Translations under genes and position numbers: made by a program
Notes under the pieces: model-generated
Told to the model about the DNA's origin: nothing
The model's input: only the letters and a program-made list of their open reading frames with translations
Databases searched by the model: none
In this document: positions 1 through 64,000 of the stretch, piece by piece
Layout of the letters: each line of letters starts with the position of its first letter
How positions within the stretch are numbered: position 1 is the first letter of the stretch
Source: a virus
IMG/VR virus record: IMGVR_UViG_3300028392_000038
Location: 51,973 to 115,972 of that record
Length of the DNA stretch: 64,000 nt
Direction: 5' to 3' (one strand)

Positions 1-2
1 AT

Positions 3-227
3 ATAGATAAGGTTAAACCGTATCAAAGGTTACAAGCGGTTTTATCAGATGGTAAATTTTCAAAAGATTTAAAACTAACTGATAGAGGATTATCTATAAT
101 AGATGATATATTAGATGGAGGTATAGAAAAAGAAACCTTTTGGATTAAAATTAAAAGCTTTTTTTTGAAAATAGACTCTAAGATATTTGTCAAACAAAAA
201 ATAGTTAATAATTTTCAAAAAAGATGA
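3..227 (+). CDS. hypothetical protein, 3' end only (runs off window)
   Basis: Open frame from position 3 (IDKVKPYQRL...) to TGA at 225-227. Confidence 0.6.
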   Translation: MDKVKPYQRLQAVLSDGKFSKDLKLTDRGLSIIDDILDGGIEKETFWIKIKSFFLKIDSKIFVKQKIVNNFQKR

Positions 228-247
228 GTAAATTCAAAAAAACAAAC

Positions 248-835
248 TCAAATGTCATAAACACCATTAAATTGGTGAAAATCTTCAAATCCATTAAGAG
301 AATCTCTGTGTCTTTGCCAATTTTCCCACATATTTAGTATAGGAGGTTTGGGTGGTAAATACTCACTCATTTGTCTTATTCTTTGATAATACATCATATC
401 TACATCTTTGAAAATATTATTCATTCTTTCCAAGGCAAATTTATTAGCGTCTTTTTCTAACTCAATATAAGATTTGAAAAATTCTTCTTTATCTTTTCTA
501 AATATTTCAGCATGAACATCATGACCTTCTCTTCTATATTGCATAACATGACCCATTTCATGAAATATTAAAAATATAACCATTGGGAATGTTTGTTCTG
601 TTAAGAACTGACTATTCACTACAACCGATTCATCTTTAAAATAATATCCAAAGAAATTTCTATTTAATTGTCTAAATTCAATTTTTACATCAGGATATTT
701 AGAAAGTTCCTCCAAGAAAGAAGGAATAAGTGTAGGGTATTTATTGGATATCCTATTTAAATAGACTTCTAACTCTTGTGGTATTTGATTATTATTCTCA
801 TTTTCAAAGATTTTATATCTTTTTAAGTATTTCAT
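248..835 (-). CDS. HExxH zinc metallopeptidase-like protein with N-terminal capsid-targeting-like tag
   Basis: HEMGH followed by E-x-x-A (ELEKDAN); N-terminus MKYLKRYKIFE. Confidence 0.65.
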   Translation of the reverse strand: MKYLKRYKIFENENNNQIPQELEVYLNRISNKYPTLIPSFLEELSKYPDVKIEFRQLNRNFFGYYFKDESVVVNSQFLTEQTFPMVIFLIFHEMGHVMQYRREGHDVHAEIFRKDKEEFFKSYIELEKDANKFALERMNNIFKDVDMMYYQRIRQMSEYLPPKPPILNMWENWQRHRDSLNGFEDFHQFNGVYDI

Positions 836-876
836 ATTAGTATTAATATTTAGAATATATCATGATGTTACATGTT

Positions 877-1584
877 TTAAGAAATCCAGATAAAATGATC
901 ATTTGATTCTTTTTCAAATTTATAATCACCTAAACAATCAGTTATTGTTTTAATTAGTTTTTCTTCAGTAAAAATATCAGACAATTTAGATTCAAATATA
1001 TCTTTATCTATTAATCTGGACAATTCAATAGAAATATCAGTAACTATTTCAAATTTACTTTTAGATATTTCATCATAAAGATGATCAAACATATTGTATT
1101 TAATTACATTTATTTCTTCTAAAGAATAAATTATAACATTACAATCTTGTTTTTCCCAATCAGAAATTTTGAATATGTGTTTATCAGAATCAACTGAATC
1201 AATATGACCTAAATTAGTATCAAAATAATCAGCCAAAACTTTTTCCATTTTTTGAGTTGATTTTTCAATTCCCTTATATAAACATTCTTTCATAGAATGA
1301 ATTTTGAATTCACTTGATTCAAATACTTTAAAAGATTCAAAAGTAATAACTCCATCTTTTTCCATAGCCTCTCTATCATCTAAAATATCTTTTAGAATTA
1401 CATCAGCTCTTTTAATATCTTTCATCTTGTTCTTTTCTAAAAATCTACTAAATCTTTCAGAACCAGGTTGTAAATATCTTTTAAGATTTGATGGTCTTAT
1501 TTTATGTTGTTCAGTATACTCATCAAGTAATCCATTTATTATTTGATAATACTTATTAACATCTTCTCTATTATTAATCGACAT
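877..1584 (-). CDS. hypothetical phage protein
   Basis: 235-aa ORF; internal ITFESFKVFES resembles the shared tag. Confidence 0.7.
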   Translation of the reverse strand: MSINNREDVNKYYQIINGLLDEYTEQHKIRPSNLKRYLQPGSERFSRFLEKNKMKDIKRADVILKDILDDREAMEKDGVITFESFKVFESSEFKIHSMKECLYKGIEKSTQKMEKVLADYFDTNLGHIDSVDSDKHIFKISDWEKQDCNVIIYSLEEINVIKYNMFDHLYDEISKSKFEIVTDISIELSRLIDKDIFESKLSDIFTEEKLIKTITDCLGDYKFEKESNDHFIWIS

Positions 1585-1870
1585 CTTGATTGTTATCTTT
1601 TTTCAAATCAAATAAGCTAACAGCTTCTTGATCCTCTTTTCTATCTTCTATATTAATACCTCTAACTTCAGCAATTTCATACCATTCATCTTCAGGTAAT
1701 TCTTCAATTTCAGTTGAACCACATTTACAAGATTTAGATTCTTTGTTAAATTCTTTCCAAATATTATCACACTCATCACATGAATAGTAACTAGTTAAAA
1801 AGTTTTTAGTAGTAACTGGAACCGTCTGTGAAAAGTCAAATGTTTCAAATTTTTTCAAATGTTTCATCAT
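1574..1870 (-). CDS. small Zn-ribbon protein with N-terminal tag
   Basis: CDEC...CKCGS; N-terminus MKHLKKFETF; TAATATATA upstream. Confidence 0.65.
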   Translation of the reverse strand: MMKHLKKFETFDFSQTVPVTTKNFLTSYYSCDECDNIWKEFNKESKSCKCGSTEIEELPEDEWYEIAEVRGINIEDRKEDQEAVSLFDLKKDNNQDVD

Positions 1871-2006
1871 TGTGAATATTATGTTTCATCTATATATTAA
1901 ATAATTTTTACTCTTTTTATTAAAAAACATTGGAAATTTTAAAACAAAGACATATATTTTTTATATATAATACTCAAATACAAAAAAAACAAAAAATAAA
2001 ATACCT

Positions 2007-2195
2007 ATGAAAAAAATCGCAATCGTATTATTCGCAGTAATCTCTTTAACATCTTGTGGTGGTGGAGAAGCTAAATGTGAAGGTAGTAACTGTGACTCAA
2101 CAGCAGTTGTAGCACCAGTAGCTGACTCTTTAGCTCCAGTAGCAGATACATTAGCAGTGGATACTACAGCAGTAGTTACTCCAACTGTTAAGTAA
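2007..2195 (+). CDS. small lipoprotein
   Basis: Signal peptide MKKIAIVLFAVISLTS-C (lipobox); Ala/Val/Pro/Thr-rich mature part with DST, DSL, DTL, DTT. Confidence 0.8.
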   Translation: MKKIAIVLFAVISLTSCGGGEAKCEGSNCDSTAVVAPVADSLAPVADTLAVDTTAVVTPTVK

Positions 2196-2220
2196 TTATT
2201 AACTACTTCCGAATGAAACT

Positions 2221-2249
2221 AAAAGAGAGAATTAAATTCTCTCTTTTTT
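2221..2249 (+). terminator. intrinsic terminator
   Basis: AAAAGAGAGAATT/AATTCTCTCTTTT inverted repeat with T-tract. Confidence 0.75.
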
Positions 2250-2287
2250 ATTTTTAAACTTATTCAAGTAAATTATAAATAATTAAT

Positions 2288-3013
2288 ATGAGAATTGAAT
2301 GCCAAGATAATTTAATATTTATGAAATCAATAGAAGATAATTCTATTGATGTTATTTATTGTGATATTCTATACGGAACCGGTAGAAAATTTTCAGACTA
2401 CCAAGATTTAAAACCAATCAAATCAGATATTGAAGAACACTATATACCTCGTATAAAAGAAATGCACCGTGTTCTAAAAGAAACAGGAACTATTTATCTT
2501 CAAATGGATACTAAAATAAATCATTGGATCCGTTGTATTATGGATGATATCTTTGGATATGAAATGATGAGAAATGAAATTATTTGGTTTTATAATACCG
2601 CACCAAGAAAGAAAATGGACTTTGGAAAAAGACATGATATAATTCTAAGATATACAAAATCAGATAATTATAAATTTAATCCACCAAGAGAACCTTATTC
2701 ACTATCAGCTCCAAGAGGATATGAAAAAGAAAAATACTACCATCCAGAAGGTAAAGTTATTGGTGATGTTTGGCAAATGAATATATTAGGTCAAAATGAT
2801 AAGAAAGAAAGAGTAGGGTATGATACTCAAAAACCTAAACAACTTATAGAAAGAATTATAACTTCATCTTCTGATGAAGGAGATACAATTGCTGATTTCT
2901 ACTTAGGAAGTGGAACAACAGCTTTAGTTGCTAAAGAATTAAATAGAGATTTTATTGGATGTGATATAAATCCAAAGGCAATTGAACTCACTAATCAAAG
3001 ATTAAATAAATAG
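2288..3013 (+). CDS. N4-C/N6-A DNA methyltransferase (beta class)
   Basis: IDVIYCDILY (DPPY position), RNEIIW, TQKP, SAM-binding DFYLGSGTT, GCDIN. Confidence 0.85.
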   Translation: MRIECQDNLIFMKSIEDNSIDVIYCDILYGTGRKFSDYQDLKPIKSDIEEHYIPRIKEMHRVLKETGTIYLQMDTKINHWIRCIMDDIFGYEMMRNEIIWFYNTAPRKKMDFGKRHDIILRYTKSDNYKFNPPREPYSLSAPRGYEKEKYYHPEGKVIGDVWQMNILGQNDKKERVGYDTQKPKQLIERIITSSSDEGDTIADFYLGSGTTALVAKELNRDFIGCDINPKAIELTNQRLNK

Positions 3014-3058
3014 ATTCTTCAATTTTATATATAGATTATATACTTTAATATATAATTT

Positions 3059-3961
3059 ATGAACTTAAAGCAAACAAGAGATTACTATAATAATAAACCC
3101 GTTGAATATGTGGTGAGAGAACATTATGAGTTAATTGAAGATAATGAGTATATTCCAAGATTTTCACTTAAAAATGTTAAAGACATCGCTGATATTCCTA
3201 TCAATGAGCCTATTAAATATACTGAAGAAGTTATAAAGAAGTGTATTAAGTATGGTATGGTTATATTAATAAACTATAAAGGTGAAAAAGATTCTCATTT
3301 TGCAGGACATGAAAGGGTTGTTTACCCTATGGTTCTTGGTAAATCAACACAAGGTAAAGTTCTTTTAAGAGGGTGGCACTTAAATGGTTGGTCTGTTTCA
3401 AATAAAAGACATATTAATAAAATCTGGCGTTTATTCAGAGCTGATAGAATTCTATCTGTTACTTTCACTGGTTCTTTTTACCGTTTACCTCCAGCTGGTT
3501 ATAATATGAATGACAAAGGAATGAGAGGTGGTATTATAGTAAAAGCTGACTTTGCTCAAATTAGAAAGAATCAACAAGATTTAGTTAATAAGAATAAAAT
3601 TCAAAATAGAGAAGAGGTTACTCTTGGAGATGAACAAAGAAAATTCATAACTATTAGAGTAAAAGAAACTGATACTAAATTAGATTTAATAAAACCATTT
3701 GAAAATGCTTATATCAATAATTCTAAAGATATGGCAAATGTTAGATTATCATTTCTTAAAAGTGTTTATGGAAATAAATATGTCGCTATATTAGGAGCAC
3801 TTGGTCAACCAGGTAATACTGTTAAAATATTAACAGATAAAGGTTCTCAATTAGGAGTTTATAAAGTATTAGATTCTATTACAGGTGAGGTACTAAAAAG
3901 CATTAAAAATGTAAAAGGAAACACTATTTATGATCTTTATCTGTTTGATAAAAAAGTTTAA
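3059..3961 (+). CDS. WYL-like domain protein
   Basis: Y...ERVVYPMVLG...LRGWH...WRLFRADRI pattern typical of WYL domains. Confidence 0.55.
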   Translation: MNLKQTRDYYNNKPVEYVVREHYELIEDNEYIPRFSLKNVKDIADIPINEPIKYTEEVIKKCIKYGMVILINYKGEKDSHFAGHERVVYPMVLGKSTQGKVLLRGWHLNGWSVSNKRHINKIWRLFRADRILSVTFTGSFYRLPPAGYNMNDKGMRGGIIVKADFAQIRKNQQDLVNKNKIQNREEVTLGDEQRKFITIRVKETDTKLDLIKPFENAYINNSKDMANVRLSFLKSVYGNKYVAILGALGQPGNTVKILTDKGSQLGVYKVLDSITGEVLKSIKNVKGNTIYDLYLFDKKV

Positions 3962-3983
3962 AAATAGAATTAATATATAGTTT

Positions 3984-5138
3984 ATGATACAGAATTTTAA
4001 TAATTTCATTAATGAGGAATTAAGAATAGATAAGTTAGATGATAAATCGCTTAATCAATTAAAGTTAAATTTAATGGATAGGTTATCAGAATATAGAACT
4101 TACATTCTTAATAACATAATTTATAATATGGCTACTAATAAAGTAGAGTATAAAGAATTTGAAAACATAGATATTGCAACTATATTAAGAGAACTTAATA
4201 ATGAATTCACAAATGAAGTTGTTCAAGATATGAACATAGAAACTTTTTTAAGAAAGTTAAATCAAATATTAGACCTTCAAAAAAGAAACACTAAAAGAAG
4301 AATAAGAGAAGAGTTTGATGAATATTATAATTCAATTGAACAAAGAGTTTCTAAAATATCTAGAGGTGAAGATGAAGAACATTTTGATGCGGTTGAAGGT
4401 GAAGACTCTTTAATAACTAGAAAACAATATGAAACTGAGAAGTTTGGACTACAAGTTGAATTGTTAAAATTACAAGAATGGGTAGTTAAAAATAAGAAAA
4501 AAGTGGCTATTGTATTTGAAGGAAGAGATGCTGCTGGTAAAGGATCTACTATTAAAAGATTTACAGAATACCTAAATCCAAGAGGATTTAAGATTGTAGC
4601 ACTTGGATTACCAACTGATGAAGAAAAGAAAAATTGGTTTGCGAGATATGAAAAATATATGCCTCAACCAGGTGAAATAGTTTTCTTTGACCGTTCTTGG
4701 CACAATCGATCAATTGTTGAGCCAGCGATGGGTTATTGTTCAGAAGAACAATATATTGACTTCATGAATAATGTAAATAAATGGGAGGATCACTTAGTGA
4801 AAGATGAAGATATTATCTTAATTAAGTTTTGGTTCTCTATCACTAAAGAAAAACAAGAGTTAAGATTTGATTTAAGAAAATCAAACCCATTAAAATATTG
4901 GAAGTTTTCTCCAAATGATGCTAAAGTAATTGATAAATGGGATATTATTGGTAAATATAAAAACCAAATGTTTAGTAAAAATTCAACACCTTTGTGTCCG
5001 TGGGTAATTATAAATAGTAACGATAAAAAGATAGGTAGATTAAATGCCATCAGATATGTACTGAGTGTTATTCCATATGATGGAAGAGATGAAAAATCTT
5101 GTGAATATTACCCAGAAGTTGTAAATATTTTAAAATAA
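3984..5138 (+). CDS. ppk2: polyphosphate kinase 2 with about 140-aa N-terminal extension
   Basis: FEGRDAAGKGSTIKR Walker A, LNPRG, FDRSWHNR, KYWKFSPND, PWVII. Confidence 0.93.
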   Translation: MIQNFNNFINEELRIDKLDDKSLNQLKLNLMDRLSEYRTYILNNIIYNMATNKVEYKEFENIDIATILRELNNEFTNEVVQDMNIETFLRKLNQILDLQKRNTKRRIREEFDEYYNSIEQRVSKISRGEDEEHFDAVEGEDSLITRKQYETEKFGLQVELLKLQEWVVKNKKKVAIVFEGRDAAGKGSTIKRFTEYLNPRGFKIVALGLPTDEEKKNWFARYEKYMPQPGEIVFFDRSWHNRSIVEPAMGYCSEEQYIDFMNNVNKWEDHLVKDEDIILIKFWFSITKEKQELRFDLRKSNPLKYWKFSPNDAKVIDKWDIIGKYKNQMFSKNSTPLCPWVIINSNDKKIGRLNAIRYVLSVIPYDGRDEKSCEYYPEVVNILK

Positions 5139-6046
5139 TGGATAAAAGAATATTATCATTTGATAAGTTCAAATTACATTGTAACGACATATTTAATAAT
5201 AAATATGATTATACTAAATCAGAGTATCTAGGGATGAAACACCCTATAGAAATAATATGTCCTATACATGGAGAGTTCACACAAAAGGCACATAGTCACT
5301 ATTTGGGACATCACTGTTTTAAATGCTCAGGTAATAAAAAGTTAAAAAATGAGGAAATAATAGAACAATTTGTTAAAAAACATGGAGGTAGATATGACTA
5401 CTCAAAAGTAAATTATGTAAATAATAAAACGAGAGTTGAAATAGTATGTAAAATACACGGATCTTTCTACCAATCACCATATGAACATAAAAATGGACAA
5501 GGTTGTCCAAATTGTATTAAAAATAGGAAATTAGATAATAACATGTTTATAGAATTGGCTAATGATGTACACGATTTTAAATATAAATATAGTGATGATT
5601 ATTTTAATAGTAAAACAAAGGTAAATATTATCTGTTCAAAACATGGTGAATTTAAGATGACGCCAAATCATCACATAAGGGGACAAGGTTGTCCAAATTG
5701 CAAAAGTTCATTAGGTGAACTACTGGTTAGAAAATATTTAACTGATAATAAGATTAATTATGAAAGACAGAAGCTCTTTAAAGATTTGGTTAATAGTAAT
5801 AAAAGACATTTATTTTTTGACTTCTATTTAACAGATCATAATATCTGTATAGAATATGATGGTATACAACACTTTCAACCAGTTGTCGCATTTGGTGGTC
5901 AAAATTCATTTAATAAAATTTTAAAAAATAATGAAATAAAAAATAAATATTGTCTAATTAATAATATAAAGCTAATAAGGATACCATATTTTAAAATAAA
6001 GGAGATTAAAAATATTCTAGATATAGAAATTAATATAAAAAATTAA
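5138..6046 (+). CDS. free-standing homing endonuclease (CxxHG/GCPxC Zn repeats plus Vsr-like domain)
   Basis: Three C-x-x-HG-x-F...H-x-x-G-x-x-C-x-x-C repeats; C-terminal FDFYL...IEYDGIQHF...LIRIPY. Confidence 0.8.
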   Translation: MDKRILSFDKFKLHCNDIFNNKYDYTKSEYLGMKHPIEIICPIHGEFTQKAHSHYLGHHCFKCSGNKKLKNEEIIEQFVKKHGGRYDYSKVNYVNNKTRVEIVCKIHGSFYQSPYEHKNGQGCPNCIKNRKLDNNMFIELANDVHDFKYKYSDDYFNSKTKVNIICSKHGEFKMTPNHHIRGQGCPNCKSSLGELLVRKYLTDNKINYERQKLFKDLVNSNKRHLFFDFYLTDHNICIEYDGIQHFQPVVAFGGQNSFNKILKNNEIKNKYCLINNIKLIRIPYFKIKEIKNILDIEINIKN

Positions 6047-6095
6047 TATATAATAAAATAAAGGTTATTAACCTAGAAAAAATAAATATAATAAA

Positions 6096-6680
6096 ATGAG
6101 TATTAAATCATTCGATTCATTTAATGAAAAAAAATGGATACAAGACGCGATTAAAAATCCAGGAGCATTGAAAAAGTCAATGGGTAAAGGTGAAGATGAG
6201 AAACTTACTAAAGCTGAAATAGAATCTGAGTTAAAAGAACTTAAAGCTAAAGATAAAGATCCTAAAAAACCAGGAGCTCAATTAGGTAAAAAAGATGCTA
6301 CTAAAAAAAGAAGATTAGAGTTAGCTAAAACCTTAAGATCATTCAAAGAACACCAAGAAACAGATAATTATATGTTCTTTGGTAATTTAGAAACTATGAA
6401 AAGATTAGTTGATGAGTTATTAGAAATGGATCATTCACAAATTGACTCTATCTTAAATGAACATGATTGGGCATCTGACCATATTTCAGTAGCTACTGAA
6501 AACCTAGAACAAGTATTTGATTTCTTAGCAGGACATAATTTACCAGATGGTGAAATGGAACATGAAATGGAAGAACATGAAGAAGAACACCACGAAGAAG
6601 AACACCACGAAGAAGAGGAAGAACACGAAGAGGAAGAAGAAAATGGTGGTTTAATGAAATTCGGAGAATTCGGATCTTAA
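6096..6680 (+). CDS. putative internal head protein with His/Glu-rich tail
   Basis: N-terminus MSIKSFDSFNE; KWIQDAIKNPGAL module; EHEEEHH repeats; C-terminus MKFGEFGS. Confidence 0.6.
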   Translation: MSIKSFDSFNEKKWIQDAIKNPGALKKSMGKGEDEKLTKAEIESELKELKAKDKDPKKPGAQLGKKDATKKRRLELAKTLRSFKEHQETDNYMFFGNLETMKRLVDELLEMDHSQIDSILNEHDWASDHISVATENLEQVFDFLAGHNLPDGEMEHEMEEHEEEHHEEEHHEEEEEHEEEEENGGLMKFGEFGS

Positions 6681-6699
6681 AAAAAAATAAATAAAACAA

Positions 6700-7287
6700 A
6701 TGTCATACACAAGAGAACAAATACAATCTGCTATTTTAGCAAAAGGATATCTTTGGTTTGAAGATGATTCAAAGGGTCCAAACATTGTTGGGGTCAGAAA
6801 CTCAGCAACTGGTCAAGTGGTAACAAACGCATTTGATGATACTTTAACAATATCTTATAAAGAAAATGGTGAATGGAAATTTAATTCTTGGCCAGCAACT
6901 ACTGACCCTGGTAAAAAAGGTGTTTTAGAATACCACAATGCTGCTGGTGTTGCTAGATTAGTTGAAGGTCAATATATCGGATCACATGGAATTGGATTAC
7001 ACCAAGGAAAATATGAAGCTCTTAGACAAGCAAAAAATGTTAAAGTTTATAGAGATGCTAATAAGGACTTAACTTATAATGAGGATAAAACACAAGAAGG
7101 TGTTTTTGGTATTAATATTCATAAGGCTGGAGCTGATTCTACCTATGTAGAAAACTGGTCAGAAGGATGTCAAGTATTCAAAAAATCTGCCGACTTTGAT
7201 GCGTTTATGATTATATGTAATAAGTTCAAATCTAAAAATGGTAACTCATTTACTTATACTTTAATTGAATCATCTGATATAAAATAA
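6700..7287 (+). CDS. L,D-transpeptidase/peptidase-like cell-wall enzyme (paralog of the gp5 C-terminal domain)
   Basis: GINIHKAG...NWSEGCQV (His...S-x-G-C); colinear with the end of ORF 33314-34918. Confidence 0.6.
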   Translation: MSYTREQIQSAILAKGYLWFEDDSKGPNIVGVRNSATGQVVTNAFDDTLTISYKENGEWKFNSWPATTDPGKKGVLEYHNAAGVARLVEGQYIGSHGIGLHQGKYEALRQAKNVKVYRDANKDLTYNEDKTQEGVFGINIHKAGADSTYVENWSEGCQVFKKSADFDAFMIICNKFKSKNGNSFTYTLIESSDIK

Positions 7288-7300
7288 TTAAAACATAATA

Positions 7301-7329
7301 AAAAAGACCTCTCATTTGGGAGGTTTTTT
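7301..7329 (+). terminator. intrinsic terminator
   Basis: GACCTCTC-ATTT-GGGAGGTT with T-tract. Confidence 0.7.
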
Positions 7330-7375
7330 GTTTTTAAATAACTAAACAAAAGTTGATATTTAAGATACAAAATAA

Positions 7376-7786
7376 ATGGAAGAGCTGGATAGATTTTTAC
7401 ATTTCTTATTAGAGAATATAGATGATAGAAGAGTGCATATTTCTAAGAAAGTAAAATATGGGTTCCAACATTTCTATCTAACATTTAATATAGACCAGGT
7501 AGATAAAGATGGACAAAAGTTGTATCACAATAACATACTATCTATTACAATAGATAACAGAAATAATTGTATTGATATAGATTCAGAGATAAATGGTAAG
7601 TCTATTGTTATAGAAGATGAAGAGTTTGTTAGAAGGTGGTCTACTATCTTAGATGAATTTTTAAGTAGAGAGATTACTCAAAAGATATCTGGTATTATAG
7701 ATATAACTCTAAGCTCTTGTGAGAATAAGAATTTACACAGAGATTATAAAATGAAAAAAATATTTAAAGACGATGAATCTATATAA
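7376..7786 (+). CDS. hypothetical protein with C-terminal RDYKMKKIF tag variant
   Basis: 136-aa ORF overlapping the next gene. Confidence 0.65.
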   Translation: MEELDRFLHFLLENIDDRRVHISKKVKYGFQHFYLTFNIDQVDKDGQKLYHNNILSITIDNRNNCIDIDSEINGKSIVIEDEEFVRRWSTILDEFLSREITQKISGIIDITLSSCENKNLHRDYKMKKIFKDDESI

Positions 7787-8267
7787 TCAAGAAGAAGTAG
7801 ATAGAATTAATAAAGTTAAAGATACCAATGATAAATTAGAAGATTTCTTTAATGGAAAAAGAGGAGAGTGGAATAAAATTGTTGAACCACTTTTTAAAGT
7901 TCTCACTACCGATTTATCTAATCCTTCAAATTCTAAACACATATTAGAAGCTCAGTCTTTAGCTCTAACACATAGACAACAGATTAATGAACAGATTAAT
8001 TTCTTCTTAAATAAAAGAAGTAAGGAGACTACTAAGATTAAGAAATTAAGACAAGATAAGTTTGTATTTTATGCTACTGGATTTGGAATCAAAACAAACT
8101 TGGGTGAAAAAGGAATTCTTATTGACGGTCACTTAGCAGAAAATGATAGATCATTGGAACTAATAGAATCTTATATTGAATTCCTAAGAGATACTGTGAG
8201 AAATTTAGAAAGTTTATCTTATTCAATTAAGAATATGATTGAGTTATTGAATTACTTAGGTAAGTAA
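7773..8267 (+). CDS. UvsY-like recombination mediator
   Basis: Helical protein ending IEFLRDTVRNLESLSYSIKNMIE, like the UvsY C-terminus. Confidence 0.55.
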   Translation: MNLYNQEEVDRINKVKDTNDKLEDFFNGKRGEWNKIVEPLFKVLTTDLSNPSNSKHILEAQSLALTHRQQINEQINFFLNKRSKETTKIKKLRQDKFVFYATGFGIKTNLGEKGILIDGHLAENDRSLELIESYIEFLRDTVRNLESLSYSIKNMIELLNYLGK

Positions 8268-9394
8268 TGCTTAACTTCTATTCCAAGCTTTTTAAGTTCT
8301 TCATGTCCTTGGCAACAATCATCACAAAGTTCATCTTTACCATATGAACCAGGATAAACTAAATTCATGTATAATTTACCGTTGCAACGATCACAAGGAT
8401 CACATTCACCTGTTACAGAATGTAACATATAATCACCCTCACTTGGTAGGTTAGAAAGTAGTTTTTTCTTTTCATCTAAGAAACACATAGTATCAATAAA
8501 TGGATAATGTTTAAAGTCACCATCTAATTTAACAGTTACCTCACCAAAGACATCTTTGCCCTTATATACAAATAAAACATTGTTTTCAATATATGAGTTC
8601 ATTTTCTTTTTATATAGGAACCCATTATCTTCAGCGAATTTCTTAAATCTTAATTCATCAGAATCACGATTAACATAAACTCTGTCCATGAAATACTTAG
8701 CCTCACAAGGAGAACTTTTTAATTTCCAAACAATAGCTCTTCCGTGTATCATATCATCTTTATCTACATAAATAAGCAATTGAACCTTTGATTCATTTTC
8801 TGTATAAATATCAAATGTTTTCTTACTCTCATCCGACATACAAGATCCACCTAAACTACCAGATCTACTAAAGTATTTTTTCTCATTATAATATTTTGCA
8901 ATATCAGATCCTTTAACTAATTTGAATGACATAGAAGTATCTATTTTAGATGCTTTGAAAGCATTAACAAAGTTTTCTATATCTTTATCTTTAACATCAT
9001 CAAGATCACCACTATCATCATTGATTAAATCAACAAGATATTTAATTATCTTTCCAATTTTAACCTCGTTTCTACCTTTCATTGTATATGGTAGGGAAGC
9101 ATCATCATCCGGATCCCAATCTTCAGGAACCTTAGTATTCATTATAAATGATAACTTATCATTTGAATCAGTTAGATCAAAATAGTTTTGTTTAACATCA
9201 GAATCATCAAAATAATTCTGATCATCAATAATATCAATAATAGCTTGTGATATTTCACCTACTTTACCTTTTTCTTTTGAAAGGTTTTGTAACTTAAACA
9301 TGAAATCGGATGACCCATAAATTTCAGCTTCTAAAAGTAATAATAAATTACTCTTGAAACTCTCTAACAAAAAACTATTGTATTTCTTAATCAT
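8252..9394 (-). CDS. conserved phage protein (SCM / GRAxxW / MDRxY family) with N-terminal tag
   Basis: GSCMS, GRAIVWKL, FMDRVY, YPFIDT shared with 23219-25108; C-terminal CxxC pairs; N-terminus MIKKYNSFLLE. Confidence 0.7.
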   Translation of the reverse strand: MIKKYNSFLLESFKSNLLLLLEAEIYGSSDFMFKLQNLSKEKGKVGEISQAIIDIIDDQNYFDDSDVKQNYFDLTDSNDKLSFIMNTKVPEDWDPDDDASLPYTMKGRNEVKIGKIIKYLVDLINDDSGDLDDVKDKDIENFVNAFKASKIDTSMSFKLVKGSDIAKYYNEKKYFSRSGSLGGSCMSDESKKTFDIYTENESKVQLLIYVDKDDMIHGRAIVWKLKSSPCEAKYFMDRVYVNRDSDELRFKKFAEDNGFLYKKKMNSYIENNVLFVYKGKDVFGEVTVKLDGDFKHYPFIDTMCFLDEKKKLLSNLPSEGDYMLHSVTGECDPCDRCNGKLYMNLVYPGSYGKDELCDDCCQGHEELKKLGIEVKHYLPK

Positions 9395-9443
9395 ATAACT
9401 AAATAATTTTGATTACATATATATAAAAAATTAAATATCATAA

Positions 9444-9818
9444 ATGAAATTACCAAAATTTATTCTTAAAAAAGATTGGAATATAGAACCTGAATTTGCC
9501 GGTATAAAAAATAAAATACTAATATTTAGTAAAGGTAAAGTATTTGAGGCGGATGATAATGGTGATTACATTATTGAATCACTTTATGGTAGAATGGTAT
9601 CAGATGTTGAAGGTATGAAATCAGCTAATGATAATGGTGATATTCTTTTTGATATAATAGAAGAAAAGAAAGATATTGAAATTAAAGTTGAAGAAGTATC
9701 TGATAATGATGAAGAAATAATTAAAAACTGGAGGATCCAATTAGATGTTAAGACTTCAAGAAAGAAGTTAAAGGAAATTGAAAAAATCATCAATGAAAAA
9801 GTAAAAGAAATATTATAA
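9444..9818 (+). CDS. hypothetical protein
   Basis: 124-aa ORF. Confidence 0.65.
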   Translation: MKLPKFILKKDWNIEPEFAGIKNKILIFSKGKVFEADDNGDYIIESLYGRMVSDVEGMKSANDNGDILFDIIEEKKDIEIKVEEVSDNDEEIIKNWRIQLDVKTSRKKLKEIEKIINEKVKEIL

Positions 9819-9826
9819 TTTATCCG

Positions 9827-9834
9827 TATATTTG
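9827..9834 (+). promoter_or_regulatory. Bacteroidota-type -7 promoter element TATATTTG
   Basis: Matches TAnnTTTG; 3 nt before ATG at 9838. Confidence 0.65.
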
Positions 9835-9837
9835 TAT

Positions 9838-10188
9838 ATGAATCTATCTCTTATATTTATAAGTATATTACCAGTAGTAATAATCATCTATCTATTTTTT
9901 AAAATGTATTTAAATAGTAGAAAGAGAGAACAGCAATTAGATATAATAGACCATTGGTCAGAGTTTAATCAAACATTAATAGATTGGGGAGAAGAAATAT
10001 CAGATATTCATATGAAACATGAGTATACACACTTTTGTGCGTCCGAAATTTCTAGAGGATTTAAAAATGAGGATAACCATGAATGGGATAAGAGAATTAG
10101 AAAAGAAGTGATTGATAAGTTTATAAATCACATACCTTCACTTAAACAAGAAGTAAGAGAAGAAAAAATAAACAAAATATTAAAATAA
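9838..10188 (+). CDS. membrane-anchored protein with C-terminal REEKINKIL tag
   Basis: N-terminal TM helix; ATG at 9838 preferred over TTG at 9832. Confidence 0.7.
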   Translation: MNLSLIFISILPVVIIIYLFFKMYLNSRKREQQLDIIDHWSEFNQTLIDWGEEISDIHMKHEYTHFCASEISRGFKNEDNHEWDKRIRKEVIDKFINHIPSLKQEVREEKINKILK

Positions 10189-10198
10189 CTAAAAATAT

Positions 10199-11278
10199 AT
10201 GAAAGTAAACACCTCTCCAGTAACTTATTCATCCATCGTTGAGATTGGAGAATTAGCAGCAAAATTAGAAAAAGAAACCGGTGACAAATATCTTAAACTT
10301 CATCGTGGAGTTATGGATGTCACAACAATAGACTTGAACTCGTTTTCTCAAAAAATTGATTTCAATCAAAAGAAAATCCAACAATATGGTGGCAATGATG
10401 GTGATGCCAACCTTATTGAAACTATAAAAGATAAATTTCATCTTAAAGACCATTATGTAATGACTGTTCCTGGTGGAATGGCTACATTAGACGTAGTTAT
10501 CAACTCACTATCAGATAAAACATTCTGGGTTCCTAAATATCATTGGGGTTCTTGGAATAAGATTCTTACTATTCACGGTAAAGACATCAAAACATTTAAT
10601 GACTTTGATATTAGAAATGCTGCAGTTGGTGAAGGTGTTGTAATGTTATGTTACCCTTCAAATCCAACAGGTTATGCTCCTAAATTTGAAGACTTAAAAG
10701 CATTTGCTGATGTTTGTAAAGAAAGAAATCAAACTCTTATTCTAGACTTACCATACTATTACTTATTCAATGAAATGTCTGATAAAATCTATGAACTTTA
10801 TTCAGATAATGTTATTGTTATTTCTTCATTTTCTAAATCAGTTGGTTTATCGGGATTAAGAGTTGGTTATATCGCTACTAAGAATAAAGAATTATATGAT
10901 ACTATGAAGATTCGTTCTTTATATAAGTATAACTCTATCTCAACAATTCCTCAAGAAATTATCAATCAGTTACTTACTTCTAATCAAGGTCAAACGGCAT
11001 TTGATAATTACAGAATGAAAACAAAAGAACATGTTACAAAGAACATTCAATATTTATCAGAGAATGGTTTGTTATTTGATGAATATACGGATATTCCAAC
11101 CGGTCCATTTGCTATTATCAATAAAACTTTTGATGAATTACTTTCAGTTAAAATTTCAAGTGTTCCCCTAAATAAATTCACATTCAAAAATACTGAAGAA
11201 CATTTAAAAAACTTATCAAGAATTTCTGTATCAGTAGACCATGATTTGTTTGTGGAGTATTTTGATAGACTGAAATGA
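10199..11278 (+). CDS. PLP-dependent aminotransferase class I/II
   Basis: CYPSNPTG, ILDLPY, SFSKSVGLSGLRVG (PLP lysine). Confidence 0.88.
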   Translation: MKVNTSPVTYSSIVEIGELAAKLEKETGDKYLKLHRGVMDVTTIDLNSFSQKIDFNQKKIQQYGGNDGDANLIETIKDKFHLKDHYVMTVPGGMATLDVVINSLSDKTFWVPKYHWGSWNKILTIHGKDIKTFNDFDIRNAAVGEGVVMLCYPSNPTGYAPKFEDLKAFADVCKERNQTLILDLPYYYLFNEMSDKIYELYSDNVIVISSFSKSVGLSGLRVGYIATKNKELYDTMKIRSLYKYNSISTIPQEIINQLLTSNQGQTAFDNYRMKTKEHVTKNIQYLSENGLLFDEYTDIPTGPFAIINKTFDELLSVKISSVPLNKFTFKNTEEHLKNLSRISVSVDHDLFVEYFDRLK

Positions 11279-11287
11279 ATTAAAACT

Positions 11288-11319
11288 AAAAACCCTCTGA
11301 TTAATCAGAGGGTTTTTTT
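11288..11319. terminator. bidirectional intrinsic terminator
   Basis: AAAAACCCTCTGATT/AATCAGAGGGTTTTT between convergent genes. Confidence 0.8.
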
Positions 11320-12091
11320 ATTTTTTAAAATTATCTGAATAGGTAAAATTAGCATTTAAGTTTGGCTGAGTAGGTTTATCATTCACAGGAACCTCAATAT
11401 TTTTAAATTTTTCTTCAACTTCTTTTGGGTTACAGTATTTAGGATTCATTACTACAACCATATCATAATTCAAAGGTTCTGAGCTTAATATCTTTGGGTC
11501 TCCTGTTTTTATCCAAATATAATCACTTTCTTTGAATAAATGTTGATATACACTTTTTTTAACTTCTGGACTAGACCCGCTCTCACTTACTATATATCCA
11601 ACATTTGGATCATCTAATAAAGCTCTATAAACTTTATAACCAAAATGCTCAATGTCTAATGTCGGTAGATTTTCACCTTTTGAACCTTCAAATCCTGTTT
11701 CTTGATTTGGTTCGTATTTTTGACCACCTGGTTTTTTCCCATGATACCAATGTATTTGATTTTTAGGAGTCAATATAATATAGTTCATATTCTTCCAAAC
11801 TTCCCAAGCAGTTGTATCAGCAGTCCATTCATACTTAGTGTATTGATTATCGCGGTTAGTCTCTAATCCTTTGTACCAGAATGATTGCATAGAACCAGGT
11901 TCACCCATTTTATGATCTTTCATTTTTTTCATAACACTGATACCTTCCTCGTCATTAAAAAATATATCAAAAGATTTTGCACCAGGTTCACTTACACCAC
12001 GTTTATCTTTTGATAACAAAACAGATACCTCCTTATATTTAGCTTCTGTAATTAATATAAATTGTTCATATAACTTTAAGTATTTCATCAC
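11318..12091 (-). CDS. hypothetical protein with N-terminal tag
   Basis: MMKYLKLYEQFILITE. Confidence 0.7.
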   Translation of the reverse strand: MMKYLKLYEQFILITEAKYKEVSVLLSKDKRGVSEPGAKSFDIFFNDEEGISVMKKMKDHKMGEPGSMQSFWYKGLETNRDNQYTKYEWTADTTAWEVWKNMNYIILTPKNQIHWYHGKKPGGQKYEPNQETGFEGSKGENLPTLDIEHFGYKVYRALLDDPNVGYIVSESGSSPEVKKSVYQHLFKESDYIWIKTGDPKILSSEPLNYDMVVVMNPKYCNPKEVEEKFKNIEVPVNDKPTQPNLNANFTYSDNFKK

Positions 12092-12480
12092 TACTTTTTC
12101 TTTTTTCTTGCCTTAGCAGCCTTCGCTTTAGTCCATAGGTTAGCATCTGCTTTTCTAGCACCACCAGCGCCAGTAATAAATGAATTTACTCTTCCAAAGG
12201 CCCATTGATGTTGAGCCACACCAGGTCTATGACCAGCGTTCCAAGCTTGCATTCCTTTAGCAAAAACTTTTCTTAAAATCCCCATAGGAATTCCAGATGC
12301 CTTTGATTTTTTACGAAGAGAAGCAGTAACTCCTGATTTTTTATTTTCATATAACTCATCGGTTTCATCTAAATCATCAACCATTTCATTTGTGAAATCA
12401 TTTGTTAATTCATAATCTTCGCTTTCAAGATAAACTGAAAAATCTTCAGTTAAATCTGTAAAATTCAATAAGTGTTTCAT
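12091..12480 (-). CDS. DUF5824-like virion-associated protein
   Basis: KKSKASGIPMGILRKVFAKGMQAWNAGHRPGVAQHQWAFGRVNSF; N-terminus MKHLLNFTDLTE. Confidence 0.6.
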   Translation of the reverse strand: MKHLLNFTDLTEDFSVYLESEDYELTNDFTNEMVDDLDETDELYENKKSGVTASLRKKSKASGIPMGILRKVFAKGMQAWNAGHRPGVAQHQWAFGRVNSFITGAGGARKADANLWTKAKAAKARKKKK

Positions 12481-12486
12481 AATATA

Positions 12487-13407
12487 TTAATCTTTTTTTC
12501 CAAACATTCTTTGGTAGGCTTTAGTTGCTGCGGACTTTTTAGTTTTAACTCTTTTCCCTTCACCACCTTTACCAGATGTGTAATCAGCATCCCAATCTTT
12601 TTTGTATTCTTTCTTGCCAACAAATCTATCAATTTCTTTTTTCATTTTACCTGGATTTTTAGTTAGATACTTACCAGGTATTTTACGACCCTTATATCTC
12701 TGTGACTTAACTCGTTCTTCTACAATCTCTTCATCTTCTTTCCAATTAAAATTTCTCCTTAAATAATTGAACGCCGTATCATAAGCATTTAAAACTTGCA
12801 TTGGCTCAGTTCCATATTTACTCATAATTTTATCACCAACTCTTATAACCTCTTTAATTACCCATTCTTTCCAAGACTTATCATCTTCTCCAAATAAAAT
12901 AGTATCAATTACTAAATCTATTGTTTCTTTATCAAACATGGAAAGATCTTTCTCCATATCTTCTATAATACCATCGGTATCTGCCGTGTTATCCATAACA
13001 CCAATTTTAGAAAAACTTACAATTCTTTTAATGACATCTTCAGCCTCTGATTCTTTTATAGAAGAACTATACTCACTTGATTCAGAAACACCTAATATCA
13101 TTTGAATATCTTTTTCAATCATATCTAACCCTTCATCAATTGATTCAACATCTTCTGTAAAATCTATAGTTTCACCAACTACTTTTGTTAGTATTAAATC
13201 ATCTATGTCAAACTCATATCTAATTGATAACTCACCTGTTGAAAAGTTAACTAGTAACTGATGGTCATTTTTATTTTCCCACTCATAGATAAAATTCTGA
13301 CCAGATGAAATACCTTCAACAAGGTCTTTTAATTCTTGCATTTTAACATCTATGATGCTATCATTCTCAACAAACTCTCTTATAAATTGATCCCACTTTT
13401 TTATCAT
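12487..13407 (-). CDS. multi-module protein with N-terminal tag and basic C-terminal module
   Basis: Probable start MIKKWDQFIRE at 13407, just after TAATATATA; ends KTKKSAATKAYQRMFG. Confidence 0.65.
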   Translation of the reverse strand: MIKKWDQFIREFVENDSIIDVKMQELKDLVEGISSGQNFIYEWENKNDHQLLVNFSTGELSIRYEFDIDDLILTKVVGETIDFTEDVESIDEGLDMIEKDIQMILGVSESSEYSSSIKESEAEDVIKRIVSFSKIGVMDNTADTDGIIEDMEKDLSMFDKETIDLVIDTILFGEDDKSWKEWVIKEVIRVGDKIMSKYGTEPMQVLNAYDTAFNYLRRNFNWKEDEEIVEERVKSQRYKGRKIPGKYLTKNPGKMKKEIDRFVGKKEYKKDWDADYTSGKGGEGKRVKTKKSAATKAYQRMFGKKD

Positions 13408-13475
13408 AGGTTTATATATTAAATAAACAAAATCTATTTTTTTCAATATATCATGTAGTAAAAACTATACCAAAA

Positions 13476-14258
13476 ATGGCAAATAAAGTTAAGTTCAAAA
13501 TTAAATCTGAAAAATTCACAGACTTCATCTCTAAGCTAGATGATCTAACCAAGATAGAAGATACTATCAAATTAAAAATTGATAATGATAATATCTTAAT
13601 GTACTCTATGATGGGTGGTAATGTGATGCTAGCATTCAAAAACTATCTAATAAACACAAGAGATTACTTTGACTATACTGATGATTTAGAATACTCAATT
13701 GATATTATTATCGCTAATGCTAAAAAGTTTGTGAAAAATCTTAACTTCATTAAAGACTCTGATAAAGTTACTATGGAGATTTCTTATAAAGAATCACCAG
13801 ATGATGAAAATATTATGAATGGTAGATCCTTACAAGTTGTTGGTGGTAAGTTAAAAGTAAATTGGATGGCAGCTGAGCATTTTGAAATGAGAGATATTAA
13901 CAAAGTAGCTCTTAAACAAAGATTAGATTTAAAAGGTAGAAAGTGGAACTTCTCAATTAGTAAGTCAGATTTTTCAGATGTTAAGAAATTATCTAATATT
14001 AATGGTGAAAGAATTATCAATATCAATATTATAGATGGTAAAGTACTTCTATCAGAAAATGCTGCCTGGGAATTAGAAATAGATTCAATTGATGTAGATA
14101 GAAATGCAAATCTAATGTTAAACAAGAAATTCCTTTCTTGTATTAGTGATGAAATGGAGAATATAGAATTTAATATATTTGAAACATTTATGTTAATCAA
14201 AGATGATATATCAAATTTGATGCTTTCGTTCGAACAAGATTTCTCAGAAGATGAATAA
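13476..14258 (+). CDS. putative DNA sliding clamp (gp45/PCNA-like)
   Basis: 260 aa with two-repeat beta-alpha-beta pattern (FKIKSEKFTDFISKL / FSISKSDFSDVKKL), acidic C-terminus, near the polymerase. Confidence 0.5.
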   Translation: MANKVKFKIKSEKFTDFISKLDDLTKIEDTIKLKIDNDNILMYSMMGGNVMLAFKNYLINTRDYFDYTDDLEYSIDIIIANAKKFVKNLNFIKDSDKVTMEISYKESPDDENIMNGRSLQVVGGKLKVNWMAAEHFEMRDINKVALKQRLDLKGRKWNFSISKSDFSDVKKLSNINGERIININIIDGKVLLSENAAWELEIDSIDVDRNANLMLNKKFLSCISDEMENIEFNIFETFMLIKDDISNLMLSFEQDFSEDE

Positions 14259-14266
14259 TTTTTCCT

Positions 14267-14274
14267 TATATTTG
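14267..14274 (+). promoter_or_regulatory. Bacteroidota-type -7 promoter element TATATTTG
   Basis: 4 nt before ATG 14279. Confidence 0.65.
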
Positions 14275-14278
14275 TATA

Positions 14279-14692
14279 ATGAATTCAGAAGACGCTTTTT
14301 ACAAAAATAAATTTTTATTAGTAGAACACAATGCTCAATTATTATATGATGATTCCAACCACAATATCAAAGAAGTAAGAAGAATAAGATTAATATATGA
14401 TCACAGATCATGTATCATGTATCTTGATGAGAGATTTAATGATTTAGAATTTCGAGGATTCAGCGGCAGGTTGAGCCCCAATAAAACAGTTGAGATATTT
14501 TTTAAAAATAGAGAAGATAAATTAATTGACTATCTAAAAGATAAATATCAAGAATTAAAAAATTCAGACTTTAGATATAAAAGAGGTGATGGATATGAAG
14601 GTGATAAAACATTATACTTAGAAGACTTTATAGAATATCTAAAAATAGAAAACAGAGATAAAAAAATTGAAAAAATATTAGAAAATGAATAG
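14279..14692 (+). CDS. hypothetical early protein with C-terminal RDKKIEKIL tag
   Basis: 137-aa ORF. Confidence 0.7.
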   Translation: MNSEDAFYKNKFLLVEHNAQLLYDDSNHNIKEVRRIRLIYDHRSCIMYLDERFNDLEFRGFSGRLSPNKTVEIFFKNREDKLIDYLKDKYQELKNSDFRYKRGDGYEGDKTLYLEDFIEYLKIENRDKKIEKILENE

Positions 14693-15038
14693 AAAAGAAA
14701 GAGTTGATTTAAATAGAGCTAGAAGAAGAGTAGCTTGTTTATTTTTATTTTTAATGTGCTCACTTTATTGGATTAAAGGATTATATGAGGATATAGACTC
14801 TATTAAAGTAGATAAATCATTTATACAAATCTCAATTAATAATAAAGATACTACTATATCTAGATTGACTAAAAAGATAGATTCTCTTAAGGAATTAACT
14901 AAACCTATAGAAGTTGTTCTTCCACCAAAACCAAAATGGATTAAAAAAGACACAACACATGTTTTTGATAGTTTGAAAATTAAAATAAATCCAGATACTA
15001 TTGAGTTAAAACCAGATACATTAAACACCTCTAATTAG
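14685..15038 (+). CDS. single-pass membrane protein rich in D-[S/T]-hydrophobic sequons
   Basis: Arg-rich N-terminus, TM helix, then DSI, DTT, DSL, DTT, DSL, DTI, DTL. Confidence 0.7.
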   Translation: MNRKERVDLNRARRRVACLFLFLMCSLYWIKGLYEDIDSIKVDKSFIQISINNKDTTISRLTKKIDSLKELTKPIEVVLPPKPKWIKKDTTHVFDSLKIKINPDTIELKPDTLNTSN

Positions 15039-15048
15039 AGGGGTTTTT
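15023..15048 (+). terminator. intrinsic terminator
   Basis: CCTCTAA/TTAGAGG hairpin with T-tract. Confidence 0.6.
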
Positions 15049-15091
15049 ATTTTAAATCATTAAACTTTTTTTAATAGATATTATACAAATC

Positions 15092-15610
15092 ATGATTTTG
15101 AAAGAAAAAAGAAAACATAAAATAAACGGAGAAGTTCGCTTTCCTCAAGTTAGAGTTATAGGTGATGATGAACCAATACTGATGAGTTCATATGATGCAT
15201 TTCAATTAGCCAAATCACAAAATAAAGATATTATTTTAATAAATGAAAATCAAACAATACCTATTGTTAAAATAGAACAGTATAATAAATTCCTTTATAA
15301 CTTAGAAAAATCCGAAAAAGAAAAGAAAAAGAATTCAGTAAAGTCTGTTACTAAAGAAATTCAATTAAGTCCTGAAATATCTGACAATGACCTGGGTACC
15401 AAATCCAGAAAAAGTAAAGAGTTTTTAGAAGATGGTAATAAGGTTAAAGTTGTTTTACAATTAAAAGGTAGACAAAAGGCTTCTCCAGAAAGAGGTCAAA
15501 TAGTTATGCTTAAATTTTTTACATTAGTTGAAGAACTTGGTGTTGCTGAAAGTCTTCCTAAATTAGAAGGAAGTAAATGGCATATGATGATTAAGCCAAA
15601 GAAGAAGTAG
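15092..15610 (+). CDS. infC: translation initiation factor IF-3
   Basis: INGEVRFPQVRVI, KEIQLSPEISDNDL, FLEDGNKVKVVLQLKGRQ, PKLEG. Confidence 0.93.
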   Translation: MILKEKRKHKINGEVRFPQVRVIGDDEPILMSSYDAFQLAKSQNKDIILINENQTIPIVKIEQYNKFLYNLEKSEKEKKKNSVKSVTKEIQLSPEISDNDLGTKSRKSKEFLEDGNKVKVVLQLKGRQKASPERGQIVMLKFFTLVEELGVAESLPKLEGSKWHMMIKPKKK

Positions 15611-15653
15611 ATTTTAATTTCAAAACTTTCTTTTTTTATTTTATATAAAATGT

Positions 15654-15779
15654 ATGACTAAAGAAGAAAAAATTAAAAAGATAGAGTCATTAAGGAAACA
15701 AGCGACAGAGTTAAAAAAAGAGGTAGACTATTTTAATGCCCTCCAATTAGCCTTGAAGTTGGTACTTAATGGTTCTTAT
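15654..15779 (+). CDS. family B DNA polymerase C-terminal subunit, 5' segment (fingers helix up to motif B Tyr)
   Basis: QLALKLVLNGSY = motif B KxxxNSxYG lacking the final G. Confidence 0.85.
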
Positions 15780-15820
15780 TTTTTACCCCCTATTTTGAAA
15801 AGAATAGGGGGGAAGATTAA
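15780..15820 (+). other. 41-nt hairpin insertion (coding gap) inside polymerase motif B
   Basis: TTTTTACCCCCTATTTT-GAAA-AGAATAGGGGGGAAGATTAA between TAT (Y) and GGA (G); its removal restores NGSY-GAFATSYF in frame. Confidence 0.85.
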
Positions 15821-17131
15821 GGAGCATTTGCAACAAGCTACTTCATATTATATAATAATCACGTAGCAGGTACAATCACAGCACAAGGCCGTGACCTTAC
15901 CAAAACAATGGATAAGGTTAATGAAGACTATTGGTATAATCAATGGCAAAATGACCATGAACTTCACTATAAAATGGGTATTAAAAACATAACACCTATT
16001 TCAAAAGATGAACATGTTTCTATTTATGCTGATACAGATTCATTATTTGTTTCATTCAAACCAGCAGTAGATCATTGTGACTGGACCAATCTTATATTCA
16101 ATGATGATTATCTTAATTCAGTAGATAAAAAGTTCATCATCCTTTCTAAAGAACTTCCAAAATTCAACAATACTAATTGTGTAGGAACTGCGCATAATAT
16201 TAAAGAGTTTAGTGAACTATTAAACGCAGAACATGAGTTAGTTTTAATATGTGGTAACTTTGTTAAAGATAGAGATTTAGTAAAGATGATTAAATCTGGT
16301 TCTGTAAAGAATGAGATAAAATGGAATTGGTCTAATGAAATAGATTTCATACAAGGATTAGACCATTATAGATATGGTGGTTATTTTAAAAAGTGTTTAG
16401 AAGATTATGCTGGATCTTTTGGTGTAGAGAACAAAGAAGACTTTGAGTTAGAAAGAATATCAGAATCTATTATCAATATTGCTAAAAAGAAATACATTCA
16501 ACATATCTTATTTGAAGATGGTATTCCTTATGATAGATTAAGTTATATCTATCCTAAAGGTGTAGAACTTGTTAGGTCATCTACTCCAGCTTTTGCTAGA
16601 GATAAAATTGTTGGTATTGTTAAATATTTATTCACACATCCTGATACTTTTAATATTAAAGATTTACTAAAACTAGTTAAAGGACTAAGAAAAGAATTTG
16701 AATTGGCGGATATAGATGATATTTGTATGCAATCTTCTGTTTCTAACTATGAAATAAAAGTTCTTAATGATAAGTCATTGCCTTTAAACTTTATAAGTGG
16801 TGCTCACTTTGCGGTTAAGTCAGCAGCTCATCATAACTATCTTTTACTAAAGAGTAAAGAATATCAACAGAAATATGAGTTTATAAAATCAGGTAATAAG
16901 ATTAAATATTATTGTTGTAAAGATAAATCTATAACTGATATGTTTGCTTATACTCGTGGTTCTTTTCCGGTTGAGTTTGCTCCACCTATTGATTATGATG
17001 AACAGTTCTCTAAGTCTATCTTATCTCCTATCAATTCAATTATTGAACCATTAGGAATGCCTGAGATTACTAAAAGGTTGTCGGTGGTGATGGATATTTT
17101 CTCAGGTATGGGTGGAAAAGGAGCTTTTTAA
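15821..17131 (+). CDS. family B DNA polymerase C-terminal subunit, 3' segment (palm/thumb)
   Basis: Frame opens at GGA 15821: GAFATSYFILYNNHVAGTITAQGR, then YADTDS (motif C), AKKKY, KGVELVRSSTP. Confidence 0.9.
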   Translation, partial: GAFATSYFILYNNHVAGTITAQGRDLTKTMDKVNEDYWYNQWQNDHELHYKMGIKNITPISKDEHVSIYADTDSLFVSFKPAVDHCDWTNLIFNDDYLNSVDKKFIILSKELPKFNNTNCVGTAHNIKEFSELLNAEHELVLICGNFVKDRDLVKMIKSGSVKNEIKWNWSNEIDFIQGLDHYRYGGYFKKCLEDYAGSFGVENKEDFELERISESIINIAKKKYIQHILFEDGIPYDRLSYIYPKGVELVRSSTPAFARDKIVGIVKYLFTHPDTFNIKDLLKLVKGLRKEFELADIDDICMQSSVSNYEIKVLNDKSLPLNFISGAHFAVKSAAHHNYLLLKSKEYQQKYEFIKSGNKIKYYCCKDKSITDMFAYTRGSFPVEFAPPIDYDEQFSKSILSPINSIIEPLGMPEITKRLSVVMDIFSGMGGKGAF

Positions 17132-17934
17132 TCTTCTTTATAAACAAAGTTTTTATCCGGTATTAAATAATAATTAACTCCATTTTCATCTAATTGAGTT
17201 TTGATATCTTTTCCTTTGAAAATCCAATTACCTAGTTTTTTATTCACATCTGATATTAAAACTAAGTAGTGTGTTTTGATTTCTGTAAAATAACCGCTTA
17301 TATAAACTTTATAAAATTCACCTTCTTTATTAATAGAAGAAAGTGTTTTTGTTTGTATAGTGTATGTATTTCCTTTATAGTTAAAAGTACCATCAATACC
17401 AGCGATATCAACTTTATGAGAAGATGGTTTATCAATTGATATATCTGTTTTAAGTATTTGAGTTGCGAACTTAGAGAAAAATGTATTTGCTATTTCTTCT
17501 TGTGATTGACCTTTATCAGATGCTCCTTCTAAAGTTTTATAGATTCTCTCAAACCATTTCCCACCTGGTTCAAATAGTTTTAACTTATTAGTCTCAATCC
17601 AATCAATCATACTATCTGGTGTTGAAAATGTAGATCGCCCGTTATCAATTTCATTAGCTATCTTAATCATTTCCCAAAGTATAGCAATGTTCTTTTGAGC
17701 TTTTGTTAATAATTCAGCTCTAACTTCTCTTCCGTTACGGATTAGAATTTCATTACCACTGAAACTACCATAAATATCTCTTAATATTCTTTTAATAGCT
17801 AGTTCTTTTTTCTCTGCTTTTTCTTCAGTGAATAAGATAGGTTTACCCGCCATAAATAACTTAACTGGCTTATATGAAGCTTTGTACTTATCTTGGTAAG
17901 CCTCATTTATAAAATTTGAATACTTTTTAATCAT
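17128..17934 (-). CDS. tagged protein with possible PD-(D/E)XK nuclease C-domain
   Basis: N-terminus MIKKYSNFINE; VDIAGIDG...TIQTK. Confidence 0.5.
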   Translation of the reverse strand: MIKKYSNFINEAYQDKYKASYKPVKLFMAGKPILFTEEKAEKKELAIKRILRDIYGSFSGNEILIRNGREVRAELLTKAQKNIAILWEMIKIANEIDNGRSTFSTPDSMIDWIETNKLKLFEPGGKWFERIYKTLEGASDKGQSQEEIANTFFSKFATQILKTDISIDKPSSHKVDIAGIDGTFNYKGNTYTIQTKTLSSINKEGEFYKVYISGYFTEIKTHYLVLISDVNKKLGNWIFKGKDIKTQLDENGVNYYLIPDKNFVYKED

Positions 17935-17965
17935 GATGTATATATAAAATAAGGATATATAAATT

Positions 17966-18196
17966 ATGAAAAATGATGAATTATATCCAGAATTTATTAC
18001 TTATTTAGATAGTCAAGTAAATGAAGGAAGAATTAGTAGAAATAAGTTTGCTCTTTTGAAAATAAGTCATTCTTATTTTCAAACATTTAAAACAAAGTTT
18101 GAAATAGATGAACTTTTTAGAGAAAGAGTTATAAAACTACATAAATCCGAGATAAGGGATAGAAAAATTGATGATATATTAGATGATATTGATTGA
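17966..18196 (+). CDS. small protein with C-terminal RDRKIDDIL tag
   Basis: 76-aa ORF. Confidence 0.7.
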   Translation: MKNDELYPEFITYLDSQVNEGRISRNKFALLKISHSYFQTFKTKFEIDELFRERVIKLHKSEIRDRKIDDILDDID

Positions 18197-18575
18197 TGAA
18201 ACAATTATAGATAATATAGAGGTTGGTTTCTATGACGGAATGGATATTGATAAACTTTTAAATCATCCAAAAGATGGATCTAATGGTTTTATTTACTGTT
18301 TCATAGAGAATTGGATAAATGAAATTAAATCATATAATAGACAAAGAAAAATATCATCAGTGATTGATGGTGTTGTATATGAGGAATTTGAATGGGATAA
18401 TATAAATAATAATTATATATGTGTTTATCAAACAGAGGGTATGTTGATTAAAGATGTTTACGAGACAATAAGAAAGAAGTTAGAAATAAACCGATTAGAT
18501 ATTCAACCTTGGATTCCAGTTAGTGGAATAGACAAAGGAGCAATTAAGATAGAAAATAAAAAAATAGATGATTAG
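18183..18575 (+). CDS. hypothetical protein (internal RQRKISSVI tag variant)
   Basis: 130-aa ORF overlapping the previous gene. Confidence 0.65.
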   Translation: MILIDETIIDNIEVGFYDGMDIDKLLNHPKDGSNGFIYCFIENWINEIKSYNRQRKISSVIDGVVYEEFEWDNINNNYICVYQTEGMLIKDVYETIRKKLEINRLDIQPWIPVSGIDKGAIKIENKKIDD

Positions 18576-18593
18576 GAATAAATATATATCATA

Positions 18594-19070
18594 ATGATTA
18601 TGAAACATCTAATGAGATATGAGGGATATACTTCCAAAGAAAGAACTGATGATATTTTAGATAAAATATCTAAGTATGGTATTGTATCACTAACTCAAGC
18701 TGAAAAGGATTTTTTAGATTCTCATTCTTCTGGTGAAGAAGAAGATTTTCATGATAAAATAGCAAAGAAAGAACAAGAAACAGTATTTGAAGATGATAGC
18801 GGTTACTTCAAGTTTGAACACAGGGAAACTGAAGTATTTGATGATGAAATACATTATATAGGAACTATTTATGTTCCGGATTTAGAACTACCAAATGGTA
18901 AAAGAATTGAAGGTAGATTAGATGGTAAAATAATAGTCTATAAAAGTGGACAAAACTCACCTGATTTTGAGAGAGATGATTATGATATATTTGAATTCTG
19001 TAATGGGTTGGAATATGAACTTGATAATTTCATTGACTATGTTGTTGGTGAATTAGAAGAAAAAAACTAA
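18594..19070 (+). CDS. tagged protein with DUF6576-like helical domain
   Basis: DDILDKISKYGIVSLTQAEKDFL; N-terminus MKHLMRYEGY. Confidence 0.6.
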   Translation: MIMKHLMRYEGYTSKERTDDILDKISKYGIVSLTQAEKDFLDSHSSGEEEDFHDKIAKKEQETVFEDDSGYFKFEHRETEVFDDEIHYIGTIYVPDLELPNGKRIEGRLDGKIIVYKSGQNSPDFERDDYDIFEFCNGLEYELDNFIDYVVGELEEKN

Positions 19071-19120
19071 TATTTAAATTTTAATATATATAATCTATAA
19101 TAAAAAAATAATTTAATATC

Positions 19121-19690
19121 ATGATTAAAAAATATAACGCTTTTGTTGAAGGTAAAGTAAATGAAGAGTTTGTAATGGCTGAGCCTAGACCAGGAACTAC
19201 TGAAGTATCTCCAGGTACAATTGAAAAACCAGGTACAATGCCTGAGCCTCCAACTCCTATCAGAAAAGATAGAACTTCTCCAGTTCCAGCACCTGCTAAA
19301 GCAGAACTTGAACCTAAGGAGGTAGAAGGAGGTGATGTTTATTCTGACAATTTAAATACTTTATCAGAATTATTACCAGGATCAACAGTGTCAAATAATT
19401 CAGTTATTTACAAAGCTGAAAATGGCGAAGAAAAAACAATACTATTTCCATCTGAGACATTTAATGACGAGACAGGTGAAGGTATATTTCATGTTGATAA
19501 AAAGAAGTTTAAAACCGCTCAAGAAGTTGCTGACTATTTATTAGCAAGTGAATCTACAGAAGAAATTTCAGACGAGCGAGAAGTGTCTGACCAACAGGCA
19601 GTTGAGGACTTAGAGATGACAATGCAAAAAGAATCTAAGAGTTACAAATCAACAAGAAAATTTGAAAGTTTTAAGAATAAAAAGAAATAA
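19121..19690 (+). CDS. putative internal head protein, Pro/Glu-rich
   Basis: N-terminus MIKKYNAFVE; C-terminus RKFESFKNKKK. Confidence 0.65.
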   Translation: MIKKYNAFVEGKVNEEFVMAEPRPGTTEVSPGTIEKPGTMPEPPTPIRKDRTSPVPAPAKAELEPKEVEGGDVYSDNLNTLSELLPGSTVSNNSVIYKAENGEEKTILFPSETFNDETGEGIFHVDKKKFKTAQEVADYLLASESTEEISDEREVSDQQAVEDLEMTMQKESKSYKSTRKFESFKNKKK

Positions 19691-19720
19691 AAAAAACCCA
19701 CTCAATTGAGTGGGTTTTTT
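19691..19720. terminator. bidirectional intrinsic terminator
   Basis: AAAAAACCCACTCAA/TTGAGTGGGTTTTTT perfect inverted repeat. Confidence 0.8.
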
Positions 19721-19732
19721 AATTTAAGTAAA

Positions 19733-20050
19733 TTACTTATCAGTTGGTTCATCAGTAGTTGTTGTATTTCCAGCTTCTGCATTATGTTTAGCTACACTAA
19801 CTTTACTTCCTGTAAAATTCTTATAACCAATTAGGGCGGCACCAATCATTGTAAAAGCAACAGCTTGATTAATTACATCCATACTTTTATCAATAAACAT
19901 TCTGTCAATTACTCCAAGTAAAAAAGATAGGCTACCAATAGTTACAATCATAAATCCAGATGTAGATGTTACTGATGTTTTTCCATCAGGATTAGAAGTC
20001 ATTTCACCAAATGACCATTTTTTAATGTCTCCAATTTTAGGTAAATTCAT
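19733..20050 (-). CDS. two-TM membrane protein (holin-like)
   Basis: Two hydrophobic segments, 105 aa, late-type TATATA upstream. Confidence 0.5.
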   Translation of the reverse strand: MNLPKIGDIKKWSFGEMTSNPDGKTSVTSTSGFMIVTIGSLSFLLGVIDRMFIDKSMDVINQAVAFTMIGAALIGYKNFTGSKVSVAKHNAEAGNTTTTDEPTDK

Positions 20051-20130
20051 AGTAATATTATTATTTTTTATAAGATATATATAATTTTAGGAAAGTAACA
20101 TTTTTCAATATATAACTTATTGAAAAAATT

Positions 20131-20604
20131 ATGAGATTAATAAGAATACTAAAATTTCTATATACATCAGAACATCCACACTTCTTATCAGTAGATAAAG
20201 ACTTTTACTCCAGGTGGAAATTGATTATCAGAGGAACAGTAACACTAAATAAAAATTATAAATCATGTGAGATTTATAGAAAGAAATACAAAATGATGGA
20301 AGATTTTGTAGTTATTGGACTTAAATACAATGGTAAAAATGTTAAAAGAAGAACTAGCGGATACGCTAAAGAATTTATAGAACAACACAAAGACGCGAAA
20401 TGTCTTTACTGTGAAACTAAACTAAATGATAGAAATGCTACAGCAGACCATATAGTTCCAATATCTGATGGTGGTAATAACTGTCAAGTTAACTTAATAG
20501 TTTGTTGTAAGGATTGTAATAATGAAAGAGGTAATATAGAATTCAAAACTTATATTTCAATGAAAAATAAGAAATATAAAAATATAAATAAATTGTTTAT
20601 TTAA
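20131..20604 (+). CDS. HNH endonuclease
   Basis: CLYC...TADHIVPISDGG...NLIVCCKDCNNERG. Confidence 0.88.
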   Translation: MRLIRILKFLYTSEHPHFLSVDKDFYSRWKLIIRGTVTLNKNYKSCEIYRKKYKMMEDFVVIGLKYNGKNVKRRTSGYAKEFIEQHKDAKCLYCETKLNDRNATADHIVPISDGGNNCQVNLIVCCKDCNNERGNIEFKTYISMKNKKYKNINKLFI

Positions 20605-20799
20605 TTATCTCCAAGTAAGATGTTTATACTTATCTCTAAATGTATCTGAAGTAGTTACTGAGGTTAGGTTTTTATATTCCTTTTCAGAATAAATTCTATT
20701 AGCACCTTTTAATTTATAGTAGATTCTACCATTTGATCCTTCTCGGTATAACCAACGACCATCTATATTTGTCCAACCTGTATCTGGTAAAATTATCAT
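20605..20799 (-). CDS. small hypothetical protein
   Basis: 64 aa; TAATATATA 4 nt before ATG. Confidence 0.6.
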   Translation of the reverse strand: MIILPDTGWTNIDGRWLYREGSNGRIYYKLKGANRIYSEKEYKNLTSVTTSDTFRDKYKHLTWR

Positions 20800-20819
20800 A
20801 ATCTATATATTAATATAAA

Positions 20820-22010
20820 TTAAAGATTTTTTATAGAATCAAACTTTTTATTATAATCAGCAACTTCTACATCTCTTTTCTTTCTCCTGAACTTTGGAAT
20901 CCATTTGATGTCTAATACATCTTTACTAAAAAAGTCTTCCAGATTCAATTTCTTATAGGGATCCGGTACTAATTCAGCTAGCTTATTAATATCTTTTACT
21001 TTACTTATTCTATGTAATAATCTAAAAGGATCTTCTACATTCTTTTTATCAACTATATCTTCAAATAACTTTTTCCACAAAAATACAGAGAATCCCTCCT
21101 TTACCTTTTCTTCAGACTTTTTATAACCAGCTTCATCATTATCAAAGAAGTATTGAATATCTAAATTATTATCTTCTAAGAATCTATAATCAGTATTCAC
21201 ACCAACCAATCCAATTGAATTAGGAAAGAATAAAGAATCTAAATATCCTTCAAATACAGTTATTTTTTCTCCTAAATCAACATTTAAAATGTTAAAGTAG
21301 TAAGATAATTTATTATAAATAACCAATTCAGTAATATCTTGTTCTGGTAAGTCTTTACCAAGACTTACCCATTCAAGTAGATTCTCATAGTTATAAATTT
21401 TGAAACTACGGCGCTTACCTTCTTTTAGATTACGTGTTTGCATTCCTAAAACTTTATTACCTCTTCTGTTTAATGAAACTATAATCCATTCAGATTCATC
21501 TTCATTTTTCCAATACTTAGCTTGATAAATATTTGTATGATATTCAGGTGGTATTCCTCTACCAACTAAATACTTATAAACTCCACCATTAACTTGAATA
21601 GGTTTGAAATCAGATATAGGTGTTAAATCAGCACTAAAAACCCTTTCAAGTTCTGTTAAATCAATTAAATTTTCAAACTTAGCATCAACAAAATCACCTT
21701 CATAATCAGAATAAGTCATAACACTATTTAAGTGTTCAATCATTTCTAATTTTTTATCAGGATCTAATTGTTCATTGAAATCCTTACACATTCTATCAAA
21801 TGTAGTTTTCTTATCACAGTTGAAACAAATAAAGATTAAACGGTTATAGTAAAAGTTACCTCTCTTTTTGTGTTCAGATTTCCCATCACCACAATACGGA
21901 CAGCATATATTTAAACGATCCGAGTAAGAAACTATCTTCCTTCTATGATTGGAAGTAAACTCCTTATTAAGGATTTTTTGAAATATGTCATTTATGTAAT
22001 TCTTATCCAT
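20820..22010 (-). CDS. DNA primase (T4 gp61-like)
   Basis: Zn finger CPYCGD...CFNC; TOPRIM VFEGYLDS and FFDNDEAG; probable start MDKNY at 22010. Confidence 0.88.
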   Translation of the reverse strand: MDKNYINDIFQKILNKEFTSNHRRKIVSYSDRLNICCPYCGDGKSEHKKRGNFYYNRLIFICFNCDKKTTFDRMCKDFNEQLDPDKKLEMIEHLNSVMTYSDYEGDFVDAKFENLIDLTELERVFSADLTPISDFKPIQVNGGVYKYLVGRGIPPEYHTNIYQAKYWKNEDESEWIIVSLNRRGNKVLGMQTRNLKEGKRRSFKIYNYENLLEWVSLGKDLPEQDITELVIYNKLSYYFNILNVDLGEKITVFEGYLDSLFFPNSIGLVGVNTDYRFLEDNNLDIQYFFDNDEAGYKKSEEKVKEGFSVFLWKKLFEDIVDKKNVEDPFRLLHRISKVKDINKLAELVPDPYKKLNLEDFFSKDVLDIKWIPKFRRKKRDVEVADYNKKFDSIKNL

Positions 22011-22069
22011 TTGTGTTTTTTCTAACAATAAGGGCAATCAATTTTAATATATATTATAAAATAGATATA

Positions 22070-22981
22070 ATGTTTATGTATTTATCATTTAATGATGCTA
22101 GAATAATTGTAAGAGAACAGAGGTTAAGAAATACAATCGACTGGTATAATTGGATAAAGGGTAAGTCTGATATTTATAATATACCATCCAATCCAAATAA
22201 AACATATTCTAAAGAATGGGTTTCATTATCAGACTGGTTAGGATCTGATAATGAATCATTTAATAATAGAGTGTATTATGATTATGAATACTGTAAGATT
22301 TTTGTTAAAAAATTAAATTTTAATAATAGAAAGGAATTTTACGAATTTGCTAAGAATAACCTTGATAAAAAAATTCCAAATAGACCAGACCATGTATATA
22401 AAAAACAAAATAAATGGGAAGGTTGGCAGAAGTTCCTATCTATTGAAAAAACACCACCTATACACAAGTGTAATTTATTTTTAACATATGAAGAGGCTAA
22501 AAAATTTATAAGTGATATAAAATTCACACAACAATCCGAGTATATAAATTACATAGAGAATAATAATATAGAGTTTTTGCCAAAAAGACCAGACTATGTT
22601 TATAGAAATAATTGGATTGGATATTTAGATTTTTTAGGATGTGAGACTAATAGAAAATCCTTTGGTGAAAAAAAAATAAAAGAATTTTTAGATCAAAATT
22701 CAATCAATTATATAAGAGAAAAGAAATTTGAAACTTGTAAAAACATCAAAGAGTTACCATTTGATTTTTATTTACCTGATTATAAAATATGTATAGAATA
22801 TGATGGAGAATTACATTATAGATCATCTAAAATATTTGGTGGTGAATCAACATTAAAAAGAATCAAAAAAAATGATGATATAAAAAGCAAATGGTGTTCG
22901 GAAAATAATATTAAATTATTAAGAATACCATATAAAAAGAAAAATAAAATATTTAAAATACTAATTTCGGAAATTATTTAG
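22070..22981 (+). CDS. homing endonuclease (IPxxPxxxY..W repeats plus Vsr-like domain)
   Basis: Repeats IPSNPNKTYSKEWVSLSDWLG / IPNRPDHVY / LPKRPDYVY; FDFYLPDYKICIEYDGELHY...LLRIPY. Confidence 0.8.
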   Translation: MFMYLSFNDARIIVREQRLRNTIDWYNWIKGKSDIYNIPSNPNKTYSKEWVSLSDWLGSDNESFNNRVYYDYEYCKIFVKKLNFNNRKEFYEFAKNNLDKKIPNRPDHVYKKQNKWEGWQKFLSIEKTPPIHKCNLFLTYEEAKKFISDIKFTQQSEYINYIENNNIEFLPKRPDYVYRNNWIGYLDFLGCETNRKSFGEKKIKEFLDQNSINYIREKKFETCKNIKELPFDFYLPDYKICIEYDGELHYRSSKIFGGESTLKRIKKNDDIKSKWCSENNIKLLRIPYKKKNKIFKILISEII

Positions 22982-22989
22982 TATATTTG
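22982..22989 (+). promoter_or_regulatory. Bacteroidota-type -7 promoter element TATATTTG
   Basis: 4 nt before ATG 22994. Confidence 0.65.
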
Positions 22990-22993
22990 TATT

Positions 22994-23236
22994 ATGAATT
23001 TAAAAGAAGTGCACGAAAGTAAAAGAGATGTTAGAGATTCTGATATTCCAAATGAATGGAAAGAAAGTTTTAATCAATTTATGATGGGTCAGACCTGTCA
23101 AGCAGAAACTAATGAAGATGGTTCTATAAAAGAATTCATTTACTACTTTCACGACTTCAGTAGATGGTATTATATGAATCAGAAGGTAATTGAAAGAGAT
23201 ATTAAAATCAATGATGTGTTAAAAAGTAAGAAATAA
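22994..23236 (+). CDS. small early protein with C-terminal RDIKINDVL tag
   Basis: 80-aa ORF. Confidence 0.7.
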   Translation: MNLKEVHESKRDVRDSDIPNEWKESFNQFMMGQTCQAETNEDGSIKEFIYYFHDFSRWYYMNQKVIERDIKINDVLKSKK

Positions 23237-25108
23237 ATATCTCTTATAAACATCAGTACCAAATAATTCATAATCAAATGTATTACATATTTTTGATATG
23301 ATTTTAATTATTCTTGTATCTGTTCCAAACCAGATATGGTATTTTTTTTGTAATTCTTCATCTATTTTGTCACCGCTAACGCAAAATGTTTTTATATTAT
23401 CTTTGAATCCACTAAGAGCTAAACCTGATACATTATAGTTAGGATTGAATCCATTTTTCTGCGTCATCCAAGCAAAAAGAGCAGGTATGATATCTTCAGC
23501 TACCGGTATATTATCTTTACTCAATCCCCAATAAACACCTCTTAATTGTTTTCTAAACATATCATTAGATTCTATTTCTCTTATAACATCTTCTTTATTG
23601 AATTTACCTTCTCTATTAATTGTTCTTACTTGTTCTACAACAATAGGTCTTACTATAATTCTGTAGTCTAAACCTCTTTTTTCTTTATCAATTAGTTCTT
23701 CTTCTAATTTATCATAAAGTTTATCATGATTATCATCATCATATAAAAAAGTATACTCGTTTGTATATGGATCTTTTATATACTTTTTTCTACTATAATA
23801 CTTACCATCTATTTCAATGTAAAGATCTTTTCTATCTTTTACACAATAATCAACACCATCGGTAGATATCCTGACTCTAATAACTGATTCATCTTTGGGA
23901 TATAACCAATCACCTAACATCTCTGAATAAATAACATCTACAGAGAAAAACCATTCATTATGATATTGCGATTGAACAACATCATCGGTTGGAGCAGCAT
24001 ACTCATCTTTATATTCTAAGTATTTAGCATCATCTCTATATAGAAAGTCATTTACATTTTCACAATAAACAGCACTATTTTTTGATATATATTCACTATA
24101 CCATTCTGACCAAACAACATTATCTGATATATAACCACCGTCAGTTTCTTGAATTTTAATATAACCACCTTCCGGCCAAAGAGATTCATCATTACATAGG
24201 AGTAGACTTTCATTATTATAACAAATAAATGTATCCATATAAGGATAATATTCAAAATCATTATTATCTAATTTAACATACATAATCCAATCTGTTTTAG
24301 ATTGACCATAATATCTCATTCCTTTTTTATCAGCCCACTCTTGAAATAATATTTTATCAGAATCATTATTTGTATAAATTCTATCCATGTAGTAATCTTC
24401 TTTACAAAATTGTCTACCTTCTTTATGATGATATAGTTTCCAAATAAGAGCTCTTCCAGTTATCTTATCATCGTCACCTTTTAGAATTAGTATTTGACAA
24501 ACTTTAGGATTTTTAACATAGATATCTAAATAGTTTTGACAGCTTTTATATCTCATACAAGAAGCACCTAACTGGCCTTTTCTATTTTCATAATTATCTT
24601 CTAAATACCAGTGTCTAATATCTTCACCAGATAATAATTGTAAATTAGAATTATCTTCATCTTTACTATCAAATGTTGCTTTATATAAATTAACAAATTT
24701 TTCAATGTCTGAATCTGGAATAGATTTACCAGCTTCTGAGAATGTTCTTCTAGACCATCTACCAACATTCATTTCAGTTCTAGATTCATTCCAGAACTCA
24801 GATCCATCCATTTTTATATAAGCACCTTTTGTAAATAACTCTTTATCAATATCCATTTCAGGATATTTTCTCAATATTCTATTTACCTGAACAAATGAAA
24901 TAGTATCATTCTTATCAGTTATGTCTATTAATGTATATTGTGTAAGAACTTGATTGGATCTTTCAGCTTGTAGAAGTAATTTAGCAACTTCTGATCTATT
25001 TTCTATTTTTTTAAGTAAACTTCTGAATTTTTCAGAATAATATAATTGAGAGGTATTACTTTTAACAGTCTCTAAAATATAGTCTAAATAATCTGATAAA
25101 TATCTCAT
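23219..25108 (-). CDS. conserved phage protein, paralog of 8252-9394
   Basis: ASCMR, GRALIWKL, YMDRIY, YPYMDT; probable start MRYLSDYLDYILE at 25108. Confidence 0.7.
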   Translation of the reverse strand: MRYLSDYLDYILETVKSNTSQLYYSEKFRSLLKKIENRSEVAKLLLQAERSNQVLTQYTLIDITDKNDTISFVQVNRILRKYPEMDIDKELFTKGAYIKMDGSEFWNESRTEMNVGRWSRRTFSEAGKSIPDSDIEKFVNLYKATFDSKDEDNSNLQLLSGEDIRHWYLEDNYENRKGQLGASCMRYKSCQNYLDIYVKNPKVCQILILKGDDDKITGRALIWKLYHHKEGRQFCKEDYYMDRIYTNNDSDKILFQEWADKKGMRYYGQSKTDWIMYVKLDNNDFEYYPYMDTFICYNNESLLLCNDESLWPEGGYIKIQETDGGYISDNVVWSEWYSEYISKNSAVYCENVNDFLYRDDAKYLEYKDEYAAPTDDVVQSQYHNEWFFSVDVIYSEMLGDWLYPKDESVIRVRISTDGVDYCVKDRKDLYIEIDGKYYSRKKYIKDPYTNEYTFLYDDDNHDKLYDKLEEELIDKEKRGLDYRIIVRPIVVEQVRTINREGKFNKEDVIREIESNDMFRKQLRGVYWGLSKDNIPVAEDIIPALFAWMTQKNGFNPNYNVSGLALSGFKDNIKTFCVSGDKIDEELQKKYHIWFGTDTRIIKIISKICNTFDYELFGTDVYKRYLFLTF

Positions 25109-25129
25109 AAAAGTATATATAAAAAAATC

Positions 25130-25336
25130 ATGGAAGAAATGCAAGCATTTGATAAAAAAATTAAAATAGTAAAGTGTAGCTATGATACATTTTGGTATAA
25201 AGACCTAGTGGGTCAAACTTTAACATTTGAGGATTATTCACCAAGAGATTATTATGTTAGAATGAATGATGGTATACTGCGTAGTATATTAGTAAATGAT
25301 GTAGAATTTGTAGATAAAAAAAGTCCTCTTATTTAG
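25130..25336 (+). CDS. small hypothetical protein
   Basis: 68-aa ORF. Confidence 0.55.
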   Translation: MEEMQAFDKKIKIVKCSYDTFWYKDLVGQTLTFEDYSPRDYYVRMNDGILRSILVNDVEFVDKKSPLI

Positions 25337-25346
25337 AGGACTTTTT
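25318..25346. terminator. bidirectional intrinsic terminator
   Basis: AAAAAGTCCTCT...AGAGGACTTTTT. Confidence 0.75.
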
Positions 25347-26457
25347 ATTTAATCTTTTTTTTACGATTCTTAAAAATTTCTTTTGTTGTTTTTGTTAAAA
25401 ATCTTGTTTGAGCTTTTAATCTATCTCTAAAAGGATTATTCTCAGAACCTCCTTGTAGAGTGTTACTAGAAAGTTCTCCTGTTGCTAGTGTGTTAAAATT
25501 AGTAAAAGGCATAATTGAAGATGACATTGGATCACCTGCTCCTCCACCAAAATTAGATTGAGTTTCTACAACTGTATTAGTTGAATTTAATTCAGTATTT
25601 AAATCTGAAGGAAATGTTCTAACTTTTTTAGTTATATTTAAAGGATCCTTAGTACCCTTAACAACAACCTCCTTAATATTAGGAAACCTTTCATTGTGTA
25701 GGTTATCAACTAAGTCTTCAATGTGTTTAACATTTTTTAAATCATCATCTGAAAAACCTATTTTAGCATTCATTCCTAATGATCCAGCAAAATTATTAAT
25801 CTTATCATTGAACTCTAAAAGAACTTCTTCTTTAGCTTTTTCAGGATTTGAAGGAGATCCACCTCTTGAAGGAGAAGAAACACCAACAAAATCACATGTG
25901 TCTAAATACATTTTAACCAATTCGTTTTTTGATGGTTGACCTCTAAGTATTCTTTCTTGTGTTATATCTTGTTTAAATAAGTAAGCAAATTTCAAAAGAT
26001 TATTATACATAGAATATAATTGATCCTCTGTTAAAATATTATCAATTATCCAATCAATACCTAACCTCATTCCTTCTGATTCATGTCCTCTTGCCGTTAT
26101 AATAGCAAATACCGATCCATTTGAAAGACATTCAATAAAATCATTCCAAGCTGGTCCAAATCTTTTCATAGATATTGATTTTTTAACATCATCTAAAAAA
26201 GCATTTATACCTTTGGGTCCATCATCTCTAAAATCAGAGAAAGCATCTTCTTGTGTTCTCCAATTTTCTTTGTCTCCTCTGACTTCCGCAAACTCAGCCG
26301 TAGAAACATCAGTTGGTATCCACTCACCATCTACTTTTTTATCCATGTGTATGACAGTAGTCATATTAAGAATATTATCATCCCAATCAAAGGCATAATA
26401 AAGTAAATAGTCAGAATCTTTATTTTCTGAGATGTATTGATTAAATCTTTTAATCAT
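25345..26457 (-). CDS. HAD-superfamily hydrolase-like protein with N-terminal tag
   Basis: YAFDWDDNIL (DxD), IITARGH, GFSDDDLKN; N-terminus MIKRFNQYISE. Confidence 0.7.
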   Translation of the reverse strand: MIKRFNQYISENKDSDYLLYYAFDWDDNILNMTTVIHMDKKVDGEWIPTDVSTAEFAEVRGDKENWRTQEDAFSDFRDDGPKGINAFLDDVKKSISMKRFGPAWNDFIECLSNGSVFAIITARGHESEGMRLGIDWIIDNILTEDQLYSMYNNLLKFAYLFKQDITQERILRGQPSKNELVKMYLDTCDFVGVSSPSRGGSPSNPEKAKEEVLLEFNDKINNFAGSLGMNAKIGFSDDDLKNVKHIEDLVDNLHNERFPNIKEVVVKGTKDPLNITKKVRTFPSDLNTELNSTNTVVETQSNFGGGAGDPMSSSIMPFTNFNTLATGELSSNTLQGGSENNPFRDRLKAQTRFLTKTTKEIFKNRKKKIK

Positions 26458-26463
26458 ATAAAA

Positions 26464-26835
26464 TTATTTCTTTTTATTTAAAAAAGATTCGAAAGTCTTT
26501 AATGATTCCATTTTTTCTTCCTCTTCTTCGTCTTGAGATTCTTCTTCGTCTTGAGATTCTTCTTCGTCTTGAGATTCTTCTTCGTCTTGTAACTCATCTT
26601 CTAAGTCTTCAGATCCTTCTTCACCACCAAAATCTTCTTCTTCACCACCAAAATCACCGAATGATTTTACTTCTTCTCCGCCTTCTTCGGTTTCAGTTTC
26701 TTCAGCTCCTTGAGCATCAGTTTCAAGAGAAAATTCTTCAACAGTCTCACCGTCTTTCATAGCAGTAACTGATAACATACCAGCTGTCTCTTCAATAACG
26801 ATTTCGTAACCGTTCATTTCTATTGTAGTTTTCAT
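26464..26835 (-). CDS. highly acidic protein (scaffold/core-like) with C-terminal tag copy
   Basis: QDEEES repeats; ends LKTFESFLNKKK; probable start MKTTIE. Confidence 0.65.
   Translation of the reverse strand: MKTTIEMNGYEIVIEETAGMLSVTAMKDGETVEEFSLETDAQGAEETETEEGGEEVKSFGDFGGEEEDFGGEEGSEDLEDELQDEEESQDEEESQDEEESQDEEEEEKMESLKTFESFLNKKK
26522..26589. repeat. 18-bp coding tandem repeat (about 3.8 copies)
   Basis: TCTTCTTCGTCTTGAGAT x3 plus a partial copy; encodes SQDEEE. Confidence 0.9.
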
Positions 26836-26954
26836 ATAAATAGTTATTTTTTTGTATATATTAATTATCAAATATTAAAATTCGACAGTACTAATATCTT
26901 TTATATATTAAACTTTTACTCCTATTATTTATAAAAAACAAAAACAATCAAAGA

Positions 26955-27632
26955 ATGAACGATTTTAGAAAATTTGCAAATGATAAAATGGTGAGCACCA
27001 CTTACCTTAATGACTACTTTAAAAAACTAAATATAAGAAATAACACAACTCAATTAATTGAAAGTAACGGAATGTCTGTAGATATATTCTCAAAGCTTCT
27101 GGATGATAGAATAATATTTCTATGTACTGAAATAGATTCAGATATATGTAATATCATTAAAGCTCAGTTAATGTATCTTGAGACACAAAATGATGATGAT
27201 ATTAAAATCTATATTGATTCTCCTGGTGGATCTGTTTATAGTGGATTAGGTTTATTAGATGTTATGGATTATGTTAGTCCAGATATCATTACAGTCAATA
27301 CGGGACTAGCTGCGTCAATGGCAGCAGTTATATTATGTTCTGGTTCAAAAGGTAAAAGAAGAGCTCTTAGAAGAAGTAGAACAATGATTCACCAGCCGAT
27401 GACTGGATTTGGATCTTATGCTCAAGCAACTGATATAGAAATTGAATCAAGAGAGATTAACTCTCTAAAAAGAGAACTTTATGAAATTATATCAGAGAAG
27501 ACCGGACAAAACTACGATAAGGTATTTAAGGATGGTGATAGAGACTATTGGATGTCCGCCCAAGATGCTAAGAAATATGGAATGGTTGATGAGATAATAC
27601 AAAAGAGAGATAGTAAAAAGACCAAAAAATAA
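26955..27632 (+). CDS. clpP: ATP-dependent Clp protease proteolytic subunit
   Basis: DIFSKLLDDRIIFL, YIDSPGG, GLAASMA (Ser), MIHQP (His), DRDYWMSAQDA (Asp). Confidence 0.95.
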   Translation: MNDFRKFANDKMVSTTYLNDYFKKLNIRNNTTQLIESNGMSVDIFSKLLDDRIIFLCTEIDSDICNIIKAQLMYLETQNDDDIKIYIDSPGGSVYSGLGLLDVMDYVSPDIITVNTGLAASMAAVILCSGSKGKRRALRRSRTMIHQPMTGFGSYAQATDIEIESREINSLKRELYEIISEKTGQNYDKVFKDGDRDYWMSAQDAKKYGMVDEIIQKRDSKKTKK

Positions 27633-27674
27633 ATCACATATCCAAGGGGTTGATGTATATTTTATATATACAAT

Positions 27675-28631
27675 ATGGAAAATTATATAAACGATGATGA
27701 GAAGGAGTATAACTCTTTTATCTATCAATGGGAAGATATTAAATTGAATAAATTTTATATTGGGTCACATTATGGTAGTATTAATGATGGTTATCTATTT
27801 GGTGGTATAGACATCAAAAAGGAGTATAAAGAGAGACCAAATGATTTTAAAAGGAAAATATTATCATATCATTTGGTTTCTGAATATTTGGAGATAAGAA
27901 AAATAGAAAAAGAATATCTTATAAAAAATGACGTTGAAAATAATGATTTTTTTTATAATAGAACTAATGAATCATATGGTGGGTATCATAAAAAATCTGT
28001 TGAAAGGAGACTAAATGATATTGATGAAAATGGCTTAAATCATTTTCAGAGATCTGCCTTAAAAATGGTCAAGACTAGAAAAGAAAACGGTAGCTATAAG
28101 ACGTCAAAAATAAAGGAGTATATTACTAAGAATGATATAATGTCTGATATAAAAAATAAAATATCAAAAACTTTGATGGGTAGAAAGTGGGTCAATAAAG
28201 ATGGAGAAATAAGATATATTAGAGAAGAAGAATTCTTAACATATCTAAAAGATGGATGGAGTGATGGATTGAAATATAATATATCATATGATGAATGTAA
28301 AAAAATAGCAATTGATAATAATATAAAATCAGCATCAGAATGGTATAAATACTCAAGTGAAGTAGATTTACCGACACATCCAGAAAGAAGGTATAAAGAA
28401 TGGATAAGTTGGAATAGTTTTCTTGATAAGAAAATTATAAATTATATATCATATGATGAGTGTAAAAAAATAGCAATTGATAATAATATAAAATCAGCAT
28501 CTGAGTGGAAAAAATTAACAAAGTATATAAAGAATATACCATCTAATCCAAGTAGAAAATATAAAGAATGGATAAATTGGTATAGATTCTTAGATAAAGA
28601 ACATTTTGATATTTCTATTTCTCTTCTTTAA
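27675..28631 (+). CDS. GIY-YIG (Seg-like) homing endonuclease with C-terminal repeats
   Basis: FIYQW...FYIGSH...YLFGG, E...FYN; two ISYDECKKIAIDNNIKSASEW repeats. Confidence 0.8.
   Translation: MENYINDDEKEYNSFIYQWEDIKLNKFYIGSHYGSINDGYLFGGIDIKKEYKERPNDFKRKILSYHLVSEYLEIRKIEKEYLIKNDVENNDFFYNRTNESYGGYHKKSVERRLNDIDENGLNHFQRSALKMVKTRKENGSYKTSKIKEYITKNDIMSDIKNKISKTLMGRKWVNKDGEIRYIREEEFLTYLKDGWSDGLKYNISYDECKKIAIDNNIKSASEWYKYSSEVDLPTHPERRYKEWISWNSFLDKKIINYISYDECKKIAIDNNIKSASEWKKLTKYIKNIPSNPSRKYKEWINWYRFLDKEHFDISISLL
28280..28508. repeat. near-identical 64-bp internal duplication (28280-28343 and 28445-28508)
   Basis: TATATCATATGATGA(A/G)TGTAAAAAAATAGCAATTGATAATAATATAAAATCAGCATC(A/T)GA(A/G)TGG, 165 nt apart. 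Confidence 0.9.
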
Positions 28632-28636
28632 GACAC

Positions 28637-29149
28637 CTATTCTCCTAATAAAAAATATTGGAACTTACTAGATATCATATCTAATTCATATTCCAAATCT
28701 TTTTTATCAATTATTTTAATAATATCACTATTAGGACAAAATACATAATCTTCTGATTGGAGTTCTGCCATAAACTCTACTTTCTTTTCAATAGGTAGTC
28801 GCTTAAACTTTCCAAATACCTTATGAAATTTGGGAAATAAATCTTTGGAAAGAAAAACTTCCTCATCATATTCTTGTCCTAATCTCATAGGTCCAATTCC
28901 TCTTACTCTTATTTGATTAGCAATCTCATTATTAGATAAGTTTCTAACCGAAATTGGAATTCTTGTTAGTTTATTTAACATAGGATAAAGTGACCATGAA
29001 CTAGCACCTCTTTTAATCACATCAGATACATTAGGATAATCTATCCATCTTTCAGGACTAATTTGTGAATTAGCTGAGCTAAGATTCAATAGGTATTTAT
29101 CATTATCATCAGCAGATTCAAATATTTTGTATTTTTTTAAGTATTTCAC
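28637..29149 (-). CDS. hypothetical protein with N-terminal tag
   Basis: (GTG) MKYLKKYKIFES. Confidence 0.7.
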   Translation of the reverse strand: MKYLKKYKIFESADDNDKYLLNLSSANSQISPERWIDYPNVSDVIKRGASSWSLYPMLNKLTRIPISVRNLSNNEIANQIRVRGIGPMRLGQEYDEEVFLSKDLFPKFHKVFGKFKRLPIEKKVEFMAELQSEDYVFCPNSDIIKIIDKKDLEYELDMISSKFQYFLLGE

Positions 29150-29172
29150 TTCTTATATATAATATATAAGAA

Positions 29173-29838
29173 ATGAAAAAGTTTTCTAAATTAATAACAG
29201 AATCAAAACAAGAAACATGGACAAAACATCCATTAGTCAATCCTGTTGATTGGGATGAGATATTCAAACCTTTGATAGAACACATTGAAAGTAATCTTAT
29301 ATCAAAAGTTCCACCTCCGGGTGAAGGAATTTTTAGTAGTAAAACTAAAGGAGCTTTAGATAATCTAATAGATTCAATTTCTGAAGACTACTCTCAATAT
29401 TTTCAAAATGTTGTTGCTGATGGATCACAAGAATCATTCTTTAGTGCGTATGATATAAAAGTATCTTATAATGATATTATGGATTGTATTCAACCTATTT
29501 TAGACCAAACAAATGATATTGAGGATTATCCAAATTGGGATGGTGGTTATCTTTACATAGGTGCCAAAAATTTGAACTATAGAAATTTAGAAGAATTTAT
29601 AGAAGATATAGAAGATATTCATTTAAAGTTAAAAATGTTGAATGTTGATTATAAAATCCAAATACATACCGATAATACAGATGTGAATCTAATCAAAACA
29701 TCTACAGATATAACTAAGAAAATAAAAGATGTAACTGATTTACCTGGATCATCTTCCGAGAAGGCGGTTAAATCAATTAAGGAAGTTTCAATTTTCATTT
29801 TCAATAAAGAAACGGTTCAAGTCGGAGATTTAGACTAA
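29173..29838 (+). CDS. hypothetical protein with N-terminal tag
   Basis: MKKFSKLITES; TAATATATA upstream. Confidence 0.7.
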   Translation: MKKFSKLITESKQETWTKHPLVNPVDWDEIFKPLIEHIESNLISKVPPPGEGIFSSKTKGALDNLIDSISEDYSQYFQNVVADGSQESFFSAYDIKVSYNDIMDCIQPILDQTNDIEDYPNWDGGYLYIGAKNLNYRNLEEFIEDIEDIHLKLKMLNVDYKIQIHTDNTDVNLIKTSTDITKKIKDVTDLPGSSSEKAVKSIKEVSIFIFNKETVQVGDLD

Positions 29839-29842
29839 TAAA

Positions 29843-29865
29843 AAAACCCACTAAAAAGTGGGTTT
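29843..29865. terminator. intrinsic terminator between convergent genes
   Basis: AAACCCACT-AAAA-AGTGGGTTT. Confidence 0.7.
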
Positions 29866-29888
29866 AATTTTTTTACAAAAAAATCTAA

Positions 29889-30242
29889 TTATTTCTTTTC
29901 AGAAGGTTTAGCTTTTTTCACAGCTGGTTTAGCAGAAGGTTTAGCAACTGTTTTTGTAGCTGGTTTAACTTGCTTCGCAGCAGGCTTAGCAACTGGTTTT
30001 TCAGTCTTAGGTTCAGTCTTTGCTTTAGACTTAATATCTTTAGCAGTAACTTTTTTCTCTTCTTTCTTTTCAGCAGCTATTTCAGCTAATCTGTTTTCAA
30101 TTACTTTAGTTGGTTCTTCAACTTTAGCTTTCTCAACTTTAGGAGCCTCAGTTTTTTCAACTGTTACAACTGGCTTTTCGGCTATAGTAATAGCTTCTTC
30201 TTTCTTTCCAAATAGATTTTTAAAGAATGATAATATACTCAT
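29889..30242 (-). CDS. Lys/Ala/Pro-rich (histone H1-like) protein
   Basis: KPVAKPAAKQVKPATKTVAKPSAKPAVKKAK; amphipathic N-terminus MSILSFFKNLFG. Confidence 0.65.
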   Translation of the reverse strand: MSILSFFKNLFGKKEEAITIAEKPVVTVEKTEAPKVEKAKVEEPTKVIENRLAEIAAEKKEEKKVTAKDIKSKAKTEPKTEKPVAKPAAKQVKPATKTVAKPSAKPAVKKAKPSEKK

Positions 30243-30352
30243 AATTTAGTTTATTTTTTATTATATATCTATTTCTTTATCTTCCCTCTATAAAAAACCT
30301 CAAAAATTCCACAAATTTAAACACTTAGTATTATTTTATATATAACAATGAG

Positions 30353-31084
30353 ATGAAATTTAGATATGATAAAGAAACTGAAGAAATAGTTGTTACGTCA
30401 GCAACTAGAATTGAATACCACCAAGTTGGTCTTTGGTTAACTCGTCATGTCAAAGGATATAGATATATGCCAGCATTTAAAATGGGTGTTTGGAATGGAC
30501 AACAAACCTATTTCAAAAATGGTAGAGTAAATATAGGTCTTTGGAAAGAAGCTATGAGGGGATGTAAAGAAATTGATGCTCCTTTTATTTTAGAAAATAA
30601 AGAAGACTTTCCACTAAACAAAGATGTAACATTAGAAAAGGTTAAAAACTTCTGTAATGAATTCTTTAAGGATCATAAAGTTAAAACTAAAGATGGTCAA
30701 TGGGTTCCTTTTACACCCTATGAACATCAAATAGAATCAGCATTTAAAATACTTAAAAATAGATTCTGTATGGCAGAGGTTGCTACATCTGGTGGTAAGT
30801 CACTAATCATATCTATAGTAATGTTTTATACATTAAAGAATATGAATCCAGATGCTAAGTTTCTTATCATAGTTCCATCAATTACTTTAGTTACTCAGTT
30901 CTATGATGATTTATTAAAAAATTTCCACGGAGAGAACAATATTACTAATATATATAATAATTATTATTTGGAGATAGAATTGGTTGATAATACTATTTTA
31001 AAATTAAAACCAAATGATAAAATAATAACAAAAAATAGAGGAGAAATTTTTGCAAAAGATTTAACTGAGCTAGACGAAATATGA
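30353..31084 (+). CDS. uvsW: UvsW-like SF2 helicase, N-terminal half, with intein-like tail
   Basis: Q-motif PYEHQ, Walker A ATSGGKS, motif Ia IVPSITLVTQ; last 40 aa resemble the end of an IntN fragment. Confidence 0.85.
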   Translation: MKFRYDKETEEIVVTSATRIEYHQVGLWLTRHVKGYRYMPAFKMGVWNGQQTYFKNGRVNIGLWKEAMRGCKEIDAPFILENKEDFPLNKDVTLEKVKNFCNEFFKDHKVKTKDGQWVPFTPYEHQIESAFKILKNRFCMAEVATSGGKSLIISIVMFYTLKNMNPDAKFLIIVPSITLVTQFYDDLLKNFHGENNITNIYNNYYLEIELVDNTILKLKPNDKIITKNRGEIFAKDLTELDEI

Positions 31085-32322
31085 GAAAACTGGAGAAAAA
31101 TGAGATTTTAGAAAAATTCAAAGAAAAGCACAGTAATAATTATGACTACTCAAAGTTTGAGTATGTCGGTTATCACAAAAAAACAATAATAATATGTAAA
31201 ATACATGGTGGATTTTTACAAACTCCATCTAAGCATATAATAGGACAAGGATGTAAAATATGTAATATTAAATATTCTATTGGTGAGATAAAAGATAAGT
31301 TATATAAAATACACGGAGATAAATATGATTTTATTTTTGATGATGATGTAATAGATACTAGATCGAAAATAAAAATAAAATGTAATCATGGAATAAAAGA
31401 ATTACAAATACGATCTTTATTACAAGGACAAGGATGTATTTCTTGTAAGGGTAAAAAATGGACAGAGTTTGACCTGAAGAATTATCTAATTAAAATTCAT
31501 AGTGAATTAGTATATGAAGATGGATTTATGAATGGTCAATTTCTAAAAGTTATTTGTAAAGAACATGGTGATTTTAATATTAAAAAGGATAGACATTTAA
31601 GTGGACAGGGTTGTCCAAAATGTTCTAAAAGAAAAAAATATGACCAAACATTTTTTATAGATTCTATTAGTAAAAAATTTAATAATTTAAGTTATGATAA
31701 TTGTATTTTTATTTCTTTTAATAAAAAGGTTATAATAACTTGTACAAAACATGGAGATTTTGAAACGTATCCTAGTTATCTATTAAATGGTAATGGTTGT
31801 AAAATATGTAGAAATGAAAATAATTCACATTCCAAAGAATATTTTTTACAAAAATGTTTAGAAAGACATCCAGAAATAGATCATAGTATTTTAGAATATA
31901 ATGGTGTTAATAATAATATTAAATTGATTTGTAAGAAACATGGTATATTTGAACAAAAGGCGGGGTATTATTTGAATTATAGCAAAGGTTGTAAATATTG
32001 TAATGAGACAAAGGGAGAGAAACAAATTAGAATTTATTTAGAAAATAACAACCTAAAATATAAACAACAATATAAAAATCATGGATTTATTTTTGATTTT
32101 TATATACCAGATTACAATACATATATAGAGTTTAATGGTAGACAACATTATGAACCTATAGAATTTTTTGGTGGTGTTAAGTCATATAATAAACAATTAT
32201 CAAAAGATAAATTAAAAGATCAAATTTTAAAAAATGAGAATATAAAATTGATAAAAATAGGATATTGGCAAATAAATAAAGTTGATTGTATTTTAAAAAA
32301 AGAATTAATAAATGAAAATTAA
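31081..32322 (+). mobile_element. homing endonuclease gene fracturing the helicase (five Zn repeats plus Vsr-like domain)
   Basis: Repeated CKxHG...GxGCxxC; FDFYIPDYNTYIEFNGRQHY; overlaps both helicase halves. Confidence 0.85.
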
Positions 32323-33313
32323 AAGAATATCTAAAATAAAAATAGATGATGAAATAAGAGTAGAAGAAATAATGTCAGATAGACCAAGAAAATTCTCAGG
32401 TACTGAAAATCCTAACTTTTATATTGGCACTTATCAATCTTTAGAAAAGTGGCCTAAAACATTTTTTCAGCAATTTCACACGGTGGCTTGTGATGAGGCA
32501 CATGGTTCAAAAAGTAAGACAATAACATCTATTCTAGAAAATACTTTTAAACATGCTTATTCAAGATTTGGAGTCTCTGGTACTTTTCCGGAAGATGATA
32601 CTTGTGAAATACTAACCATACAATCTGTATTAGGTCCAAAGATTACAGAGGTTTCCGCAAATGAATTAAAAGAAAAGGGTATCATCACACCAATGGATAT
32701 TAAAGTTGTGATAATGAATCATAATGACTCTGAATTTGCTGAAAGAATTAATATAATAAAGAAAAGTGGAAATGGTAAAGACGCATTTGATTTAGAAAAA
32801 GATTATATTCATATCTCTGAAAGAAGATTAGACTTCATTAAAAAGATAGTAGATAAATGTGACTCAAATACATTACTACTATTTCATACAATTGAATATG
32901 GTCAAAGTATTTTTAATAAGTTACAGAAAGAATGCTCTGATAAGGAATTTTATTATATTGATGGTGAGATATCTGGTAAGAAAAGAGAAGTTATTAAAAA
33001 AGAAATGGATAAAACCGATGGTAAAACCAAAGTATTATGTGCGAGTTTTGGGACATTATCTACAGGTGTCTCGATTAATGCCATCTTCAATGTTATATTT
33101 GCTGATTCATTTAAGTCAGAACAAATTATTATACAATCAATAGGTCGTGCTCTTCGTTTACATGATGATAAAAAGAAAGCTAATATATTTGACTTAGTTG
33201 ATGTTTTCTCATCAGGTGAGATGTCTAATATTTTGTACAGACATTTTAAAGAAAGAGAGAAGTTTTATATTAAAAGACAGTATCCTTATAAAATTACTAA
33301 AATTAATCTATAA
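32312..33313 (+). CDS. uvsW: UvsW-like SF2 helicase, C-terminal half
   Basis: GTYQSL, CDEAH (motif II), SGT (III), STGVSI (V), QSIGRALR (VI); starts MKIKRISKIK. Confidence 0.88.
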   Translation: MKIKRISKIKIDDEIRVEEIMSDRPRKFSGTENPNFYIGTYQSLEKWPKTFFQQFHTVACDEAHGSKSKTITSILENTFKHAYSRFGVSGTFPEDDTCEILTIQSVLGPKITEVSANELKEKGIITPMDIKVVIMNHNDSEFAERINIIKKSGNGKDAFDLEKDYIHISERRLDFIKKIVDKCDSNTLLLFHTIEYGQSIFNKLQKECSDKEFYYIDGEISGKKREVIKKEMDKTDGKTKVLCASFGTLSTGVSINAIFNVIFADSFKSEQIIIQSIGRALRLHDDKKKANIFDLVDVFSSGEMSNILYRHFKEREKFYIKRQYPYKITKINL

Positions 33314-34918
33314 TTACTTACTAGATTGAGCATCTTCTACATCCTTAGATGTTATTAAAGTGTAAGTAAATTTATTACCATACTTAGCTTTATGTTTATC
33401 TAATAGTCCAAATATTTGATCTAAGTGAGATGGATCTGGTATAACTTGACATCCTTCTGACCAATTATAAACACCATATGTATTTTTACCTTGAGCTCTA
33501 TTAAATGCTTTATGTATTAACATACCTGCTGATCCAGAACCTTCCTTACTAAAGGTTAATTTATCATCACCATTTGCAGCATCTCTATAAAACTTTTGAA
33601 CACCTGGTCTTAAACATTTTTCACCATGATACTCACCAATTTGCCAAGAGTCAACATACTGAGCCGGTTTCAATATTCCTAATCCCCCTCTTTCTTTAAT
33701 TTTAGGTATATCTTTGTGTAGAATAGAGTACTTACCACCAACCTGAGAATCTCCTTTACTTCCATATTTACCTGGTATAGTAGAGATAGGAAACCAAACA
33801 ACTTTTGATGCTCCTTCATCATTTTTATAAACAAGATAAATTCTATCTTTGAATTGGTTTGAATATCCTTGGCCAGGATATTGATATCTAACTCCAATTA
33901 TATTCATTTGCCATGCTTTATCATAAACAACATATCCTTTTTTCCTAAGAGCTTTCAAAATTGTTTCAGCATCAGCATTTACTTCTTTTGATGCAGGTGG
34001 AATATTATCAGCAGTTATAGGTGGCCCACCTGGAGTACCTGGTTCGGTGGTGGGTTGATTAACATTACCATTGGTGTCACCAGCAGCAGTAGTTAAAGTA
34101 CCTTCAATCGGAGTGGCTGACTTAGGTGTGAAAGTAATAGGTTCTTTCATAACCAACTCATTCTTCTGAATTGTTGATTTCCAAGTATCACCAACTTGAC
34201 CATCTGTTACTCTATTATCCTGTGTAGGTATAATAGATGAATCTATATAACCATTGTCATTTAAATTAACATTCTTAGAAAGAAATTTAGGATCTTTAAG
34301 AGCTTTATACTTTGCAAGAACATCTATAAATGATGAATTAGCAACAACCGGAGCTAATAGATTACCTAAGTAAGGTCCATTTAATAAGTTATCTACAAAC
34401 TCATCAAACCAATTTAAGAAGTTAGTACCAAGTATAGCTTGTTGATTTGCATTACCAGAACCAATATTAATAGTACCCATATTATCTTTTAGATTCATAT
34501 CAATACCACCATCTCTTAAATTTATTTGAGTTATCTTATAATCTAAAACAACACCCTCTTTATCATTAACAAAAAATTGAGTTTTATGATCAAAGAAAAT
34601 AGACTTCATTGAAGTATAATCTTTACCATCTAAATTTTGTAACTTCTTTTCTAAATTTATATTATAATGTTCAGAATATAAAAATTCAGGTTTGTATATA
34701 TTTCCTTGATCAAAAACAATAGTAACTATTTTACCCTTTTCAGGAACATTAAATCCATTACCATTCAAGTCTTTCCAAGGATTAGCCCAGGGTATATCCT
34801 CTGTAGGTATTTCATCAAATATATCCAATGCTCTAACTTTAACCCTTCCGAGTTTTTTAGGATCATCATTATCTTCGACTACACCAATATAAGTTTTATT
34901 AGCTTCAACTTGAATCAT
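33314..34918 (-). CDS. baseplate hub/spike protein (gp5-like OB fold) with L,D-peptidase-like C-terminal domain
   Basis: YIGVVEDNDDPKKLGRVKVR...IPWA...VPEKG; C-terminal LIHKAF...NWSEGCQV. Confidence 0.8.
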   Translation of the reverse strand: MIQVEANKTYIGVVEDNDDPKKLGRVKVRALDIFDEIPTEDIPWANPWKDLNGNGFNVPEKGKIVTIVFDQGNIYKPEFLYSEHYNINLEKKLQNLDGKDYTSMKSIFFDHKTQFFVNDKEGVVLDYKITQINLRDGGIDMNLKDNMGTINIGSGNANQQAILGTNFLNWFDEFVDNLLNGPYLGNLLAPVVANSSFIDVLAKYKALKDPKFLSKNVNLNDNGYIDSSIIPTQDNRVTDGQVGDTWKSTIQKNELVMKEPITFTPKSATPIEGTLTTAAGDTNGNVNQPTTEPGTPGGPPITADNIPPASKEVNADAETILKALRKKGYVVYDKAWQMNIIGVRYQYPGQGYSNQFKDRIYLVYKNDEGASKVVWFPISTIPGKYGSKGDSQVGGKYSILHKDIPKIKERGGLGILKPAQYVDSWQIGEYHGEKCLRPGVQKFYRDAANGDDKLTFSKEGSGSAGMLIHKAFNRAQGKNTYGVYNWSEGCQVIPDPSHLDQIFGLLDKHKAKYGNKFTYTLITSKDVEDAQSSK

Positions 34919-34957
34919 AAAATTATATATTAATAAAAAGTTCCTCTTATAATAATT

Positions 34958-36967
34958 TTATAAAGGTCTTTTGGCTTTATTAAATAAATTTGAAATTGAC
35001 TCACCAACAAAGTTTTCAAAAGCATCTCTAACCAATTTAGATGATAAATATAATTCACCATTAAATTGTGAGTCATATATATTCTTAGGTGGTAACATAG
35101 AATTATACCCGGCACTACTAGCCATAGTATTTAGAGTCTTAGTTAAAAGAGCTGTTCTTTTTGCTATAACTTGATTAACAGCAGCAATTCCAGTATTAAC
35201 AATTCTTTTTGCAAATCTAGCACCAGCACTATCAGAGTTTAACCATGATTCTTTTGGTGCTCTGGATTTTTCAGAATCTAGTTCTTTCTTACTTAATTCA
35301 TCATTCTTTTTCTTAAACTCAGTAGTAACTGAATTATCATAGATAAGTTTAAGATTGGATTCTTCTTCCTTACTCATGGACGCATTTTTTTCTTTGAATG
35401 TCTCTCCGGGTGGAACAGGTTCATATAATAGAGCTGAATTTTCTATTATATTATCACTACTGGCTGATTTTATTCTTGCTATATTAATAGACTTCTTTTC
35501 TGTAGAGTTTTTGTCTAGTTCCATTTGAGATTTTTCATAATCAAAAAAAGATTTTTTCATATCTTCAACAGATCCAACATTTTGCAATGATGAAAATCTT
35601 GGATTATTTGATAAATTGGGTTTATCTTGTCCAGAAGTTTTAACAGCATTTATATCATTTCCTTTATTTGGCGGACCAGATGGGTCTCCTTCACCAGCAC
35701 CATTAGCGGATGTTTTGTCTTTAAGAGCACCATTAGAGTCAGTTCCCATACCATCAGAGTTTTTATTACTTGATTGACTCTGATTTGAGTTATTTTGAGT
35801 GTTTGGATCATTTGATACGGTTTGAACATCATTATACCTAACAATATCAACAATTGCTTGTGGTACACTGGCAGATACCGCCTCACCAATTGTTGAATTA
35901 GTTGAACTAATAGGAACAGTATATTCTAAAAATCTATCAAAGGGGGTTACTGTAAATGGATTATATGAACCATTATTTAAACTACCATATGCTTCGGATA
36001 TTGGATCAAAAGCATCTACCCTCATAGTTGAGTGTTTATATGTAAATCCTACACTATATCCCTCATATGCAGCTGGTTGAGTCGCTAAATCAATAACATC
36101 ACCGTGTGGCATCTTATCAAAGAATAGTTGACAATCATATAAAGTATAAACATATCTATTAACATTATCTCTTAATGTTTGTAAACCAGATAATGGATCA
36201 TCTCCTAAAACATTTTGCAACTTCACAAAGTTTCTAACTTCCGAAACTATTATATCACAATCAAACCTTAATAGGTTCTCCGGAATCATAGTTTTTCCAG
36301 ACATTCTAGACCAATAAAGTGATTTGTAAAGGGCAGCCATTCTACCTACTCTTAAAGTAACATCTTCTGTGAAATCCAACTTAATCATATCTTTACCATA
36401 ATCAACAAATGAGTTTGGTGTCTCCATAGTATTTGCTTCTACTAATCCATCTAACCCAGTTACTTTAGTTAGATAATAATAGAATCTAGAATTAACTGGG
36501 TTATCAGGATCTGCTGATTGACCAAGTGGTTGTGTATCTAAATTAGATCTAAAAAATTGAAAAAATGTTTTCTTAAAACTTTCCCAAACAACCCTTCTTG
36601 ATACCATTTCATCACTTGTTACAATATTACTATCAAAAAAACTCTGAACACTTTCTTGAATAACTGATGAAAAAAGAGGAGACTCTTGAGTTCTGATTAT
36701 CAAATCAAATCCAAACATTACGGGATCTTCCTTAGCCGCTCTATTACCAGTATCTGGTCCAAATGGTGAATAATCTACAGTATTCTTAAATAAGTCTAAT
36801 GGTATTTGACTAACCTCTGATAAGCCATGTCTGAAAAGATCTTGACCACCATCATTGAAAAGAGCATATAAATTTCTAGTTGGTATGGGTTTAGGACCAC
36901 CTCTTTCAAATGGTGATGTTGTAAGATTCTTATCAAATCTTTCTTTGGTTGTTAGAAATTTTGCCAT
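34958..36967 (-). CDS. putative tail/baseplate structural protein
   Basis: 669 aa within the baseplate cluster; IPENLLRFDCDIIVSEVR; low-complexity C-half; late promoter. Confidence 0.5.
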   Translation of the reverse strand: MAKFLTTKERFDKNLTTSPFERGGPKPIPTRNLYALFNDGGQDLFRHGLSEVSQIPLDLFKNTVDYSPFGPDTGNRAAKEDPVMFGFDLIIRTQESPLFSSVIQESVQSFFDSNIVTSDEMVSRRVVWESFKKTFFQFFRSNLDTQPLGQSADPDNPVNSRFYYYLTKVTGLDGLVEANTMETPNSFVDYGKDMIKLDFTEDVTLRVGRMAALYKSLYWSRMSGKTMIPENLLRFDCDIIVSEVRNFVKLQNVLGDDPLSGLQTLRDNVNRYVYTLYDCQLFFDKMPHGDVIDLATQPAAYEGYSVGFTYKHSTMRVDAFDPISEAYGSLNNGSYNPFTVTPFDRFLEYTVPISSTNSTIGEAVSASVPQAIVDIVRYNDVQTVSNDPNTQNNSNQSQSSNKNSDGMGTDSNGALKDKTSANGAGEGDPSGPPNKGNDINAVKTSGQDKPNLSNNPRFSSLQNVGSVEDMKKSFFDYEKSQMELDKNSTEKKSINIARIKSASSDNIIENSALLYEPVPPGETFKEKNASMSKEEESNLKLIYDNSVTTEFKKKNDELSKKELDSEKSRAPKESWLNSDSAGARFAKRIVNTGIAAVNQVIAKRTALLTKTLNTMASSAGYNSMLPPKNIYDSQFNGELYLSSKLVRDAFENFVGESISNLFNKAKRPL

Positions 36968-36986
36968 AGTGTTCTATATATTAATT

Positions 36987-39900
36987 TTATGCAGTACTAT
37001 CTAGTTTAGTATAAAGTTTACCAAGTTCTGTAGTTGTAATTAAATCCTTAGCATTAAATCCTAAATTAGATAATTCACTATTAAATGGAGACCAATAGTT
37101 AGGTATAAGACTCTTCTTAATCTCAAAGTGATGATATTCAACAACACCGTGTCCTTTGACAACACCATTCGCTGGATCACTACCACCCCATTCAGCACCC
37201 CAAGTTATATCACCTTGTGACTTAACCCATGTCCATATAGCCTTGGTTAATTGAGGATCCGCCGCTAGATTTTTGTTATCTCCTATTCCTAACCAGTTAA
37301 GTTTAACACCTTGTTTGTTATAAACATAATAATCTCTCTTATATGCTGGTCCAAATAATATATCAATAGCTAATCCTGATCCGTGTAATGATCCTGCAGC
37401 TCTTGCTCCTCCACCTTTTAATGAAGCAGCTAAATCTCTACAAATACCATTATTTCCTAACTTAGTTTTAAATCCTTGTGAAGTAAGATAAGCACCCAAA
37501 TCATCAACTATCTTTATCAATCTATGTCCAGCGACACCTTGTCCACTACTAGCGATATATTTTAAACCACTTTTAGTTTTTACTAAAAGTTTTCCAGCTT
37601 TAAGTGGCTCCGTTGGTTTTGGAGCAACTACAGTAGGTTGAGGAGTAGATGCAGTACTAGTTACTGGTTGAACTAAAGGAGGAGCATCTGTATTTGTCAA
37701 ATCAGTTGGATTTGTTGTTTTCTCAACTTGATTATTTGGTGGAATAGCACCGTCCGCAGCTTCTTCAGCTAATATTTGTTCTTCATCAAATTCTTCTTTT
37801 GACACTTCTAACTCTCTCTTAATTAAAGAAACCTCTTGATTATAGGATCCTCCACTATAAATAAATTTTATCTCAGTTATAAACCAATCACCTGATATTC
37901 TTTCATTTTTAATTTTAGCAGATGGTGAAGATCCTTTATTTGTAAGTAGCAATACAACTTTTTGAAATCTATATAAATTATAATTTGGACTTGGTAATGT
38001 TAATTTAATTCCTATCTTTTGTAAGTCATCTATATTTTGTGAGTTATGCACATATGAATAATTATAATTCGCATGTGCGTTATCAGGATCTAATTTACCA
38101 ACATAAGTAGTATTAACATTTTCCTTATAAAAATTTTCGTCCTGAGGAGATCCTTTCATAATAATTGATTTACTACCTTCTGATGTTATAGAGTCTATAT
38201 CAAATATTAAATATTCCTTTTTAAAAGAATCATAATATTTTGAGACATTCAAATAACCCTTTTCTAAAGAAACAGATGTTGAATTATTTAAAATTTTATA
38301 TTCACTCACATATGAATCAGTCTCTTGAACTGATCTATCATTACTTAATGATATTCTTTGAACTCTTTTATCATCACCTGTAACATCTTTACCAAATCCA
38401 GATGAATCAACTCCCTTATCTTCTGAAGCATCTCTTGATAATTCTTTTTCAATATCTACATAGTTAAAGTTATAGAAAAAGTCAATGTAACCATATGAAA
38501 ACCCTTCATCAGAAATATATGAGTAAGATAAAATTTCATCCATGAAATCATATACTTTCTGTCCTGTATTTATCCAAGTCATTTGATCTTTTGAATCGGT
38601 TATATTTGAATTGAATCCTAGACCAACTTCCTTACAAATATCTTGAAGAGCAAAAAAGCTAGTTTTTTTACTATATGATTTGAACTTACGTAAATGCAAA
38701 CCATTAACATTTAAAACTCCTTTGATTGTATATACATCTCCGTTTACAGAAAAATTAGATATTTTAAATTCTAATAAAATATGTCTAATATTTTTTGTTC
38801 TAGATGATAAGAATATTTTTATTTTAGTATCATCTAAAGGAAAACCCTTATCTTTCATCAAGTTCATACTATCTTTAAAAGATAAAGTTAGTGTTGGTAA
38901 AAGGCCACTATGATAAAGAGCAAAGTATTCTATATCTCTATCATCAATTTGATAGGCATTATACCAAACAAAAGGTCTTGTACCGATATCAGATGCCCAT
39001 TCTTTTAAGAATTTCTTAGACTCTCCTTTATGTTTTATTTTAATAGGTTCAACTTTAATAGTTGGAGGGAAAATGTTACTTAAACCAGGAGTTACCTCAT
39101 CAATTTTTTGAGGATTATCTTCATTTTCATCACCCTTAGAACTCTCTTGAGCTACCGGTTCATTAGATGGTGTAGTTGTAGTATCAACTGGAGAAGAAGC
39201 AGTCGCAGTTTGCACACCAGTGGTAGTTGGTGGAGTAACAGGAGTTGGTGGTATATTTGGATTTGGTGGTAAACTACCACCAGTTATCAGCTTATAAAAA
39301 AGAGGAGCTCTATTTCTAGCCTTTGTGAACCCACCTAAAGTATCCTTAGGAAATACTATATCTCCATCACCACCAGTATAAATACCTTCTTCATAATGAA
39401 GAGCCACTGGTTTACCACCTTCAGTTTTACCAGGACCAGCAGTTGATTGATATAAAATTCTTACAGCTGCTGCTATATCTTTTATACTATTCATAGTATC
39501 AATAGAACTATTACCTTTAGTAATACCATATTGACTAAATAAAGTGGCTTTCATTGAACTAAAACTATTAATATAGTATTGGACAAGAGCTTTAGCTGCT
39601 GTATCCAAATTTTCCATTAACTCTGGTTTGGCATTTAAGTCTAAGTTTAATCCTTTTCCTATATTTTGATAGTTACCTCTAAAGGTTAACTGATTAAATC
39701 CTCTACCTCTGAATGTCCATCCATCTTGTGTTGGTGGAGCACCATTACCGTAGTTATCACCATATACAATACTAAAAAATTGTTTCTGGTCTGTCTTAAT
39801 AACATCTATTTGAGCATCTGTATAAGATTTAAATCTTTTTCCAAAAATAGTTCTAATTCTAGCAGCCGAAGTTGTAGCATATGAACCTTCTCCCTTTGGA

Positions 39901-40055
39901 ACAAAATCAGATTCTTTAGAAACTATACCACATAACCCAGCTTGAAATATTGCATTAGTAATACCTTTTTGCTTGCATGCGTTAACTACAAGAGAAATAG
40001 TATTCTTCTTAGTAAGTGATATGTTATTAAAATATTGTTGAGATTTAGATGCCAT
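36987..40055 (-). CDS. tail-associated lysin / baseplate hub: GH19 glycosidase, hub domain, M15-like peptidase
   Basis: KES...DGWTFRGRGFNQLTFRGNY (GH19); SLHGSGLAIDI...WGAEW...EYHHFE (M15); Pro/Thr linkers. Confidence 0.75.
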   Translation of the reverse strand: MASKSQQYFNNISLTKKNTISLVVNACKQKGITNAIFQAGLCGIVSKESDFVPKGEGSYATTSAARIRTIFGKRFKSYTDAQIDVIKTDQKQFFSIVYGDNYGNGAPPTQDGWTFRGRGFNQLTFRGNYQNIGKGLNLDLNAKPELMENLDTAAKALVQYYINSFSSMKATLFSQYGITKGNSSIDTMNSIKDIAAAVRILYQSTAGPGKTEGGKPVALHYEEGIYTGGDGDIVFPKDTLGGFTKARNRAPLFYKLITGGSLPPNPNIPPTPVTPPTTTGVQTATASSPVDTTTTPSNEPVAQESSKGDENEDNPQKIDEVTPGLSNIFPPTIKVEPIKIKHKGESKKFLKEWASDIGTRPFVWYNAYQIDDRDIEYFALYHSGLLPTLTLSFKDSMNLMKDKGFPLDDTKIKIFLSSRTKNIRHILLEFKISNFSVNGDVYTIKGVLNVNGLHLRKFKSYSKKTSFFALQDICKEVGLGFNSNITDSKDQMTWINTGQKVYDFMDEILSYSYISDEGFSYGYIDFFYNFNYVDIEKELSRDASEDKGVDSSGFGKDVTGDDKRVQRISLSNDRSVQETDSYVSEYKILNNSTSVSLEKGYLNVSKYYDSFKKEYLIFDIDSITSEGSKSIIMKGSPQDENFYKENVNTTYVGKLDPDNAHANYNYSYVHNSQNIDDLQKIGIKLTLPSPNYNLYRFQKVVLLLTNKGSSPSAKIKNERISGDWFITEIKFIYSGGSYNQEVSLIKRELEVSKEEFDEEQILAEEAADGAIPPNNQVEKTTNPTDLTNTDAPPLVQPVTSTASTPQPTVVAPKPTEPLKAGKLLVKTKSGLKYIASSGQGVAGHRLIKIVDDLGAYLTSQGFKTKLGNNGICRDLAASLKGGGARAAGSLHGSGLAIDILFGPAYKRDYYVYNKQGVKLNWLGIGDNKNLAADPQLTKAIWTWVKSQGDITWGAEWGGSDPANGVVKGHGVVEYHHFEIKKSLIPNYWSPFNSELSNLGFNAKDLITTTELGKLYTKLDSTA

Positions 40056-40079
40056 TAATTATATATAATTTTAGATAGG

Positions 40080-40574
40080 TTATGATGGAAGTAAGCCACC
40101 ACCTATAACAATATCTGGGCCAGTAATACTAACAGCATTGGTCGGTGTTGATAACACGGTTGGTGGTAATGAATAATTCTGTTCAAGATAGTTCTTTCTA
40201 TTATTATCTTTTCTAGTAGATTTATTTCTATTTAGTAGTCTTTGAACTACTTGTTTTTGTGTTTCTTCTACTCTGAATAAATTGATATCATCTTTTCCCG
40301 GATATTTAATAATATCTCCGTTTTTGATATTCAATGGGTTATCAATTCTATTAACATTTAATAAAATATCAACATATTCAGTAGTGCCATATATTCTATA
40401 ACAAAGAATATCTATTCTCATCTCTTCATCTGGTTGAACATACCAATAATTAAGATTAACATCTCTTCTACTAATAAAAGTACTTTGAGTTAGATCAAAA
40501 AAATACTCTTGACCTAATTCCTTGTCTAACTTTTGTTTGACTCTTCTTACATTATCTAAATCATAAATTTTCAT
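40080..40574 (-). CDS. baseplate wedge protein (gp53/LysM-like)
   Basis: YVQPDEEMRIDILCYRIYG...ILLNVNRIDNPLNIKNGDIIKYP. Confidence 0.75.
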   Translation of the reverse strand: MKIYDLDNVRRVKQKLDKELGQEYFFDLTQSTFISRRDVNLNYWYVQPDEEMRIDILCYRIYGTTEYVDILLNVNRIDNPLNIKNGDIIKYPGKDDINLFRVEETQKQVVQRLLNRNKSTRKDNNRKNYLEQNYSLPPTVLSTPTNAVSITGPDIVIGGGLLPS

Positions 40575-40591
40575 GTTATAAAATTATTTTA

Positions 40592-42619
40592 TTAAACAAG
40601 ACCTTCATCTTCTCTATTTTGTAACTCACTATTAATAGAAGCTTTTTCTTCTGTAAGAGATGTATATTTTGGATTTATTGTCGAGTATTGATATGTTGAT
40701 CCAAAAGCATTAGTTCCTTTGTTAGTAACAGTCTCAGATGTGTTTTTCAATTCATCATCTATTTTATTATTTCTATATTTTAAATCTTCATTAGAAGCTG
40801 CCCTTATTTGAGAATCTGTTAATGGTTTTGACTGACCTGTTTTACCAACATCAGGTAGACCACCAGTAGTGGGAACATTACCTTGTAGTTGAGGACCAAT
40901 AACTGGATTTGGTTTAACATCATTAACAGCTGGTGTAGCAGGAGTACTTAACTCATTTGTATTTTTAACTTTATCTGGATCAATTTTAGAATTAGTATTT
41001 GATTCTTGACCAGAACCAACTGCAAATGTTTGATTAGATTGAGTTCCACCGGTATTTTGTGTTCCATCTGCAGTACTACCAGCATCAGCAGGTCCACCAA
41101 TTGGTGTATTATCAGATGATTGTGTTGATCCTGGAGGGGCAGGTGCTGTGTTATCAAGAGCAGCTGGTGTAAAATCTCCACCAGCAGTTTCCTGCCATGA
41201 TGAAGGACCAGCTTTATAAGATCTTCCTTGACCTTGTGCAAATCTAGCCATTATTTCTTGAAGGCCTAGTGGTCTAGCATTGGTCATAGTAAACTCAGCA
41301 GTTATTCTAGATGGTAAATCATTGAATGCTAATGTTTCTCCAAATTTTATAGTTACTTCCTTCACAATCATATCACCTGAACAAAAAAGAGGTCTTTTAG
41401 GATTGCCTATAGTAACATGATATGTACCAGATGATTGACCAGTTAAAGCATTTATAATACCAAATATTCTAACCTCAAATTTCTTAACAATTCCAGTAAT
41501 CACAGATAGTAGAGAATTGATAAATTTATCAAAAATAGCACCACCATCAGGTTCCTCACTTTTTTCTGCATCATCTGTATCTTTTTTCTTACCAAGACCT
41601 AAAGCATCTAAAATAGTATTTTTTATTGCTTTTAGAGCTTTTACCGCGCCTTCTATTAAATCTGATATAGCTTGTTTCGGGTTATTTTTCATTTTTGTTA
41701 AAAACTCCTTAGCTTTTGTGCCAGCTTTTTCACCACCATTTAAAAAAAATACAGATTCTTGTGTACCAAATTTAGCAATATTACCTATAATATCATAAAA
41801 TGCTTTAGTTGGATCTAACCCACCTATAAATTTTTGCTCATACTCAGCTACAACTTTTACTGATATAGAGCATTGTAAACCAGATCCAGTTTCATCATCA
41901 GCAATTGTTTTTCTCATCATAGCTTCTTTAATTAAATTTGGACTACCAGAAGGTATTGTATCAGCTCCTTTTTCATCAATAAGTCCAATATCTTTCATAA
42001 TCTGTCTTTGCCATATTTCAGTAAATCCAGGAAGTGGAGTAATACCAAATCCACCAGCCGCGGCATCACCAGTACCACTTAGTCTAAATTGATCACCTAT
42101 ATCACTTAAAACTTTTTTAAATCCACTTTCTGCTGCTACCCATTCTTCACCAAATGATATATCAAAAAAATCTTCTCCTGGTTTTCTCCAAGTAACTATA
42201 GTAGAAACTGGAGTGGTTGCTTTAGATAAATCATTACCTACGGCAGCACCAAACTTTCTACAAACTATAAGTCTGTTGTTTGGATAAACGCCTAAAAATC
42301 TTAAATAAGCAAAATCCGCAGCTTTTAATTGTACATTAGTTAGTGAATTTTTTGACCAATCAATTATTGATTGTGTTCTAACATCATATATGTCATTAGT
42401 ATGTGGTTTTGGATCTACTTCTGATATTTGCTTTTCAAATTGACCATCTTCCGAATCTGGTTTGATTGGAAAATAAGCAACAGAATCACTACCATACATT
42501 GAATTTTCGTAATTAGTATTAGACTCAGGTTCACTTTTTTTTGAAATTCTATTATATTGAGTAGTTGCCTTATTCTTTTTAAAGTTAGGACTTGATACTA
42601 ATCCAAGAGGTGATGACAT
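40592..42619 (-). CDS. putative baseplate/tail-tube-associated protein
   Basis: HVTIGNPKRPLFCSGDMIVKEVTIKFG...DLPS; position in the baseplate cluster. Confidence 0.5.
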   Translation of the reverse strand: MSSPLGLVSSPNFKKNKATTQYNRISKKSEPESNTNYENSMYGSDSVAYFPIKPDSEDGQFEKQISEVDPKPHTNDIYDVRTQSIIDWSKNSLTNVQLKAADFAYLRFLGVYPNNRLIVCRKFGAAVGNDLSKATTPVSTIVTWRKPGEDFFDISFGEEWVAAESGFKKVLSDIGDQFRLSGTGDAAAGGFGITPLPGFTEIWQRQIMKDIGLIDEKGADTIPSGSPNLIKEAMMRKTIADDETGSGLQCSISVKVVAEYEQKFIGGLDPTKAFYDIIGNIAKFGTQESVFFLNGGEKAGTKAKEFLTKMKNNPKQAISDLIEGAVKALKAIKNTILDALGLGKKKDTDDAEKSEEPDGGAIFDKFINSLLSVITGIVKKFEVRIFGIINALTGQSSGTYHVTIGNPKRPLFCSGDMIVKEVTIKFGETLAFNDLPSRITAEFTMTNARPLGLQEIMARFAQGQGRSYKAGPSSWQETAGGDFTPAALDNTAPAPPGSTQSSDNTPIGGPADAGSTADGTQNTGGTQSNQTFAVGSGQESNTNSKIDPDKVKNTNELSTPATPAVNDVKPNPVIGPQLQGNVPTTGGLPDVGKTGQSKPLTDSQIRAASNEDLKYRNNKIDDELKNTSETVTNKGTNAFGSTYQYSTINPKYTSLTEEKASINSELQNREDEGLV

Positions 42620-42685
42620 TATATTAATTAATTTTTATTATATATTAATTAATTATTAATCTCTATTAAATCTTATGTCTGATTA

Positions 42686-43075
42686 TTAATAATCACGAAT
42701 AATTTGAGAATTACTGAACTTAGATAAGTTACCAAATACATCATCTATGTATTCTGGATTTTTTCTAAATTCATTATAAAATATCAAAACATTGAAGTTA
42801 TTTTGACCGAGGATTTTTTTAAGGTTGAGAAGTTTTTCTATTGAGAATTCATTATCAAAGTCAGGTATGTAATAAATATCTTTCTTTTTATCTATGGCTT
42901 GTTGTATCTTTTGGAATATTAAAATCTTAAGATATGTTCTATCATTGGAAAAGTCTACCTGTTCCTCGTCTATAATCTTTTTAATATCAATTATATACTT
43001 ATTCTTTACTCTATTAATTTTGATATACTTATCAAACTTCTTTCTTGTTTTGCAATAGACGCAGAAAAACTCCAT
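42686..43075 (-). CDS. hypothetical protein
   Basis: Probable start MEFFCVYCK. Confidence 0.6.
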   Translation of the reverse strand: MEFFCVYCKTRKKFDKYIKINRVKNKYIIDIKKIIDEEQVDFSNDRTYLKILIFQKIQQAIDKKKDIYYIPDFDNEFSIEKLLNLKKILGQNNFNVLIFYNEFRKNPEYIDDVFGNLSKFSNSQIIRDY

Positions 43076-43184
43076 TAATACCCATATTTTTTGTATAATT
43101 AAAAATATATATAAAAATAAAATCTTCTCCTGGACATTTTTATTATAATTTGATTTTGATAAAAGGATTTTAATATATACAAAC

Positions 43185-44564
43185 ATGAAGAAGTACTCAG
43201 ATAAGTTTTTAAACCAAACAAATAAATTAAAGAAAGCAAAGGTTGGCTTTGAGTTTGAATTTTATATGAAAGATATATCTTTCTATAAGACTTTAGAATT
43301 ATTAAACCAAGAACTAAGTCCTGTTAAAGTTTGGGGTTTCAGACAATATCACTCTGATTTCACTCCAGATGAAAAGAATTTCAAAATTGAACCAGATTTA
43401 TCAGGTGGATCTAACATGGTTGAATTAGTTACTGGTCCATTAGATTATTATGATGCTAAATATTATTTAATTAAAATAGTTAAATTTATTCAAAATTATG
43501 GATACACAAATGAAAAATCATCTGTGCATTTTAACTTATCATTCAATGGTGATAAAAATCTTAATGACTTAAACACTCTTAAATTAATATTAAACACTGA
43601 TGAAGATGAAATCTATAGAGTTTATCCATCTAGAAAAGATAATGTTTACGCAAAATCTGTTAAGAAAATGATACCATTCAAAGAATATGATTTCTTTAAT
43701 ATATCAATTGATGTTGTTAAAAATAATTTAAGATTACCAAATGATAAGTATTATGGTATAAACTTCTTACACATTAACAATGAAAAAGAATCTCAAAGAT
43801 TAGAGTTAAGATATATTGGCGGTAAAGATTATGAAAAGAATATTGGTAACTTAATTTATTTTATGGATAGATTTATTATCAATGTTTATGATTCAATCGA
43901 TGTGTCATTCAACTCAGAAGATATTATTAAATTAGAAGAACACTTAGAAAAAAATATTTCTCAGTTTAAAAATATTTCTAAGTATGATAACTTTATAGTA
44001 GATTTCCCAACTATTCAAATTCAAATAGATCAAAATAATAATTATGATATGGTATCTGCTTACTATAATAAAATATTTAATAAGATATTTAATTTAGTAG
44101 ATGGGTGTGATAATCTAACTGAATGTATAATAAACTATGTAACAGCTACACAAGTTATGGAAGTAGTTGATGCAACTATTAAAACAACTTCAATAATTAA
44201 AAATTATGACTTATTAAATTGTAGAGCAGAAGGAATATTTGAAGACTGTTTATTAGTTGGAACTGAAATAACAAACTCACAATTAACTAAATGTAAATTA
44301 CAATATGCTGAGGCAACTAAAACTAAAGTTTTAAATTGTAAAGTAGAAGGAAGTCAACTAACTGATTGTTACTTCCAAGATGGGTATTTAAATGGTGATA
44401 TGTTTGGTGGAGTTTACCGTTCTGGTAAATTAGGACCTTATGCTACTATGGATTCAGATGTTAAAGTTGTTACTGATTCAGAAAACTTCTTTGCTACTAA
44501 GTATGAGGAAGAAGATCAGAAAGGAACTGATAAAGGAGTAATGAAAAACTACGGTAAAAAGTAA
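43185..44564 (+). CDS. putative amidoligase (COOH-NH2 ligase type 2) with beta-helix-like C-terminus
   Basis: VGFEFEF, IEPDLS, VELVTGP, SVHFNLS, KYYGINF, LELRY. Confidence 0.7.
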   Translation: MKKYSDKFLNQTNKLKKAKVGFEFEFYMKDISFYKTLELLNQELSPVKVWGFRQYHSDFTPDEKNFKIEPDLSGGSNMVELVTGPLDYYDAKYYLIKIVKFIQNYGYTNEKSSVHFNLSFNGDKNLNDLNTLKLILNTDEDEIYRVYPSRKDNVYAKSVKKMIPFKEYDFFNISIDVVKNNLRLPNDKYYGINFLHINNEKESQRLELRYIGGKDYEKNIGNLIYFMDRFIINVYDSIDVSFNSEDIIKLEEHLEKNISQFKNISKYDNFIVDFPTIQIQIDQNNNYDMVSAYYNKIFNKIFNLVDGCDNLTECIINYVTATQVMEVVDATIKTTSIIKNYDLLNCRAEGIFEDCLLVGTEITNSQLTKCKLQYAEATKTKVLNCKVEGSQLTDCYFQDGYLNGDMFGGVYRSGKLGPYATMDSDVKVVTDSENFFATKYEEEDQKGTDKGVMKNYGKK

Positions 44565-44956
44565 TGAAACATCTTAAAAAATTCTTTGAGAACCAAGAAG
44601 AAGATTATATTAAATACTATGGTCTTTATCCAGAGGATATTAAAGATATGTTTATTGACTTAGTAGATGATGGTTGGATGATCAATGTAGATTTTAAGAA
44701 AAAGTTATTTAGTCATTTAGTTGATAAAGATATAACATTAAAACTTCAACCAGTTATAGAAGTTAAAATTAAAAAGAACCTTTTTGGATTCATGACAAGA
44801 AGTGAGATAGAAAGTGAATTACATAAATTAGTACAATCTGAAGAAATGAAAGAAATTATTGATGTAGCTAGTAGTAGACTAAAAGACTATGGTTTATTCA
44901 TCAGTATGTATAATATGGAATTAGACTACTTAAAAATATTGATTTATAAAATATAA
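44564..44956 (+). CDS. hypothetical protein with N-terminal tag
   Basis: MKHLKKFFEN. Confidence 0.7.
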   Translation: MKHLKKFFENQEEDYIKYYGLYPEDIKDMFIDLVDDGWMINVDFKKKLFSHLVDKDITLKLQPVIEVKIKKNLFGFMTRSEIESELHKLVQSEEMKEIIDVASSRLKDYGLFISMYNMELDYLKILIYKI

Positions 44957-44967
44957 TATATACCATT

Positions 44968-46596
44968 GTGATAATTAAGAAATTTAACGATTGGTCGCCT
45001 GTTAATGAAGAGGCATCTCCTAGACTCCCAGTTAGTGAAGAGTTCTGGACTAGAAAAGGCAAAAGTAAGAAAGTTGCCTTATATACTCATGATGATATGG
45101 ATGGAATATTCTGTGCTATTGAGATGAAAAAGTGGTTACTTAACAAAGGTTTCACAATTGAAAAATACGGTATTCTTAATTATTCAGAAGGTTGGAAATA
45201 TACAACTTTAGACCCTACCCTAATTAATATAGTATTAGACTTTGCAAATATGCCTGGTGATGAAAGAGATGAACAGATTGATTATTATTTAGATCATCAT
45301 GGTTTATTCTCAGCAGAAGATTTAGAAAAATATAAAAGTTCTCCAGTTCAAAAGAAAAAAACAAACTCAGCTTATGAAGCAGTTTGTCAAGCACTGGGAG
45401 TACCACAAGATGAATTAACTTTATCAGTTATTGATATGATTGACTCAGCTAGATATCAAGATTATGGTGTTAGTTGGCAAAGACTACTTGACTTTAATTT
45501 ATCAGATATTAAGAAGTCAGACAAAACAAGATTAGAATTTGGAGCGGCTTTCAATCAATTCTTAAAAAGAGGAGATACTAAGACTTTGATATCTGTTATT
45601 CACAATTGTAAAGACGCTTCTATCTATTCAATATTCAATACAATGAAACAAGTTTATGGTGAGCATAATGTTCATACTGGTTATAGAAAAGGACAACCTA
45701 AAGATTTTGAAGAAGATTCAAGATGGAGATTGGCTACAATGCAACAAAGAACTAGAGGAAAAGGAACTAAAAAGATTTATAACACTCAAGAAGAATTCTT
45801 AAAGGATTTTCAATTTGGTGGATTAATAAGATTAGATGGTTATGTTTTAATTGGTGAATTAGCTTTCATACCAACAGGAACTTGGGCAAATGCTTTAAGA
45901 GCAAGAACAATCATTGAAAAGGATTTCAATGATGGTTTAATATCTAAAGAACCTAAATTTATATTATTACAATATGGTGGAACTCTACAAGTATGTTCTT
46001 ATAAAAAGATAGCTGAAACAGAAGAACTTCCTACATTAAAAGGTGGTGGATTTGTTGATGATTTAGGTAAGTATATGACCGGTCTACTAGATAATTTCAA
46101 ATTACATTTAGGATATTATGATCCAGATACATCAATTGGGCAAGATGAAATAACTGTTTCTGGTGGACACGGTGGTATTGGTTCTATCTCTAATGTATTT
46201 GGAACTTGTGATGTTGATCCATATAAAGGATTTAGATTTATTGATATTTTCAAAAATAAGATTATCTCAGATTTATCAGGGGTTAAATTAAATATGGGGT
46301 TAAAATGGAGTGAACCATCAGAAGGAAAACAAACTGAACCAGCTGTTGATAACAAAGTTATACCAACTGAAAATGTAACTAAACTTGATAAATATGGTAA
46401 AGCTATTAAGACCGAAGAAAGCTATGAATATCAATTAGTTAATAAAGAAGGTAGACCAACTACAGTTTCTAAAGAAGATTTTATAAAAGCAGGATCTACT
46501 AAAGCAATGAAAACTGATAGAAAATCTTTAATGACTATTGATCACAATAATAAGAAAGTGATTGCTAAGTTTGAAGGTTTTAAGTATAAAGGTTAA
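44968..46596 (+). CDS. DHH-family phosphoesterase with N- and C-terminal tags
   Basis: THDDMDG, VLDF, LDHH, SGGHGG; N-terminus MIIKKFNDW..VNE; C-terminus AKFEGFKYKG. Confidence 0.75.
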   Translation: MIIKKFNDWSPVNEEASPRLPVSEEFWTRKGKSKKVALYTHDDMDGIFCAIEMKKWLLNKGFTIEKYGILNYSEGWKYTTLDPTLINIVLDFANMPGDERDEQIDYYLDHHGLFSAEDLEKYKSSPVQKKKTNSAYEAVCQALGVPQDELTLSVIDMIDSARYQDYGVSWQRLLDFNLSDIKKSDKTRLEFGAAFNQFLKRGDTKTLISVIHNCKDASIYSIFNTMKQVYGEHNVHTGYRKGQPKDFEEDSRWRLATMQQRTRGKGTKKIYNTQEEFLKDFQFGGLIRLDGYVLIGELAFIPTGTWANALRARTIIEKDFNDGLISKEPKFILLQYGGTLQVCSYKKIAETEELPTLKGGGFVDDLGKYMTGLLDNFKLHLGYYDPDTSIGQDEITVSGGHGGIGSISNVFGTCDVDPYKGFRFIDIFKNKIISDLSGVKLNMGLKWSEPSEGKQTEPAVDNKVIPTENVTKLDKYGKAIKTEESYEYQLVNKEGRPTTVSKEDFIKAGSTKAMKTDRKSLMTIDHNNKKVIAKFEGFKYKG

Positions 46597-46985
46597 TTGA
46601 TAATTGTTATATCAACTTTAGTTTCTGGAATTATTCTCCCTTCTAATATAGAATCTATTTTTAAATCTCTAGCGATTTGTTTATTATAATAAACCGATAT
46701 TTGATCAGGAGACATATGCATGTCTAAATAGCATTCATATCCAAAGATAGTTCCAACATTCCATAAACCATCAGGTTCCGATTCTTTTATTTTTCTATTT
46801 AAAAATGCGGGGTGGTGTTCAAGTATATTATAAACAGTCATTGGAATAATCATATAATTATATTTAATCTCACAAGACTCATTTAACTTATTTATATCTT
46901 TCATTATATACCCAGCCTTCATTCTGTCTAAATCATATAAACTATCTACCTGACCTAATGGCATTCTACTTAAATCAATTTCCAT
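46593..46985 (-). CDS. hypothetical protein with RDLKIDSIL tag
   Basis: 130-aa ORF. Confidence 0.65.
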   Translation of the reverse strand: MEIDLSRMPLGQVDSLYDLDRMKAGYIMKDINKLNESCEIKYNYMIIPMTVYNILEHHPAFLNRKIKESEPDGLWNVGTIFGYECYLDMHMSPDQISVYYNKQIARDLKIDSILEGRIIPETKVDITIIN

Positions 46986-47697
46986 CTAATATCTGATTAA
47001 TTTTATCTTGTCTTATTTTAGAAACATTTTTTATAATAATTTTATATGAGTTATAATTACAATCATATAATTTATAATCTAAAGTATGCAACCATTCAAT
47101 TTCATTATATGGTTTATCACCATTAATTTCATTTTGAGGTATTATTTTATAATCCATATTTTGTACGGAATAAACAAGACTTTGAAATGATTTATCAGTT
47201 ACATATAAAACAGATTCACCATCTTCTTCTTCTATTAGCGGAGAATAAAAAATATCTAAATGTAATCCAATAAATCTCTCTATATTATAGAAGTATCCAG
47301 GAAATGCTCTGTTTATTTCTGGTTTTTTAGTAATTCCAAATAGTTTAGATCCTTTTTTAGATGCAAAAATATAAAGAGGTTTAATACCCATCTCAGTTAA
47401 CTTATCTAAAATATTCCCACCAAAAACTGTACTCTTTGTAATAGACTCTTCAGGAATTATGATTTCTTTAGACTTGGAAATCATGTTTTTAATACTCTCA
47501 TTATATATCTTAATAATAGTGGTAATAATGAAAGTGGGTGATGTGAGAGGTGTTGTTTTTATTTCTGAGTAAGATTCATCAGTTGATGAAATAGCATCAC
47601 CATCATATAGATATGTAATTCCCATTAGATTTAACTCTAATGTTTTTTTATACTCATTAAAAGATTCTCTCACATATATTGGTATAATAATAATCAT
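46975..47697 (-). CDS. hypothetical protein with C-terminal RQDKINQIL tag
   Basis: 240-aa ORF. Confidence 0.65.
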   Translation of the reverse strand: MIIIIPIYVRESFNEYKKTLELNLMGITYLYDGDAISSTDESYSEIKTTPLTSPTFIITTIIKIYNESIKNMISKSKEIIIPEESITKSTVFGGNILDKLTEMGIKPLYIFASKKGSKLFGITKKPEINRAFPGYFYNIERFIGLHLDIFYSPLIEEEDGESVLYVTDKSFQSLVYSVQNMDYKIIPQNEINGDKPYNEIEWLHTLDYKLYDCNYNSYKIIIKNVSKIRQDKINQILDGN

Positions 47698-47718
47698 AAA
47701 AAGTTTAATATATAGAAT

Positions 47719-48312
47719 ATGAAATACATTAAAATCTTTGAAGACTTCAATCCTAATCTAATTAACACAGTTGAAGAATTAACAAATAAACTCAAAGAAT
47801 ATTCTATCCCGGTTGAAGAGTGGGGAACCGGAGAAGCAAAAAATGTTGAGCATCTTTTAGATGAAATAAGAGGTGAAGAATGTAATTTAGAAGATAGAGG
47901 TGGATATTTGATTAGAAGTATCGAATTTGTTGGAGTTAGAATATATCATAAAGATAAAGATAATGTAACCTGGGTCTTAAAAGAAGATAAACAAGAGTTT
48001 AAAGATGGTAGGGTTAGAAGAAGAAATATGCCATCATCTGTTTCTGAAAAGATGAAATTTGGAGAAGATTCACTAATATCAGCAATAAGAGGAATAAAAG
48101 AAGAGTTGGGTATTAATGTAGAAGGACATCAATTAATAAAAATGAGAGACTTATTTTATAATGGCGGGTCTCAATCATATCCTGGTTTAAGAACAAGATA
48201 TAAAGGACATCAATTTACTTGCTTACTAGATACTGATCAATTTAATATGAATGGTTATATAGAAGTTCAAAAAGATAAAAGCACATTCTTTAAATGGTTT
48301 AAGAAAGATTAA
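47719..48312 (+). CDS. Nudix-like hydrolase with N-terminal tag
   Basis: EKMKFGEDSLISAIRGIKEELGI (degenerate Nudix box); MKYIKIFEDF. Confidence 0.6.
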   Translation: MKYIKIFEDFNPNLINTVEELTNKLKEYSIPVEEWGTGEAKNVEHLLDEIRGEECNLEDRGGYLIRSIEFVGVRIYHKDKDNVTWVLKEDKQEFKDGRVRRRNMPSSVSEKMKFGEDSLISAIRGIKEELGINVEGHQLIKMRDLFYNGGSQSYPGLRTRYKGHQFTCLLDTDQFNMNGYIEVQKDKSTFFKWFKKD

Positions 48313-48356
48313 ACTTTTTAATTTATAGTTATATAAATTAAAAATATAGATTAATC

Positions 48357-48779
48357 ATGATTATAAAAGGAAGTACCGTGGGTGTTCACTACACTGGTAA
48401 ACTAACAACAGGAGAGGTTTTTGATTCCTCAGAAGGCAGAGAACCTTTGAAATTTCAAGTAGGTTCAGGTCAAATAATTCCTGGATTTGAAGAAGCGGTA
48501 CTTGGTAAACAACCAGGTGATAAAGTAACTATAAACATTCAACCGGAAAATGCATATGGTGAAGTTAGAGAAGATCTTTTTGTTAAAGTACCTTTGGATA
48601 AAATGCCAGGTGAAGTTCAAGTAGGTCAATCATTACAAGCTGTTGGTGCTGATAACAGACCAGTACAGGTTGTTGTGAAAGAAGTTAATGAAGACCATAT
48701 TGTAATAGATGGTAATCATCCATTAGCTGGTAAAGAATTAGTATTTGATATTGAAGTTGTTGATGTTCAATTCGCATAA
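48357..48779 (+). CDS. FKBP-type peptidyl-prolyl isomerase (SlyD/FkpB-like, no His tail)
   Basis: VHYTGKL...FDSS..REPL.F.VG.GQIIPGFEEA...DGNHPLAGKELVFDIEV. Confidence 0.93.
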   Translation: MIIKGSTVGVHYTGKLTTGEVFDSSEGREPLKFQVGSGQIIPGFEEAVLGKQPGDKVTINIQPENAYGEVREDLFVKVPLDKMPGEVQVGQSLQAVGADNRPVQVVVKEVNEDHIVIDGNHPLAGKELVFDIEVVDVQFA

Positions 48780-48800
48780 TTTTTATACAATTAAAAAATT

Positions 48801-48832
48801 AAAACCCATTAGATTAGTCTGATGGGTTTTTT
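48801..48832 (+). terminator. intrinsic terminator
   Basis: AAAACCCATTAGA/TCTGATGGGTTTT. Confidence 0.75.
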
Positions 48833-48846
48833 ATTATATATAACTT

Positions 48847-49383
48847 ATGTCAAGAAAATCATCAATCAAAAAGATTAAGAGAAATAACTCTCAATCTAAA
48901 AATATAGAAGCCGCTCTTTCTATGCATCTATATGAGAAACAACATTCACCAATCACAACAAGATTTACAGGATATGGTTTATCAGAATGTGATGTTATAT
49001 CAATTAGTAAATCGGATTATATCTATGAATATGAAGTTAAGATTTCAAGATCTGATTTTAAAGCAGATTTCAATAAAGAAAAGCATAAACTAATGTTAGA
49101 AAGAAAATGCACAAAAGAAAGAATGATTAAAGAGAATAATCAAATGATTAAAGATACTTTATATCTAACATCAAATTACTTTCATTTTGTTACTCCAACT
49201 GGATTAGTTAGTATAGATGAGATACCGGAATATGCTGGTTTAATTTATATGGATGAAAATTTGAATTTTGAAATAATAAAAAAGGCTCCTCTTTTACACA
49301 AAGAAAAAGCCAGTTATAATTTCATCAGACAATTATCACATAACTTAACTTGTAAGTTAGTGTTCAATAAAGTTACTACTTAG
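48847..49383 (+). CDS. PD-(D/E)XK nuclease-like (MmcB-like) protein
   Basis: ECDVI...YEYEVKISRSDFKAD...NYFHFVTP...IPEYAGL. Confidence 0.7.
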   Translation: MSRKSSIKKIKRNNSQSKNIEAALSMHLYEKQHSPITTRFTGYGLSECDVISISKSDYIYEYEVKISRSDFKADFNKEKHKLMLERKCTKERMIKENNQMIKDTLYLTSNYFHFVTPTGLVSIDEIPEYAGLIYMDENLNFEIIKKAPLLHKEKASYNFIRQLSHNLTCKLVFNKVTT

Positions 49384-49670
49384 GATTCTAAATTGTTATT
49401 AAATATAATATCAGAGCATTGAAATTCTGTTTTTAACATCTCAACAACTGATGTGTTATTTTTCAAAGTATTATATTCTTTATTCATAGAAGGTAGATTT
49501 ATATTATCATCACATCTACATCCATTTATATATCTATCAGCTATATACATAAACATATTAATATTTGGTCTATTGTGATAAAACTCTTCTTTATTCTTAA
49601 GTAAAGTCCATAGATGTACGGGTGAGTTAATCACCATTGTTCTAGATATTTGTGCTTTATTGATAGACAT
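49380..49670 (-). CDS. hypothetical protein
   Basis: 96-aa ORF. Confidence 0.55.
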   Translation of the reverse strand: MSINKAQISRTMVINSPVHLWTLLKNKEEFYHNRPNINMFMYIADRYINGCRCDDNINLPSMNKEYNTLKNNTSVVEMLKTEFQCSDIIFNNNLES

Positions 49671-49998
49671 ATTTATTTAATATTTTATATGATATGTATG
49701 ATAAAAGATAAATTGTGGCTAAATTGATTAAACTACTAAACAATAGTATATCAATTAGAACAACCCAAAAACAAAAACATGGTTTACAAGTAAATAGTTC
49801 TACTATAAAACTTGTATGTTTTATTCTTAGAAAATTTAAATAATCCGCCTTGGGGTTATTTATCTTATAATCATCAAAATCATTTAATTTGAATAATTTA
49901 TTTAATCTAAATAGTTTACAGTAGCTTATAAAAGCGTCTGTGTTAAACCATAAAAATAAAATTAGGTTTATCCAAAAAATTTGACTTACAAAACTCAT
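49657..49998 (-). CDS. membrane protein with CxxCxxxW motif (DUF1360-like)
   Basis: LFTCKPCFCFW; hydrophobic segments. Confidence 0.5.
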   Translation of the reverse strand: MSFVSQIFWINLILFLWFNTDAFISYCKLFRLNKLFKLNDFDDYKINNPKADYLNFLRIKHTSFIVELFTCKPCFCFWVVLIDILLFSSLINLATIYLLSYISYKILNKYVYQ

Positions 49999-50028
49999 AC
50001 CAATTATATGATAAGATTAGATAATAGT

Positions 50029-50175
50029 TTATCTACCTTGTCCTCTATAAACCTTCTTATAGTTCTTAGCTTTTCTATTTTTAGAAGTTTTAGTTTTAGC
50101 GTGTACTCCAGATCTTCTTATTTTTGGTTTACTTAAAAATGATCTTTCATTGGATGTTTGTTTTGCCTTAGCCAT
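50029..50175 (-). CDS. small very basic protein (48 aa) ending YRGQGR
   Basis: MAKAKQ...RRSGVHAKTKTSKNRKAKNYKKVYRGQGR; ATG at 50175. Confidence 0.65.
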   Translation of the reverse strand: MAKAKQTSNERSFLSKPKIRRSGVHAKTKTSKNRKAKNYKKVYRGQGR

Positions 50176-50243
50176 AGTGGTTAAATTATTTTTCTTATAT
50201 ATAAAAAATAATATATAATTTTTACAAAAATTAATCACTACAT

Positions 50244-50948
50244 ATGAATAAATTAATAATTTTATTATCATCTCTACTCTTATCAATATCAATTAATGCT
50301 CAAAAAGAAATCTCTTTAGATAATAGTTTATCAGGTAGTTTAAACCAAGGTAAATCCGGAAATATAATTGGTCTAAACTTTACAGGCAACAATTATTTTG
50401 ACTTTGGGAAACATATAGCATTAGATTTAGGCACAAACTACAACATACAATACATACCGGAACTTTCACAAAATGAACTAATTCAAAAAGCCAACTTTGG
50501 TTATAATAAAGAACACTGGGATTTATTCACAACTTATCAATATAACTACTCATTAATAAGAGAAATTCAAGCAGATAACTGGCTAGGTATTGGCGGTGGA
50601 TTTAAAGAAAAGTTTAGTTGGGGTAAAGCTTCTTTATCATACGCTTTTCTTTATCAGAACACAGATTATATGGTTGATCCTAATACAAATAAATTAAGAC
50701 ACTCTATCAGAGTTAAAATAAAAATAGAAAAGAAATTATTTGGATTTTCAACTGAATATTATTATCAACCAAATATTAAAGACTTCAATGATTGTATAAT
50801 TTATGGTACTACTAAATTGACTTTATTTCCTGGTAAACCTCTTAACTTTATTATGCAAGATCAGATGAACTTCAGAAGCACCAGTGATGTTAAAATGATG
50901 AACAATTTAACTTTTGGTGTTGCTTATAAATTTAATAAAAAAATGTAA
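50244..50948 (+). CDS. outer-membrane beta-barrel protein (DUF481-like)
   Basis: Sec signal ending INA-Q; alternating beta strands; terminal strand LTFGVAYKF. Confidence 0.7.
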   Translation: MNKLIILLSSLLLSISINAQKEISLDNSLSGSLNQGKSGNIIGLNFTGNNYFDFGKHIALDLGTNYNIQYIPELSQNELIQKANFGYNKEHWDLFTTYQYNYSLIREIQADNWLGIGGGFKEKFSWGKASLSYAFLYQNTDYMVDPNTNKLRHSIRVKIKIEKKLFGFSTEYYYQPNIKDFNDCIIYGTTKLTLFPGKPLNFIMQDQMNFRSTSDVKMMNNLTFGVAYKFNKKM

Positions 50949-51040
50949 TTTTTTACTAAACAAAGCAATATAAATTCGATATATAGAAAGATAATAATTT
51001 TTGAGTAGGATTAATTTCTTACTCAAAAAAAAAATTCTAT

Positions 51041-51871
51041 ATGAAAAACACATTAGCTTACAATTCTCTCGTACAAAAAATGAGAGACTTTTTTTTGCAA
51101 AAAAACTTCGTTGAAGTACCAACACAATCAAGACTGTCTATTTTAGCAGCTTGTGAAAATCCACATTCAGTAACAACATTTGAATACAGTGGAGAAACAT
51201 GGCCTTTACCACAAACTGGTCAAATGCACTTAGAATTTGAACTTTTAAAAAATCCAGAATGGGAAGGATGTTTTTGTATCTCAACATCTTATCGTCAAGA
51301 GAAAGATCCAATTCCTGGTAGACACGAATTAATATTTCCTATGTTTGAGTTTGAATCAAAAGGTGGTATGAATGAATTGAAAAAATTAGAATCTGAATTA
51401 TTAGAATTCTTAGGTTTTGATTCTCCAATTGAAAGAAACTATGAAGACCTATGTAGGGAATATGGAGGTGTTCAAATACTTGAAGATGAACATGAATCTA
51501 GAATGTGGAAGGAATTAGGACATTGTATTTCATTACAAAATTTCCCAATAAGAACTTCACCATTTTACAATATGCGTAGAAGTGATAAAGGAACTTTCAA
51601 TAAGATTGATGTTATCCTTTTTGGTCAAGAAACAATTGGATCAGCTGAGAGAAGTTCAGATGTTAAAACTATGAGAGAGTTATTCTACACTATTTCAGAT
51701 GGTGGATATGCTGGTAAGTTATTTGAACTATTTGGTAAGGAAAGAGTAGAGAAAGAACTTGACGAATTTCTAAGTTTAGATTTCTTTCCAAGATTCGGTG
51801 GAGGAATTGGTTTAACAAGAATGGCGAGAGCTATGGAACTGCTACAACAAGAGAAAATGGAATTAGTATAA
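51041..51871 (+). CDS. class IIb aminoacyl-tRNA synthetase catalytic-domain-only paralog (AsnRS2/EpmA-like)
   Basis: Motif 1 FVEVPT, motif 2 SYRQE...RH..FPMFEFE, motif 3 GGGIGLTRM; no anticodon-binding OB domain. Confidence 0.85.
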   Translation: MKNTLAYNSLVQKMRDFFLQKNFVEVPTQSRLSILAACENPHSVTTFEYSGETWPLPQTGQMHLEFELLKNPEWEGCFCISTSYRQEKDPIPGRHELIFPMFEFESKGGMNELKKLESELLEFLGFDSPIERNYEDLCREYGGVQILEDEHESRMWKELGHCISLQNFPIRTSPFYNMRRSDKGTFNKIDVILFGQETIGSAERSSDVKTMRELFYTISDGGYAGKLFELFGKERVEKELDEFLSLDFFPRFGGGIGLTRMARAMELLQQEKMELV

Positions 51872-51873
51872 TT

Positions 51874-51897
51874 AAAAGAGGAGAAATCCTCTTTTTT
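51874..51897 (+). terminator. intrinsic terminator
   Basis: AAAAGAGGA-GAAA-TCCTCTTTTTT. Confidence 0.8.
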
Positions 51898-51970
51898 ATT
51901 TTTCCTTTCCCCATGATATAAAAATTCAATTTTAATATATAATATATACATTATAAAAATTAAAATAATT

Positions 51971-52399
51971 ATGAAATACGTTAAAACATTCGAACAGTAC
52001 TCAGTTGTAAATGAGGAAGAAATACTTGGACTTGGTAAGCTTTTCAATAAATCCACTGCTACTGAGGTAGACTTATCAAAAACTGATGATGTTAAATTAG
52101 CAGAAGCTGTTAAAAAATATTTAGACTCTACTTATGAGGGTGGTAAAATTACCAAATCTAGTAGATGGGAAATTGTTAAAAGCAATAGAAAATTAATCAC
52201 CGAATCTGGTGTACCTGCTGAGTTAGTTGATAAAGTACTTGCTGTAATAGCAATGATTCAAAAAGGATTACCTTTATTTTCATTCATTCCCGAAGTTGCT
52301 GAAAAAAATCAAAAAGGACATTTATTAACATATAATAAAGAAACTAATATGTTAAAATTTACCGCAGCTTCAGAAAAAACTGTTAATCCAAACGGATAA
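51971..52399 (+). CDS. hypothetical protein with N-terminal tag
   Basis: MKYVKTFEQYSVVNEE. Confidence 0.7.
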   Translation: MKYVKTFEQYSVVNEEEILGLGKLFNKSTATEVDLSKTDDVKLAEAVKKYLDSTYEGGKITKSSRWEIVKSNRKLITESGVPAELVDKVLAVIAMIQKGLPLFSFIPEVAEKNQKGHLLTYNKETNMLKFTAASEKTVNPNG

Positions 52400-52404
52400 T
52401 AATT

Positions 52405-52433
52405 AAACCCCCACTTATTTAGTGGGGGTTTTT
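52405..52433. terminator. intrinsic terminator between convergent genes
   Basis: AAACCCCCACT/AGTGGGGGTTT. Confidence 0.8.
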
Positions 52434-52436
52434 ATT

Positions 52437-52874
52437 TTAAACATTTTCTAAAATTAACTTATCAAAATCATTGATAGAGGTAACACCCTTAACTAAAATT
52501 TTATCTAAGATATCATCAACCTCAACATTATTCTTATAAAAGTTAGTAACTAATTCATTAATCATATCAGTCATATCAATATCATCATCACCTAAGAAAT
52601 CAGTTTTAATATCATTACACAAAAAAACATCTTTTGTTAAATCTTCAAAAGAGAAATCAATAGATAAATTAATGTAGTTTTCAACTAAGTCTTTGATTGT
52701 GTAGTCATCAACAACACAGAACATAGAAACCATTTTATTCTCATCTACAAATTCAACATACTCGAATTTTGAGTAAATCTTTTCTAGGATTTGAAGTTGA
52801 GCAGGATTAGCAACTGATGCAATATTTTCAATTTCATCTTGTGTATGTTTTGTTGTTACTTTAACTAATTTCAT
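52437..52874 (-). CDS. hypothetical protein with C-terminal DUF6576-like domain
   Basis: VDDILDKILVKGVTSINDFDKLIL. Confidence 0.6.
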   Translation of the reverse strand: MKLVKVTTKHTQDEIENIASVANPAQLQILEKIYSKFEYVEFVDENKMVSMFCVVDDYTIKDLVENYINLSIDFSFEDLTKDVFLCNDIKTDFLGDDDIDMTDMINELVTNFYKNNVEVDDILDKILVKGVTSINDFDKLILENV

Positions 52875-52903
52875 AATTCGTAGTGTTAATTATTTATTCT
52901 ATA

Positions 52904-52935
52904 CAAATATAAAGCAAGATTTTTCATTTACCAAA
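52904..52935 (-). promoter_or_regulatory. Bacteroidota-type promoter (-33 TTTG and -7 TATATTTG)
   Basis: Minus strand reads TTTGgtaaatgaaaaatcttgcttTATATTTG. Confidence 0.7.
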
Positions 52936-52947
52936 TTTATTTTGATA

Positions 52948-53142
52948 TTAACTAACATATGATTTTAATATTTCTACTGAACCATTTTGATATCCTCCAA
53001 ATAAATCTTTCCTATCTAGTGATGCTCTACTAACACCTAACTCACTATTATTATATTTAGTGAATACTTTACCTAAATTAACAAAGACTTCAATTCTACC
53101 AGATAACTTCCAACGAATACATATTACGGTTTGACTTCTCAT
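52948..53142 (-). CDS. small hypothetical protein
   Basis: 64-aa ORF following the phosphoesterase. Confidence 0.55.
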   Translation of the reverse strand: MRSQTVICIRWKLSGRIEVFVNLGKVFTKYNNSELGVSRASLDRKDLFGGYQNGSVEILKSYVS

Positions 53143-53145
53143 AGT

Positions 53146-53895
53146 TTAATCTCTTTCATTCCAAAGTTCACCAACATTTAACAATCTGTGTTTAGTACCA
53201 TACATATTAAGAACATCGCTTTTGTGAAAGTGTCCATAATAGTGATGTTCAATATCATTATTTAGTTTAACAATTTGAAAAGCATGTGTCATTTGATTTC
53301 TCTCATACATCAAATCTGTTTTTAAATTAACATCACCAGTATCTTTTATAATTCCATTTACGAAAGGACCTAATCCCATTTTATTATCAGGAAAACAATA
53401 ATCAGGAGCTGTGTGAGTTACCATAATATTAATATCCTTTAAATCTTTTAATTTATCAATATCAAGTTCAAATACCTCATCAGGCCACCAGCTTTCTTGA
53501 CCCATAGTTGGAGTTGTATAAGTTCCAAGTTTTTGAGCCTTAGTATATCTCCACATACGATCTACGCTGACTGCTCCACCAATACAAAGAATATTTTTTC
53601 CTTCTAAATTAAGAACAGTATAGTCTTTTACTAATTTAATATTAGTGAATTCAAATGGATCATTATCAAAGTAAGGTTTGTAATCATGGTTACCACGAAT
53701 AGCCCAAACAATGATATTATTCTTAACGAGAACATCATGTGTCATTTGTAGTAATCTTTTTTCTTTTTCAAAGGTATTAAACCCAACTCCGAAATCACCT
53801 ACTTGAATTATATGAGCATCTTTTAAGCCATACATTTTAATGTATTGATTGATAAGATTGAAATTACCGTGTATATCACCGAGATAGAATATCAT
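53146..53895 (-). CDS. calcineurin-like metallophosphoesterase
   Basis: GDIHG, VGDFG, RGNHD, THTAP, YGHFH. Confidence 0.9.
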   Translation of the reverse strand: MIFYLGDIHGNFNLINQYIKMYGLKDAHIIQVGDFGVGFNTFEKEKRLLQMTHDVLVKNNIIVWAIRGNHDYKPYFDNDPFEFTNIKLVKDYTVLNLEGKNILCIGGAVSVDRMWRYTKAQKLGTYTTPTMGQESWWPDEVFELDIDKLKDLKDINIMVTHTAPDYCFPDNKMGLGPFVNGIIKDTGDVNLKTDLMYERNQMTHAFQIVKLNNDIEHHYYGHFHKSDVLNMYGTKHRLLNVGELWNERD

Positions 53896-53925
53896 AATTT
53901 TATATAGTTTCTAACTAATTATATA

Positions 53926-53957
53926 CAAATATACTAAATATTTTCATAAGTAACAAA
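53926..53957 (-). promoter_or_regulatory. Bacteroidota-type promoter (-33 TTTG and -7 TATATTTG)
   Basis: Minus strand reads TTTGttacttatgaaaatatttagTATATTTG. Confidence 0.7.
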
Positions 53958-54084
53958 TTTGTTTTTAATATTATGTAAATAACAGAGAAGGTAAATAAAA
54001 TTCATACTTTGTTTTTAATATATACAAAAAAATGCAGAATTAATATAATAAGCATTAAAATGCTAGAACAAAAAAAGAAACAAA

Positions 54085-54513
54085 ATGATAGATTCAATTT
54101 TATTAGTAGATGATGAAGACTTATTTCACTTAGTATTTGAAGACGCATGTAGTCTTCTAGATATTACATTATCACTACAAAGTTTAAAAAGTTCAGATGA
54201 AGCTGAAATTCTTTTCAAAAAGTGGCTTAAAGAAGGAACAGGAAAACCAGAATGTGTATTTGTTGACTTGAATATTATTGGATCTTTTGATGGTATAGAA
54301 TTAATTAGAAAGATTAATTTTGAATATGGTAATAGTGTTGTTATTGGTATTATATCTTCATCAAATCAATCCGATGATCAAGCCAAGGCAATTAAAGCCG
54401 GTGCTCAATTCTGGATTATAAAATCAGATGAGATAGAACCAAGATTAGAAGAATTTAAAAAAGATTATGAAGGGTATAAAAAAAGAACTGCTCCTTTTAA
54501 AGTTTATAAATAA
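54085..54513 (+). CDS. stand-alone response regulator receiver domain
   Basis: ILLVDDE, FVDLNI (phospho-Asp), DGIELI, ISSS, WIIKS. Confidence 0.88.
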   Translation: MIDSILLVDDEDLFHLVFEDACSLLDITLSLQSLKSSDEAEILFKKWLKEGTGKPECVFVDLNIIGSFDGIELIRKINFEYGNSVVIGIISSSNQSDDQAKAIKAGAQFWIIKSDEIEPRLEEFKKDYEGYKKRTAPFKVYK

Positions 54514-54517
54514 TTAA

Positions 54518-55258
54518 ATGATTAAAATAGATAAAAAAACCAAGGACCAATTACTTGATATGCACAAGACTAAAAAAATTAGTCTTGAAGGAAATATTTT
54601 AAAGGTAATTGATACTGATGGTGATGTAGAATTTGAATCCTACATCAAAGAATCTATTGAAAAAGATAAAGATAATCGTAGAAAAAGATTAGATATAACA
54701 AAACAAATTCAAAGTAGAAATACTGATTTACTTAAATCAGAAAAAGAAAATGAAAGAGTAAATAGACAATTACAAAAAGCAGTAGATGAAGCGGAAGCAC
54801 AAAAAAATAAAGCCGAAGAACTTTTACTTGTTAGTAAACAACATTTCCGAAATGCTGAGAAAAAAGAAAAAGAACAAAATGTTGCTTTACAAAAAGCATT
54901 AGATGATGCCACATTAGCACATCAAGAGGCATATAGTTTAAGATTAACTGCAGAAAAAGCAAAAGAAGAAGCTGAGAACGCAAAGAAAGTAGCGATTGAT
55001 GATTTAGAATTAATGCAAAAGAAAACTCAATTTGAGTTAATTGGTAGTATAGTTAAAGTAGCTCTTTGGGTTATTTTAGGGGTTGGAATAACCACAACAA
55101 TTGTTTATGTTATAACCTTATTTGCTGGATTCAAAACAGATGTAATTGGATCTTCATGGGTAAATATAATGAGTATCTTATTAACAAACGCATTCAGTAT
55201 CATTGGTACCTTAATGGGTATGAAAACAATGAGTGATAATAAAGACAAATCTAATTAA
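54518..55258 (+). CDS. coiled-coil protein with two C-terminal TM helices
   Basis: Long heptad region, then two hydrophobic segments. Confidence 0.7.
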   Translation: MIKIDKKTKDQLLDMHKTKKISLEGNILKVIDTDGDVEFESYIKESIEKDKDNRRKRLDITKQIQSRNTDLLKSEKENERVNRQLQKAVDEAEAQKNKAEELLLVSKQHFRNAEKKEKEQNVALQKALDDATLAHQEAYSLRLTAEKAKEEAENAKKVAIDDLELMQKKTQFELIGSIVKVALWVILGVGITTTIVYVITLFAGFKTDVIGSSWVNIMSILLTNAFSIIGTLMGMKTMSDNKDKSN

Positions 55259-55473
55259 TCATTCCACAATTCAAATCTCTTCTGACCATCTTCAGTTAAT
55301 CCATTCCAAGATTCTAATGGTCTAGCATAGTAAGATCCAAATAAAACAGACTTATAAATAACTAAAATCTCTTTACTTTCTGTATGAGGAGCCATAAATA
55401 GGAATTCATAAATACCACCTTTATAATGTTTATATAAGGCACTAGGTATAGGATATTCTAATTTTTCATTCAT
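55255..55473 (-). CDS. DUF1653 protein
   Basis: YKHYKGGIY...HTES.E.LVIYKS....YARP. Confidence 0.85.
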   Translation of the reverse strand: MNEKLEYPIPSALYKHYKGGIYEFLFMAPHTESKEILVIYKSVLFGSYYARPLESWNGLTEDGQKRFELWND

Positions 55474-55474
55474 A

Positions 55475-55927
55475 TTATTTATTCATTAAATATTCAACAA
55501 CAGTTTCCCAATTGGGGAACTTTTCTGTTTTAAAGTGAATCCATTCTCCTTCAAATTCTTCTTGACCAGCATTACCCATATCATCAATAAGATAATCACC
55601 TTTTAAGAAAGATTTATTAGGAGCCATAATTGTTTTCTCTACAATATCAAAACCTAAGTGATCCCAAATCCATTGAGCTTTCTCAGTATAACAATTTACA
55701 TTTTTGAAAGAAGGTCTTGTAAGAATCCACAAATCATATTTTTCTTCAAGTTTTCTGAATCCTTCAATAGCACCTGGGATTTCTTCTAGTTTCAAAAAGA
55801 ATCCCCATTGTGATTGTGGATATTTTTGATTTGGATTTTCTATAAGAGCTTGTTTAGCGGCTTTGTAGAAGTTACAAAGAACACCATCCATATCCACGAA
55901 CACTCTTTTTTTATCTGACGTTTTCAT
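55475..55927 (-). CDS. 5'(3')-deoxyribonucleotidase (HAD, NT5C-like)
   Basis: VFVDMDGVL, EKAQWI, NKSFLKGDYLIDD. Confidence 0.88.
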   Translation of the reverse strand: MKTSDKKRVFVDMDGVLCNFYKAAKQALIENPNQKYPQSQWGFFLKLEEIPGAIEGFRKLEEKYDLWILTRPSFKNVNCYTEKAQWIWDHLGFDIVEKTIMAPNKSFLKGDYLIDDMGNAGQEEFEGEWIHFKTEKFPNWETVVEYLMNK

Positions 55928-55931
55928 ACTA

Positions 55932-55939
55932 CAAATATA
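55932..55939 (-). promoter_or_regulatory. -7 promoter element TATATTTG
   Basis: 4 nt before ATG 55927. Confidence 0.65.
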
Positions 55940-55944
55940 CGGAT

Positions 55945-56166
55945 TTAATTTAGAATTTTATCTATTTTTTCATCTCTTCTTGATTGTAACCAGTCTTCAT
56001 ATCTTCCTTTACTAACAAACTCACCACCTCCGTTATTAAATGTAAGGTGGATATCAATACCTTCAGATCCGGAAAAATTGTTTAAGGTGTAATAAAGAAC
56101 ATTTATATCCTCTTTATATCTTAGAGATTCGTGTGAAAATTTATTTAACAATTCCAAAGTTATCAT
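55945..56166 (-). CDS. small protein with C-terminal RDEKIDKIL tag
   Basis: 73-aa ORF. Confidence 0.7.
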   Translation of the reverse strand: MITLELLNKFSHESLRYKEDINVLYYTLNNFSGSEGIDIHLTFNNGGGEFVSKGRYEDWLQSRRDEKIDKILN

Positions 56167-56504
56167 TATCTCACTATTTTATTTAATTTGACATCTCTAT
56201 CTCTTCTTAGTATCTCACTATTAAAAGGTATCCAATTCTCATCAAATCTATACTTATAAATTTTATCATCATCTTGCCAAATTACATAAGAAGAAAAATT
56301 AACTTGATTACCAAGATAATCTATACCTGTAAAGGCTCCTTTATGTATATTTTTACCAAAACCGTCTCTTTTAAGTTCGATTTCTGATATTATATCTAAT
56401 AGTTGATTAAAGTCTATATCAATTTCTATAATCTCTTCCCCGGTGGTTGATATATAATCACCTGATTTAAGAAACTTGGCTTTAATTATTTTTTCGATTT
56501 TCAT
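56166..56504 (-). CDS. small protein with C-terminal RDVKLNKIV tag
   Basis: 112-aa ORF. Confidence 0.7.
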   Translation of the reverse strand: MKIEKIIKAKFLKSGDYISTTGEEIIEIDIDFNQLLDIISEIELKRDGFGKNIHKGAFTGIDYLGNQVNFSSYVIWQDDDKIYKYRFDENWIPFNSEILRRDRDVKLNKIVR

Positions 56505-56505
56505 A

Positions 56506-56968
56506 CTATCTCATTATTGTTTGTAATCTATCCGGTCCAACAGATACTCTTGTTATTGGGCAATTTGTTTCTAATTGAATAAAAGCAATATAATCTTTAG
56601 CTTCTTTTGGAAGTTCTTCAAATACTTTACAATCAGAAATATCTTTATTCCAACCTTTCAACTCAACATAAATTGGTTCAATTGGAACTGAAACATCAAA
56701 TGGAATAGTATCTTTATAAAAATCACCATCAACATTATAACCAACACAAACTTTGACAGTCTCAAACTCACTTAGAATGTCTAATTTCATTATATTAAGT
56801 TCAGTGACACCATTTATCATACAAGAGTATTTAAGAGCAGGTAAGTCAAGCCAACCACATCTGCGAGGTCTTCCTGTTGTAGCACCAAACTCAGAACCAA
56901 TCTTTCTCATTTTCTCGCCAATTTCATTATCCAATTCAGTTGGAAAAGGATAATACGTCTACTTTCAT
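56506..56968 (-). pseudogene. purA: adenylosuccinate synthetase with large internal deletion and frameshift
   Basis: ATG at 56968 gives MKVDVL, joined out of frame to PFPTEL...EFGATTGRPRRCGWLD...KLDIL...SVGPDR. Confidence 0.85.
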
Positions 56969-57364
56969 TTATTTTATTATTTTTTCTAATTTATAATTTC
57001 TATCCCATTGAGTCATTAGACTCAGAAGGTGTTCATTTACAAATGAGTCCTCTAAAGCTCTATCTTTATTTAATTCAAACTCTTCAATAACAATTTCTCT
57101 AAAGTTCAATATATCATTATATTTAGCATGTCGGTGTGAGTATTCTTCTGACTCTTCCCATTCATCACCATATTCTAAATCTGTTTCACTTGGAACCCAG
57201 TCTTTTGGTTTGTTGAAAACACTATACATCTTTTCTTCATAGAAGTCTTTCCATTTTTTAGCAACATCTTCTGCTAATTTTTTATCAGTAAATAGACCAA
57301 TAATTTTCCAGCTTGTTGAATCGTAGTTCTCGAAGTGAGAACGAACTATATAAATACTATCCAT
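56969..57364 (-). CDS. hypothetical protein with C-terminal RNYKLEKII tag
   Basis: 131-aa ORF. Confidence 0.7.
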   Translation of the reverse strand: MDSIYIVRSHFENYDSTSWKIIGLFTDKKLAEDVAKKWKDFYEEKMYSVFNKPKDWVPSETDLEYGDEWEESEEYSHRHAKYNDILNFREIVIEEFELNKDRALEDSFVNEHLLSLMTQWDRNYKLEKIIK

Positions 57365-57854
57365 TTAGTAAATCATCTAAGTTAGAATCTCTGATAACAC
57401 CTGATTCTTTCATAACATCATCCCATATTTCTATGAAATTCTCAGAGTTAATTTTCTTAGTAATATCTTTAATATCATCAATTAAGTCATTATACATATT
57501 ATCATCTTTATAAAATGATCTTTTGTTGTATCCGTGATTTACACTAAACCCATCTTTAAATACCTCAATTCTTAAATAGTTTTCTTCATTAAATAGTTGA
57601 TTCGGTTTTAACTTACTACTCTTGATTAAAGTAAGGTCTTCAGTGGATATAGATATTCTAGAATCACTTACATCAAATCTTAAATTGTTTTTATAATTTG
57701 ATAATGATAAAATCATTTTTTTGAATTTAGAACTAACCTCCGAATCATATTCACACCAAGTATACTCATCTATTTTTTCAGCCATTGGTGAATTATAATT
57801 CCTAATTTCATCAGTAATTATTTTAGCTATTTTTTTTAAATCTTTCTTTTTCAT
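57357..57854 (-). CDS. hypothetical protein with C-terminal RDSNLDDLL tag
   Basis: 165-aa ORF. Confidence 0.7.
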   Translation of the reverse strand: MKKKDLKKIAKIITDEIRNYNSPMAEKIDEYTWCEYDSEVSSKFKKMILSLSNYKNNLRFDVSDSRISISTEDLTLIKSSKLKPNQLFNEENYLRIEVFKDGFSVNHGYNKRSFYKDDNMYNDLIDDIKDITKKINSENFIEIWDDVMKESGVIRDSNLDDLLNG

Positions 57855-58303
57855 TTCTTTTCAATTGGGTTATAGTTATAGGTAACTATAATTTTATATC
57901 TTACTTTATACTTAAGTCTAAAAATATTAAACCTAATCCAATATCTTTTTATATCAATGGTAATTAAAACATCTTTGAACACTATATTTTTCTTTTTCAA
58001 GAATTTTATATAACTAGTCATAAAATGATTTACATCTTCATCATATATATAATCATTTAATAAAAGAGTGTCTATATAACTTGACCTAATAAACTTATTA
58101 TCAGTTTTATCTAAAGTGATAAAGATATCACTAAAAGATTGTAATTCACAATCACAGTTTGATTTTGATTCCATTTTTTTAGAACCTAAGCCTTCAAAAT
58201 AATGATATAAACCATCTTCAATACTCATAGCAAAATAACTATCACTGTTTTGTGAAATAAGATTTGTAGTTATAAGGGAGAGGATAATAATTAGTTTTTT
58301 CAT
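57851..58303 (-). CDS. putative secreted protein
   Basis: Signal-like MKKLIIILSLITTNLIS-Q. Confidence 0.55.
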   Translation of the reverse strand: MKKLIIILSLITTNLISQNSDSYFAMSIEDGLYHYFEGLGSKKMESKSNCDCELQSFSDIFITLDKTDNKFIRSSYIDTLLLNDYIYDEDVNHFMTSYIKFLKKKNIVFKDVLITIDIKRYWIRFNIFRLKYKVRYKIIVTYNYNPIEKK

Positions 58304-58611
58304 AATAATTTTTCTAAGTTATAATTTCTTAATTCAATTTTTGACCATTGTATAAATTTCGGATCAAATCCATATATCTTATTCAATTCTTGATACAAAG
58401 TTGTAAAATCTAAATCTTTTAATTTATGACAAGCAAACAAATTAACACCACCGAATGTAAATTCAACCCATTGTTCTTGTTCGCCGTGTTTATATCTAAC
58501 TATATCAACTTCAACCTTACCCATACTAAATCCTTTATATGAAGTTCCTAATGCTTGAACTTTGAAAAGCCCAGATGTTATTAAATAATCTTGTAATTCT
58601 TTCTGACTCAT
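58300..58611 (-). CDS. hypothetical protein with C-terminal RNYNLEKLL tag
   Basis: 103-aa ORF. Confidence 0.7.
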   Translation of the reverse strand: MSQKELQDYLITSGLFKVQALGTSYKGFSMGKVEVDIVRYKHGEQEQWVEFTFGGVNLFACHKLKDLDFTTLYQELNKIYGFDPKFIQWSKIELRNYNLEKLL

Positions 58612-59096
58612 TTATTAAGTATTTGAATAGCTTTGTCGGTGCAAATATTAGTTAACCCATAACCTATATCAACACAATCAGGATGGTCCTTATTATCACT
58701 TGTTTTTACAAAGTTATCTTGTTGAGTTGAAAGCATATCATTATCATCATCTAAGATTACATAATTAGTAACTTCTGGGTGTTCATCCAACCATTGTTGT
58801 ATCTCATTACCTCTTTCACATCTTTCATAGAAATCTAATCCTTCCTCATCTGGTTCCCAAGTTAAAGTAGTTATATCAATAACTTCACCAGGTATACTTC
58901 TTTTAGACCACATTTCTTTCATTATATCTAAACCAGAAGCTCTCCAAGTGCTACTAATAACTATTTTAGCACCTGTTTCATCTATAATCCTTTTCAGATT
59001 ATCTTCAAAGTTCTTATGGAATAGTGAACCATACTCATCATGTCCTTGAGGATAAACATTAAGCACTCCGTCTATATCTAAAAATATTACTTTCAT
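58608..59096 (-). CDS. HAD domain protein (Swiss-army-knife RNA-repair type)
   Basis: IFLDIDGVLN, IVISSTWR, RGNEIQQWL, YVILDD. Confidence 0.85.
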   Translation of the reverse strand: MKVIFLDIDGVLNVYPQGHDEYGSLFHKNFEDNLKRIIDETGAKIVISSTWRASGLDIMKEMWSKRSIPGEVIDITTLTWEPDEEGLDFYERCERGNEIQQWLDEHPEVTNYVILDDDNDMLSTQQDNFVKTSDNKDHPDCVDIGYGLTNICTDKAIQILNK

Positions 59097-59101
59097 AGGT
59101 A

Positions 59102-59109
59102 CAAATATA
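59102..59109 (-). promoter_or_regulatory. -7 promoter element TATATTTG heading the leftward early operon
   Basis: 5 nt before ATG 59096. Confidence 0.65.
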
Positions 59110-59149
59110 TAAAATATAATTAATATATAGTTTATAAATAAAACATTTT

Positions 59150-59983
59150 ATGAGGTTAGTAAAAACATATAATTCTTTTAATGAAGAAAAAATAGTTAAT
59201 GATATAATTAACTATATTGATTATTCAATTAATGAAGGAGTAGACATAGAATCTATCTGGAACAAGGCTATTGATAAGATTAAGAATCTTTCAAAAGAAG
59301 CTAAAAGTAAAGTAATTAAATATGTTTTAGTTTCTCTATTGGCATTTAACACAGTTGTTAATGTTTCTAATTTAGTTAAAGGATCAAATGCTGATCCAGA
59401 AACAAAAGAAATCGCAGCTTCTATTTTATCTCAAAAGGATATTGAAAAAGCAGACTCTATAAAAGTTGAAGAAAGTAAATGGAAAAAAGGATATGAGTTT
59501 ACACTTTCTCAAAAAGGATGGGATCATATTAAAACAGAAGAAGGTGATCCAAGACATCCAGGAGAACCTGTTTTAAAAGCCTATAAATTAGGAGACGGTA
59601 AGATAACCGTTGGTTGGGGACATGCTGAGTCAGTTAGAAAATCTAAATTCAAAGTTGGGCAAAAGATAACAAAAAGTGATGCGGATGATCTACTTAAAAT
59701 GGATTTAGCCAATGCTTCTGATGGTGTTAGAAGAATATTTAAAGATTGGGAAGAAAAAGGATTAGATGTTAAAATTAATCAAGATATGTTTGATGCCTTA
59801 GTTTCTATATCTTTCAATACTGGTATTAATGGATTAAGAAAATCAATGATGATACAGGATATTAAAAAGGGTAAATTTGAAGAGGCTGGTGAGAAGATTA
59901 AAACACTCAATGTTAGTAAGAAATTTCCAGGACTTCAAGATAGAAGAGAAAAAGAAAGTGAAATGTTTTTAGCATCATTATGA
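59150..59983 (+). CDS. GH24 (T4-type) lysozyme with N-terminal tag and extension
   Basis: IKTEEG...AYKLGDGKITVGWGH...QDMFDALVSISFNTG...GLQDRREKE. Confidence 0.85.
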   Translation: MRLVKTYNSFNEEKIVNDIINYIDYSINEGVDIESIWNKAIDKIKNLSKEAKSKVIKYVLVSLLAFNTVVNVSNLVKGSNADPETKEIAASILSQKDIEKADSIKVEESKWKKGYEFTLSQKGWDHIKTEEGDPRHPGEPVLKAYKLGDGKITVGWGHAESVRKSKFKVGQKITKSDADDLLKMDLANASDGVRRIFKDWEEKGLDVKINQDMFDALVSISFNTGINGLRKSMMIQDIKKGKFEEAGEKIKTLNVSKKFPGLQDRREKESEMFLASL

Positions 59984-60972
59984 AATACTTAAAGACATAT
60001 AAACTATTTGAATCAATTGATAAGATAGCTGGAGTTTGGGACACCAATGAGAAATTTGAAGATGGTGGTGATTTCAAAATCAAATTTAGGGTAAGTGATA
60101 TCATCGAACTAGCTAAAGATAAACCGGTTGAAGAAGTAGATCCAAAATCTATAAACTATGATTTTAGTGGAAGAGAAGAGGACAAATTAGAAACAAAAGA
60201 AAGAGTTTTTCTTGCAGACTTATCTTACCCAATAATAGTTGTACAGAATGAACAAGGTAGAATATTTGCAATGTTAGATGGTACACATAGGTTAGAAAAG
60301 GCTTTAATTTTAGGACTGGATAAAATACAAGTTAAAGTAATGAGTAAAGAAGAATTGGTGCAATTTAAAGTTGATGATTTTGATAAATTAATTGAGATGA
60401 TTAAAGTTCCTATTAAAGTTGGTGATACTTTATTAGGTGGTCGTTTTAAAAATAAGAAAACTGTTGTTAAAAAGATTGGTAAGAATGATAAAGGAGATAT
60501 TACTATAAATGATAAACCACTTCTTAAATACAGAATTGTAAAGGAGTCTAATTCTTATGATAGATTAAAAGAAGATGTTGATTCTTATTTAGCACATCTT
60601 ACAGATGATTTCAAAATAGAAATTGCAGGAAGTCAACTTATTGGTAAACCTATTAGAAATAACTACTACATTAGAATTTGGAAACAAAAAGACACAAGTA
60701 AACCATATGCGTTTAGTAACTGTGTTGAATTTAAATGGTCTGATATAGAAGAAGAAGTTTTAAGATTTATTTCTATAATAGAAGAAAGTTGGGGAATTGA
60801 CTACTTATATAAAATTTATCAACTTAATTCTTCTGATTGGTTTAAGGGCAACCAAGCTCATGAACATAGAACTATGTTTACTAAGAACGAATTATCAAAT
60901 ATAAATGGTAATTCAGAGTTAAAATCCTTTGTAATTGGTTTATTCAAAGAAGTGGAAAAAATAACCGATTAA
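59980..60972 (+). CDS. ParB/Srx-like domain multi-module protein with N-terminal tag
   Basis: ADLSYPIIVV...MLDGTHRLEKA; MKYLKTYKLFES. Confidence 0.65.
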   Translation: MKYLKTYKLFESIDKIAGVWDTNEKFEDGGDFKIKFRVSDIIELAKDKPVEEVDPKSINYDFSGREEDKLETKERVFLADLSYPIIVVQNEQGRIFAMLDGTHRLEKALILGLDKIQVKVMSKEELVQFKVDDFDKLIEMIKVPIKVGDTLLGGRFKNKKTVVKKIGKNDKGDITINDKPLLKYRIVKESNSYDRLKEDVDSYLAHLTDDFKIEIAGSQLIGKPIRNNYYIRIWKQKDTSKPYAFSNCVEFKWSDIEEEVLRFISIIEESWGIDYLYKIYQLNSSDWFKGNQAHEHRTMFTKNELSNINGNSELKSFVIGLFKEVEKITD

Positions 60973-60987
60973 AATAATATATACTAA

Positions 60988-61338
60988 ATGAAACACTTAC
61001 AATCAATAAATGAATATCAAAGAACTGTTGGATTTAGATATTCTGACCCAACGGAAAAATTTAATATCAAAGTTTATATAAATGGTGAATTAACTGAAGA
61101 AGAAATTAAAAACACTTTAAATGATATTGATGTTATTGTGTTCGGTGATATTCAATTTGAAGAAACTCCAAATGATTATATACCTGAAGAAGAGGATGAT
61201 GTAAATGTTATATCATTTGATATTAGTGTTTATAATGAAAAAGAAATAGAAAGAATAATGGAAGATTTTACTAAAATTATTTATCTAGACTATAAAATTA
61301 AAACACTGGATGTTTCAATAAATCCTAAAAGAAATTAA
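60988..61338 (+). CDS. hypothetical protein with N-terminal tag
   Basis: MKHLQSINEY; TAATATATA 4 nt upstream. Confidence 0.7.
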   Translation: MKHLQSINEYQRTVGFRYSDPTEKFNIKVYINGELTEEEIKNTLNDIDVIVFGDIQFEETPNDYIPEEEDDVNVISFDISVYNEKEIERIMEDFTKIIYLDYKIKTLDVSINPKRN

Positions 61339-61388
61339 AAACTTTAATACATTTCAATAATATAAACTACCAATTAAAAACATTAAAA

Positions 61389-61916
61389 ATGAAAATATCA
61401 ATTGGTTGTGACCACGCTGCTTGGGAACTTAAAGAAAAAGTAAAGCAGTATCTTTCCACAAAATCTGGAATTGAAGTAAATGACAAGGGATGTTACTCAT
61501 CTGAAAGATGTGATTACCCTGACTTCGGACATGCTGTTGCAAAAGATGTAACAGAAAATAAATGCGATTTTGGTATTCTAATGTGTGGTTCCGGAAACGG
61601 AATTAATATGACTGCTAATAAATGGTCTGGTGTCCGTTCAGCTCTTTGTTGGAATTCAGAAATTGCTAATATGGCTCGCCTACATAATGATGCTAATATA
61701 TTAACCTTACCAGGTAGATATATTTCAGAAGAAGAAGCATTCAAATGTGTTGATGAATTTATTAATACAGGATTTGAAGGTGGTAGACATACAGACAGAA
61801 TAAATAAAATTCCAAAATATTTTAAAAATATTTTTAGAAGTACCAAAACTCACCTAAATGAGGTTTGGAGAGGATTGCAAGATATCCAAGATAAAGGATT
61901 AGGCCCAAAGTCATAA
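61389..61916 (+). CDS. rpiB: ribose-5-phosphate isomerase B with C-terminal extension
   Basis: IGCDHA, DYPD, CGSGNG, ANK..GVR.A, ARLHNDANIL, FEGGRH. Confidence 0.95.
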   Translation: MKISIGCDHAAWELKEKVKQYLSTKSGIEVNDKGCYSSERCDYPDFGHAVAKDVTENKCDFGILMCGSGNGINMTANKWSGVRSALCWNSEIANMARLHNDANILTLPGRYISEEEAFKCVDEFINTGFEGGRHTDRINKIPKYFKNIFRSTKTHLNEVWRGLQDIQDKGLGPKS

Positions 61917-61959
61917 CCTAAACTTAATAAATACTTTACAAAAAAATAGCCTTAATTTT

Positions 61960-62184
61960 ATGATACCAGTAAATTTTAGAGAACTCACGAACAAAGTGCT
62001 TTGTGGAGAAAAGATTCATGTTGATAATGAAAACATTATAAATGATTTCGCTGATTATATAAAAGCGTATTGTGCTGACTTAAAATGTACAGAACATGAT
62101 GTTATTTTTGATGATAAATTATATGAAAGAGTTTATGGCTTATTTGATAATATTATTTTGAAAAGAAAGTATCAAATAGCTTAA
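61960..62184 (+). CDS. small hypothetical protein
   Basis: 74-aa ORF. Confidence 0.55.
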   Translation: MIPVNFRELTNKVLCGEKIHVDNENIINDFADYIKAYCADLKCTEHDVIFDDKLYERVYGLFDNIILKRKYQIA

Positions 62185-62228
62185 ATCTAAAAATTAATTT
62201 TAATATATACTTAAAATTAAATCTATTA

Positions 62229-62573
62229 ATGGAAAAGTTTAGTGCTATAAATGAAAGAAAGATTTTCATAACAGATCCAAGTATAATTAAAAAATATGCT
62301 TCTTTTATTATCCCTTTTTATATAACAGGTGAAATAACTTGTGATACAAAATTAATAGATGAATATCTTGAGATGAATAAAACTTCACAAAGAGTTAAAA
62401 GTGCAAATTTAATTTGTGACTTAGAAGTTCTTGCTGTTAAACAAATCTTAGATAATCCACTTACACCAAGAGGATACGAACAATTAAGACAAGATATAGA
62501 AAAAGGTTGTATCAAATTAGAAAGATTCTTAAAGAAGAAACTACAACAAAAAATGGGTAACCAAATTATATAA
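62229..62573 (+). CDS. hypothetical protein with N-terminal tag
   Basis: MEKFSAINE; TAATATATA upstream. Confidence 0.65.
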   Translation: MEKFSAINERKIFITDPSIIKKYASFIIPFYITGEITCDTKLIDEYLEMNKTSQRVKSANLICDLEVLAVKQILDNPLTPRGYEQLRQDIEKGCIKLERFLKKKLQQKMGNQII

Positions 62574-62578
62574 TTATT

Positions 62579-62603
62579 AACACCACTTTTAAGTGGTGTT
62601 TTT
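62579..62603 (+). terminator. intrinsic terminator
   Basis: AACACCACTT-TT-AAGTGGTGTT with T-tract. Confidence 0.75.
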
Positions 62604-62629
62604 GTTTTAAATAGTTTAATATATACTAA

Positions 62630-63298
62630 ATGAATCACATCAAACCATATAGGCTATTTGAATCTGTTGAGAAAGAATCAATTGGACTAATAGATAAATT
62701 TAAAAGAGATTATGGTACTGATTTAGATATGAAGTTGAAACCATATCAAATTGAAATAATAAATAAAGCTTTCTCACACTTTGATAAAAAATTCATTAAG
62801 AATAGAATACAAAAGATAAAATTAAAGGATTTAGGTGGTGTTCATGGTAAGTGGACTGATACAGAGAAGAAACATCAAATGACACTTAATCCAACTATCT
62901 TTGATTTTAAAAGACAGTTTGATAGTTATGTTCCTTATAAAATATTTGTAATAGTTCATGAAATTGGTCATTGTATAGACCATATTGAAAAAATATCATA
63001 TTCTAAAAAGTGGCAAGCAATATCAGGCTGGAAAAAGTGTGATATCAATGATAGAATACCAGAGGGTTATGATAGGTACATCGAGAAAAGAAAAGGTAGA
63101 GAAGAAGCGGGTCCTAAAAAGTCAGATTGGGTTTATAAAGAAGGATCTAATTTTTGTAGAAAATATTCTTCAAGAAATCCAAGAGAAGATTTTGCGGATT
63201 CATTTGCATTTGCGGTATTCAAAGACTATGATAAGTTTGAAGGAGAAGGTGGAAAAGAAAAGTTACAAATTATAAAAGAATTACTTTCAAAAATTTAA
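62630..63298 (+). CDS. zincin metallopeptidase-like protein with N-terminal tag
   Basis: VHEIGH...YSSRNPREDFADSF; MNHIKPYRLFES. Confidence 0.7.
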   Translation: MNHIKPYRLFESVEKESIGLIDKFKRDYGTDLDMKLKPYQIEIINKAFSHFDKKFIKNRIQKIKLKDLGGVHGKWTDTEKKHQMTLNPTIFDFKRQFDSYVPYKIFVIVHEIGHCIDHIEKISYSKKWQAISGWKKCDINDRIPEGYDRYIEKRKGREEAGPKKSDWVYKEGSNFCRKYSSRNPREDFADSFAFAVFKDYDKFEGEGGKEKLQIIKELLSKI

Positions 63299-63301
63299 AA
63301 T

Positions 63302-63563
63302 AAAAAAACCGAAAAATGAATTTTGCGACTAATTCATTATTTCGGATTTCTTAACAAGATTTCAGAATTCGCGGTTCATTCATCTTTATCATACACCTTT
63401 TAATTCAATTGTGTCGGTATGACAGACACTAATCTACTGCGGGACCAACAGATTTTTCATCCCATAACCTCGGTAAAGGTTATCTCATTTTTCACCACGA
63501 GTTACCGCAAGTGACTTATATGAGAATATTTATTAGTTTGGTTTCGGTAAAACTTAATTACCT
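63302..63563 (-). ncRNA. candidate structured ncRNA (about 260 nt) with pseudoknots
   Basis: No ORF; upstream TACATTTG promoter (63569-63576, minus strand); several helices with G-U pairs; loop-distal complementarities; terminal hairpin with U-tract. Confidence 0.6.
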
Positions 63564-63644
63564 TATAACAAATGTAAGAATAATTTTTTAAATAACAAGG
63601 TATTTTTTTATATATAACTCACAAAAAAAATAAATATAAAAGAA

Positions 63645-64000
63645 ATGGAAGAATCATTTGGACCACACATCACTATTGACCTTAAAGGTTGCCCTAAAGA
63701 AATTTTATCAAACTACAATTTACACTTTGATTACCTTAAAATGTTACCAGGATTAATCCAAATGACACCAATTACACAACCTTATGTTTTCCCATATGCT
63801 GGTTTAATTCCAAGTGATAGAGGAATAACAGGAATCGTAATTATTGCTGAAAGTCATTTATCAGTTCACTCTTTTGAAGAAAAAGGATATTCATTTATTG
63901 ATATATTTTCTTGTAAAGATTTTGATGTTGAAAAGGCAATTGAGATAACTTTAGAGATATTTAAACCAGAAAGCCATGAGGTTAATGTAGTTAAAAGAGG
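63645..64000 (+). CDS. speD: S-adenosylmethionine decarboxylase proenzyme (truncated by window end)
   Basis: Read from sequence: MEESFGPHITIDLKGC...GITGIVIIAESHLSVHSFEEKGYSFIDIFSCK. Confidence 0.92.
   Translation, partial: MEESFGPHITIDLKGCPKEILSNYNLHFDYLKMLPGLIQMTPITQPYVFPYAGLIPSDRGITGIVIIAESHLSVHSFEEKGYSFIDIFSCKDFDVEKAIEITLEIFKPESHEVNVVKR

Follow-up and report, generated by a model that had tools for sequence, protein, structure and literature searches.

Why do some two dozen open reading frames (ORFs) in one stretch of phage DNA, coding for otherwise unrelated proteins, begin with nearly the same peptide? The window analyzed here, a stretch of 64,000 nucleotides, belongs to a 116-kb contig, itself part of the genome of a huge phage of the Mahaphage type. 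An earlier note on this DNA had listed 24 such N-termini and likened them to the capsid-targeting sequence (CTS) of phage T4. We find an 11-residue N-terminal tag on about 28 ORFs of the contig, 24 to 25 of them inside the window, and roughly one-fifth of the fragment's proteins start with it. In our judgment, the tag is probably a greatly expanded version of the T4-type capsid-targeting and processing tag. Because it matches the signal by which T4 loads proteins into the head and clips them, the capsid of this phage probably carries dozens of enzymes in ready-made form.

Results

All 24 listed N-termini were recovered, either exactly where they had been placed or at most 6 nt away, and most are clear; MKKFSKLITE (29173), MKHLQSINE (60988), and MEKFSAINE (62229) are weak and lack the aromatic pair. 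Some starts were corrected: those at 29149 and 44968 are GTG codons, 12091 is a GTG one codon ahead of the ATG at 12088, 1870 reads MMKH and the true start may be 1867, and the ortholog of the ORF at 18594 begins at the Met of MKHLMRYEGY, which is 18600 here. A strict tag pattern matched 15 of the 132 ORFs of the contig, compared with 1.9 expected from composition-matched shuffled N-termini (standard deviation, 1.4; maximum, 8 in 2000 shuffles) and 1.8 matches in internal windows; the comparison with shuffled N-termini, which the earlier note had named as a check, thus confirms a real signal. In LR756502, a complete relative of 642 kb, the same pattern matched 99 of 949 ORFs (14.6 expected), and an unsupervised mixture model identified 130 tagged N-termini among the 949, with 0.8 expected at the chosen threshold. 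When this model was trained on LR756502 alone, the ORFs listed earlier scored top on the 116-kb contig. Upstream from the window, the contig carries four further clear tags (contig positions 7583 and 9386 and, on the minus strand, 14098 and 15540).

The first bearer in the window, at 248 to 835 (-), starts with MKYLKRYKIFE/N (a slash follows the Glu of the putative cut), has the top score with the LR756502-trained model (21 bits), and resembles a SprT-like metallopeptidase weakly. That model also supports M-MKHLKKFETF at 1574 to 1870 (-), where a late element lies 29 to 32 nt upstream. At 3984 to 5138 (+), MIQNFNNFINE/E leads a protein whose PPK2 domain begins only at residue 145 and whose LR756502 ortholog has the tag MINNFIKFINEE; MSIKSFDSFNE/K follows at 6096 to 6680 (+; ortholog, MENIKSFDSFNEK), and a weak, possible bearer absent from the earlier list, MEELDRFLHFLLE/N, at 7376 to 7786 (+). 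The ORF at 8252 to 9394 (-), with MIKKYNSFLLE/S, is a paralog of the one at 23219 to 25108 (-), a 629-residue protein of no assigned function recognized by its N-terminus, MRYLSDYLDYILE/T. MIKKWDQFIRE/F at 12487 to 13407 (-; ortholog, MIKKWGDFIREF) heads three consecutive tagged genes that follow a single late element; at 12091 to 12480 (-) lies MKHLLNFTDLTE/D, identified by its N-terminus and a DUF5824 match in Pfam, and at 11318 to 12088 (-) MKYLKLYE/QF, identified by its N-terminus and the LR756502-trained model. MIKKYSNFINE/A, at 17128 to 17934 (-), comes nearest to the T4 CTS logic, Y-x-x-F-I-x-E, in the class 2 comparison described below. It is followed by (MI)MKHLMRYEGY at 18594 to 19070 (+; DUF6576 in Pfam, with an ortholog), MIKKYNAFVE/G at 19121 to 19690 (+; N-terminus), and MIKRFNQYISE/N at 25345 to 26457 (-; ortholog, MDILRFDQFIRES). 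The GTG-started (M)KYLKKYKIFE/S at 28637 to 29149 (-) scores 19.9 bits with the LR756502-trained model, and the weakly tagged MKKFSKLITE/S at 29173 to 29838 (+) only 1.4 bits.

Between 33314 and 42619 (-) lie untagged baseplate genes (gp5-like hub and gp25-like wedge), each behind TTAATATATA, the late element of the tagged genes. Beyond them, MKHLKKFFE/N at 44564 to 44956 (+) is supported by an ortholog and by the LR756502-trained model, which likewise recognizes the GTG-started (M)IIKKFNDWSPVNE/E at 44968 to 46596 (+; an LDHHG motif with no Pfam match) and MKYVKTFE/QY at 51971 to 52399 (+); MKYIKIFE/DF at 47719 to 48312 (+) was assigned by its N-terminus and ortholog. At 59150 to 59983 (+), MRLVKTYNSFNE/E, evident from the N-terminus, precedes a phage lysozyme domain (Pfam) that starts at residue 142. 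The last bearers, all scored with the LR756502-trained model, are MKYLKTYKLFE/S at 59980 to 60972 (+; 19.8 bits), the partly tagged MKHLQSINE/Y, without the aromatic pair, at 60988 to 61338 (+; 10.2 bits), the weakly tagged MEKFSAINE/R at 62229 to 62573 (+; below threshold), and MNHIKPYRLFE/S at 62630 to 63298 (+; 16.7 bits).

The tag comes in two flavors. Class 2, M-I-K-K-[YFW]-x-x-[FY]-[ILV]-x-E (35 seeds), contains the four functional residues of the T4 CTS at a spacing identical to that in T4; the T4 CTS itself scores 9.8 bits on the class 2 matrix, and neither 50 kb of T4 nor the samples of PTm1, Lak-A1, and LR756500 contained an ORF scoring that high. Class 1, MK[HY]LKx[YF]K[IL]FE, is commoner; its aromatic residues stand at positions 7 and 10 and overlap the cut site, a layout and spacing unlike those of T4, and modeling of MKHLKxYKIFE as a helix gave no amphipathic face; both features count against the T4-type reading. 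A stringent class 1 pattern had 27 N-terminal matches versus 2 internal ones, both after a Met, and the tag is restricted to the extreme N-terminus, with its Glu at position 8 to 13. Inside the tag, synonymous codons are used as freely as in the genome at large, so that selection acts on the peptide; orthologs retain the tag, and replacements are conservative (Y/F/W, I/L/V, K/R).

The proteins behind the tag are unrelated, as had been claimed: after removal of the first 15 residues, BLASTP comparison (1e-5) divided the 28 bearers of the contig into 27 families and the 183 of LR756502 into 174. The domains proposed for them fared unevenly. In the window's proteins, Pfam confirms PPK2 and phage lysozyme and, weakly, a SprT-like peptidase but gives no match to HAD, Nudix, ParB, or DHH; NUDIX and DHH do occur on tagged proteins of LR756502. 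Across bearers, the Pfam domains comprise PPK2, lysozyme, NFACT-R, NUDIX, RNA ligase, methyltransferases, and SET, and the LR756502 set adds 2H/Acb1-like domains. That set also holds odd members for a cargo, namely, HNH and GIY-YIG (homing-endonuclease-type) domains, a membrane protein of the PQ-loop type, and a glycosyltransferase, and these count against packaging. No tag occurs on the replication genes (PolB and the UvsW-like helicase halves), in agreement with the earlier note.

The phage encodes a protease of the gp21 family (phrog_207 match at 6e-30), for which Pfam Peptidase S77 gives a weak match of 18.6 bits, below the cutoff. In tblastn, the N-domain hits genes annotated as gp21 proteases in S-PM2 and in Campylobacter T4-like phages at about 1e-13; BLASTP against T4 gp21 gives 9e-6 and places GEFDHP and VSSR opposite the catalytic residues H85 and S140 of the T4 protein. 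The protein has 704 residues, including a C-terminal extension of about 430; this long part is probably the scaffolding core, and the PTm1 homolog is annotated as "prohead core scaffolding protein and protease." Its own N-terminus, MKPVLIVE/NSTTSLIRE/S, has two Glu cut-type sites. The phage also has a T4-type portal (Portal_T4, 2e-55) and a capsid protein (Gp23, 4e-29) whose N-terminal region includes a piece resembling that of T4, KWSPVLE, and, near residue 45, the motif [IM]-[NH]-E-N (I-N-E-N here), which is conserved in the clade.

At the end of the tag, P1 is E in 81 of 83 cases and P3 is I/L/F/V in 73 of 83. The T4 record gives the cut sites LIE9 (gp21), LTE65 (gp23), and LRE10 (gp24), and by this comparison the tag ends in the (I/L)-x-E type of site that T4 gp21 cuts. 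Since bearers would meet the protease, internal sites of this type are expected to be avoided. The bodies of tagged proteins are indeed poor in [IL]-x-E (observed/expected, 0.88 versus 1.11; permutation P of about 1e-4), with no depletion of [IL]-x-D, of other spacings, or of other hydrophobic residues. Replication was weak: in an independent deduplicated set the [IL]-x-E ratio was 0.91 (P = 0.16), and the E-versus-D contrast alone reached P = 0.04.

The claim that most tagged genes share an upstream element with the baseplate genes was confirmed statistically: T[AT]ATATATA lies at most 60 nt upstream from 13 of 20 tagged and 30 of 112 untagged ORFs of the contig (P = 0.0015; odds ratio of about 5). 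In LR756502 it precedes 63 of 127 tagged and 134 of 822 untagged ORFs (P = 3e-15). The element also precedes portal/head, baseplate, and fiber genes; judged from this promoter element only, bearers would be made when proheads assemble.

Discussion

Most of our computational tests fit the proposal of a CTS-like packaging and processing tag; the avoidance of [IL]-x-E, with its weak replication, is the less certain part. Late in infection, tagged proteins would be made alongside the head proteins, and the tag would anchor them to the scaffolding core while the prohead assembles. The gp21-family protease would then cut after the Glu at about position 11 (I/L/F-x-E, followed by S/E/N/A), and the mature enzymes would remain in the head next to the DNA, probably to be passed on to the next host. 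The presence of bearers in virions, the removal of their tags, and their injection are predicted here by analogy.

In T4, the CTS (MKTYQEFIAE) of IPII and IPIII is removed by the prohead protease gp21 (Mullaney & Black 1996; PMC9026906), and mutagenesis assigned residues 4 and 7 to targeting and residues 8 and 10 to processing (PMC9026906). In both systems, proteins with no other relationship begin with a tag of 10 to 11 residues; aromatic residues stand at i and i+3, with I/L-x-E immediately behind them (in class 2 here); one genome encodes the portal of the T4 type, the gp23-type capsid protein, and a protease of the gp21 family; and a late-type promoter element is common to tagged and head genes. 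They differ in that T4 has a handful of bearers, small basic proteins, whereas here there are about 28, mostly enzymes, on 116 kb and about 130 in the complete relative. The tag here is also longer by one residue and has a second, commoner flavor with another layout, and the protease is fused to its extension of about 430 residues. About 130 tagged proteins per genome, or 14% of the LR756502 proteome, is to our knowledge far above any known packaged set, which counts against a packaging role.

That number, together with the variety of the bearers, would better suit a general handle for late proteins, and this is a point in favor of the strongest rival explanation, which we consider unlikely: the tag would be a recognition or leader peptide for another partner (a modifying enzyme, a chaperone, a zymogen-activating cytoplasmic protease, or a late-stage assembly or localization factor), and its bearers would never enter the capsid. 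The weak replication of [IL]-x-E avoidance and a PepT-like M20 peptidase located in the head module would also be compatible with it. However, the tag ends in the type of site cut by the gp21 family, to which a protease of this phage belongs, one flavor reproduces the four T4 CTS determinants, and the tag associates with the promoter class of virion genes. No candidate partner enzyme was identified, and the prohead protease was the one partner that was looked at and found (in four of five large tag-bearing contigs).

A preference at the level of nucleic acid or translation initiation, or a nascent-peptide effect, in an AT-rich, Shine-Dalgarno-poor system is a very improbable source of the shared start. 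In a genome of 30% GC, N-termini are often made up of K, Y, F, I, N, and L, and a translational preference for Lys at position 2 is widespread. Such biases leave about 2 matches in composition-matched shuffles against the 15 observed, and neither the genome-like variation of the tag's synonymous codons nor its conservative replacements suit them; the tag is absent from the early and replication genes of this genome, and two bearers start with GTG. Least probable of all is that the bearers form one diverged paralogous family best conserved at its N-terminus, given the unrelated Pfam domains and the lack of any BLASTP relation at 1e-5 for 27 of 28 and 174 of 183 tag-less bearers, although dense arrays of tagged genes (11 to 90 kb in LR756502) and a few small paralog groups do exist.

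A T4-type packaging tag also has parallels elsewhere. The polymorphic ip loci of T-even phages carry CTS-like leaders on internal-protein genes (PMC9026906, section 3.1) and likewise contain variable, exchangeable cargo genes with only the leader in common; those are few genes at one place, whereas the tagged genes here are genome-wide and in many arrays. In phiKZ, 201phi2-1, and SPN3US, ejection or inner-body proteins with propeptides are processed by proteases of a related family, with cleavage after Glu (PMC5694885), and the host receives many proteins from inside the head, the proposed cargo being the putative counterpart here. Their long type of propeptide does not describe the present tag: phiKZ and SPN3US have A/S/G-x-E and propeptides mostly of more than 100 residues, in contrast to P3 of I/L/F/V and a leader of 8 to 13 residues. 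Injected polyvalent proteins of phages and conjugative elements (PMC7824862) are single giant multidomain proteins, whereas here separate proteins are tagged one by one, with no internal tags found; counter-defense-type enzymes delivered ready-made with the DNA would be common to both, the tagged set of LR756502 having NUDIX, 2H/Acb1-like, DHH, RNA ligase, and methyltransferase domains.

The cultured distant relative PTm1 showed no tag in its 50-kb sample, and none was seen in 40- to 50-kb samples of PTm1, Lak-A1, and LR756500, which have the same protease family; this counts against the proposed reading. A strict DNA pattern for the tag occurs at 56 places in IMG/VR, and 596 Gb of prokaryote genomes yielded a single occurrence, which lay on a phage-like contig; the tag is essentially confined to viral DNA. 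Four of the five large tag-bearing contigs encode the protease described here, at 77 to 98% identity.

Results

The window makes up the final 64 kb of one viral contig from freshwater samples (115,972 bp; 30% GC). The head module of the contig lies upstream of the window and encodes a T4-type portal (Pfam Portal_T4, 2e-55), a gp23-type major capsid protein (4e-29), and a 704-amino-acid protein (contig 3586-5700) with a head maturation protease in its first ~170 residues (phrog_207, 6e-30; Pfam Peptidase_S77, weak). The capsid protein shares 71% and 69% identity with those of the uncultured huge phages LR756502 (642 kb, a complete genome) and LR745206 (635 kb), and 50% identity with those of the 735-kb genomes LR756501 and LR756503; by these identities, the contig is a piece of a Mahaphage-type huge phage. 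A 385-kb IMG/VR contig (IMGVR_UViG_3300032288_004964), whose protease-scaffold protein is 98% identical to the contig's copy, probably represents nearly the whole genome of this phage or of a sister phage. A megablast search of GenBank phages with the baseplate region gave no match.

An earlier note had listed 24 ORFs sharing an N-terminal peptide of about 11 residues, usually ending in Glu (the tag), and proposed that, like the capsid targeting sequence (CTS) of T4 internal proteins, it loads enzymes into the head for injection. Translation of the ORFs confirmed all 24 N-termini, those at 29173, 60988, and 62229 being weak examples; upstream of the window, the contig carries four additional clear tags, and a further ORF, at window position 7376, is possibly tagged. 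ORF 12091 opens with a GTG one codon ahead of the ATG at 12088, and the true start may lie one codon later for ORF 1870 and two codons later for ORF 18594. GTG is the first codon of the tagged ORFs at 29149 (-) and 44968 (+); for both, the tag reveals the true start, and gene calling restricted to ATG truncates them.

A strict pattern (^M.{3,6}[FYW]..[FYW].{0,3}E) was found in 15 of the 132 contig ORFs, versus 1.9 (SD, 1.4) in shuffled N-termini, which rules out chance or composition as the origin of the tag; internal windows gave 1.8 matches. In LR756502, it was found in 99 of 949 ORFs (14.6 expected). A position matrix matched 108 N-termini, whereas an internal-Met control predicted 4, and an unsupervised mixture model yielded one sharp class (consensus, MKHLKKYNEFE) comprising 130 N-termini, at a cutoff where 0.8 would be expected. 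When the model was trained on LR756502 only, the listed tagged ORFs ranked top among contig ORFs. About 40 of the 99 strict matches in LR756502 form a dense array within 80 kb (11-90 kb), in which many near-identical MK[HY]LKxYKIFES starts are joined to unrelated bodies.

When the first 15 residues were removed and the bodies grouped by BLASTP, the 28 tagged proteins (bearers) of the contig fell into 27 families and the 183 loosely defined bearers of LR756502 into 174. Because the bodies fall into separate families, the tag sits on unrelated proteins, as first noted, and the same counts rule out a single paralogous family. Pfam identified PPK2 (from residue 145), phage lysozyme (from residue 142), NFACT-R, DUF5824, DUF6576, and a weak SprT-like peptidase among the contig bearers and gave no match for the majority of them; a protein-atlas look-up of a 629-amino-acid tagged protein returned viral hypothetical proteins only. 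The LR756502 bearers (n = 108) include PPK2, a CCA-adding/poly(A) polymerase head, T4-type RNA ligase, NUDIX, 2H/LigT/Acb1-like, DHH, SET, several methyltransferases, HNH, GIY-YIG, a glycosyltransferase, and a PQ-loop protein; two bearers each were seen for the methyltransferase families and for DUF6576, and one for every other family.

A stringent pattern for the commoner flavor of the tag (class 1) had 27 N-terminal and 2 internal matches, both internal ones following Met; no internal tags of the kind expected in polyproteins were found. Synonymous codon use in the tag equals that in gene bodies, which rules out a nucleotide-level signal, and the tag is kept in orthologs with conservative replacements; together, these observations argue for selection on the peptide. 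The strict consensus, searched in IMG/VR as a degenerate DNA pattern, was found at 56 places, all at 24 to 32% GC bar one at 42%, and 81 of the 495 neighboring ORFs were also tagged. In prokaryote genomes (596 Gb), the same pattern matched one place, which rules out a cellular sorting signal. That place (JAIOYD010000005.1, 1826-2853, -) carries two adjacent tagged ORFs on an 18-kb phage-like contig (29% GC) of a metagenome-assembled genome labeled Rickettsiaceae; this contig is probably a piece of phage DNA that binning assigned to a bacterial genome. A protease 77 to 98% identical to that of the contig is encoded on four of five large contigs bearing the tag, and in a sample of the 735-kb genome the tag is on 9 of 49 ORFs (1.6 expected). 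No tag was found in 50 kb of the cultured Tenacibaculum phage PTm1, which has the same head-module layout as the contig, or in samples of Lak-A1 and LR756500. The tag is real, widespread within one huge-phage clade, and selected as a peptide.

The suggestion that tagged genes share the element of the baseplate genes was borne out statistically: the late-type element T[AT]ATATATA lies within 60 nt 5' of 13 of the 20 strictly tagged ORFs, versus 30 of 112 other contig ORFs (P = 0.0015), and in LR756502 it precedes 63 of 127 tagged versus 134 of 822 other ORFs (P = 3e-15). It is also found 5' of portal, baseplate hub, wedge, and fiber genes, and tagged genes lacking their own element come after another tagged or late gene. 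Host-type TAnnTTTG elements lie 5' of small untagged genes. The tag is absent from replication genes, as had been observed, and other enzyme genes also lack it. A tagged gene often neighbors a gene transcribed divergently from it; the spacers shared by such pairs (window 9394-9444, 17934-17966, 25108-25130, and 29149-29173; 20 to 50 nt) carry TATATATA-type elements that can be read on either strand.

Mutagenesis of the T4 CTS (published IPIII leader, MKTYQEFIAE) assigned targeting to residues 4 and 7 and processing to residues 8 and 10, and Asp at position 10 blocked cutting but not targeting (reviewed in PMC9026906). The second flavor of the tag (class 2), M-I-K-K-[YFW]-x-x-[FY]-[ILV]-x-E, has the four T4 determinants at T4 spacing, one residue further from the Met. 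On the class-2 matrix, the T4 leader scored 9.8 bits, a score that comes from the four determinant columns only; none of the ORFs in 50 kb of T4 sequence or in the samples of PTm1, Lak-A1, and LR756500 reached this value. Class 1, M-K-[HY]-L-K-x-[YF]-K-[IL]-F-E-[S], differs in layout from the T4 leader and class 2 but ends in the same way. At the presumptive cut site, P1 is Glu in 81 of 83 tags and P3 is I, L, F, or V in 73 of 83, with S, E, A, or N at P1'; the sites in the T4 record are LIE9 (gp21), LTE65 (gp23), and LRE10 (gp24).

The contig protease aligned with T4 gp21 (9e-6; pairwise BLASTP), GEFDHP and VSSR lying opposite His85 and Ser140; by tblastn it also matched gp21 genes annotated in T4-like cyanophages and in Campylobacter phages. 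The whole protease gave no useful match in the PDB by sequence. Its own N-terminus reads MKPVLIVE/NSTTSLIRE/S, and a T4-like N-terminal piece is present in the capsid protein, as is an [IM]-[NH]-E-N motif near residue 45 that is conserved in the clade (I-N-E-N in the contig). Proteases of the gp21/giant-phage family all cut after Glu, and in giant phages they favor long propeptides and sites with a small residue at P3 (PMC5694885); the tag system therefore follows the T4 rule, not the phiKZ rule. As a helix, class 2 has a hydrophobic moment of 0.61, the T4 CTS 0.44, and the class-1 consensus 0.19, so that the case for an amphipathic helix is equivocal.

Tagged proteins that meet an (I/L)-x-E protease should avoid this motif internally. 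In the contig and LR756502, the observed/expected ratio of [IL]-x-E was 0.88 in tagged bodies versus 1.11 in untagged proteins (permutation P = 5e-5), whereas [IL]-x-D was not depleted (1.30 versus 1.17); when hydrophobic class, acid, and spacing were varied in 20 combinations, no other motif differed as much as [IL]-x-E or was strongly depleted. In an independent set (the IMG/VR loci and the 735-kb sample), the raw comparison showed no avoidance of [IL]-x-E (ratio, 0.97); deduplication left a weak trend in the direction of the first set (ratio, 0.91; P = 0.16; E/D contrast, P = 0.04). As a sign of protease exposure, the avoidance is suggestive only.

Discussion

The best explanation of these sequence patterns is that the tag is probably a much-expanded, putative T4-type capsid-targeting and processing leader. 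The unprecedented number of bearers, cargo that in some cases is unlikely, and the weak replication of [IL]-x-E avoidance count against packaging. The main rival is that the tag is a leader for some other partner; set against the T4 determinants of class 2 and the cut-site columns, we consider it unlikely. More tentatively, this megaphage clade might preload its capsid with more than 100 different enzymes, each with an 11-residue address, that would act before any phage gene expression; the injected proteome would comprise RNA-repair enzymes, enzymes degrading nucleotide signals, methyltransferases, lysozyme, and PPK2. If such preloading occurs, the tag would be a ready-made, programmable packaging address for very large capsids.

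If the bearers are packaged, huge phages would carry the largest known ready-made protein cargo among bacterial viruses, immediate takeover and counterdefense would help to account for part of their enormous gene content, and hundreds of metagenome proteins of unknown function would gain a function-independent label, "delivered with the DNA." If the tag means something else, a short peptide on 14% of a proteome still marks a phage-wide sorting or processing system. It is in either case of practical use, since it marks true start codons, including GTG, and flags late genes. We found no description of it in literature mentioning Mahaphages, in a comparative jumbo-phage study, or in 18 of 21 papers mentioning the CTS.

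Two further genes lie near the capsid gene, upstream of the window. Directly 3' of the capsid gene, a tagged 138-amino-acid protein (contig 7583-7999, +) is an NFACT-R RNA-binding domain (Pfam, 4e-15) of the RqcH type, linked to ribosome rescue; the called N-terminus of its LR756502 ortholog is 100 residues longer. Just 3' of the capsid gene, the head module also encodes a peptidase T-like protein (M20 tripeptidase; 449 amino acids; contig 8035-9384, +) that matches phrog_4191 (6e-65), the PDB tripeptidase 3rza (2e-6), and TIGR01883 (2e-9); we speculate that it might clear peptides freed by head maturation.

Seven small untagged proteins have a common C-terminal motif, R/K-[DE]-x-K-[IL]-x-K-I-[LIVM]-x. 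Five are encoded at window 9838-10188, 14279-14692, 55945-56166, 56166-56504, and 56969-57364 and two at contig 12777-12998 and 50362-51039, several of them behind host-type TAnnTTTG promoter elements.

Follow-up and report, generated by a model that had tools for sequence, protein, structure and literature searches.

In this giant freshwater phage, about one protein in ten carries the same short tag, usually at the C terminus; among its 630-kb relatives the share rises to as much as one in six. The tag is predicted to be a self-contained 13-residue capped amphipathic α-helix, joined in most cases to the rest of the protein via a flexible linker. The preliminary description of the window (the whole stretch of 64,000 nucleotides analyzed here) listed 13 instances, all of which are present in the sequence in the ORFs named, at their ends except for the internal RQRKISSVI, and put the number of carriers at about 12. 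The observation is genuine, but its scale is far larger than first noted: within a clade of megaphages, the proteins that have the tag number in the hundreds. No description of this shared C-terminal helix was found in the literature that could be searched.

The pattern R[DENQ].[KN][ILM]..[ILVM][LIVF] has 13 matches in the window, 11 of which end no more than 6 residues from the C terminus, compared to 0.035 C-terminal matches and 0.45 matches anywhere in residue shuffles. The 116-kb contig contains 16 matches (~0.04 C-terminal matches are expected), and its non-selected reading frames contain none. When scored against a tail-derived profile, the 16 carriers in the contig reach 26 - 38 bits and every other ORF stays under 4 bits. 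The tag is at the end of 154 of the 975 ORFs of LR745206 and 151 of the 1000 ORFs of LR756502, whereas shuffles of these genomes give 3 - 7 matches. It was not found in LR756500 or in two cultured Flavobacteriia phages, and four AT-rich control phage genomes have 0 - 1 C-terminal matches. ORF calling followed a plain longest-ORF rule instead of a gene finder.

The conserved core of the tag is [ST]-K-x-E-h-R-[DEN]-x-K-[IL]-x-x-[IL]-[LI], after which come 0 - 7 polar residues. The element spans ~13 - 15 residues (-5 to +8 relative to the Arg at position 0) rather than the nine originally proposed, and the information per column is below 0.35 bit upstream of position -5. The N-terminal end forms an N-capping box, [ST]-K-x-E, and the tag terminates in a Gly, Asn or Asp cap or at the end of the chain. 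Projection on a helical wheel places K(-4), R(0), K(+3) and the aliphatic residues at +4, +7 and +8 on a single face. There are only three aliphatic positions, and none that is Gln or aromatic. The consensus, the capping and the structure predictions all agree with the short amphipathic helix that had been suggested. The spacer between the tag and the stop codon is 0 - 7 residues long in ~80% of cases and consists mostly of D, K, N and E. An alternative, non-polar ending, ...LGI-COOH, occurs alongside ...IL-x in both LR745206 and LR756502, and the two forms substitute for each other on orthologous bodies.

Position 0 is Arg in 187 of 190 tags and never Lys, as counted with a scoring matrix that was seeded with Arg-only instances; position +1 is acidic in 142 of 190. 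Allowing for this seeding, an Arg that is almost never replaced, even by Lys, argues for specific recognition and not for general amphipathicity. MinD and FtsA also have a short amphipathic helix of 8 - 13 residues at the extreme C terminus, which targets them to the membrane. In those helices the pattern is conserved and not the residues, whereas the tag has an invariant Arg, then an acidic residue, and three aliphatic positions. A membrane-targeting helix of this type, in which Lys and Arg would exchange freely and the hydrophobic face would be strong, was rejected on these features, subject to the Arg-only seeding of the matrix.

Six ORFs with the tag lie on the forward strand of the window. 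The 136-residue carrier at 7376..7786 has a weak form, RDYKMKKIF followed by KDDESI (12.7 bits); its orthologue in LR745206 ends in RDYQMEKIFKKDERI. The carrier at 9832..10188 (118 residues) has the tag REEKINKIL-K (26.6 bits), and its orthologue ends in RDRQLKKILK. The carrier at 14279..14692 (137 residues, RDKKIEKIL-ENE) has no Pfam or PHROG family match. The next one, at 17966..18196 (76 residues, RDRKIDDIL-DDID, 29.5 bits), has a 60% identical orthologue with RDQKIDDIF. The 130-residue ORF at 18183..18575 has RQRKISSVI internally, at residues 53 - 61, a position that is conserved in LR756502 and LR745206. The carrier at 22994..23236 (80 residues, RDIKINDVL-KSKK) has a convergent downstream neighbor.

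The other seven carriers are on the reverse strand. At 46593..46985 (130 residues), RDLKIDSIL is followed by 16 residues and the downstream neighbor is again convergent; an orthologue has RDLKIESIL at the equivalent position. The carrier at 46975..47697 (240 residues) has the tag RQDKINQIL-DGN. The remaining five belong to one operon, running from 59096 to 55945, which is headed by a TATATTTG promoter region of the host Bacteroidota -7 type (59097..59149, reverse strand) and whose first gene, 58608-59096, is in the class with a host-type promoter (class H). These five are found at 58300..58611 (103 residues, RNYNLEKLL with no residues after it), 57357..57854 (165 residues, RDSNLDDLL-NG), 56969..57364 (131 residues, DUF7336 (PF24024), RNYKLEKII-K), 56166..56504 (112 residues, RDVKLNKIV-R) and 55945..56166 (73 residues, RDEKIDKIL-N).

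The bodies of the carriers are unrelated at the BLASTP level, as the preliminary description had maintained. Outside the tag, the contig carriers have no match to each other better than E 0.004, and 153 carrier bodies of LR745206 form 151 clusters. A full-length paralogous family was therefore rejected at this level, as similarity does not extend beyond the tag. Pfam or PHROG matches among the 108 carriers scanned are limited to ~3 helicases and a few singletons.

Selection acts on the protein, because synonymous codons at the conserved positions (R0, D1, K3, I/L4, I/L7 and L8) follow genome-wide usage. Orthologues that are only 30 - 60% identical still retain the tag while their bodies diverge. 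The location at gene ends, where boundary sequences are expected in mosaic phages, could suggest a DNA or RNA element, such as a recombination linker, a promoter or a terminator, that is translated by chance. Against this, apart from the codon usage, the x positions vary freely, the other frames of the contig are devoid of matches, and the motif contains neither a TAnnTTTG nor an ATATATA box; such an origin is extremely improbable.

The DUF7336 protein gives the clearest view of a tag and its body. Its final 10 residues are the same in all of the 23 homologues aligned while the body varies, and most of 79 clusters at 50% identity retain the tag. In the AF2 model the body has a pLDDT of 85 - 94 and the tail helix (residues 111 - 130) a block-mean pLDDT of 44 - 63. 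The most conserved segment is thus the least confidently placed. As in generic short linear docking motifs, the flanks are less conserved, the carriers are unrelated and the tail lies outside the confidently predicted body. The ORF at 18183..18575 is different: R53, K56 and S59 are invariant across 27 homologues, and within a long predicted helix (residues 41 - 62) the tag is the segment predicted best. In some proteins, therefore, the tag may be an ordinary structural helix. Altogether, 11 orthologue groups conserve the tag at internal positions, including a 555-residue helicase.

These observations bear on whether the tag could work without any reader, as a capped helix that aids the folding or solubility of small, fast-evolving proteins and that was spread by descent or module shuffling. 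The tag is a textbook capped helix, it belongs to a comparatively well predicted helix in 18183..18575, and internal copies close domains in two-unit proteins. However, independent roles leave the near-invariant Arg and the switching of positions +1, +3 and +7 across whole genomes unexplained, the invariant DUF7336 tail is poorly placed in its model, and no DNA-level identity points to recent shuffling. A purely structural module is, in our estimate, quite improbable.

The switching is seen when lineages are compared. LR756504 has ~100 copies of the variant R-K-x-[KI]-I-x-[ED]-L-L-COOH, and R...I..L occurs in 111 of its 884 ORFs (2.5 are expected). LR756501 has ~25 copies of R-T-K-L-I-D-K-M-L. 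Position +1 is thus D, K or T, position +3 is K, K/I or L, and position +7 also switches. Such a concerted change is as expected for a motif with a common reader. Mutual binding of the tags would likewise give a uniform tag in each genome and concerted change between genomes: tags could associate in antiparallel fashion, in short pairs or bundles of helices, and the tagged early proteins would co-assemble into a body or condensate that needs no separate reader. The charges suit such pairing, with an acid at +1 and often Lys at +6 in LR745206, and the reverse, Lys at +1 and an acid at +5/+6, in LR756504. Furthermore, the invariant Arg could be matched by the carboxylate at the partner's C terminus or by its acidic cap, which would account for the terminal position of the tag. 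Nevertheless, 13 residues with three aliphatic positions are short for a stable helix-helix interface, the ...IL-x and ...LGI-COOH forms coexist and interchange on orthologous bodies, and charge covariation within sequences is weak or absent. Self-association is accordingly unlikely.

The carriers are associated with one class of promoter. Under a crude operon rule, 7 of the 13 C-terminal carriers of the contig, five of them in the single operon described above, are in operons with the host-type TAnnTTTG promoter, presumably early; the preliminary figure of eight was thus roughly right. The C-tag genes of LR745206 are in TAnnTTTG operons in 27% of cases and in ATATATA operons in 14%, compared to 2% and 60% for genes with an N-terminal tag (Fisher p of 7e-5 and 1.6e-9, respectively). 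With the crude rule, neither promoter motif is seen for over half of the carrier operons, and 'early' therefore describes a tendency and not a rule. The contig repeats this trend, and its tail/baseplate operon is of the ATATATA type. The two tags never occur on the same protein, either in the contig or in LR745206 (154 x 47), in accord with the preliminary description.

The T4 capsid-targeting sequence and the cargo-loading peptides of encapsulins are terminal peptides that send diverse cargo to one assembly, and the C-terminal tag resembles them in being a possible address on diverse proteins. In this phage, the N-terminal tag, which is tied to a late-type promoter, seems to be the capsid-targeting or cargo-type system. 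Since the C-terminal tag is carried by a different set of proteins, for the most part with host-type promoters, loading into the capsid through it is unlikely. A capsid-targeting peptide, whose carriers would be co-expressed with structural genes, was rejected because the C-tag genes are depleted from the structural-type ATATATA operons (14% vs 30%) and enriched in TAnnTTTG operons.

The phage encodes its own ClpP (26955..27632, forward strand; Pfam CLP_protease, 5e-67), which is preceded by the late-type motif TTATATATT. The tag might be a C-terminal degron, the third option of the preliminary description, read directly by a protease, either the phage ClpC-like/ClpP or an AAA+ enzyme of the host, that shortens the life of early proteins. 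The late-type motif of ClpP, set beside mostly early carriers, is consistent with this, as are the non-polar last residues of the ...LGI-COOH form. A ClpC-like unfoldase, with AAA, UVR motif, AAA_2 and D2-small domains and a GVGF loop where the ClpP-docking loop belongs, is encoded in the tagged LR756502, LR745206, LR756501 and LR756504, and was not found in LR756500, MaF61 or PTm1. However, ClpP, which serves here as context, does not track the tag, being present in the tag-free LR756500 and missing from the tagged LR756501, and the link between them suggested earlier is weak. In all, 55 genes match the presence and absence of the tag across seven genomes, which are phylogenetically non-independent, so that the ~50 others match as well as the unfoldase and candidate readers are not singled out.

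In the ssrA/SspB system and other C-terminal degrons of ClpX and ClpA (reviewed in PMC8138137; for ssrA recognition, PMC10638403), a short C-terminal peptide likewise marks many proteins for one AAA+ machine, and the adaptor can read the upstream part of ssrA while the pore takes the end. Unlike ssrA, which is added by tmRNA, the tag is gene-encoded, helical and capped rather than unstructured, has a variable polar spacer and also occurs internally. An ssrA-like degron would have a fixed distance to the free C terminus and a non-polar end, and only the ...LGI-COOH form ends non-polar. A simple free-C-terminus degron was rejected as unlikely because of the 0 - 7 residue spacer and the 11 orthologue groups with internal tags, and direct reading by a protease is on the whole improbable.

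The position of the tag, so close to the stop codon, might also indicate a nascent-chain signal that acts in the ribosome at termination, for example in re-initiation on an overlapping gene, possibly with phage translation factors. A co-directional downstream gene overlaps the carrier in 41 of 66 cases (among other small ORFs the figure is 125 of 317), and an RF-1-domain protein, EF-G and ribosomal protein S21 are among the genes that match the phyletic pattern. Nevertheless, the neighbor is convergent in 14 of 80 carriers (those ending at 23236 and 46593 are examples in the window) and a gap of more than 20 nt follows 15, the tag does not keep a constant distance from the stop codon, and 11 orthologue groups conserve it internally, that of the large helicase included. 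This mechanism is very unlikely.

Several known systems resemble the tag in part. The C-terminal tails of T4 gp43, gp33 and gp55 bind the clamp gp45, and T7 gp2.5 and gp4 have acidic tails; in those sets, too, one short C-terminal peptide recurs on unrelated phage proteins and docks on one hub. Those tails are on 3 - 5 replication or transcription proteins and are acidic or SLDFL-like, whereas the tag, a basic/aliphatic capped helix with an invariant Arg, is on 10 - 16% of ORFs, nearly all small ORFans. The clamp-binding consensus is QL[SD]LF, or the SLDFL type in T4. The tag matches neither and lacks Gln and aromatic residues, and the scanned carriers other than the ~3 helicases are mostly without a family; a clamp-binding tail, which would be expected on proteins of replication, repair or late transcription, was rejected. 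In poxviruses, ankyrin proteins have a PRANC/F-box-like C-terminal module of ~40 residues that plugs into the eukaryotic SCF ligase. As the phage may have done, a large virus has multiplied variable target-binding proteins with one small module for a degradation hub, but the ankyrin bodies are paralogous and those of the tag carriers are not. The ChAD extensions of antitoxins in toxin-antitoxin-chaperone systems are also short, C-terminal and read by a dedicated partner, a chaperone (bioRxiv 10.1101/2024.02.24.581848). There, each system has one antitoxin, an adjacent SecB-like reader and no conserved Arg-helix, unlike the hundreds of carriers here, which have no adjacent reader gene. A search for a protein with a fused tag and reader found none.

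The preliminary proposal of a shared docking or address motif agrees with the unrelated, host-promoter-enriched carriers, the selection on the protein and the concerted change; from these we infer binding to a partner. The reading that we prefer, with somewhat short of an even chance, is a docking helix on early proteins, with a single partner that reads it in trans and co-evolves with it. The K/R/aliphatic face of the tag would dock into this common partner, which would thereby handle the early proteome as one group, and since one partner would read every copy, the tag would shift genome-wide whenever the partner changed. Our first choice for its role would be that early proteins are passed on, at a set time, to proteostasis machinery encoded by the phage, with the ClpC-like unfoldase together with ClpP, Hsp70, or the M16 and M28 peptidases as candidate readers; Hsp70, the unfoldase and both peptidases are among the genes that match the pattern of the tag.

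In a bolder form, to which we give a small probability, the whole early proteome, 100 - 150 proteins per genome, would be labeled, and a single phage-encoded proteostasis machine, either Hsp70 or the ClpC-like unfoldase working with ClpP, would seize, hold or destroy the label-bearers at the early-to-late switch. T4 shuts off its early genes at the mRNA level. If true, labeling of the early proteome would be the protein-level counterpart of this shut-off, with label and reader co-evolving between phage lineages.

The C-terminal tag (C-tag) is a predicted helix of about 13 residues, [ST]-K-x-E-h-R-[DEN]-x-K-[IL]-x-x-[IL]-[LI], which ends otherwise unrelated small proteins, the carriers; its positions are numbered from the arginine as 0. 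The contig (115,972 bp, 28% G+C), of which the window constitutes bases 51,973-115,972, is about half complete by the CheckV estimate. A simple longest-ORF, low-overlap rule gave 132 ORFs in the contig and 91 in the window, and all 13 instances of the tag named in the preliminary description are found in called ORFs. The regular expression R[DENQ].[KN][ILM]..[ILVM][LIVF] matches 13 window ORFs. In 11 of them the match lies six residues or fewer from the end, compared to 0.035 C-terminal matches in shuffled proteins and 0.07 in shuffled last-30 residues. This loose expression has 16 matches in the called ORFs of the entire contig and none in its unselected reading frames, and a profile of the tails separates 16 contig carriers (26-38 bits) from every other ORF (below 4 bits). 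The description of the carrier bodies as unrelated was borne out, as without their tails the contig carriers have no BLASTP similarity to each other better than E = 0.004. A Pfam/PHROG scan of 10 contig carriers one by one gave no significant family; a later search made the carrier at 56969-57364 of the window a member of DUF7336 (PF24024).

The 1022-aa tail-associated protein of the contig has its nearest relatives in two uncultured megaphages, LR756502 (642 kb) and LR745206 (635 kb), and by the same protein LR756501/3/4 and LR756500 are remoter relatives. LR756502 and LR745206, sampled in a French lake and in the Japanese subsurface, have been grouped among megaphages of more than 630 kb in a report that mentions no motif (PMC9723777). 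The carriers, put at about 12 in the preliminary description, do exist, but their number had been greatly underestimated: LR745206 and LR756502 each hold more than 150 C-terminal ones. The loose expression has 98 matches in the whole LR745206 genome (975 ORFs), 81 of them at most seven residues from the end. An iterated position matrix of 15 columns, with a cut-off of 11 bits, finds 190 sites in 187 LR745206 ORFs, 154 of them C-terminal (shuffles give 3-7), and 195 sites, 151 C-terminal, among the 1000 ORFs of LR756502. The median carrier is about 107 aa long. The stricter regular expression alone places the tag in 71 of the 514 LR745206 ORFs of at most 150 aa, and the matrix yields about twice as many carriers overall. 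The 153 C-terminal carrier bodies of LR745206 form 151 BLASTP clusters, and the sole family matches in a scan of 108 carriers were those of about three helicases and a few singletons. Full-length paralogy is thus ruled out at the BLASTP level, both for the contig carriers and for the LR745206 clusters.

When the sites are aligned in register, the information is restricted to positions -5 to +8. The pattern reads [ST]-K-x-E-(I/L/Y)-R-[DEN]-x-K-[IL]-[NDKE]-x-[ILV]-[LI] and is followed by 0-7 residues, mostly D, K, N or E, and most frequently by one. The [ST]-x-x-E box and the trailing G, N or D are classical helix caps. On a helical wheel one face holds K(-4), R(0), K(+3) and the aliphatic residues +4, +7 and +8. 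Position 0 is Arg in 187 of 190 sites and Lys in none, the matrix having been seeded with Arg, and covariation of charge within the tag is weak. A MAFFT alignment of the 13 window tails had hinted at a further block, E-[DN]-[WF]-I, before the tag; in 81 in-register instances the positions upstream of -5 are uninformative, and the idea of a more extended invariant domain at the C-terminus was rejected.

LR745206 has 32 copies and LR756502 has 39 copies of a second form, R-[DEN]-x-K-L-x-x-L-G-[ILV]-COOH, which is absent from the contig and from LR756504. It can stand in for the form ending in IL on a body that is orthologous (P0172). Genes of 70-105 aa in tandem arrays bear this second form (LR745206 374589-376406, 582867-583446 and 597241-606011).

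The codons at the six conserved positions match genome-wide usage: among Arg codons AGA has a share of 0.69 in the tag vs 0.76 in the genome, and ATA/ATT/ATC are used at 0.49/0.40/0.11 vs 0.52/0.38/0.09. Together with the empty alternative reading frames, this codon test argues against an element read in DNA, and a nucleic-acid signal of any kind is hardly credible. Selection on the tag acts at the protein level. The tag is kept between contig carriers and LR745206 orthologues that share 30-60% identity, in some cases in forms outside the expression, such as RDYQMEKIF and RDRQLKKIL. The final ten residues do not vary among 23 DUF7336 homologues with identities of 63-91%. Homologues of DUF7336 occur on contigs as long as 630 kb. 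DUF7336 comprises 79 clusters at 50% identity; 45 of 66 representatives of at least 100 aa fit a crude generic pattern, and most of those that miss it have near-variants. The family model evidently takes in the tag as its C-terminal end, the tag thus being hidden in a 'domain of unknown function'.

Variants in two of the remoter relatives came to light with a refined matrix and with patterns counted de novo. The LR756504 form, [T]-[KL]-x-E-[YHI]-R-K-x-[KI]-I-x-[ED]-L-L, stands exactly at the C-terminus; when gapped triplets were counted de novo over the final 15 residues, R...I..L appeared in 111 of 884 ORFs, where 2.5 are expected, and RK..I in 100. About 25 small ORFs of LR756501, in two arrays, end in E-[FW]-K-N-x-K-R-T-K-L-[IM]-D-K-M-L-N. 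The tag is absent from LR756500, Flavobacterium phage MaF61 and Tenacibaculum phage PTm1, where the matrix has 0-1 C-terminal matches and the generic pattern is at or near background (7 MaF61 ORFs vs 1.3 expected). The pattern R...h..hh in the last 17 residues is found in 9.8% of contig ORFs, 14.1% in LR756502, 14.9% in LR745206, 10.8% in LR756504, 2.4% in LR756501 and 0.6% in LR756500. These variants have a common scaffold, consisting of K(-4), R(0), aliphatic residues at +4, +7 and +8, and N or D at +5, on which +1, +3 and +7 change jointly in all carriers of a genome. In LR756500 (W05; for example at 12631, 13446, 14298 and 198758) some 14 proteins, 130-370 aa long and mostly 250-300 aa, end in NADDFGF[FL]DN, a sequence quite unlike the C-tag. 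Nearly all of them also carry the N-tag, a separate N-terminal tag (MKYLKxFxxF), and they look like a paralogous family.

These properties point, at not quite even odds, to a short docking motif that would be bound in trans by one co-evolving partner. The carriers are unrelated and the tag is under stronger protein-level purifying selection than the bodies; its helix is capped and exposed, with one conserved basic-aliphatic face; and it is uniform within a genome while changing in concert between lineages. Association of the tags with each other would account for the same genome-wide uniformity, and is the less likely alternative.

An AlphaFold2 model of DUF7336, calculated with 23 sequences, has a body with pLDDT of 85-94, then a weak linker that leads to a helix, residues 111-130, with block-mean pLDDT of 44-63. 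The most conserved segment is accordingly the least confidently placed in the model; a Foldseek search with the body found no relative. The model of the window ORF 18183-18575 is weak overall (mean 66), and its internal tag lies inside helix 41-62, the best-scored part. A structural role that involves no reader agrees with fewer of the facts than docking, and is rather improbable.

Internal tags occupy the same position in LR756502 and LR745206 in 11 orthologue groups, and for three of these in the contig as well. Among the groups are a 555-aa helicase, tagged at residue 246, window ORF 18183-18575, and a two-unit protein at contig 50362-51039 that has a tag at the end of each unit. A Rosetta-stone search of the segments behind the internal tags found no fused reader, since the domains that follow are unrelated to one another and differ between groups. 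At 30353-33313 of the window a helicase is interrupted by a 413-aa ORF. The intact protein of LR745206 (120830-122440, 536 aa) carries the complete tag, as RDKKIDHIL, in the loop (residues 198-216) where the split lies.

The sequences before LR745206 operon starts are enriched in two motifs: TAnnTTTG, the Bacteroidota -7 promoter type, and [AT]ATATATA. TAnnTTTG operons contain 27% of C-tag genes, 2% of N-tag genes and 13% of other genes; for ATATATA operons the proportions are 14%, 60% and 30%. The two tag classes differ in both respects (Fisher test, p = 7e-5 for TAnnTTTG and 1.6e-9 for ATATATA). Of the 13 C-tag genes of the contig, 7 are in TAnnTTTG operons; of its 16 N-tag genes, 11 are in operons with ATATATA only. 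The proposed link to host-type promoters holds as a tendency and not as a rule. The [AT]ATATATA motif precedes 17 of 20 first-in-operon N-tag genes of LR745206, and the ATATATA type is also found at the tail/baseplate operon starting at 42619. From these promoter associations, the C-tag tends to mark probably early genes, and the N-tag marks genes co-regulated with structural ones. The promoter class of the N-tag fits its reading as a capsid-cargo signal; that of the C-tag argues against capsid loading.

As had been proposed, the two tags are on separate proteins, no ORF of LR745206 or the contig having both. N-tag ORFs of the window lie between 248 and 63298, for example at 248-835, 28637-29149 and 59980-60972. 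The N-tag is more widespread among the phages than the C-tag, with 82 profile matches in LR756502, 64 in LR745206, 27 in LR756504, 17 in LR756500 and one in LR756501. Its presence in LR756500 without the C-tag, and the different promoter types, speak against the tags working as a pair.

With regard to the partner, 55 LR745206 proteins have tblastn relatives in LR756502, LR756504 and LR756501 and none in LR756500, MaF61 or PTm1. They include Hsp70 (473636-475510), a 701-aa ClpC-like unfoldase (423224-425329) with AAA, UVR motif, AAA_2, D2-small and a GVGF loop at residue 552 and lacking a Clp_N domain, one insulinase-type M16 peptidase (310766-311875), three M28-like peptidases, EF-G, an RF-1-domain protein, S21, NusG and Glu/Gln-tRNA synthetases. 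The M28-like peptidases also have relatives in the contig. The phyletic profile of seven related genomes points weakly to the unfoldase, Hsp70, the peptidases and others as candidate readers only, and the reader may equally be supplied by the host. The suggested connection to ClpP failed by distribution, as ClpP is present in the tagless LR756500 and missing from the tagged LR756501. Upstream of the phage ClpP gene the sequence TTATATATT (window 26860-26954) is a late-type motif, not TAnnTTTG.

Degrons and ChAD elements are known kinds of terminal signal, and a handful of replication proteins in T4 and T7 have docking tails in common at their C-termini. A literature search found no paper describing the C-tag motif and no description of any tag on at least one tenth of a phage proteome. 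The tag is unlikely to be purely a degron. A role in the nascent chain at termination agrees with fewer facts than docking and is very improbable. Neither default ARAGORN nor Rfam detected a tmRNA in the contig, and low-threshold ARAGORN calls looked spurious. Outside the window, at about 10,020-10,080 of the contig, one frame reads …AALQNNMILVEDLATV, then two stops. Relatedness of the C-tag to a phage tmRNA tag was rejected, as the frame that closes with …NNMILVEDLATV near position 10,050 of the contig shows no similarity to it.

If the tag is a docking motif, its first-choice function would be to let the phage proteostasis machinery handle early proteins collectively, whether to hold, hand over or destroy them. 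Discovery of the reader would turn the lineage variants, with D, K or T at +1, into a natural specificity series. The tag could serve as a 13-residue pull-down peptide, as an early-gene marker for uncultured megaphages and possibly as a portable tag. Huge phages possess small uncharacterized genes by the hundred. A label that places 10-16% of the proteome in a single class, overrepresented behind host-type promoters, separate from the virion-cargo class and with one proposed handling partner, would be a first organizing principle for this phage dark matter.

Follow-up and report, generated by a model that had tools for sequence, protein, structure and literature searches.

A 41-nt hairpin gap in a split DNA polymerase gene of a huge phage, a probable translational bypass element and orphaned half of a homing-endonuclease cassette

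How does a phage obtain a working DNA polymerase from a gene in which motif B is interrupted by 41 nt of apparently foreign sequence? The question is raised by a large uncultured freshwater phage, from which a window of 64,000 nt (the whole stretch of DNA analysed here, positions 51,973-115,972 of IMGVR_UViG_3300028392_000038; source contig 116 kb) was studied. The interrupted gene is the C-terminal half (C-piece) of a split PolB, encoded apart from the N-terminal half. Its reading frame starts with ATG at 15654 and the NGSY of motif B closes with TAT at 15777-15779, while GGA GCA TTT (GAF...) starts at 15821 and continues in frame via YADTDS to 17131. The parts of the gene are the following:

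15654-15779, plus strand: PolB C-piece exon 1 in the open reading frame list, 42 codons (MTKEEK...LKLVLNGSY)
15777-15779, plus strand: proposed take-off codon TAT (Tyr42), the last codon fitting the conserved protein
15780-15820, plus strand: coding gap of 41 nt, not a multiple of 3, between NGSY and GAF in PolB motif B
15786-15811, plus strand: core hairpin (5' arm 15786-15796, GAAA loop 15797-15800, 3' arm 15801-15811)
15818-15820, plus strand: proposed landing triplet TAA, sharing its first two bases with TAT and placed directly 5' of the resume codon
15821-17131, plus strand: PolB C-piece exon 2 (GAFATSYF..., TITAQGR, YADTDS, thumb), 436 codons and the stop

Exon 1 comprises the second fingers helix and the first half of motif B, and the MTKEEK start is found approximately 42 codons ahead of GAF in all relatives. 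Exon 2, the downstream part of the gene, matches Pfam PF00136 (DNA_pol_B; 4.9e-13) and a PHROG DNA polymerase family (4e-40). The initial annotation claimed that exact removal of 15780-15820 rebuilds motif B; in comparison with the conserved protein this deletion is indeed the only solution, restoring ...LKLVLNGSYGAF... It was equally correct in describing a hairpin and a terminal TAA within the 41 nt, an entry-frame read-through that ends at 15866 (stop codon 15864-15866, 28 codons past take-off) and a first downstream in-frame ATG at 15908. The stem of the core hairpin is 11 bp long, including one G-U pair, and the hairpin fills most of the gap, beginning 6 nt past the take-off codon and ending 6 nt ahead of the landing triplet. 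The folding energy, flanks included, is -30 kcal/mol compared with -14.5 ± 3.0 kcal/mol for 200 shuffles, none of which was as stable (z = -5.2). The motif occurs once in the window, and it is the only intragenic GC-rich hairpin on the 116-kb contig. Intergenic terminator-like hairpins are present at 11291, 19695 and 52404. The gap hairpin was rejected as a terminator, its T-rich 5' flank and A-rich 3' flank being the reverse of what a terminator has. Rfam searches of 15400-16100 at permissive thresholds gave chance-level matches only, all far below the gathering scores. With an insert of 41 nt and no Rfam family at gathering score in that region, a self-splicing intron of group I or II was discarded, as had been argued earlier on the grounds of length.

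The near-complete genomes of relatives (98%, 98%, 95% and 89% complete) contain one PolB N-piece and one C-piece each. The C-piece is the interrupted gene, the N-piece is located approximately 100 kb away, and neither PolA nor Pol III alpha was detected in these genomes. Purifying selection on both exons is strong and is seen in no fewer than 25 lineages with a gap; pN/pS is 0.27 for exon 1 (gap-bearing loci) and dN/dS is 0.03-0.13 for exon 2 (between gap-bearing relatives). Thus, neither a second intact polymerase nor decay of this copy, which the initial annotation named as evidence against its own proposal, was found. Since the C-piece is the only one, no PolA or Pol III alpha accompanies it and selection acts on both exons, the polymerase must work.

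Similar gaps are present in related huge phages. Counting that of the window, 32 distinct gaps of 36-48 nt were found at six codons within one 10-codon stretch (A33, L34, V37, G40, S41 and Y42 of the C-piece). They share one layout, which consists of the take-off codon, a 5' spacer of 6 nt (5-7), a GC-clamped hairpin with a stem of 10 bp (8-12) and a loop of 4 nt (3-6), a 3' spacer of 7 nt (5-14) and the landing triplet. The comparison of polB relatives suggested in the initial annotation shows that the stems vary in sequence among the 32 alleles yet pair in every one, and the exact skipping of the gap is needed for the conserved protein in the 31 further alleles too. Gap lengths occupy all three classes modulo 3, nine alleles being multiples of 3 with in-frame stops, and 20 of the 31 alleles are blocked by stops in such a way that no single frame shift can rescue them. 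The gap states are scattered over the exon-2 tree, which requires at least seven changes. A pattern scan of viral contigs for further Tyr-site alleles recovered already known loci only, and a scan of metagenomes gave eight matches, seven of them due to chance and one real (locus L103). An apparent second interruption in loci L060, L062 and L064-L066 proved to be merely a shorter protein.

The codons at the two borders of the gap are related to each other. Take-off and landing triplets match at the first two bases in 25 of the 32 alleles. Among these is every one of the 22 alleles of the five non-Tyr sites, where the pairs are CTT/CTA, GCT/GCA or GCT, GTT/GTA or GTT, GGT/GGT and TCT/TCA. The chance of such a match at five sites (1/16 each) is approximately 1e-6. 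Where the third bases differ at these sites the difference is synonymous, which fits better with one tRNA reading both triplets than with an exact target-site duplication. Premature matching triplets are absent from the 3' spacers of the non-Tyr alleles (0 of about 165 positions, with about 10 expected), and a stop is located 0-1 codon past take-off in 25 of 31 alleles. Codon matching is, however, not universal. The Tyr42 position is used by nine alleles besides that of the window, and in seven Tyr-site alleles the landing triplet matches at positions 2-3 only, or worse: in six it is AAC, GAC or AGC (with a G-U pair), matching at positions 2-3, and in one it is CAA, with no match.

The window allele is an outlier of this family, having a near-cognate landing triplet (UAA for tRNA-Tyr) and no stop after take-off. 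The codons that follow take-off are TTT TTA CCC, among which there is neither a stop nor an obviously slow codon. Cognate Tyr triplets are found inside the gap (TAC at 15784-15786 and TAT at 15791-15793) and could trap the tRNA unproductively; no other TA-triplet lies between the hairpin and the landing site. No tRNA genes were detected within the 64-kb window.

We consider gene-60-like translational bypass from UAU to UAA, with an orphaned cassette of a homing endonuclease gene (HEG), to be the best reading of the locus, with a probability of roughly two-thirds. The insert would interrupt an endonuclease recognition sequence in the motif-B codons, and a cassette-bearing genome would then escape cutting. 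The mRNA would retain the gap. A ribosome would read 42 codons and stall on UAU with peptidyl-tRNA-Tyr in place and its mRNA entrance facing the GC-clamped hairpin, which begins 6 nt downstream. The tRNA would release its codon, the ribosome would slide past the hairpin, and the tRNA would re-pair, by the two matching first bases, on the UAA 6 nt beyond it. Decoding would restart at GGA and yield a single polypeptide in which motif B is intact (...LVLNGSY-GAFATSYF...), and ribosomes that do not hop would produce a dead-end peptide of 70 residues. We infer the hop, the landing triplet and the target-site protection from comparison of sequences. Bypass is favoured because 32 alleles share one architecture with matched, often synonymous take-off and landing pairs, because a stop usually follows take-off and the lengths fall into all classes modulo 3, and because both exons are selected, no backup polymerase exists and an RNA-library contig carries the hairpin.

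Landing assisted by a Shine-Dalgarno-like interaction was also considered. The landing site reads TAAGGAG and in most alleles a G-run in the stem is located 5-9 nt ahead of the landing triplet. Nevertheless, this was not relied on, as the genome does not use Shine-Dalgarno leaders: only 1 of its 103 genes has one, against a background of 9.5%. An rRNA-mRNA "arrestor" of the T4 type may therefore be unavailable for landing.

The initial annotation offered RNA excision along with bypass. The alleles compared here strengthen the latter, and the former has become the less favoured, indeed an unlikely, option. It would require a phage or host endoribonuclease and a ligase that recognise the hairpin, excise the 36-48 nt and seal the mRNA again, making the gap a protein-dependent mini-intron. 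A compact hairpin conserved in shape rather than in sequence would suit a structure-specific RNA enzyme, and for excision it would not matter that codons at the Tyr site match imperfectly. Excision would leave unexplained why take-off and landing codons match or are synonymous, why a stop follows take-off, why premature landing triplets are missing and why gaps are restricted to codons 33-42, and no Rfam family reaches gathering score. To our knowledge, splicing of a 40-nt hairpin out of mRNA has no precedent in bacteria or phages. A contig of metatranscriptome library X15 spans 15771-15858 and retains the hairpin; in it the C at 15786 and the G at 15807 are both missing, so that the stem stays paired. 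This is a single contig of low depth from a relative, and it could represent carried-over DNA or an unprocessed precursor. The RNA runs X15 and X16 cover parts of the stretch only, the remainder being uninformative, and as the RNA data are contigs a spliced minority form could escape them and is compatible with them.

A -1 frameshift specific to the window, in which the gap is read through in the entry frame and the ribosome slips at AAG (15819-15821) onto TAA, is improbable. The entry frame of the window is open across the gap, unlike that of most alleles, and the target frame is shut only by the terminal TAA, so that a single slip at the last codon would formally suffice. In the product, however, the invariant Tyr of motif B would be separated from the invariant Gly by 14 foreign residues, and a slippery heptamer is absent from the site. 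Moreover, one shift could not rescue 20 of the 31 related alleles, and in nine the gap length is divisible by 3 and stops lie in frame, which calls for some other mechanism in the family.

Hardly more credible is that no single protein is made, the gene being either a decaying pseudogene or the source of two products, a 42-45-residue peptide and a C-terminal protein made by restart, which associate non-covalently. One split, at the tip of the fingers, already exists in this polymerase and is a precedent for such assembly. Between the gap and 15908, however, there is no in-frame start, and a start at 15908 loses 29 conserved residues; the post-hairpin ATGs of relatives are out of frame, and the KxxxNGSYG helix is interrupted at six different positions. 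Both forms of this explanation are further opposed by the strong selection on the two exons across the gap-bearing lineages and by the lack of another polymerase.

An assembly or sequencing artefact can be dismissed with near certainty, as a 254-nt contig of DNA run X1, which may be the sample behind the window assembly, covers 15614-15867 without a difference at full depth (56, with flanks at 62) and no form lacking the 41 nt was seen in that run, the same gap with two substitutions is present in the independent metagenome contig L103, a compensated hairpin variant occurs in the 2025 RNA library, and 31 other alleles come from independent assemblies.

The gap is probably one half of a mobile cassette, the other half being a free-standing putative HEG, inserted at the split PolB gene. 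In 28 of 45 gap loci a divergent gene matching a PHROG "homing endonuclease" family and DUF7487 is present approximately 100 nt upstream of the C-piece start, and in 0 of 25 gap-free loci. Fisher's test gives 6e-8 for loci and 2.5e-6 at the allele level, both values ignoring phylogeny; an independent-pairs test on the tree gave p of about 0.125, with too few pairs for significance. The two HEG clades pair with two clusters of gap sites. Eleven gap alleles, that of the window included, lack the HEG, and consequently no cassette-encoded factor is needed for their expression. In the window the place of the nuclease is vacant:

15611-15653, no strand assigned: intergenic spacer, the empty HEG site, with TTAA at 15614-15617

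L103 is collinear with the window at 92-94% up to 15617, then has an insert of approximately 900 nt, and continues at 99.1% identity from 15614. The insert, at the TTAA of the window, is a HEG open reading frame of 311 aa beside the same 41-nt gap. In run X1 loose ends occur at 15614 and 15617 with a depth of 9-10, compared with 56-62 around them; these are likely the edges of the HEG, carried by a minority of the likely source population of the window. The presence of the HEG at this TTAA, beside the same gap, in L103 and in the X1 minority identifies the window as an orphaned, HEG-less cassette. Elsewhere, L016 equals L014 plus an 858-nt HEG and a 39-nt gap, and L017 has the gap alone. L003 and L004, whose exon-2 proteins are identical or 99% identical to that of the window, carry a HEG of another clade, have had exon 1 replaced and contain a site-A gap. 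A nuclease gene that is present or absent at one intergenic site in close relatives, with co-converted flanks, is the hallmark of free-standing HEGs. The nature of the cassette, the orphan status of the window and the atypical take-off without a stop had gone unnoticed in the initial annotation.

The HEG product matches PHROG homing-endonuclease families (3.5e-13 and 2e-5) and Pfam DUF7487 (1.2e-19), and its C-terminus contains an invariant DH...N...N block which, judged by its residues, resembles an HNH motif. Its AlphaFold model has a pLDDT of 73 and fold searches gave weak matches to HNH nickases (Z of about 3); a PDB sequence search, NCBIfam, Foldseek and VIA-align returned nothing decisive on the fold. 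The tblastn matches listed for the nuclease (DUF7487/phrog_3339) in the phage database, 15 of 18, are from huge phages and a few coliphages, with no T4-like phage among them.

In T4 gene 60 a 50-nt bypass is located within a MobA element (Huang, 1988; Bonocora, 2011, and later work; reviewed by Manning and Atkins, bioRxiv 10.1101/2022.08.31.505936). In both systems an already split essential gene of DNA metabolism is interrupted 33-46 codons into its second piece, and the gap is tens of nt long with a stable tetraloop hairpin. A stop or slow codon usually comes right after take-off in both families, a free-standing HEG is located directly upstream, the gap accompanies every HEG and persists in HEG-less genomes, and its occurrence in close relatives is patchy and recent. 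At such a distance from the start most of the nascent chain would still be within the exit tunnel. The differences are nevertheless considerable. The gap here is in PolB motif B, whereas that of T4 is in the Toprim domain of a topoisomerase, and both sequence and nuclease are unrelated; a homologous member of the T4 MobA/gene 60 element was thus rejected, the host gene being PolB and the HEG belonging to DUF7487/phrog_3339 rather than being MobA-related. The hairpin begins 6 nt past take-off and fills most of the gap, whereas the take-off codon of T4 is described as being within the stem, and there are six insertion sites and two nuclease clades compared with one or two sites in the T4 system. 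The split of the PolB gene is ancient and not adjacent to the nuclease, the genome makes no use of Shine-Dalgarno sites, landing in the window allele, which has no stop past take-off, would be on a stop triplet, and the PolB bypass is deduced by comparing alleles.

The byps of Magnusiomyces capitatus mitochondria, 81 copies in 12 genes, are reported to spread like GC clusters (Lang, 2014; Nosek, 2015). Both kinds of insert are short (27-55 nt in Magnusiomyces, 36-48 nt here), GC-rich, hairpin-forming and situated in essential genes of AT-rich genomes, and both have matched take-off and landing codons with tolerated deviations. The inserts described here, in contrast, occur once per genome, in PolB-C only, move with an endonuclease gene and are subject to bacterial-type rather than mitochondrial translation. 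Three relatives likewise have a single hairpin of the C5...G5 type per genome, located in PolB-C, and gap-free relatives have none. A dispersed mobile hairpin, byp- or MITE-like, was therefore rejected, given one copy per genome and one intragenic hairpin on the contig of the window.

Only two natural systems with efficient ribosome hopping over tens of nt are known, and according to the 2022 survey every phage example of bypass falls within a single homologous cassette in a single gene. We found no published description of a PolB hairpin-gap system. On balance we lean towards a natural system of long-range programmed bypass that is independent of T4 gene 60 and of the Magnusiomyces mitochondria and would be the third known, with its own HEG family, in huge phages and Shine-Dalgarno-less hosts. 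Its rules, defined by at least 32 alleles at six codons, would be spacers of 6 nt before and 7 nt after a 10-bp hairpin with a GC clamp, an NNU codon for take-off and an NNA triplet for landing. The window allele would set peptidyl-tRNA-Tyr on UAA without a take-off stop codon. If true, a further phage cassette, unrelated to the first and represented by dozens of natural variants, would make "nuclease plus bypass gap" a recurrent route into essential genes, and its alleles would form a natural mutational series for the requirements of the hop (hairpin position, codon pairs, take-off stop). The system could also be used to probe bypass without Shine-Dalgarno pairing. At the moment such genes are labelled as broken or truncated polymerases in the annotation of huge-phage genomes.

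The cassette also resembles fractured genes and other HEG-borne tolerance devices, such as inteins, group I introns and split inteins, in that a selfish nuclease attacks a replication gene where its DNA is most conserved and brings along a device that spares the product. The device here differs from them in being 41 nt long, with no coding capacity and no Rfam match, and is neither protein-splicing nor self-splicing RNA. In relatives, motif C of the same PolB gene is occupied by inteins or by a split intein.

The gene under study encodes the C-terminal half of a family-B DNA polymerase (PolB-C). Its parts in the window are the following.

15654-15779 (+): PolB-C exon 1, starting with the ATG at 15654 and encoding MTKEEK...LKLVLNGSY
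15777-15779 (+): proposed take-off codon TAT (Tyr42), the last residue of NGSY
15780-15820 (+): coding gap of 41 nt between the NGSY and GAF frames
15786-15811 (+): core hairpin with an 11-bp stem and a GAAA loop
15821-17131 (+): PolB-C exon 2, from GGA GCA TTT, encoding GAFATSYF..TITAQGR..YADTDS and the remaining family-B palm and thumb

Exon 2 matches Pfam PF00136 (4.9e-13) and a PHROG DNA polymerase family (4e-40). When all deletions were scanned, the conserved peptide was restored by only one, that of precisely the 41 nt 15780-15820. The hairpin with its flanks folds at -30 kcal/mol (z = -5.2 vs. shuffles) and occurs once in the window; no other GC-rich hairpin lies within a gene in the 116-kb contig scanned. 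The initial annotation had described the ORF, the insert, the hairpin and the repair by exact deletion, and it was correct throughout.

An assembly artefact, considered at first, is not what the independent data show. A 254-nt contig from DNA run X1, which may be the source sample of the window, covers 15614-15867 at full depth (56, flanks 62) with zero differences, and no gap-deleted form was found in this run. L103, a sibling contig from an independent metagenome, has the identical gap save for two substitutions, both in the 3' spacer. The hairpin is also retained in a contig covering 15771-15858 from X15, a metatranscriptome library of 2025, from which C15786 and G15807 are both missing, so that stem pairing is preserved.

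The IMG/VR contig containing the window is an estimated half genome; in GenBank it is most closely related, at 76% identity, to uncultured huge phages 634-642 kb in size. In all relatives the MTKEEK start lies approximately 42 codons ahead of GAF. The exonuclease and motif-A half (N-piece; loci L076-L079 and L082-L085) is a gene of its own, approximately 500-515 codons long and approximately 100 kb from the C-piece in near-complete relatives, and is absent from the window's contig. The polymerase is anciently split at the fingers tip, and the interrupted gene is the C-piece. A second intact polymerase, which the initial annotation had named, together with decay of this copy, as counting against its reading, did not turn up, as the near-complete relatives hold one N-piece and one C-piece each, no more, and neither PolA nor Pol III alpha. 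Exon 1 is intact in all gap-bearing loci (pN/pS 0.27, synonymous sites near-saturated), and exon 2 has a dN/dS of 0.03-0.13 in gap-bearing pairs, including pairs that share the gap by descent. Judging from these substitution patterns, PolB-C has remained functional in spite of the interruption.

Among related loci with the region present, the insert is found in 45 of 70 and is absent from 25. There are 32 distinct inserts of 36-48 nt, located at six codons within one 10-codon stretch (after Ala33, Leu34, Val37, Gly40, Ser41 and Tyr42). All follow a common layout: take-off codon, 5' spacer of 6 nt (5-7), hairpin with a stem of 10 bp (8-12) and a loop of 4 nt (3-6), A-rich 3' spacer of 7 nt (5-14), landing triplet (the last of the gap) and resume codon. 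Nearly all stems have a C run at the 5' start and a G run at the 3' end. The upper stem sequences are wholly different among alleles and pairing is kept in every one. The gap lengths cover all classes modulo 3. Nine are divisible by 3 but contain in-frame stops, and rescue by a single frameshift is impossible in 20/31 alleles. In 25/31 a stop follows take-off at a distance of 0-1 codon; the window allele has none there and has TAC and TAT triplets internal to the gap, which might capture the tRNA.

At the five non-Tyr sites the landing triplet equals the take-off codon at the first two bases in 22/22 alleles (CTT/CTA, GCT/GCA or GCT, GTT/GTA or GTT, GGT/GGT, TCT/TCA). The chance of such a match is approximately 1e-6, counting five independent sites at 1/16 each. 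The NNT-to-NNA change is common and synonymous in four-fold codon boxes; exact target-site duplication would not generate such differences. By the wobble rules, a U at the wobble position lets one tRNA read both codons, and NNT and NNA could thus both be readable by a single tRNA. Between hairpin and landing, premature matching triplets occur at 0 of approximately 165 positions in non-Tyr alleles (approximately 10 expected). The window pair, TAT to TAA, conforms to this pattern within the limits of a two-fold box, and its 3' spacer holds no other TA-triplet. The Tyr site is the weak point of the codon-match argument: six of the eight other alleles land on AAC, GAC or AGC, matching at positions 2-3, and one on CAA.

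Translational bypass is, we infer, the most likely mechanism. The hairpin base is placed 6 nt past the take-off codon, so it would be at the mRNA entrance just as the P site takes up this codon. Stalling of the ribosome would follow, strengthened in most alleles by a stop in or beside the A site. Weak NNU pairing at take-off and Watson-Crick NNA pairing at landing might, speculatively, favor the forward direction. Take-off always falls 33-42 codons past the gene start, which suggests, again speculatively, that a short nascent chain still in the tunnel matters. Excision of the gap from the RNA would likewise restore the frame, but it is unlikely: it accounts neither for the codon pairs nor for the stop after take-off, nor for the restriction to codons 33-42, and the sole RNA-library contig retains the hairpin. 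Only in the window would a single -1 shift at 15819 be formally possible; it would add 14 residues within motif B and is very improbable. Two polypeptides or a pseudogene, just as improbable, are contradicted by the missing start codon, the selection and the lack of another polymerase.

The gap is one half of a homing-endonuclease cassette. Locus L004 has a 375-codon gene on the opposite strand between the IF3 gene and PolB-C, with matches to Pfam DUF7487 (1.2e-19) and to PHROG homing-endonuclease families (3.5e-13). Homologs or remnants at that place, with their start approximately 100 nt ahead of PolB-C, are found in 28/45 gap loci and 0/25 gap-free ones (Fisher 6e-8 for loci and 2.5e-6 for distinct alleles, phylogeny being ignored; a tree-based test lacked power). 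The predicted nucleases form two clades separated by a fully supported branch, one with the Ala33, Leu34 and Val37 sites and the other with Gly40, Ser41 and Tyr42. The one exception (L023:1740-2759, minus strand), beside a Tyr-site gap, groups with the former on a very long branch and could be a chimera or in decay. Three states are seen in phages with 90-95% DNA identity: neither element (L014), gap alone (L017) and nuclease with gap (L016, which equals L014 plus 858 nt and 39 nt). The gap state changes at least seven times on well-supported branches of the exon-2 tree. Genomes with the gap (three relatives) contain a single C5...G5 hairpin each, located in PolB-C; gap-free relatives have none.

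L103 aligns collinearly with the window at 92-94% as far as the IF3 gene extends. At TTAA 15614-15617 it has an insert of approximately 900 nt, which holds an undisrupted clade-2 nuclease gene of 311 codons; past the insert it is 99.1% identical to the window over exon 1, the gap and the exon 2 start. Loose ends in X1 at 15614 and 15617 (depth 9-10 vs. 56-62) are the edges of that nuclease gene; in this sample the nuclease is present in a minority of the phage population and absent from the majority, as it is from the window. L003 and L004 belong to the window's lineage (IF3 96%, exon 2 96-98%, protein identical or 99% identical) but their nuclease is of clade 1, their exon 1 has diverged to the point of synonymous saturation and their gap is at Ala33 rather than Tyr42, with the identity switch located at the window's gap. 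These differences are fresh cassette gains, losses and replacements. Another loose end, before 15821 in runs X1 and X2, comes from a second related phage in the same lake samples (depth approximately 15 in X1), whose Tyr-site gap is a different one, of L016 type; a single community therefore harbors several cassette alleles. At the DNA level the insert would break the nuclease recognition sequence in the invariant motif-B codons, and carriers would therefore be immune. According to the published account, experiments with T4 MobA and the gene 60 gap have demonstrated such immunity. Since 11 alleles, including the window's, are without a nuclease, decoding cannot depend on it.

The PolB-C element resembles T4 MobA/gene 60 in the split gene, a gap approximately 40 codons into the second piece (take-off at codon 46 in gene 60, comparable to 33-42 here), take-off and landing codons that match in most alleles, a stop after take-off likewise in most, an upstream nuclease and a gap that outlasts nuclease loss; it differs in the gene, gap sequence, hairpin geometry and nuclease family. 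Gene 60 is described as having the same depletion of premature matching triplets as the non-Tyr alleles. Its homologs have been reported in topoisomerase genes only (Manning and Atkins, bioRxiv 10.1101/2022.08.31.505936). The byps of Magnusiomyces mitochondria are of similar size and likewise GC-rich hairpins, but they are dispersed. No account of gaps in PolB emerged from literature searches, and neither of the two published genomes nearest to the window has a gap.

Terminator-like GC-rich intergenic hairpins lie at 11291-11314, 19695-19716 and 52404-52432. Because the 11291-11314 stem resembles gap stems of relatives (CCCTCTGATTAATCAGAGGG), there are hints that gap hairpins may have been recruited from terminator-type hairpins. 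Within 30 nt upstream of ORF starts across the whole contig, Shine-Dalgarno motifs were found for 1/103 genes (background 9.5%); leaders are A-rich, with a recurring TAATATATA-like box upstream of many genes. Both features would fit a Bacteroidota-type host.

Upstream, PolB-C adjoins a phage-encoded IF-3 gene (15092-15610, +; Pfam IF3_N 5e-15, IF3_C 1.8e-25), as in several relatives, gap-free and gap-bearing, in which its presence did not correlate with the gap. A 268-codon ORF (17128-17934, -) lies tail to tail with PolB-C, sharing its last 4 nt, and belongs to no family in Pfam, PHROG or NCBIfam; its homologs in relatives are weak and patchy, at the same place. The phage genome also includes a class I/II aminotransferase gene (10199-11278, +; Pfam 1e-26). 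Motif C of PolB-C (YADTD/S) is further interrupted in relatives L041-L043 (about 3550-3700), L049, L053, L057 and L068-L070, in some by an in-frame intein-like insert ending ...VHN ahead of S/T. L041-L043 have a pair of ORFs here, one ending ...IIHN and a stop, the next beginning with Met and ending ...LVHN before TDS, an arrangement that looks like a split intein.
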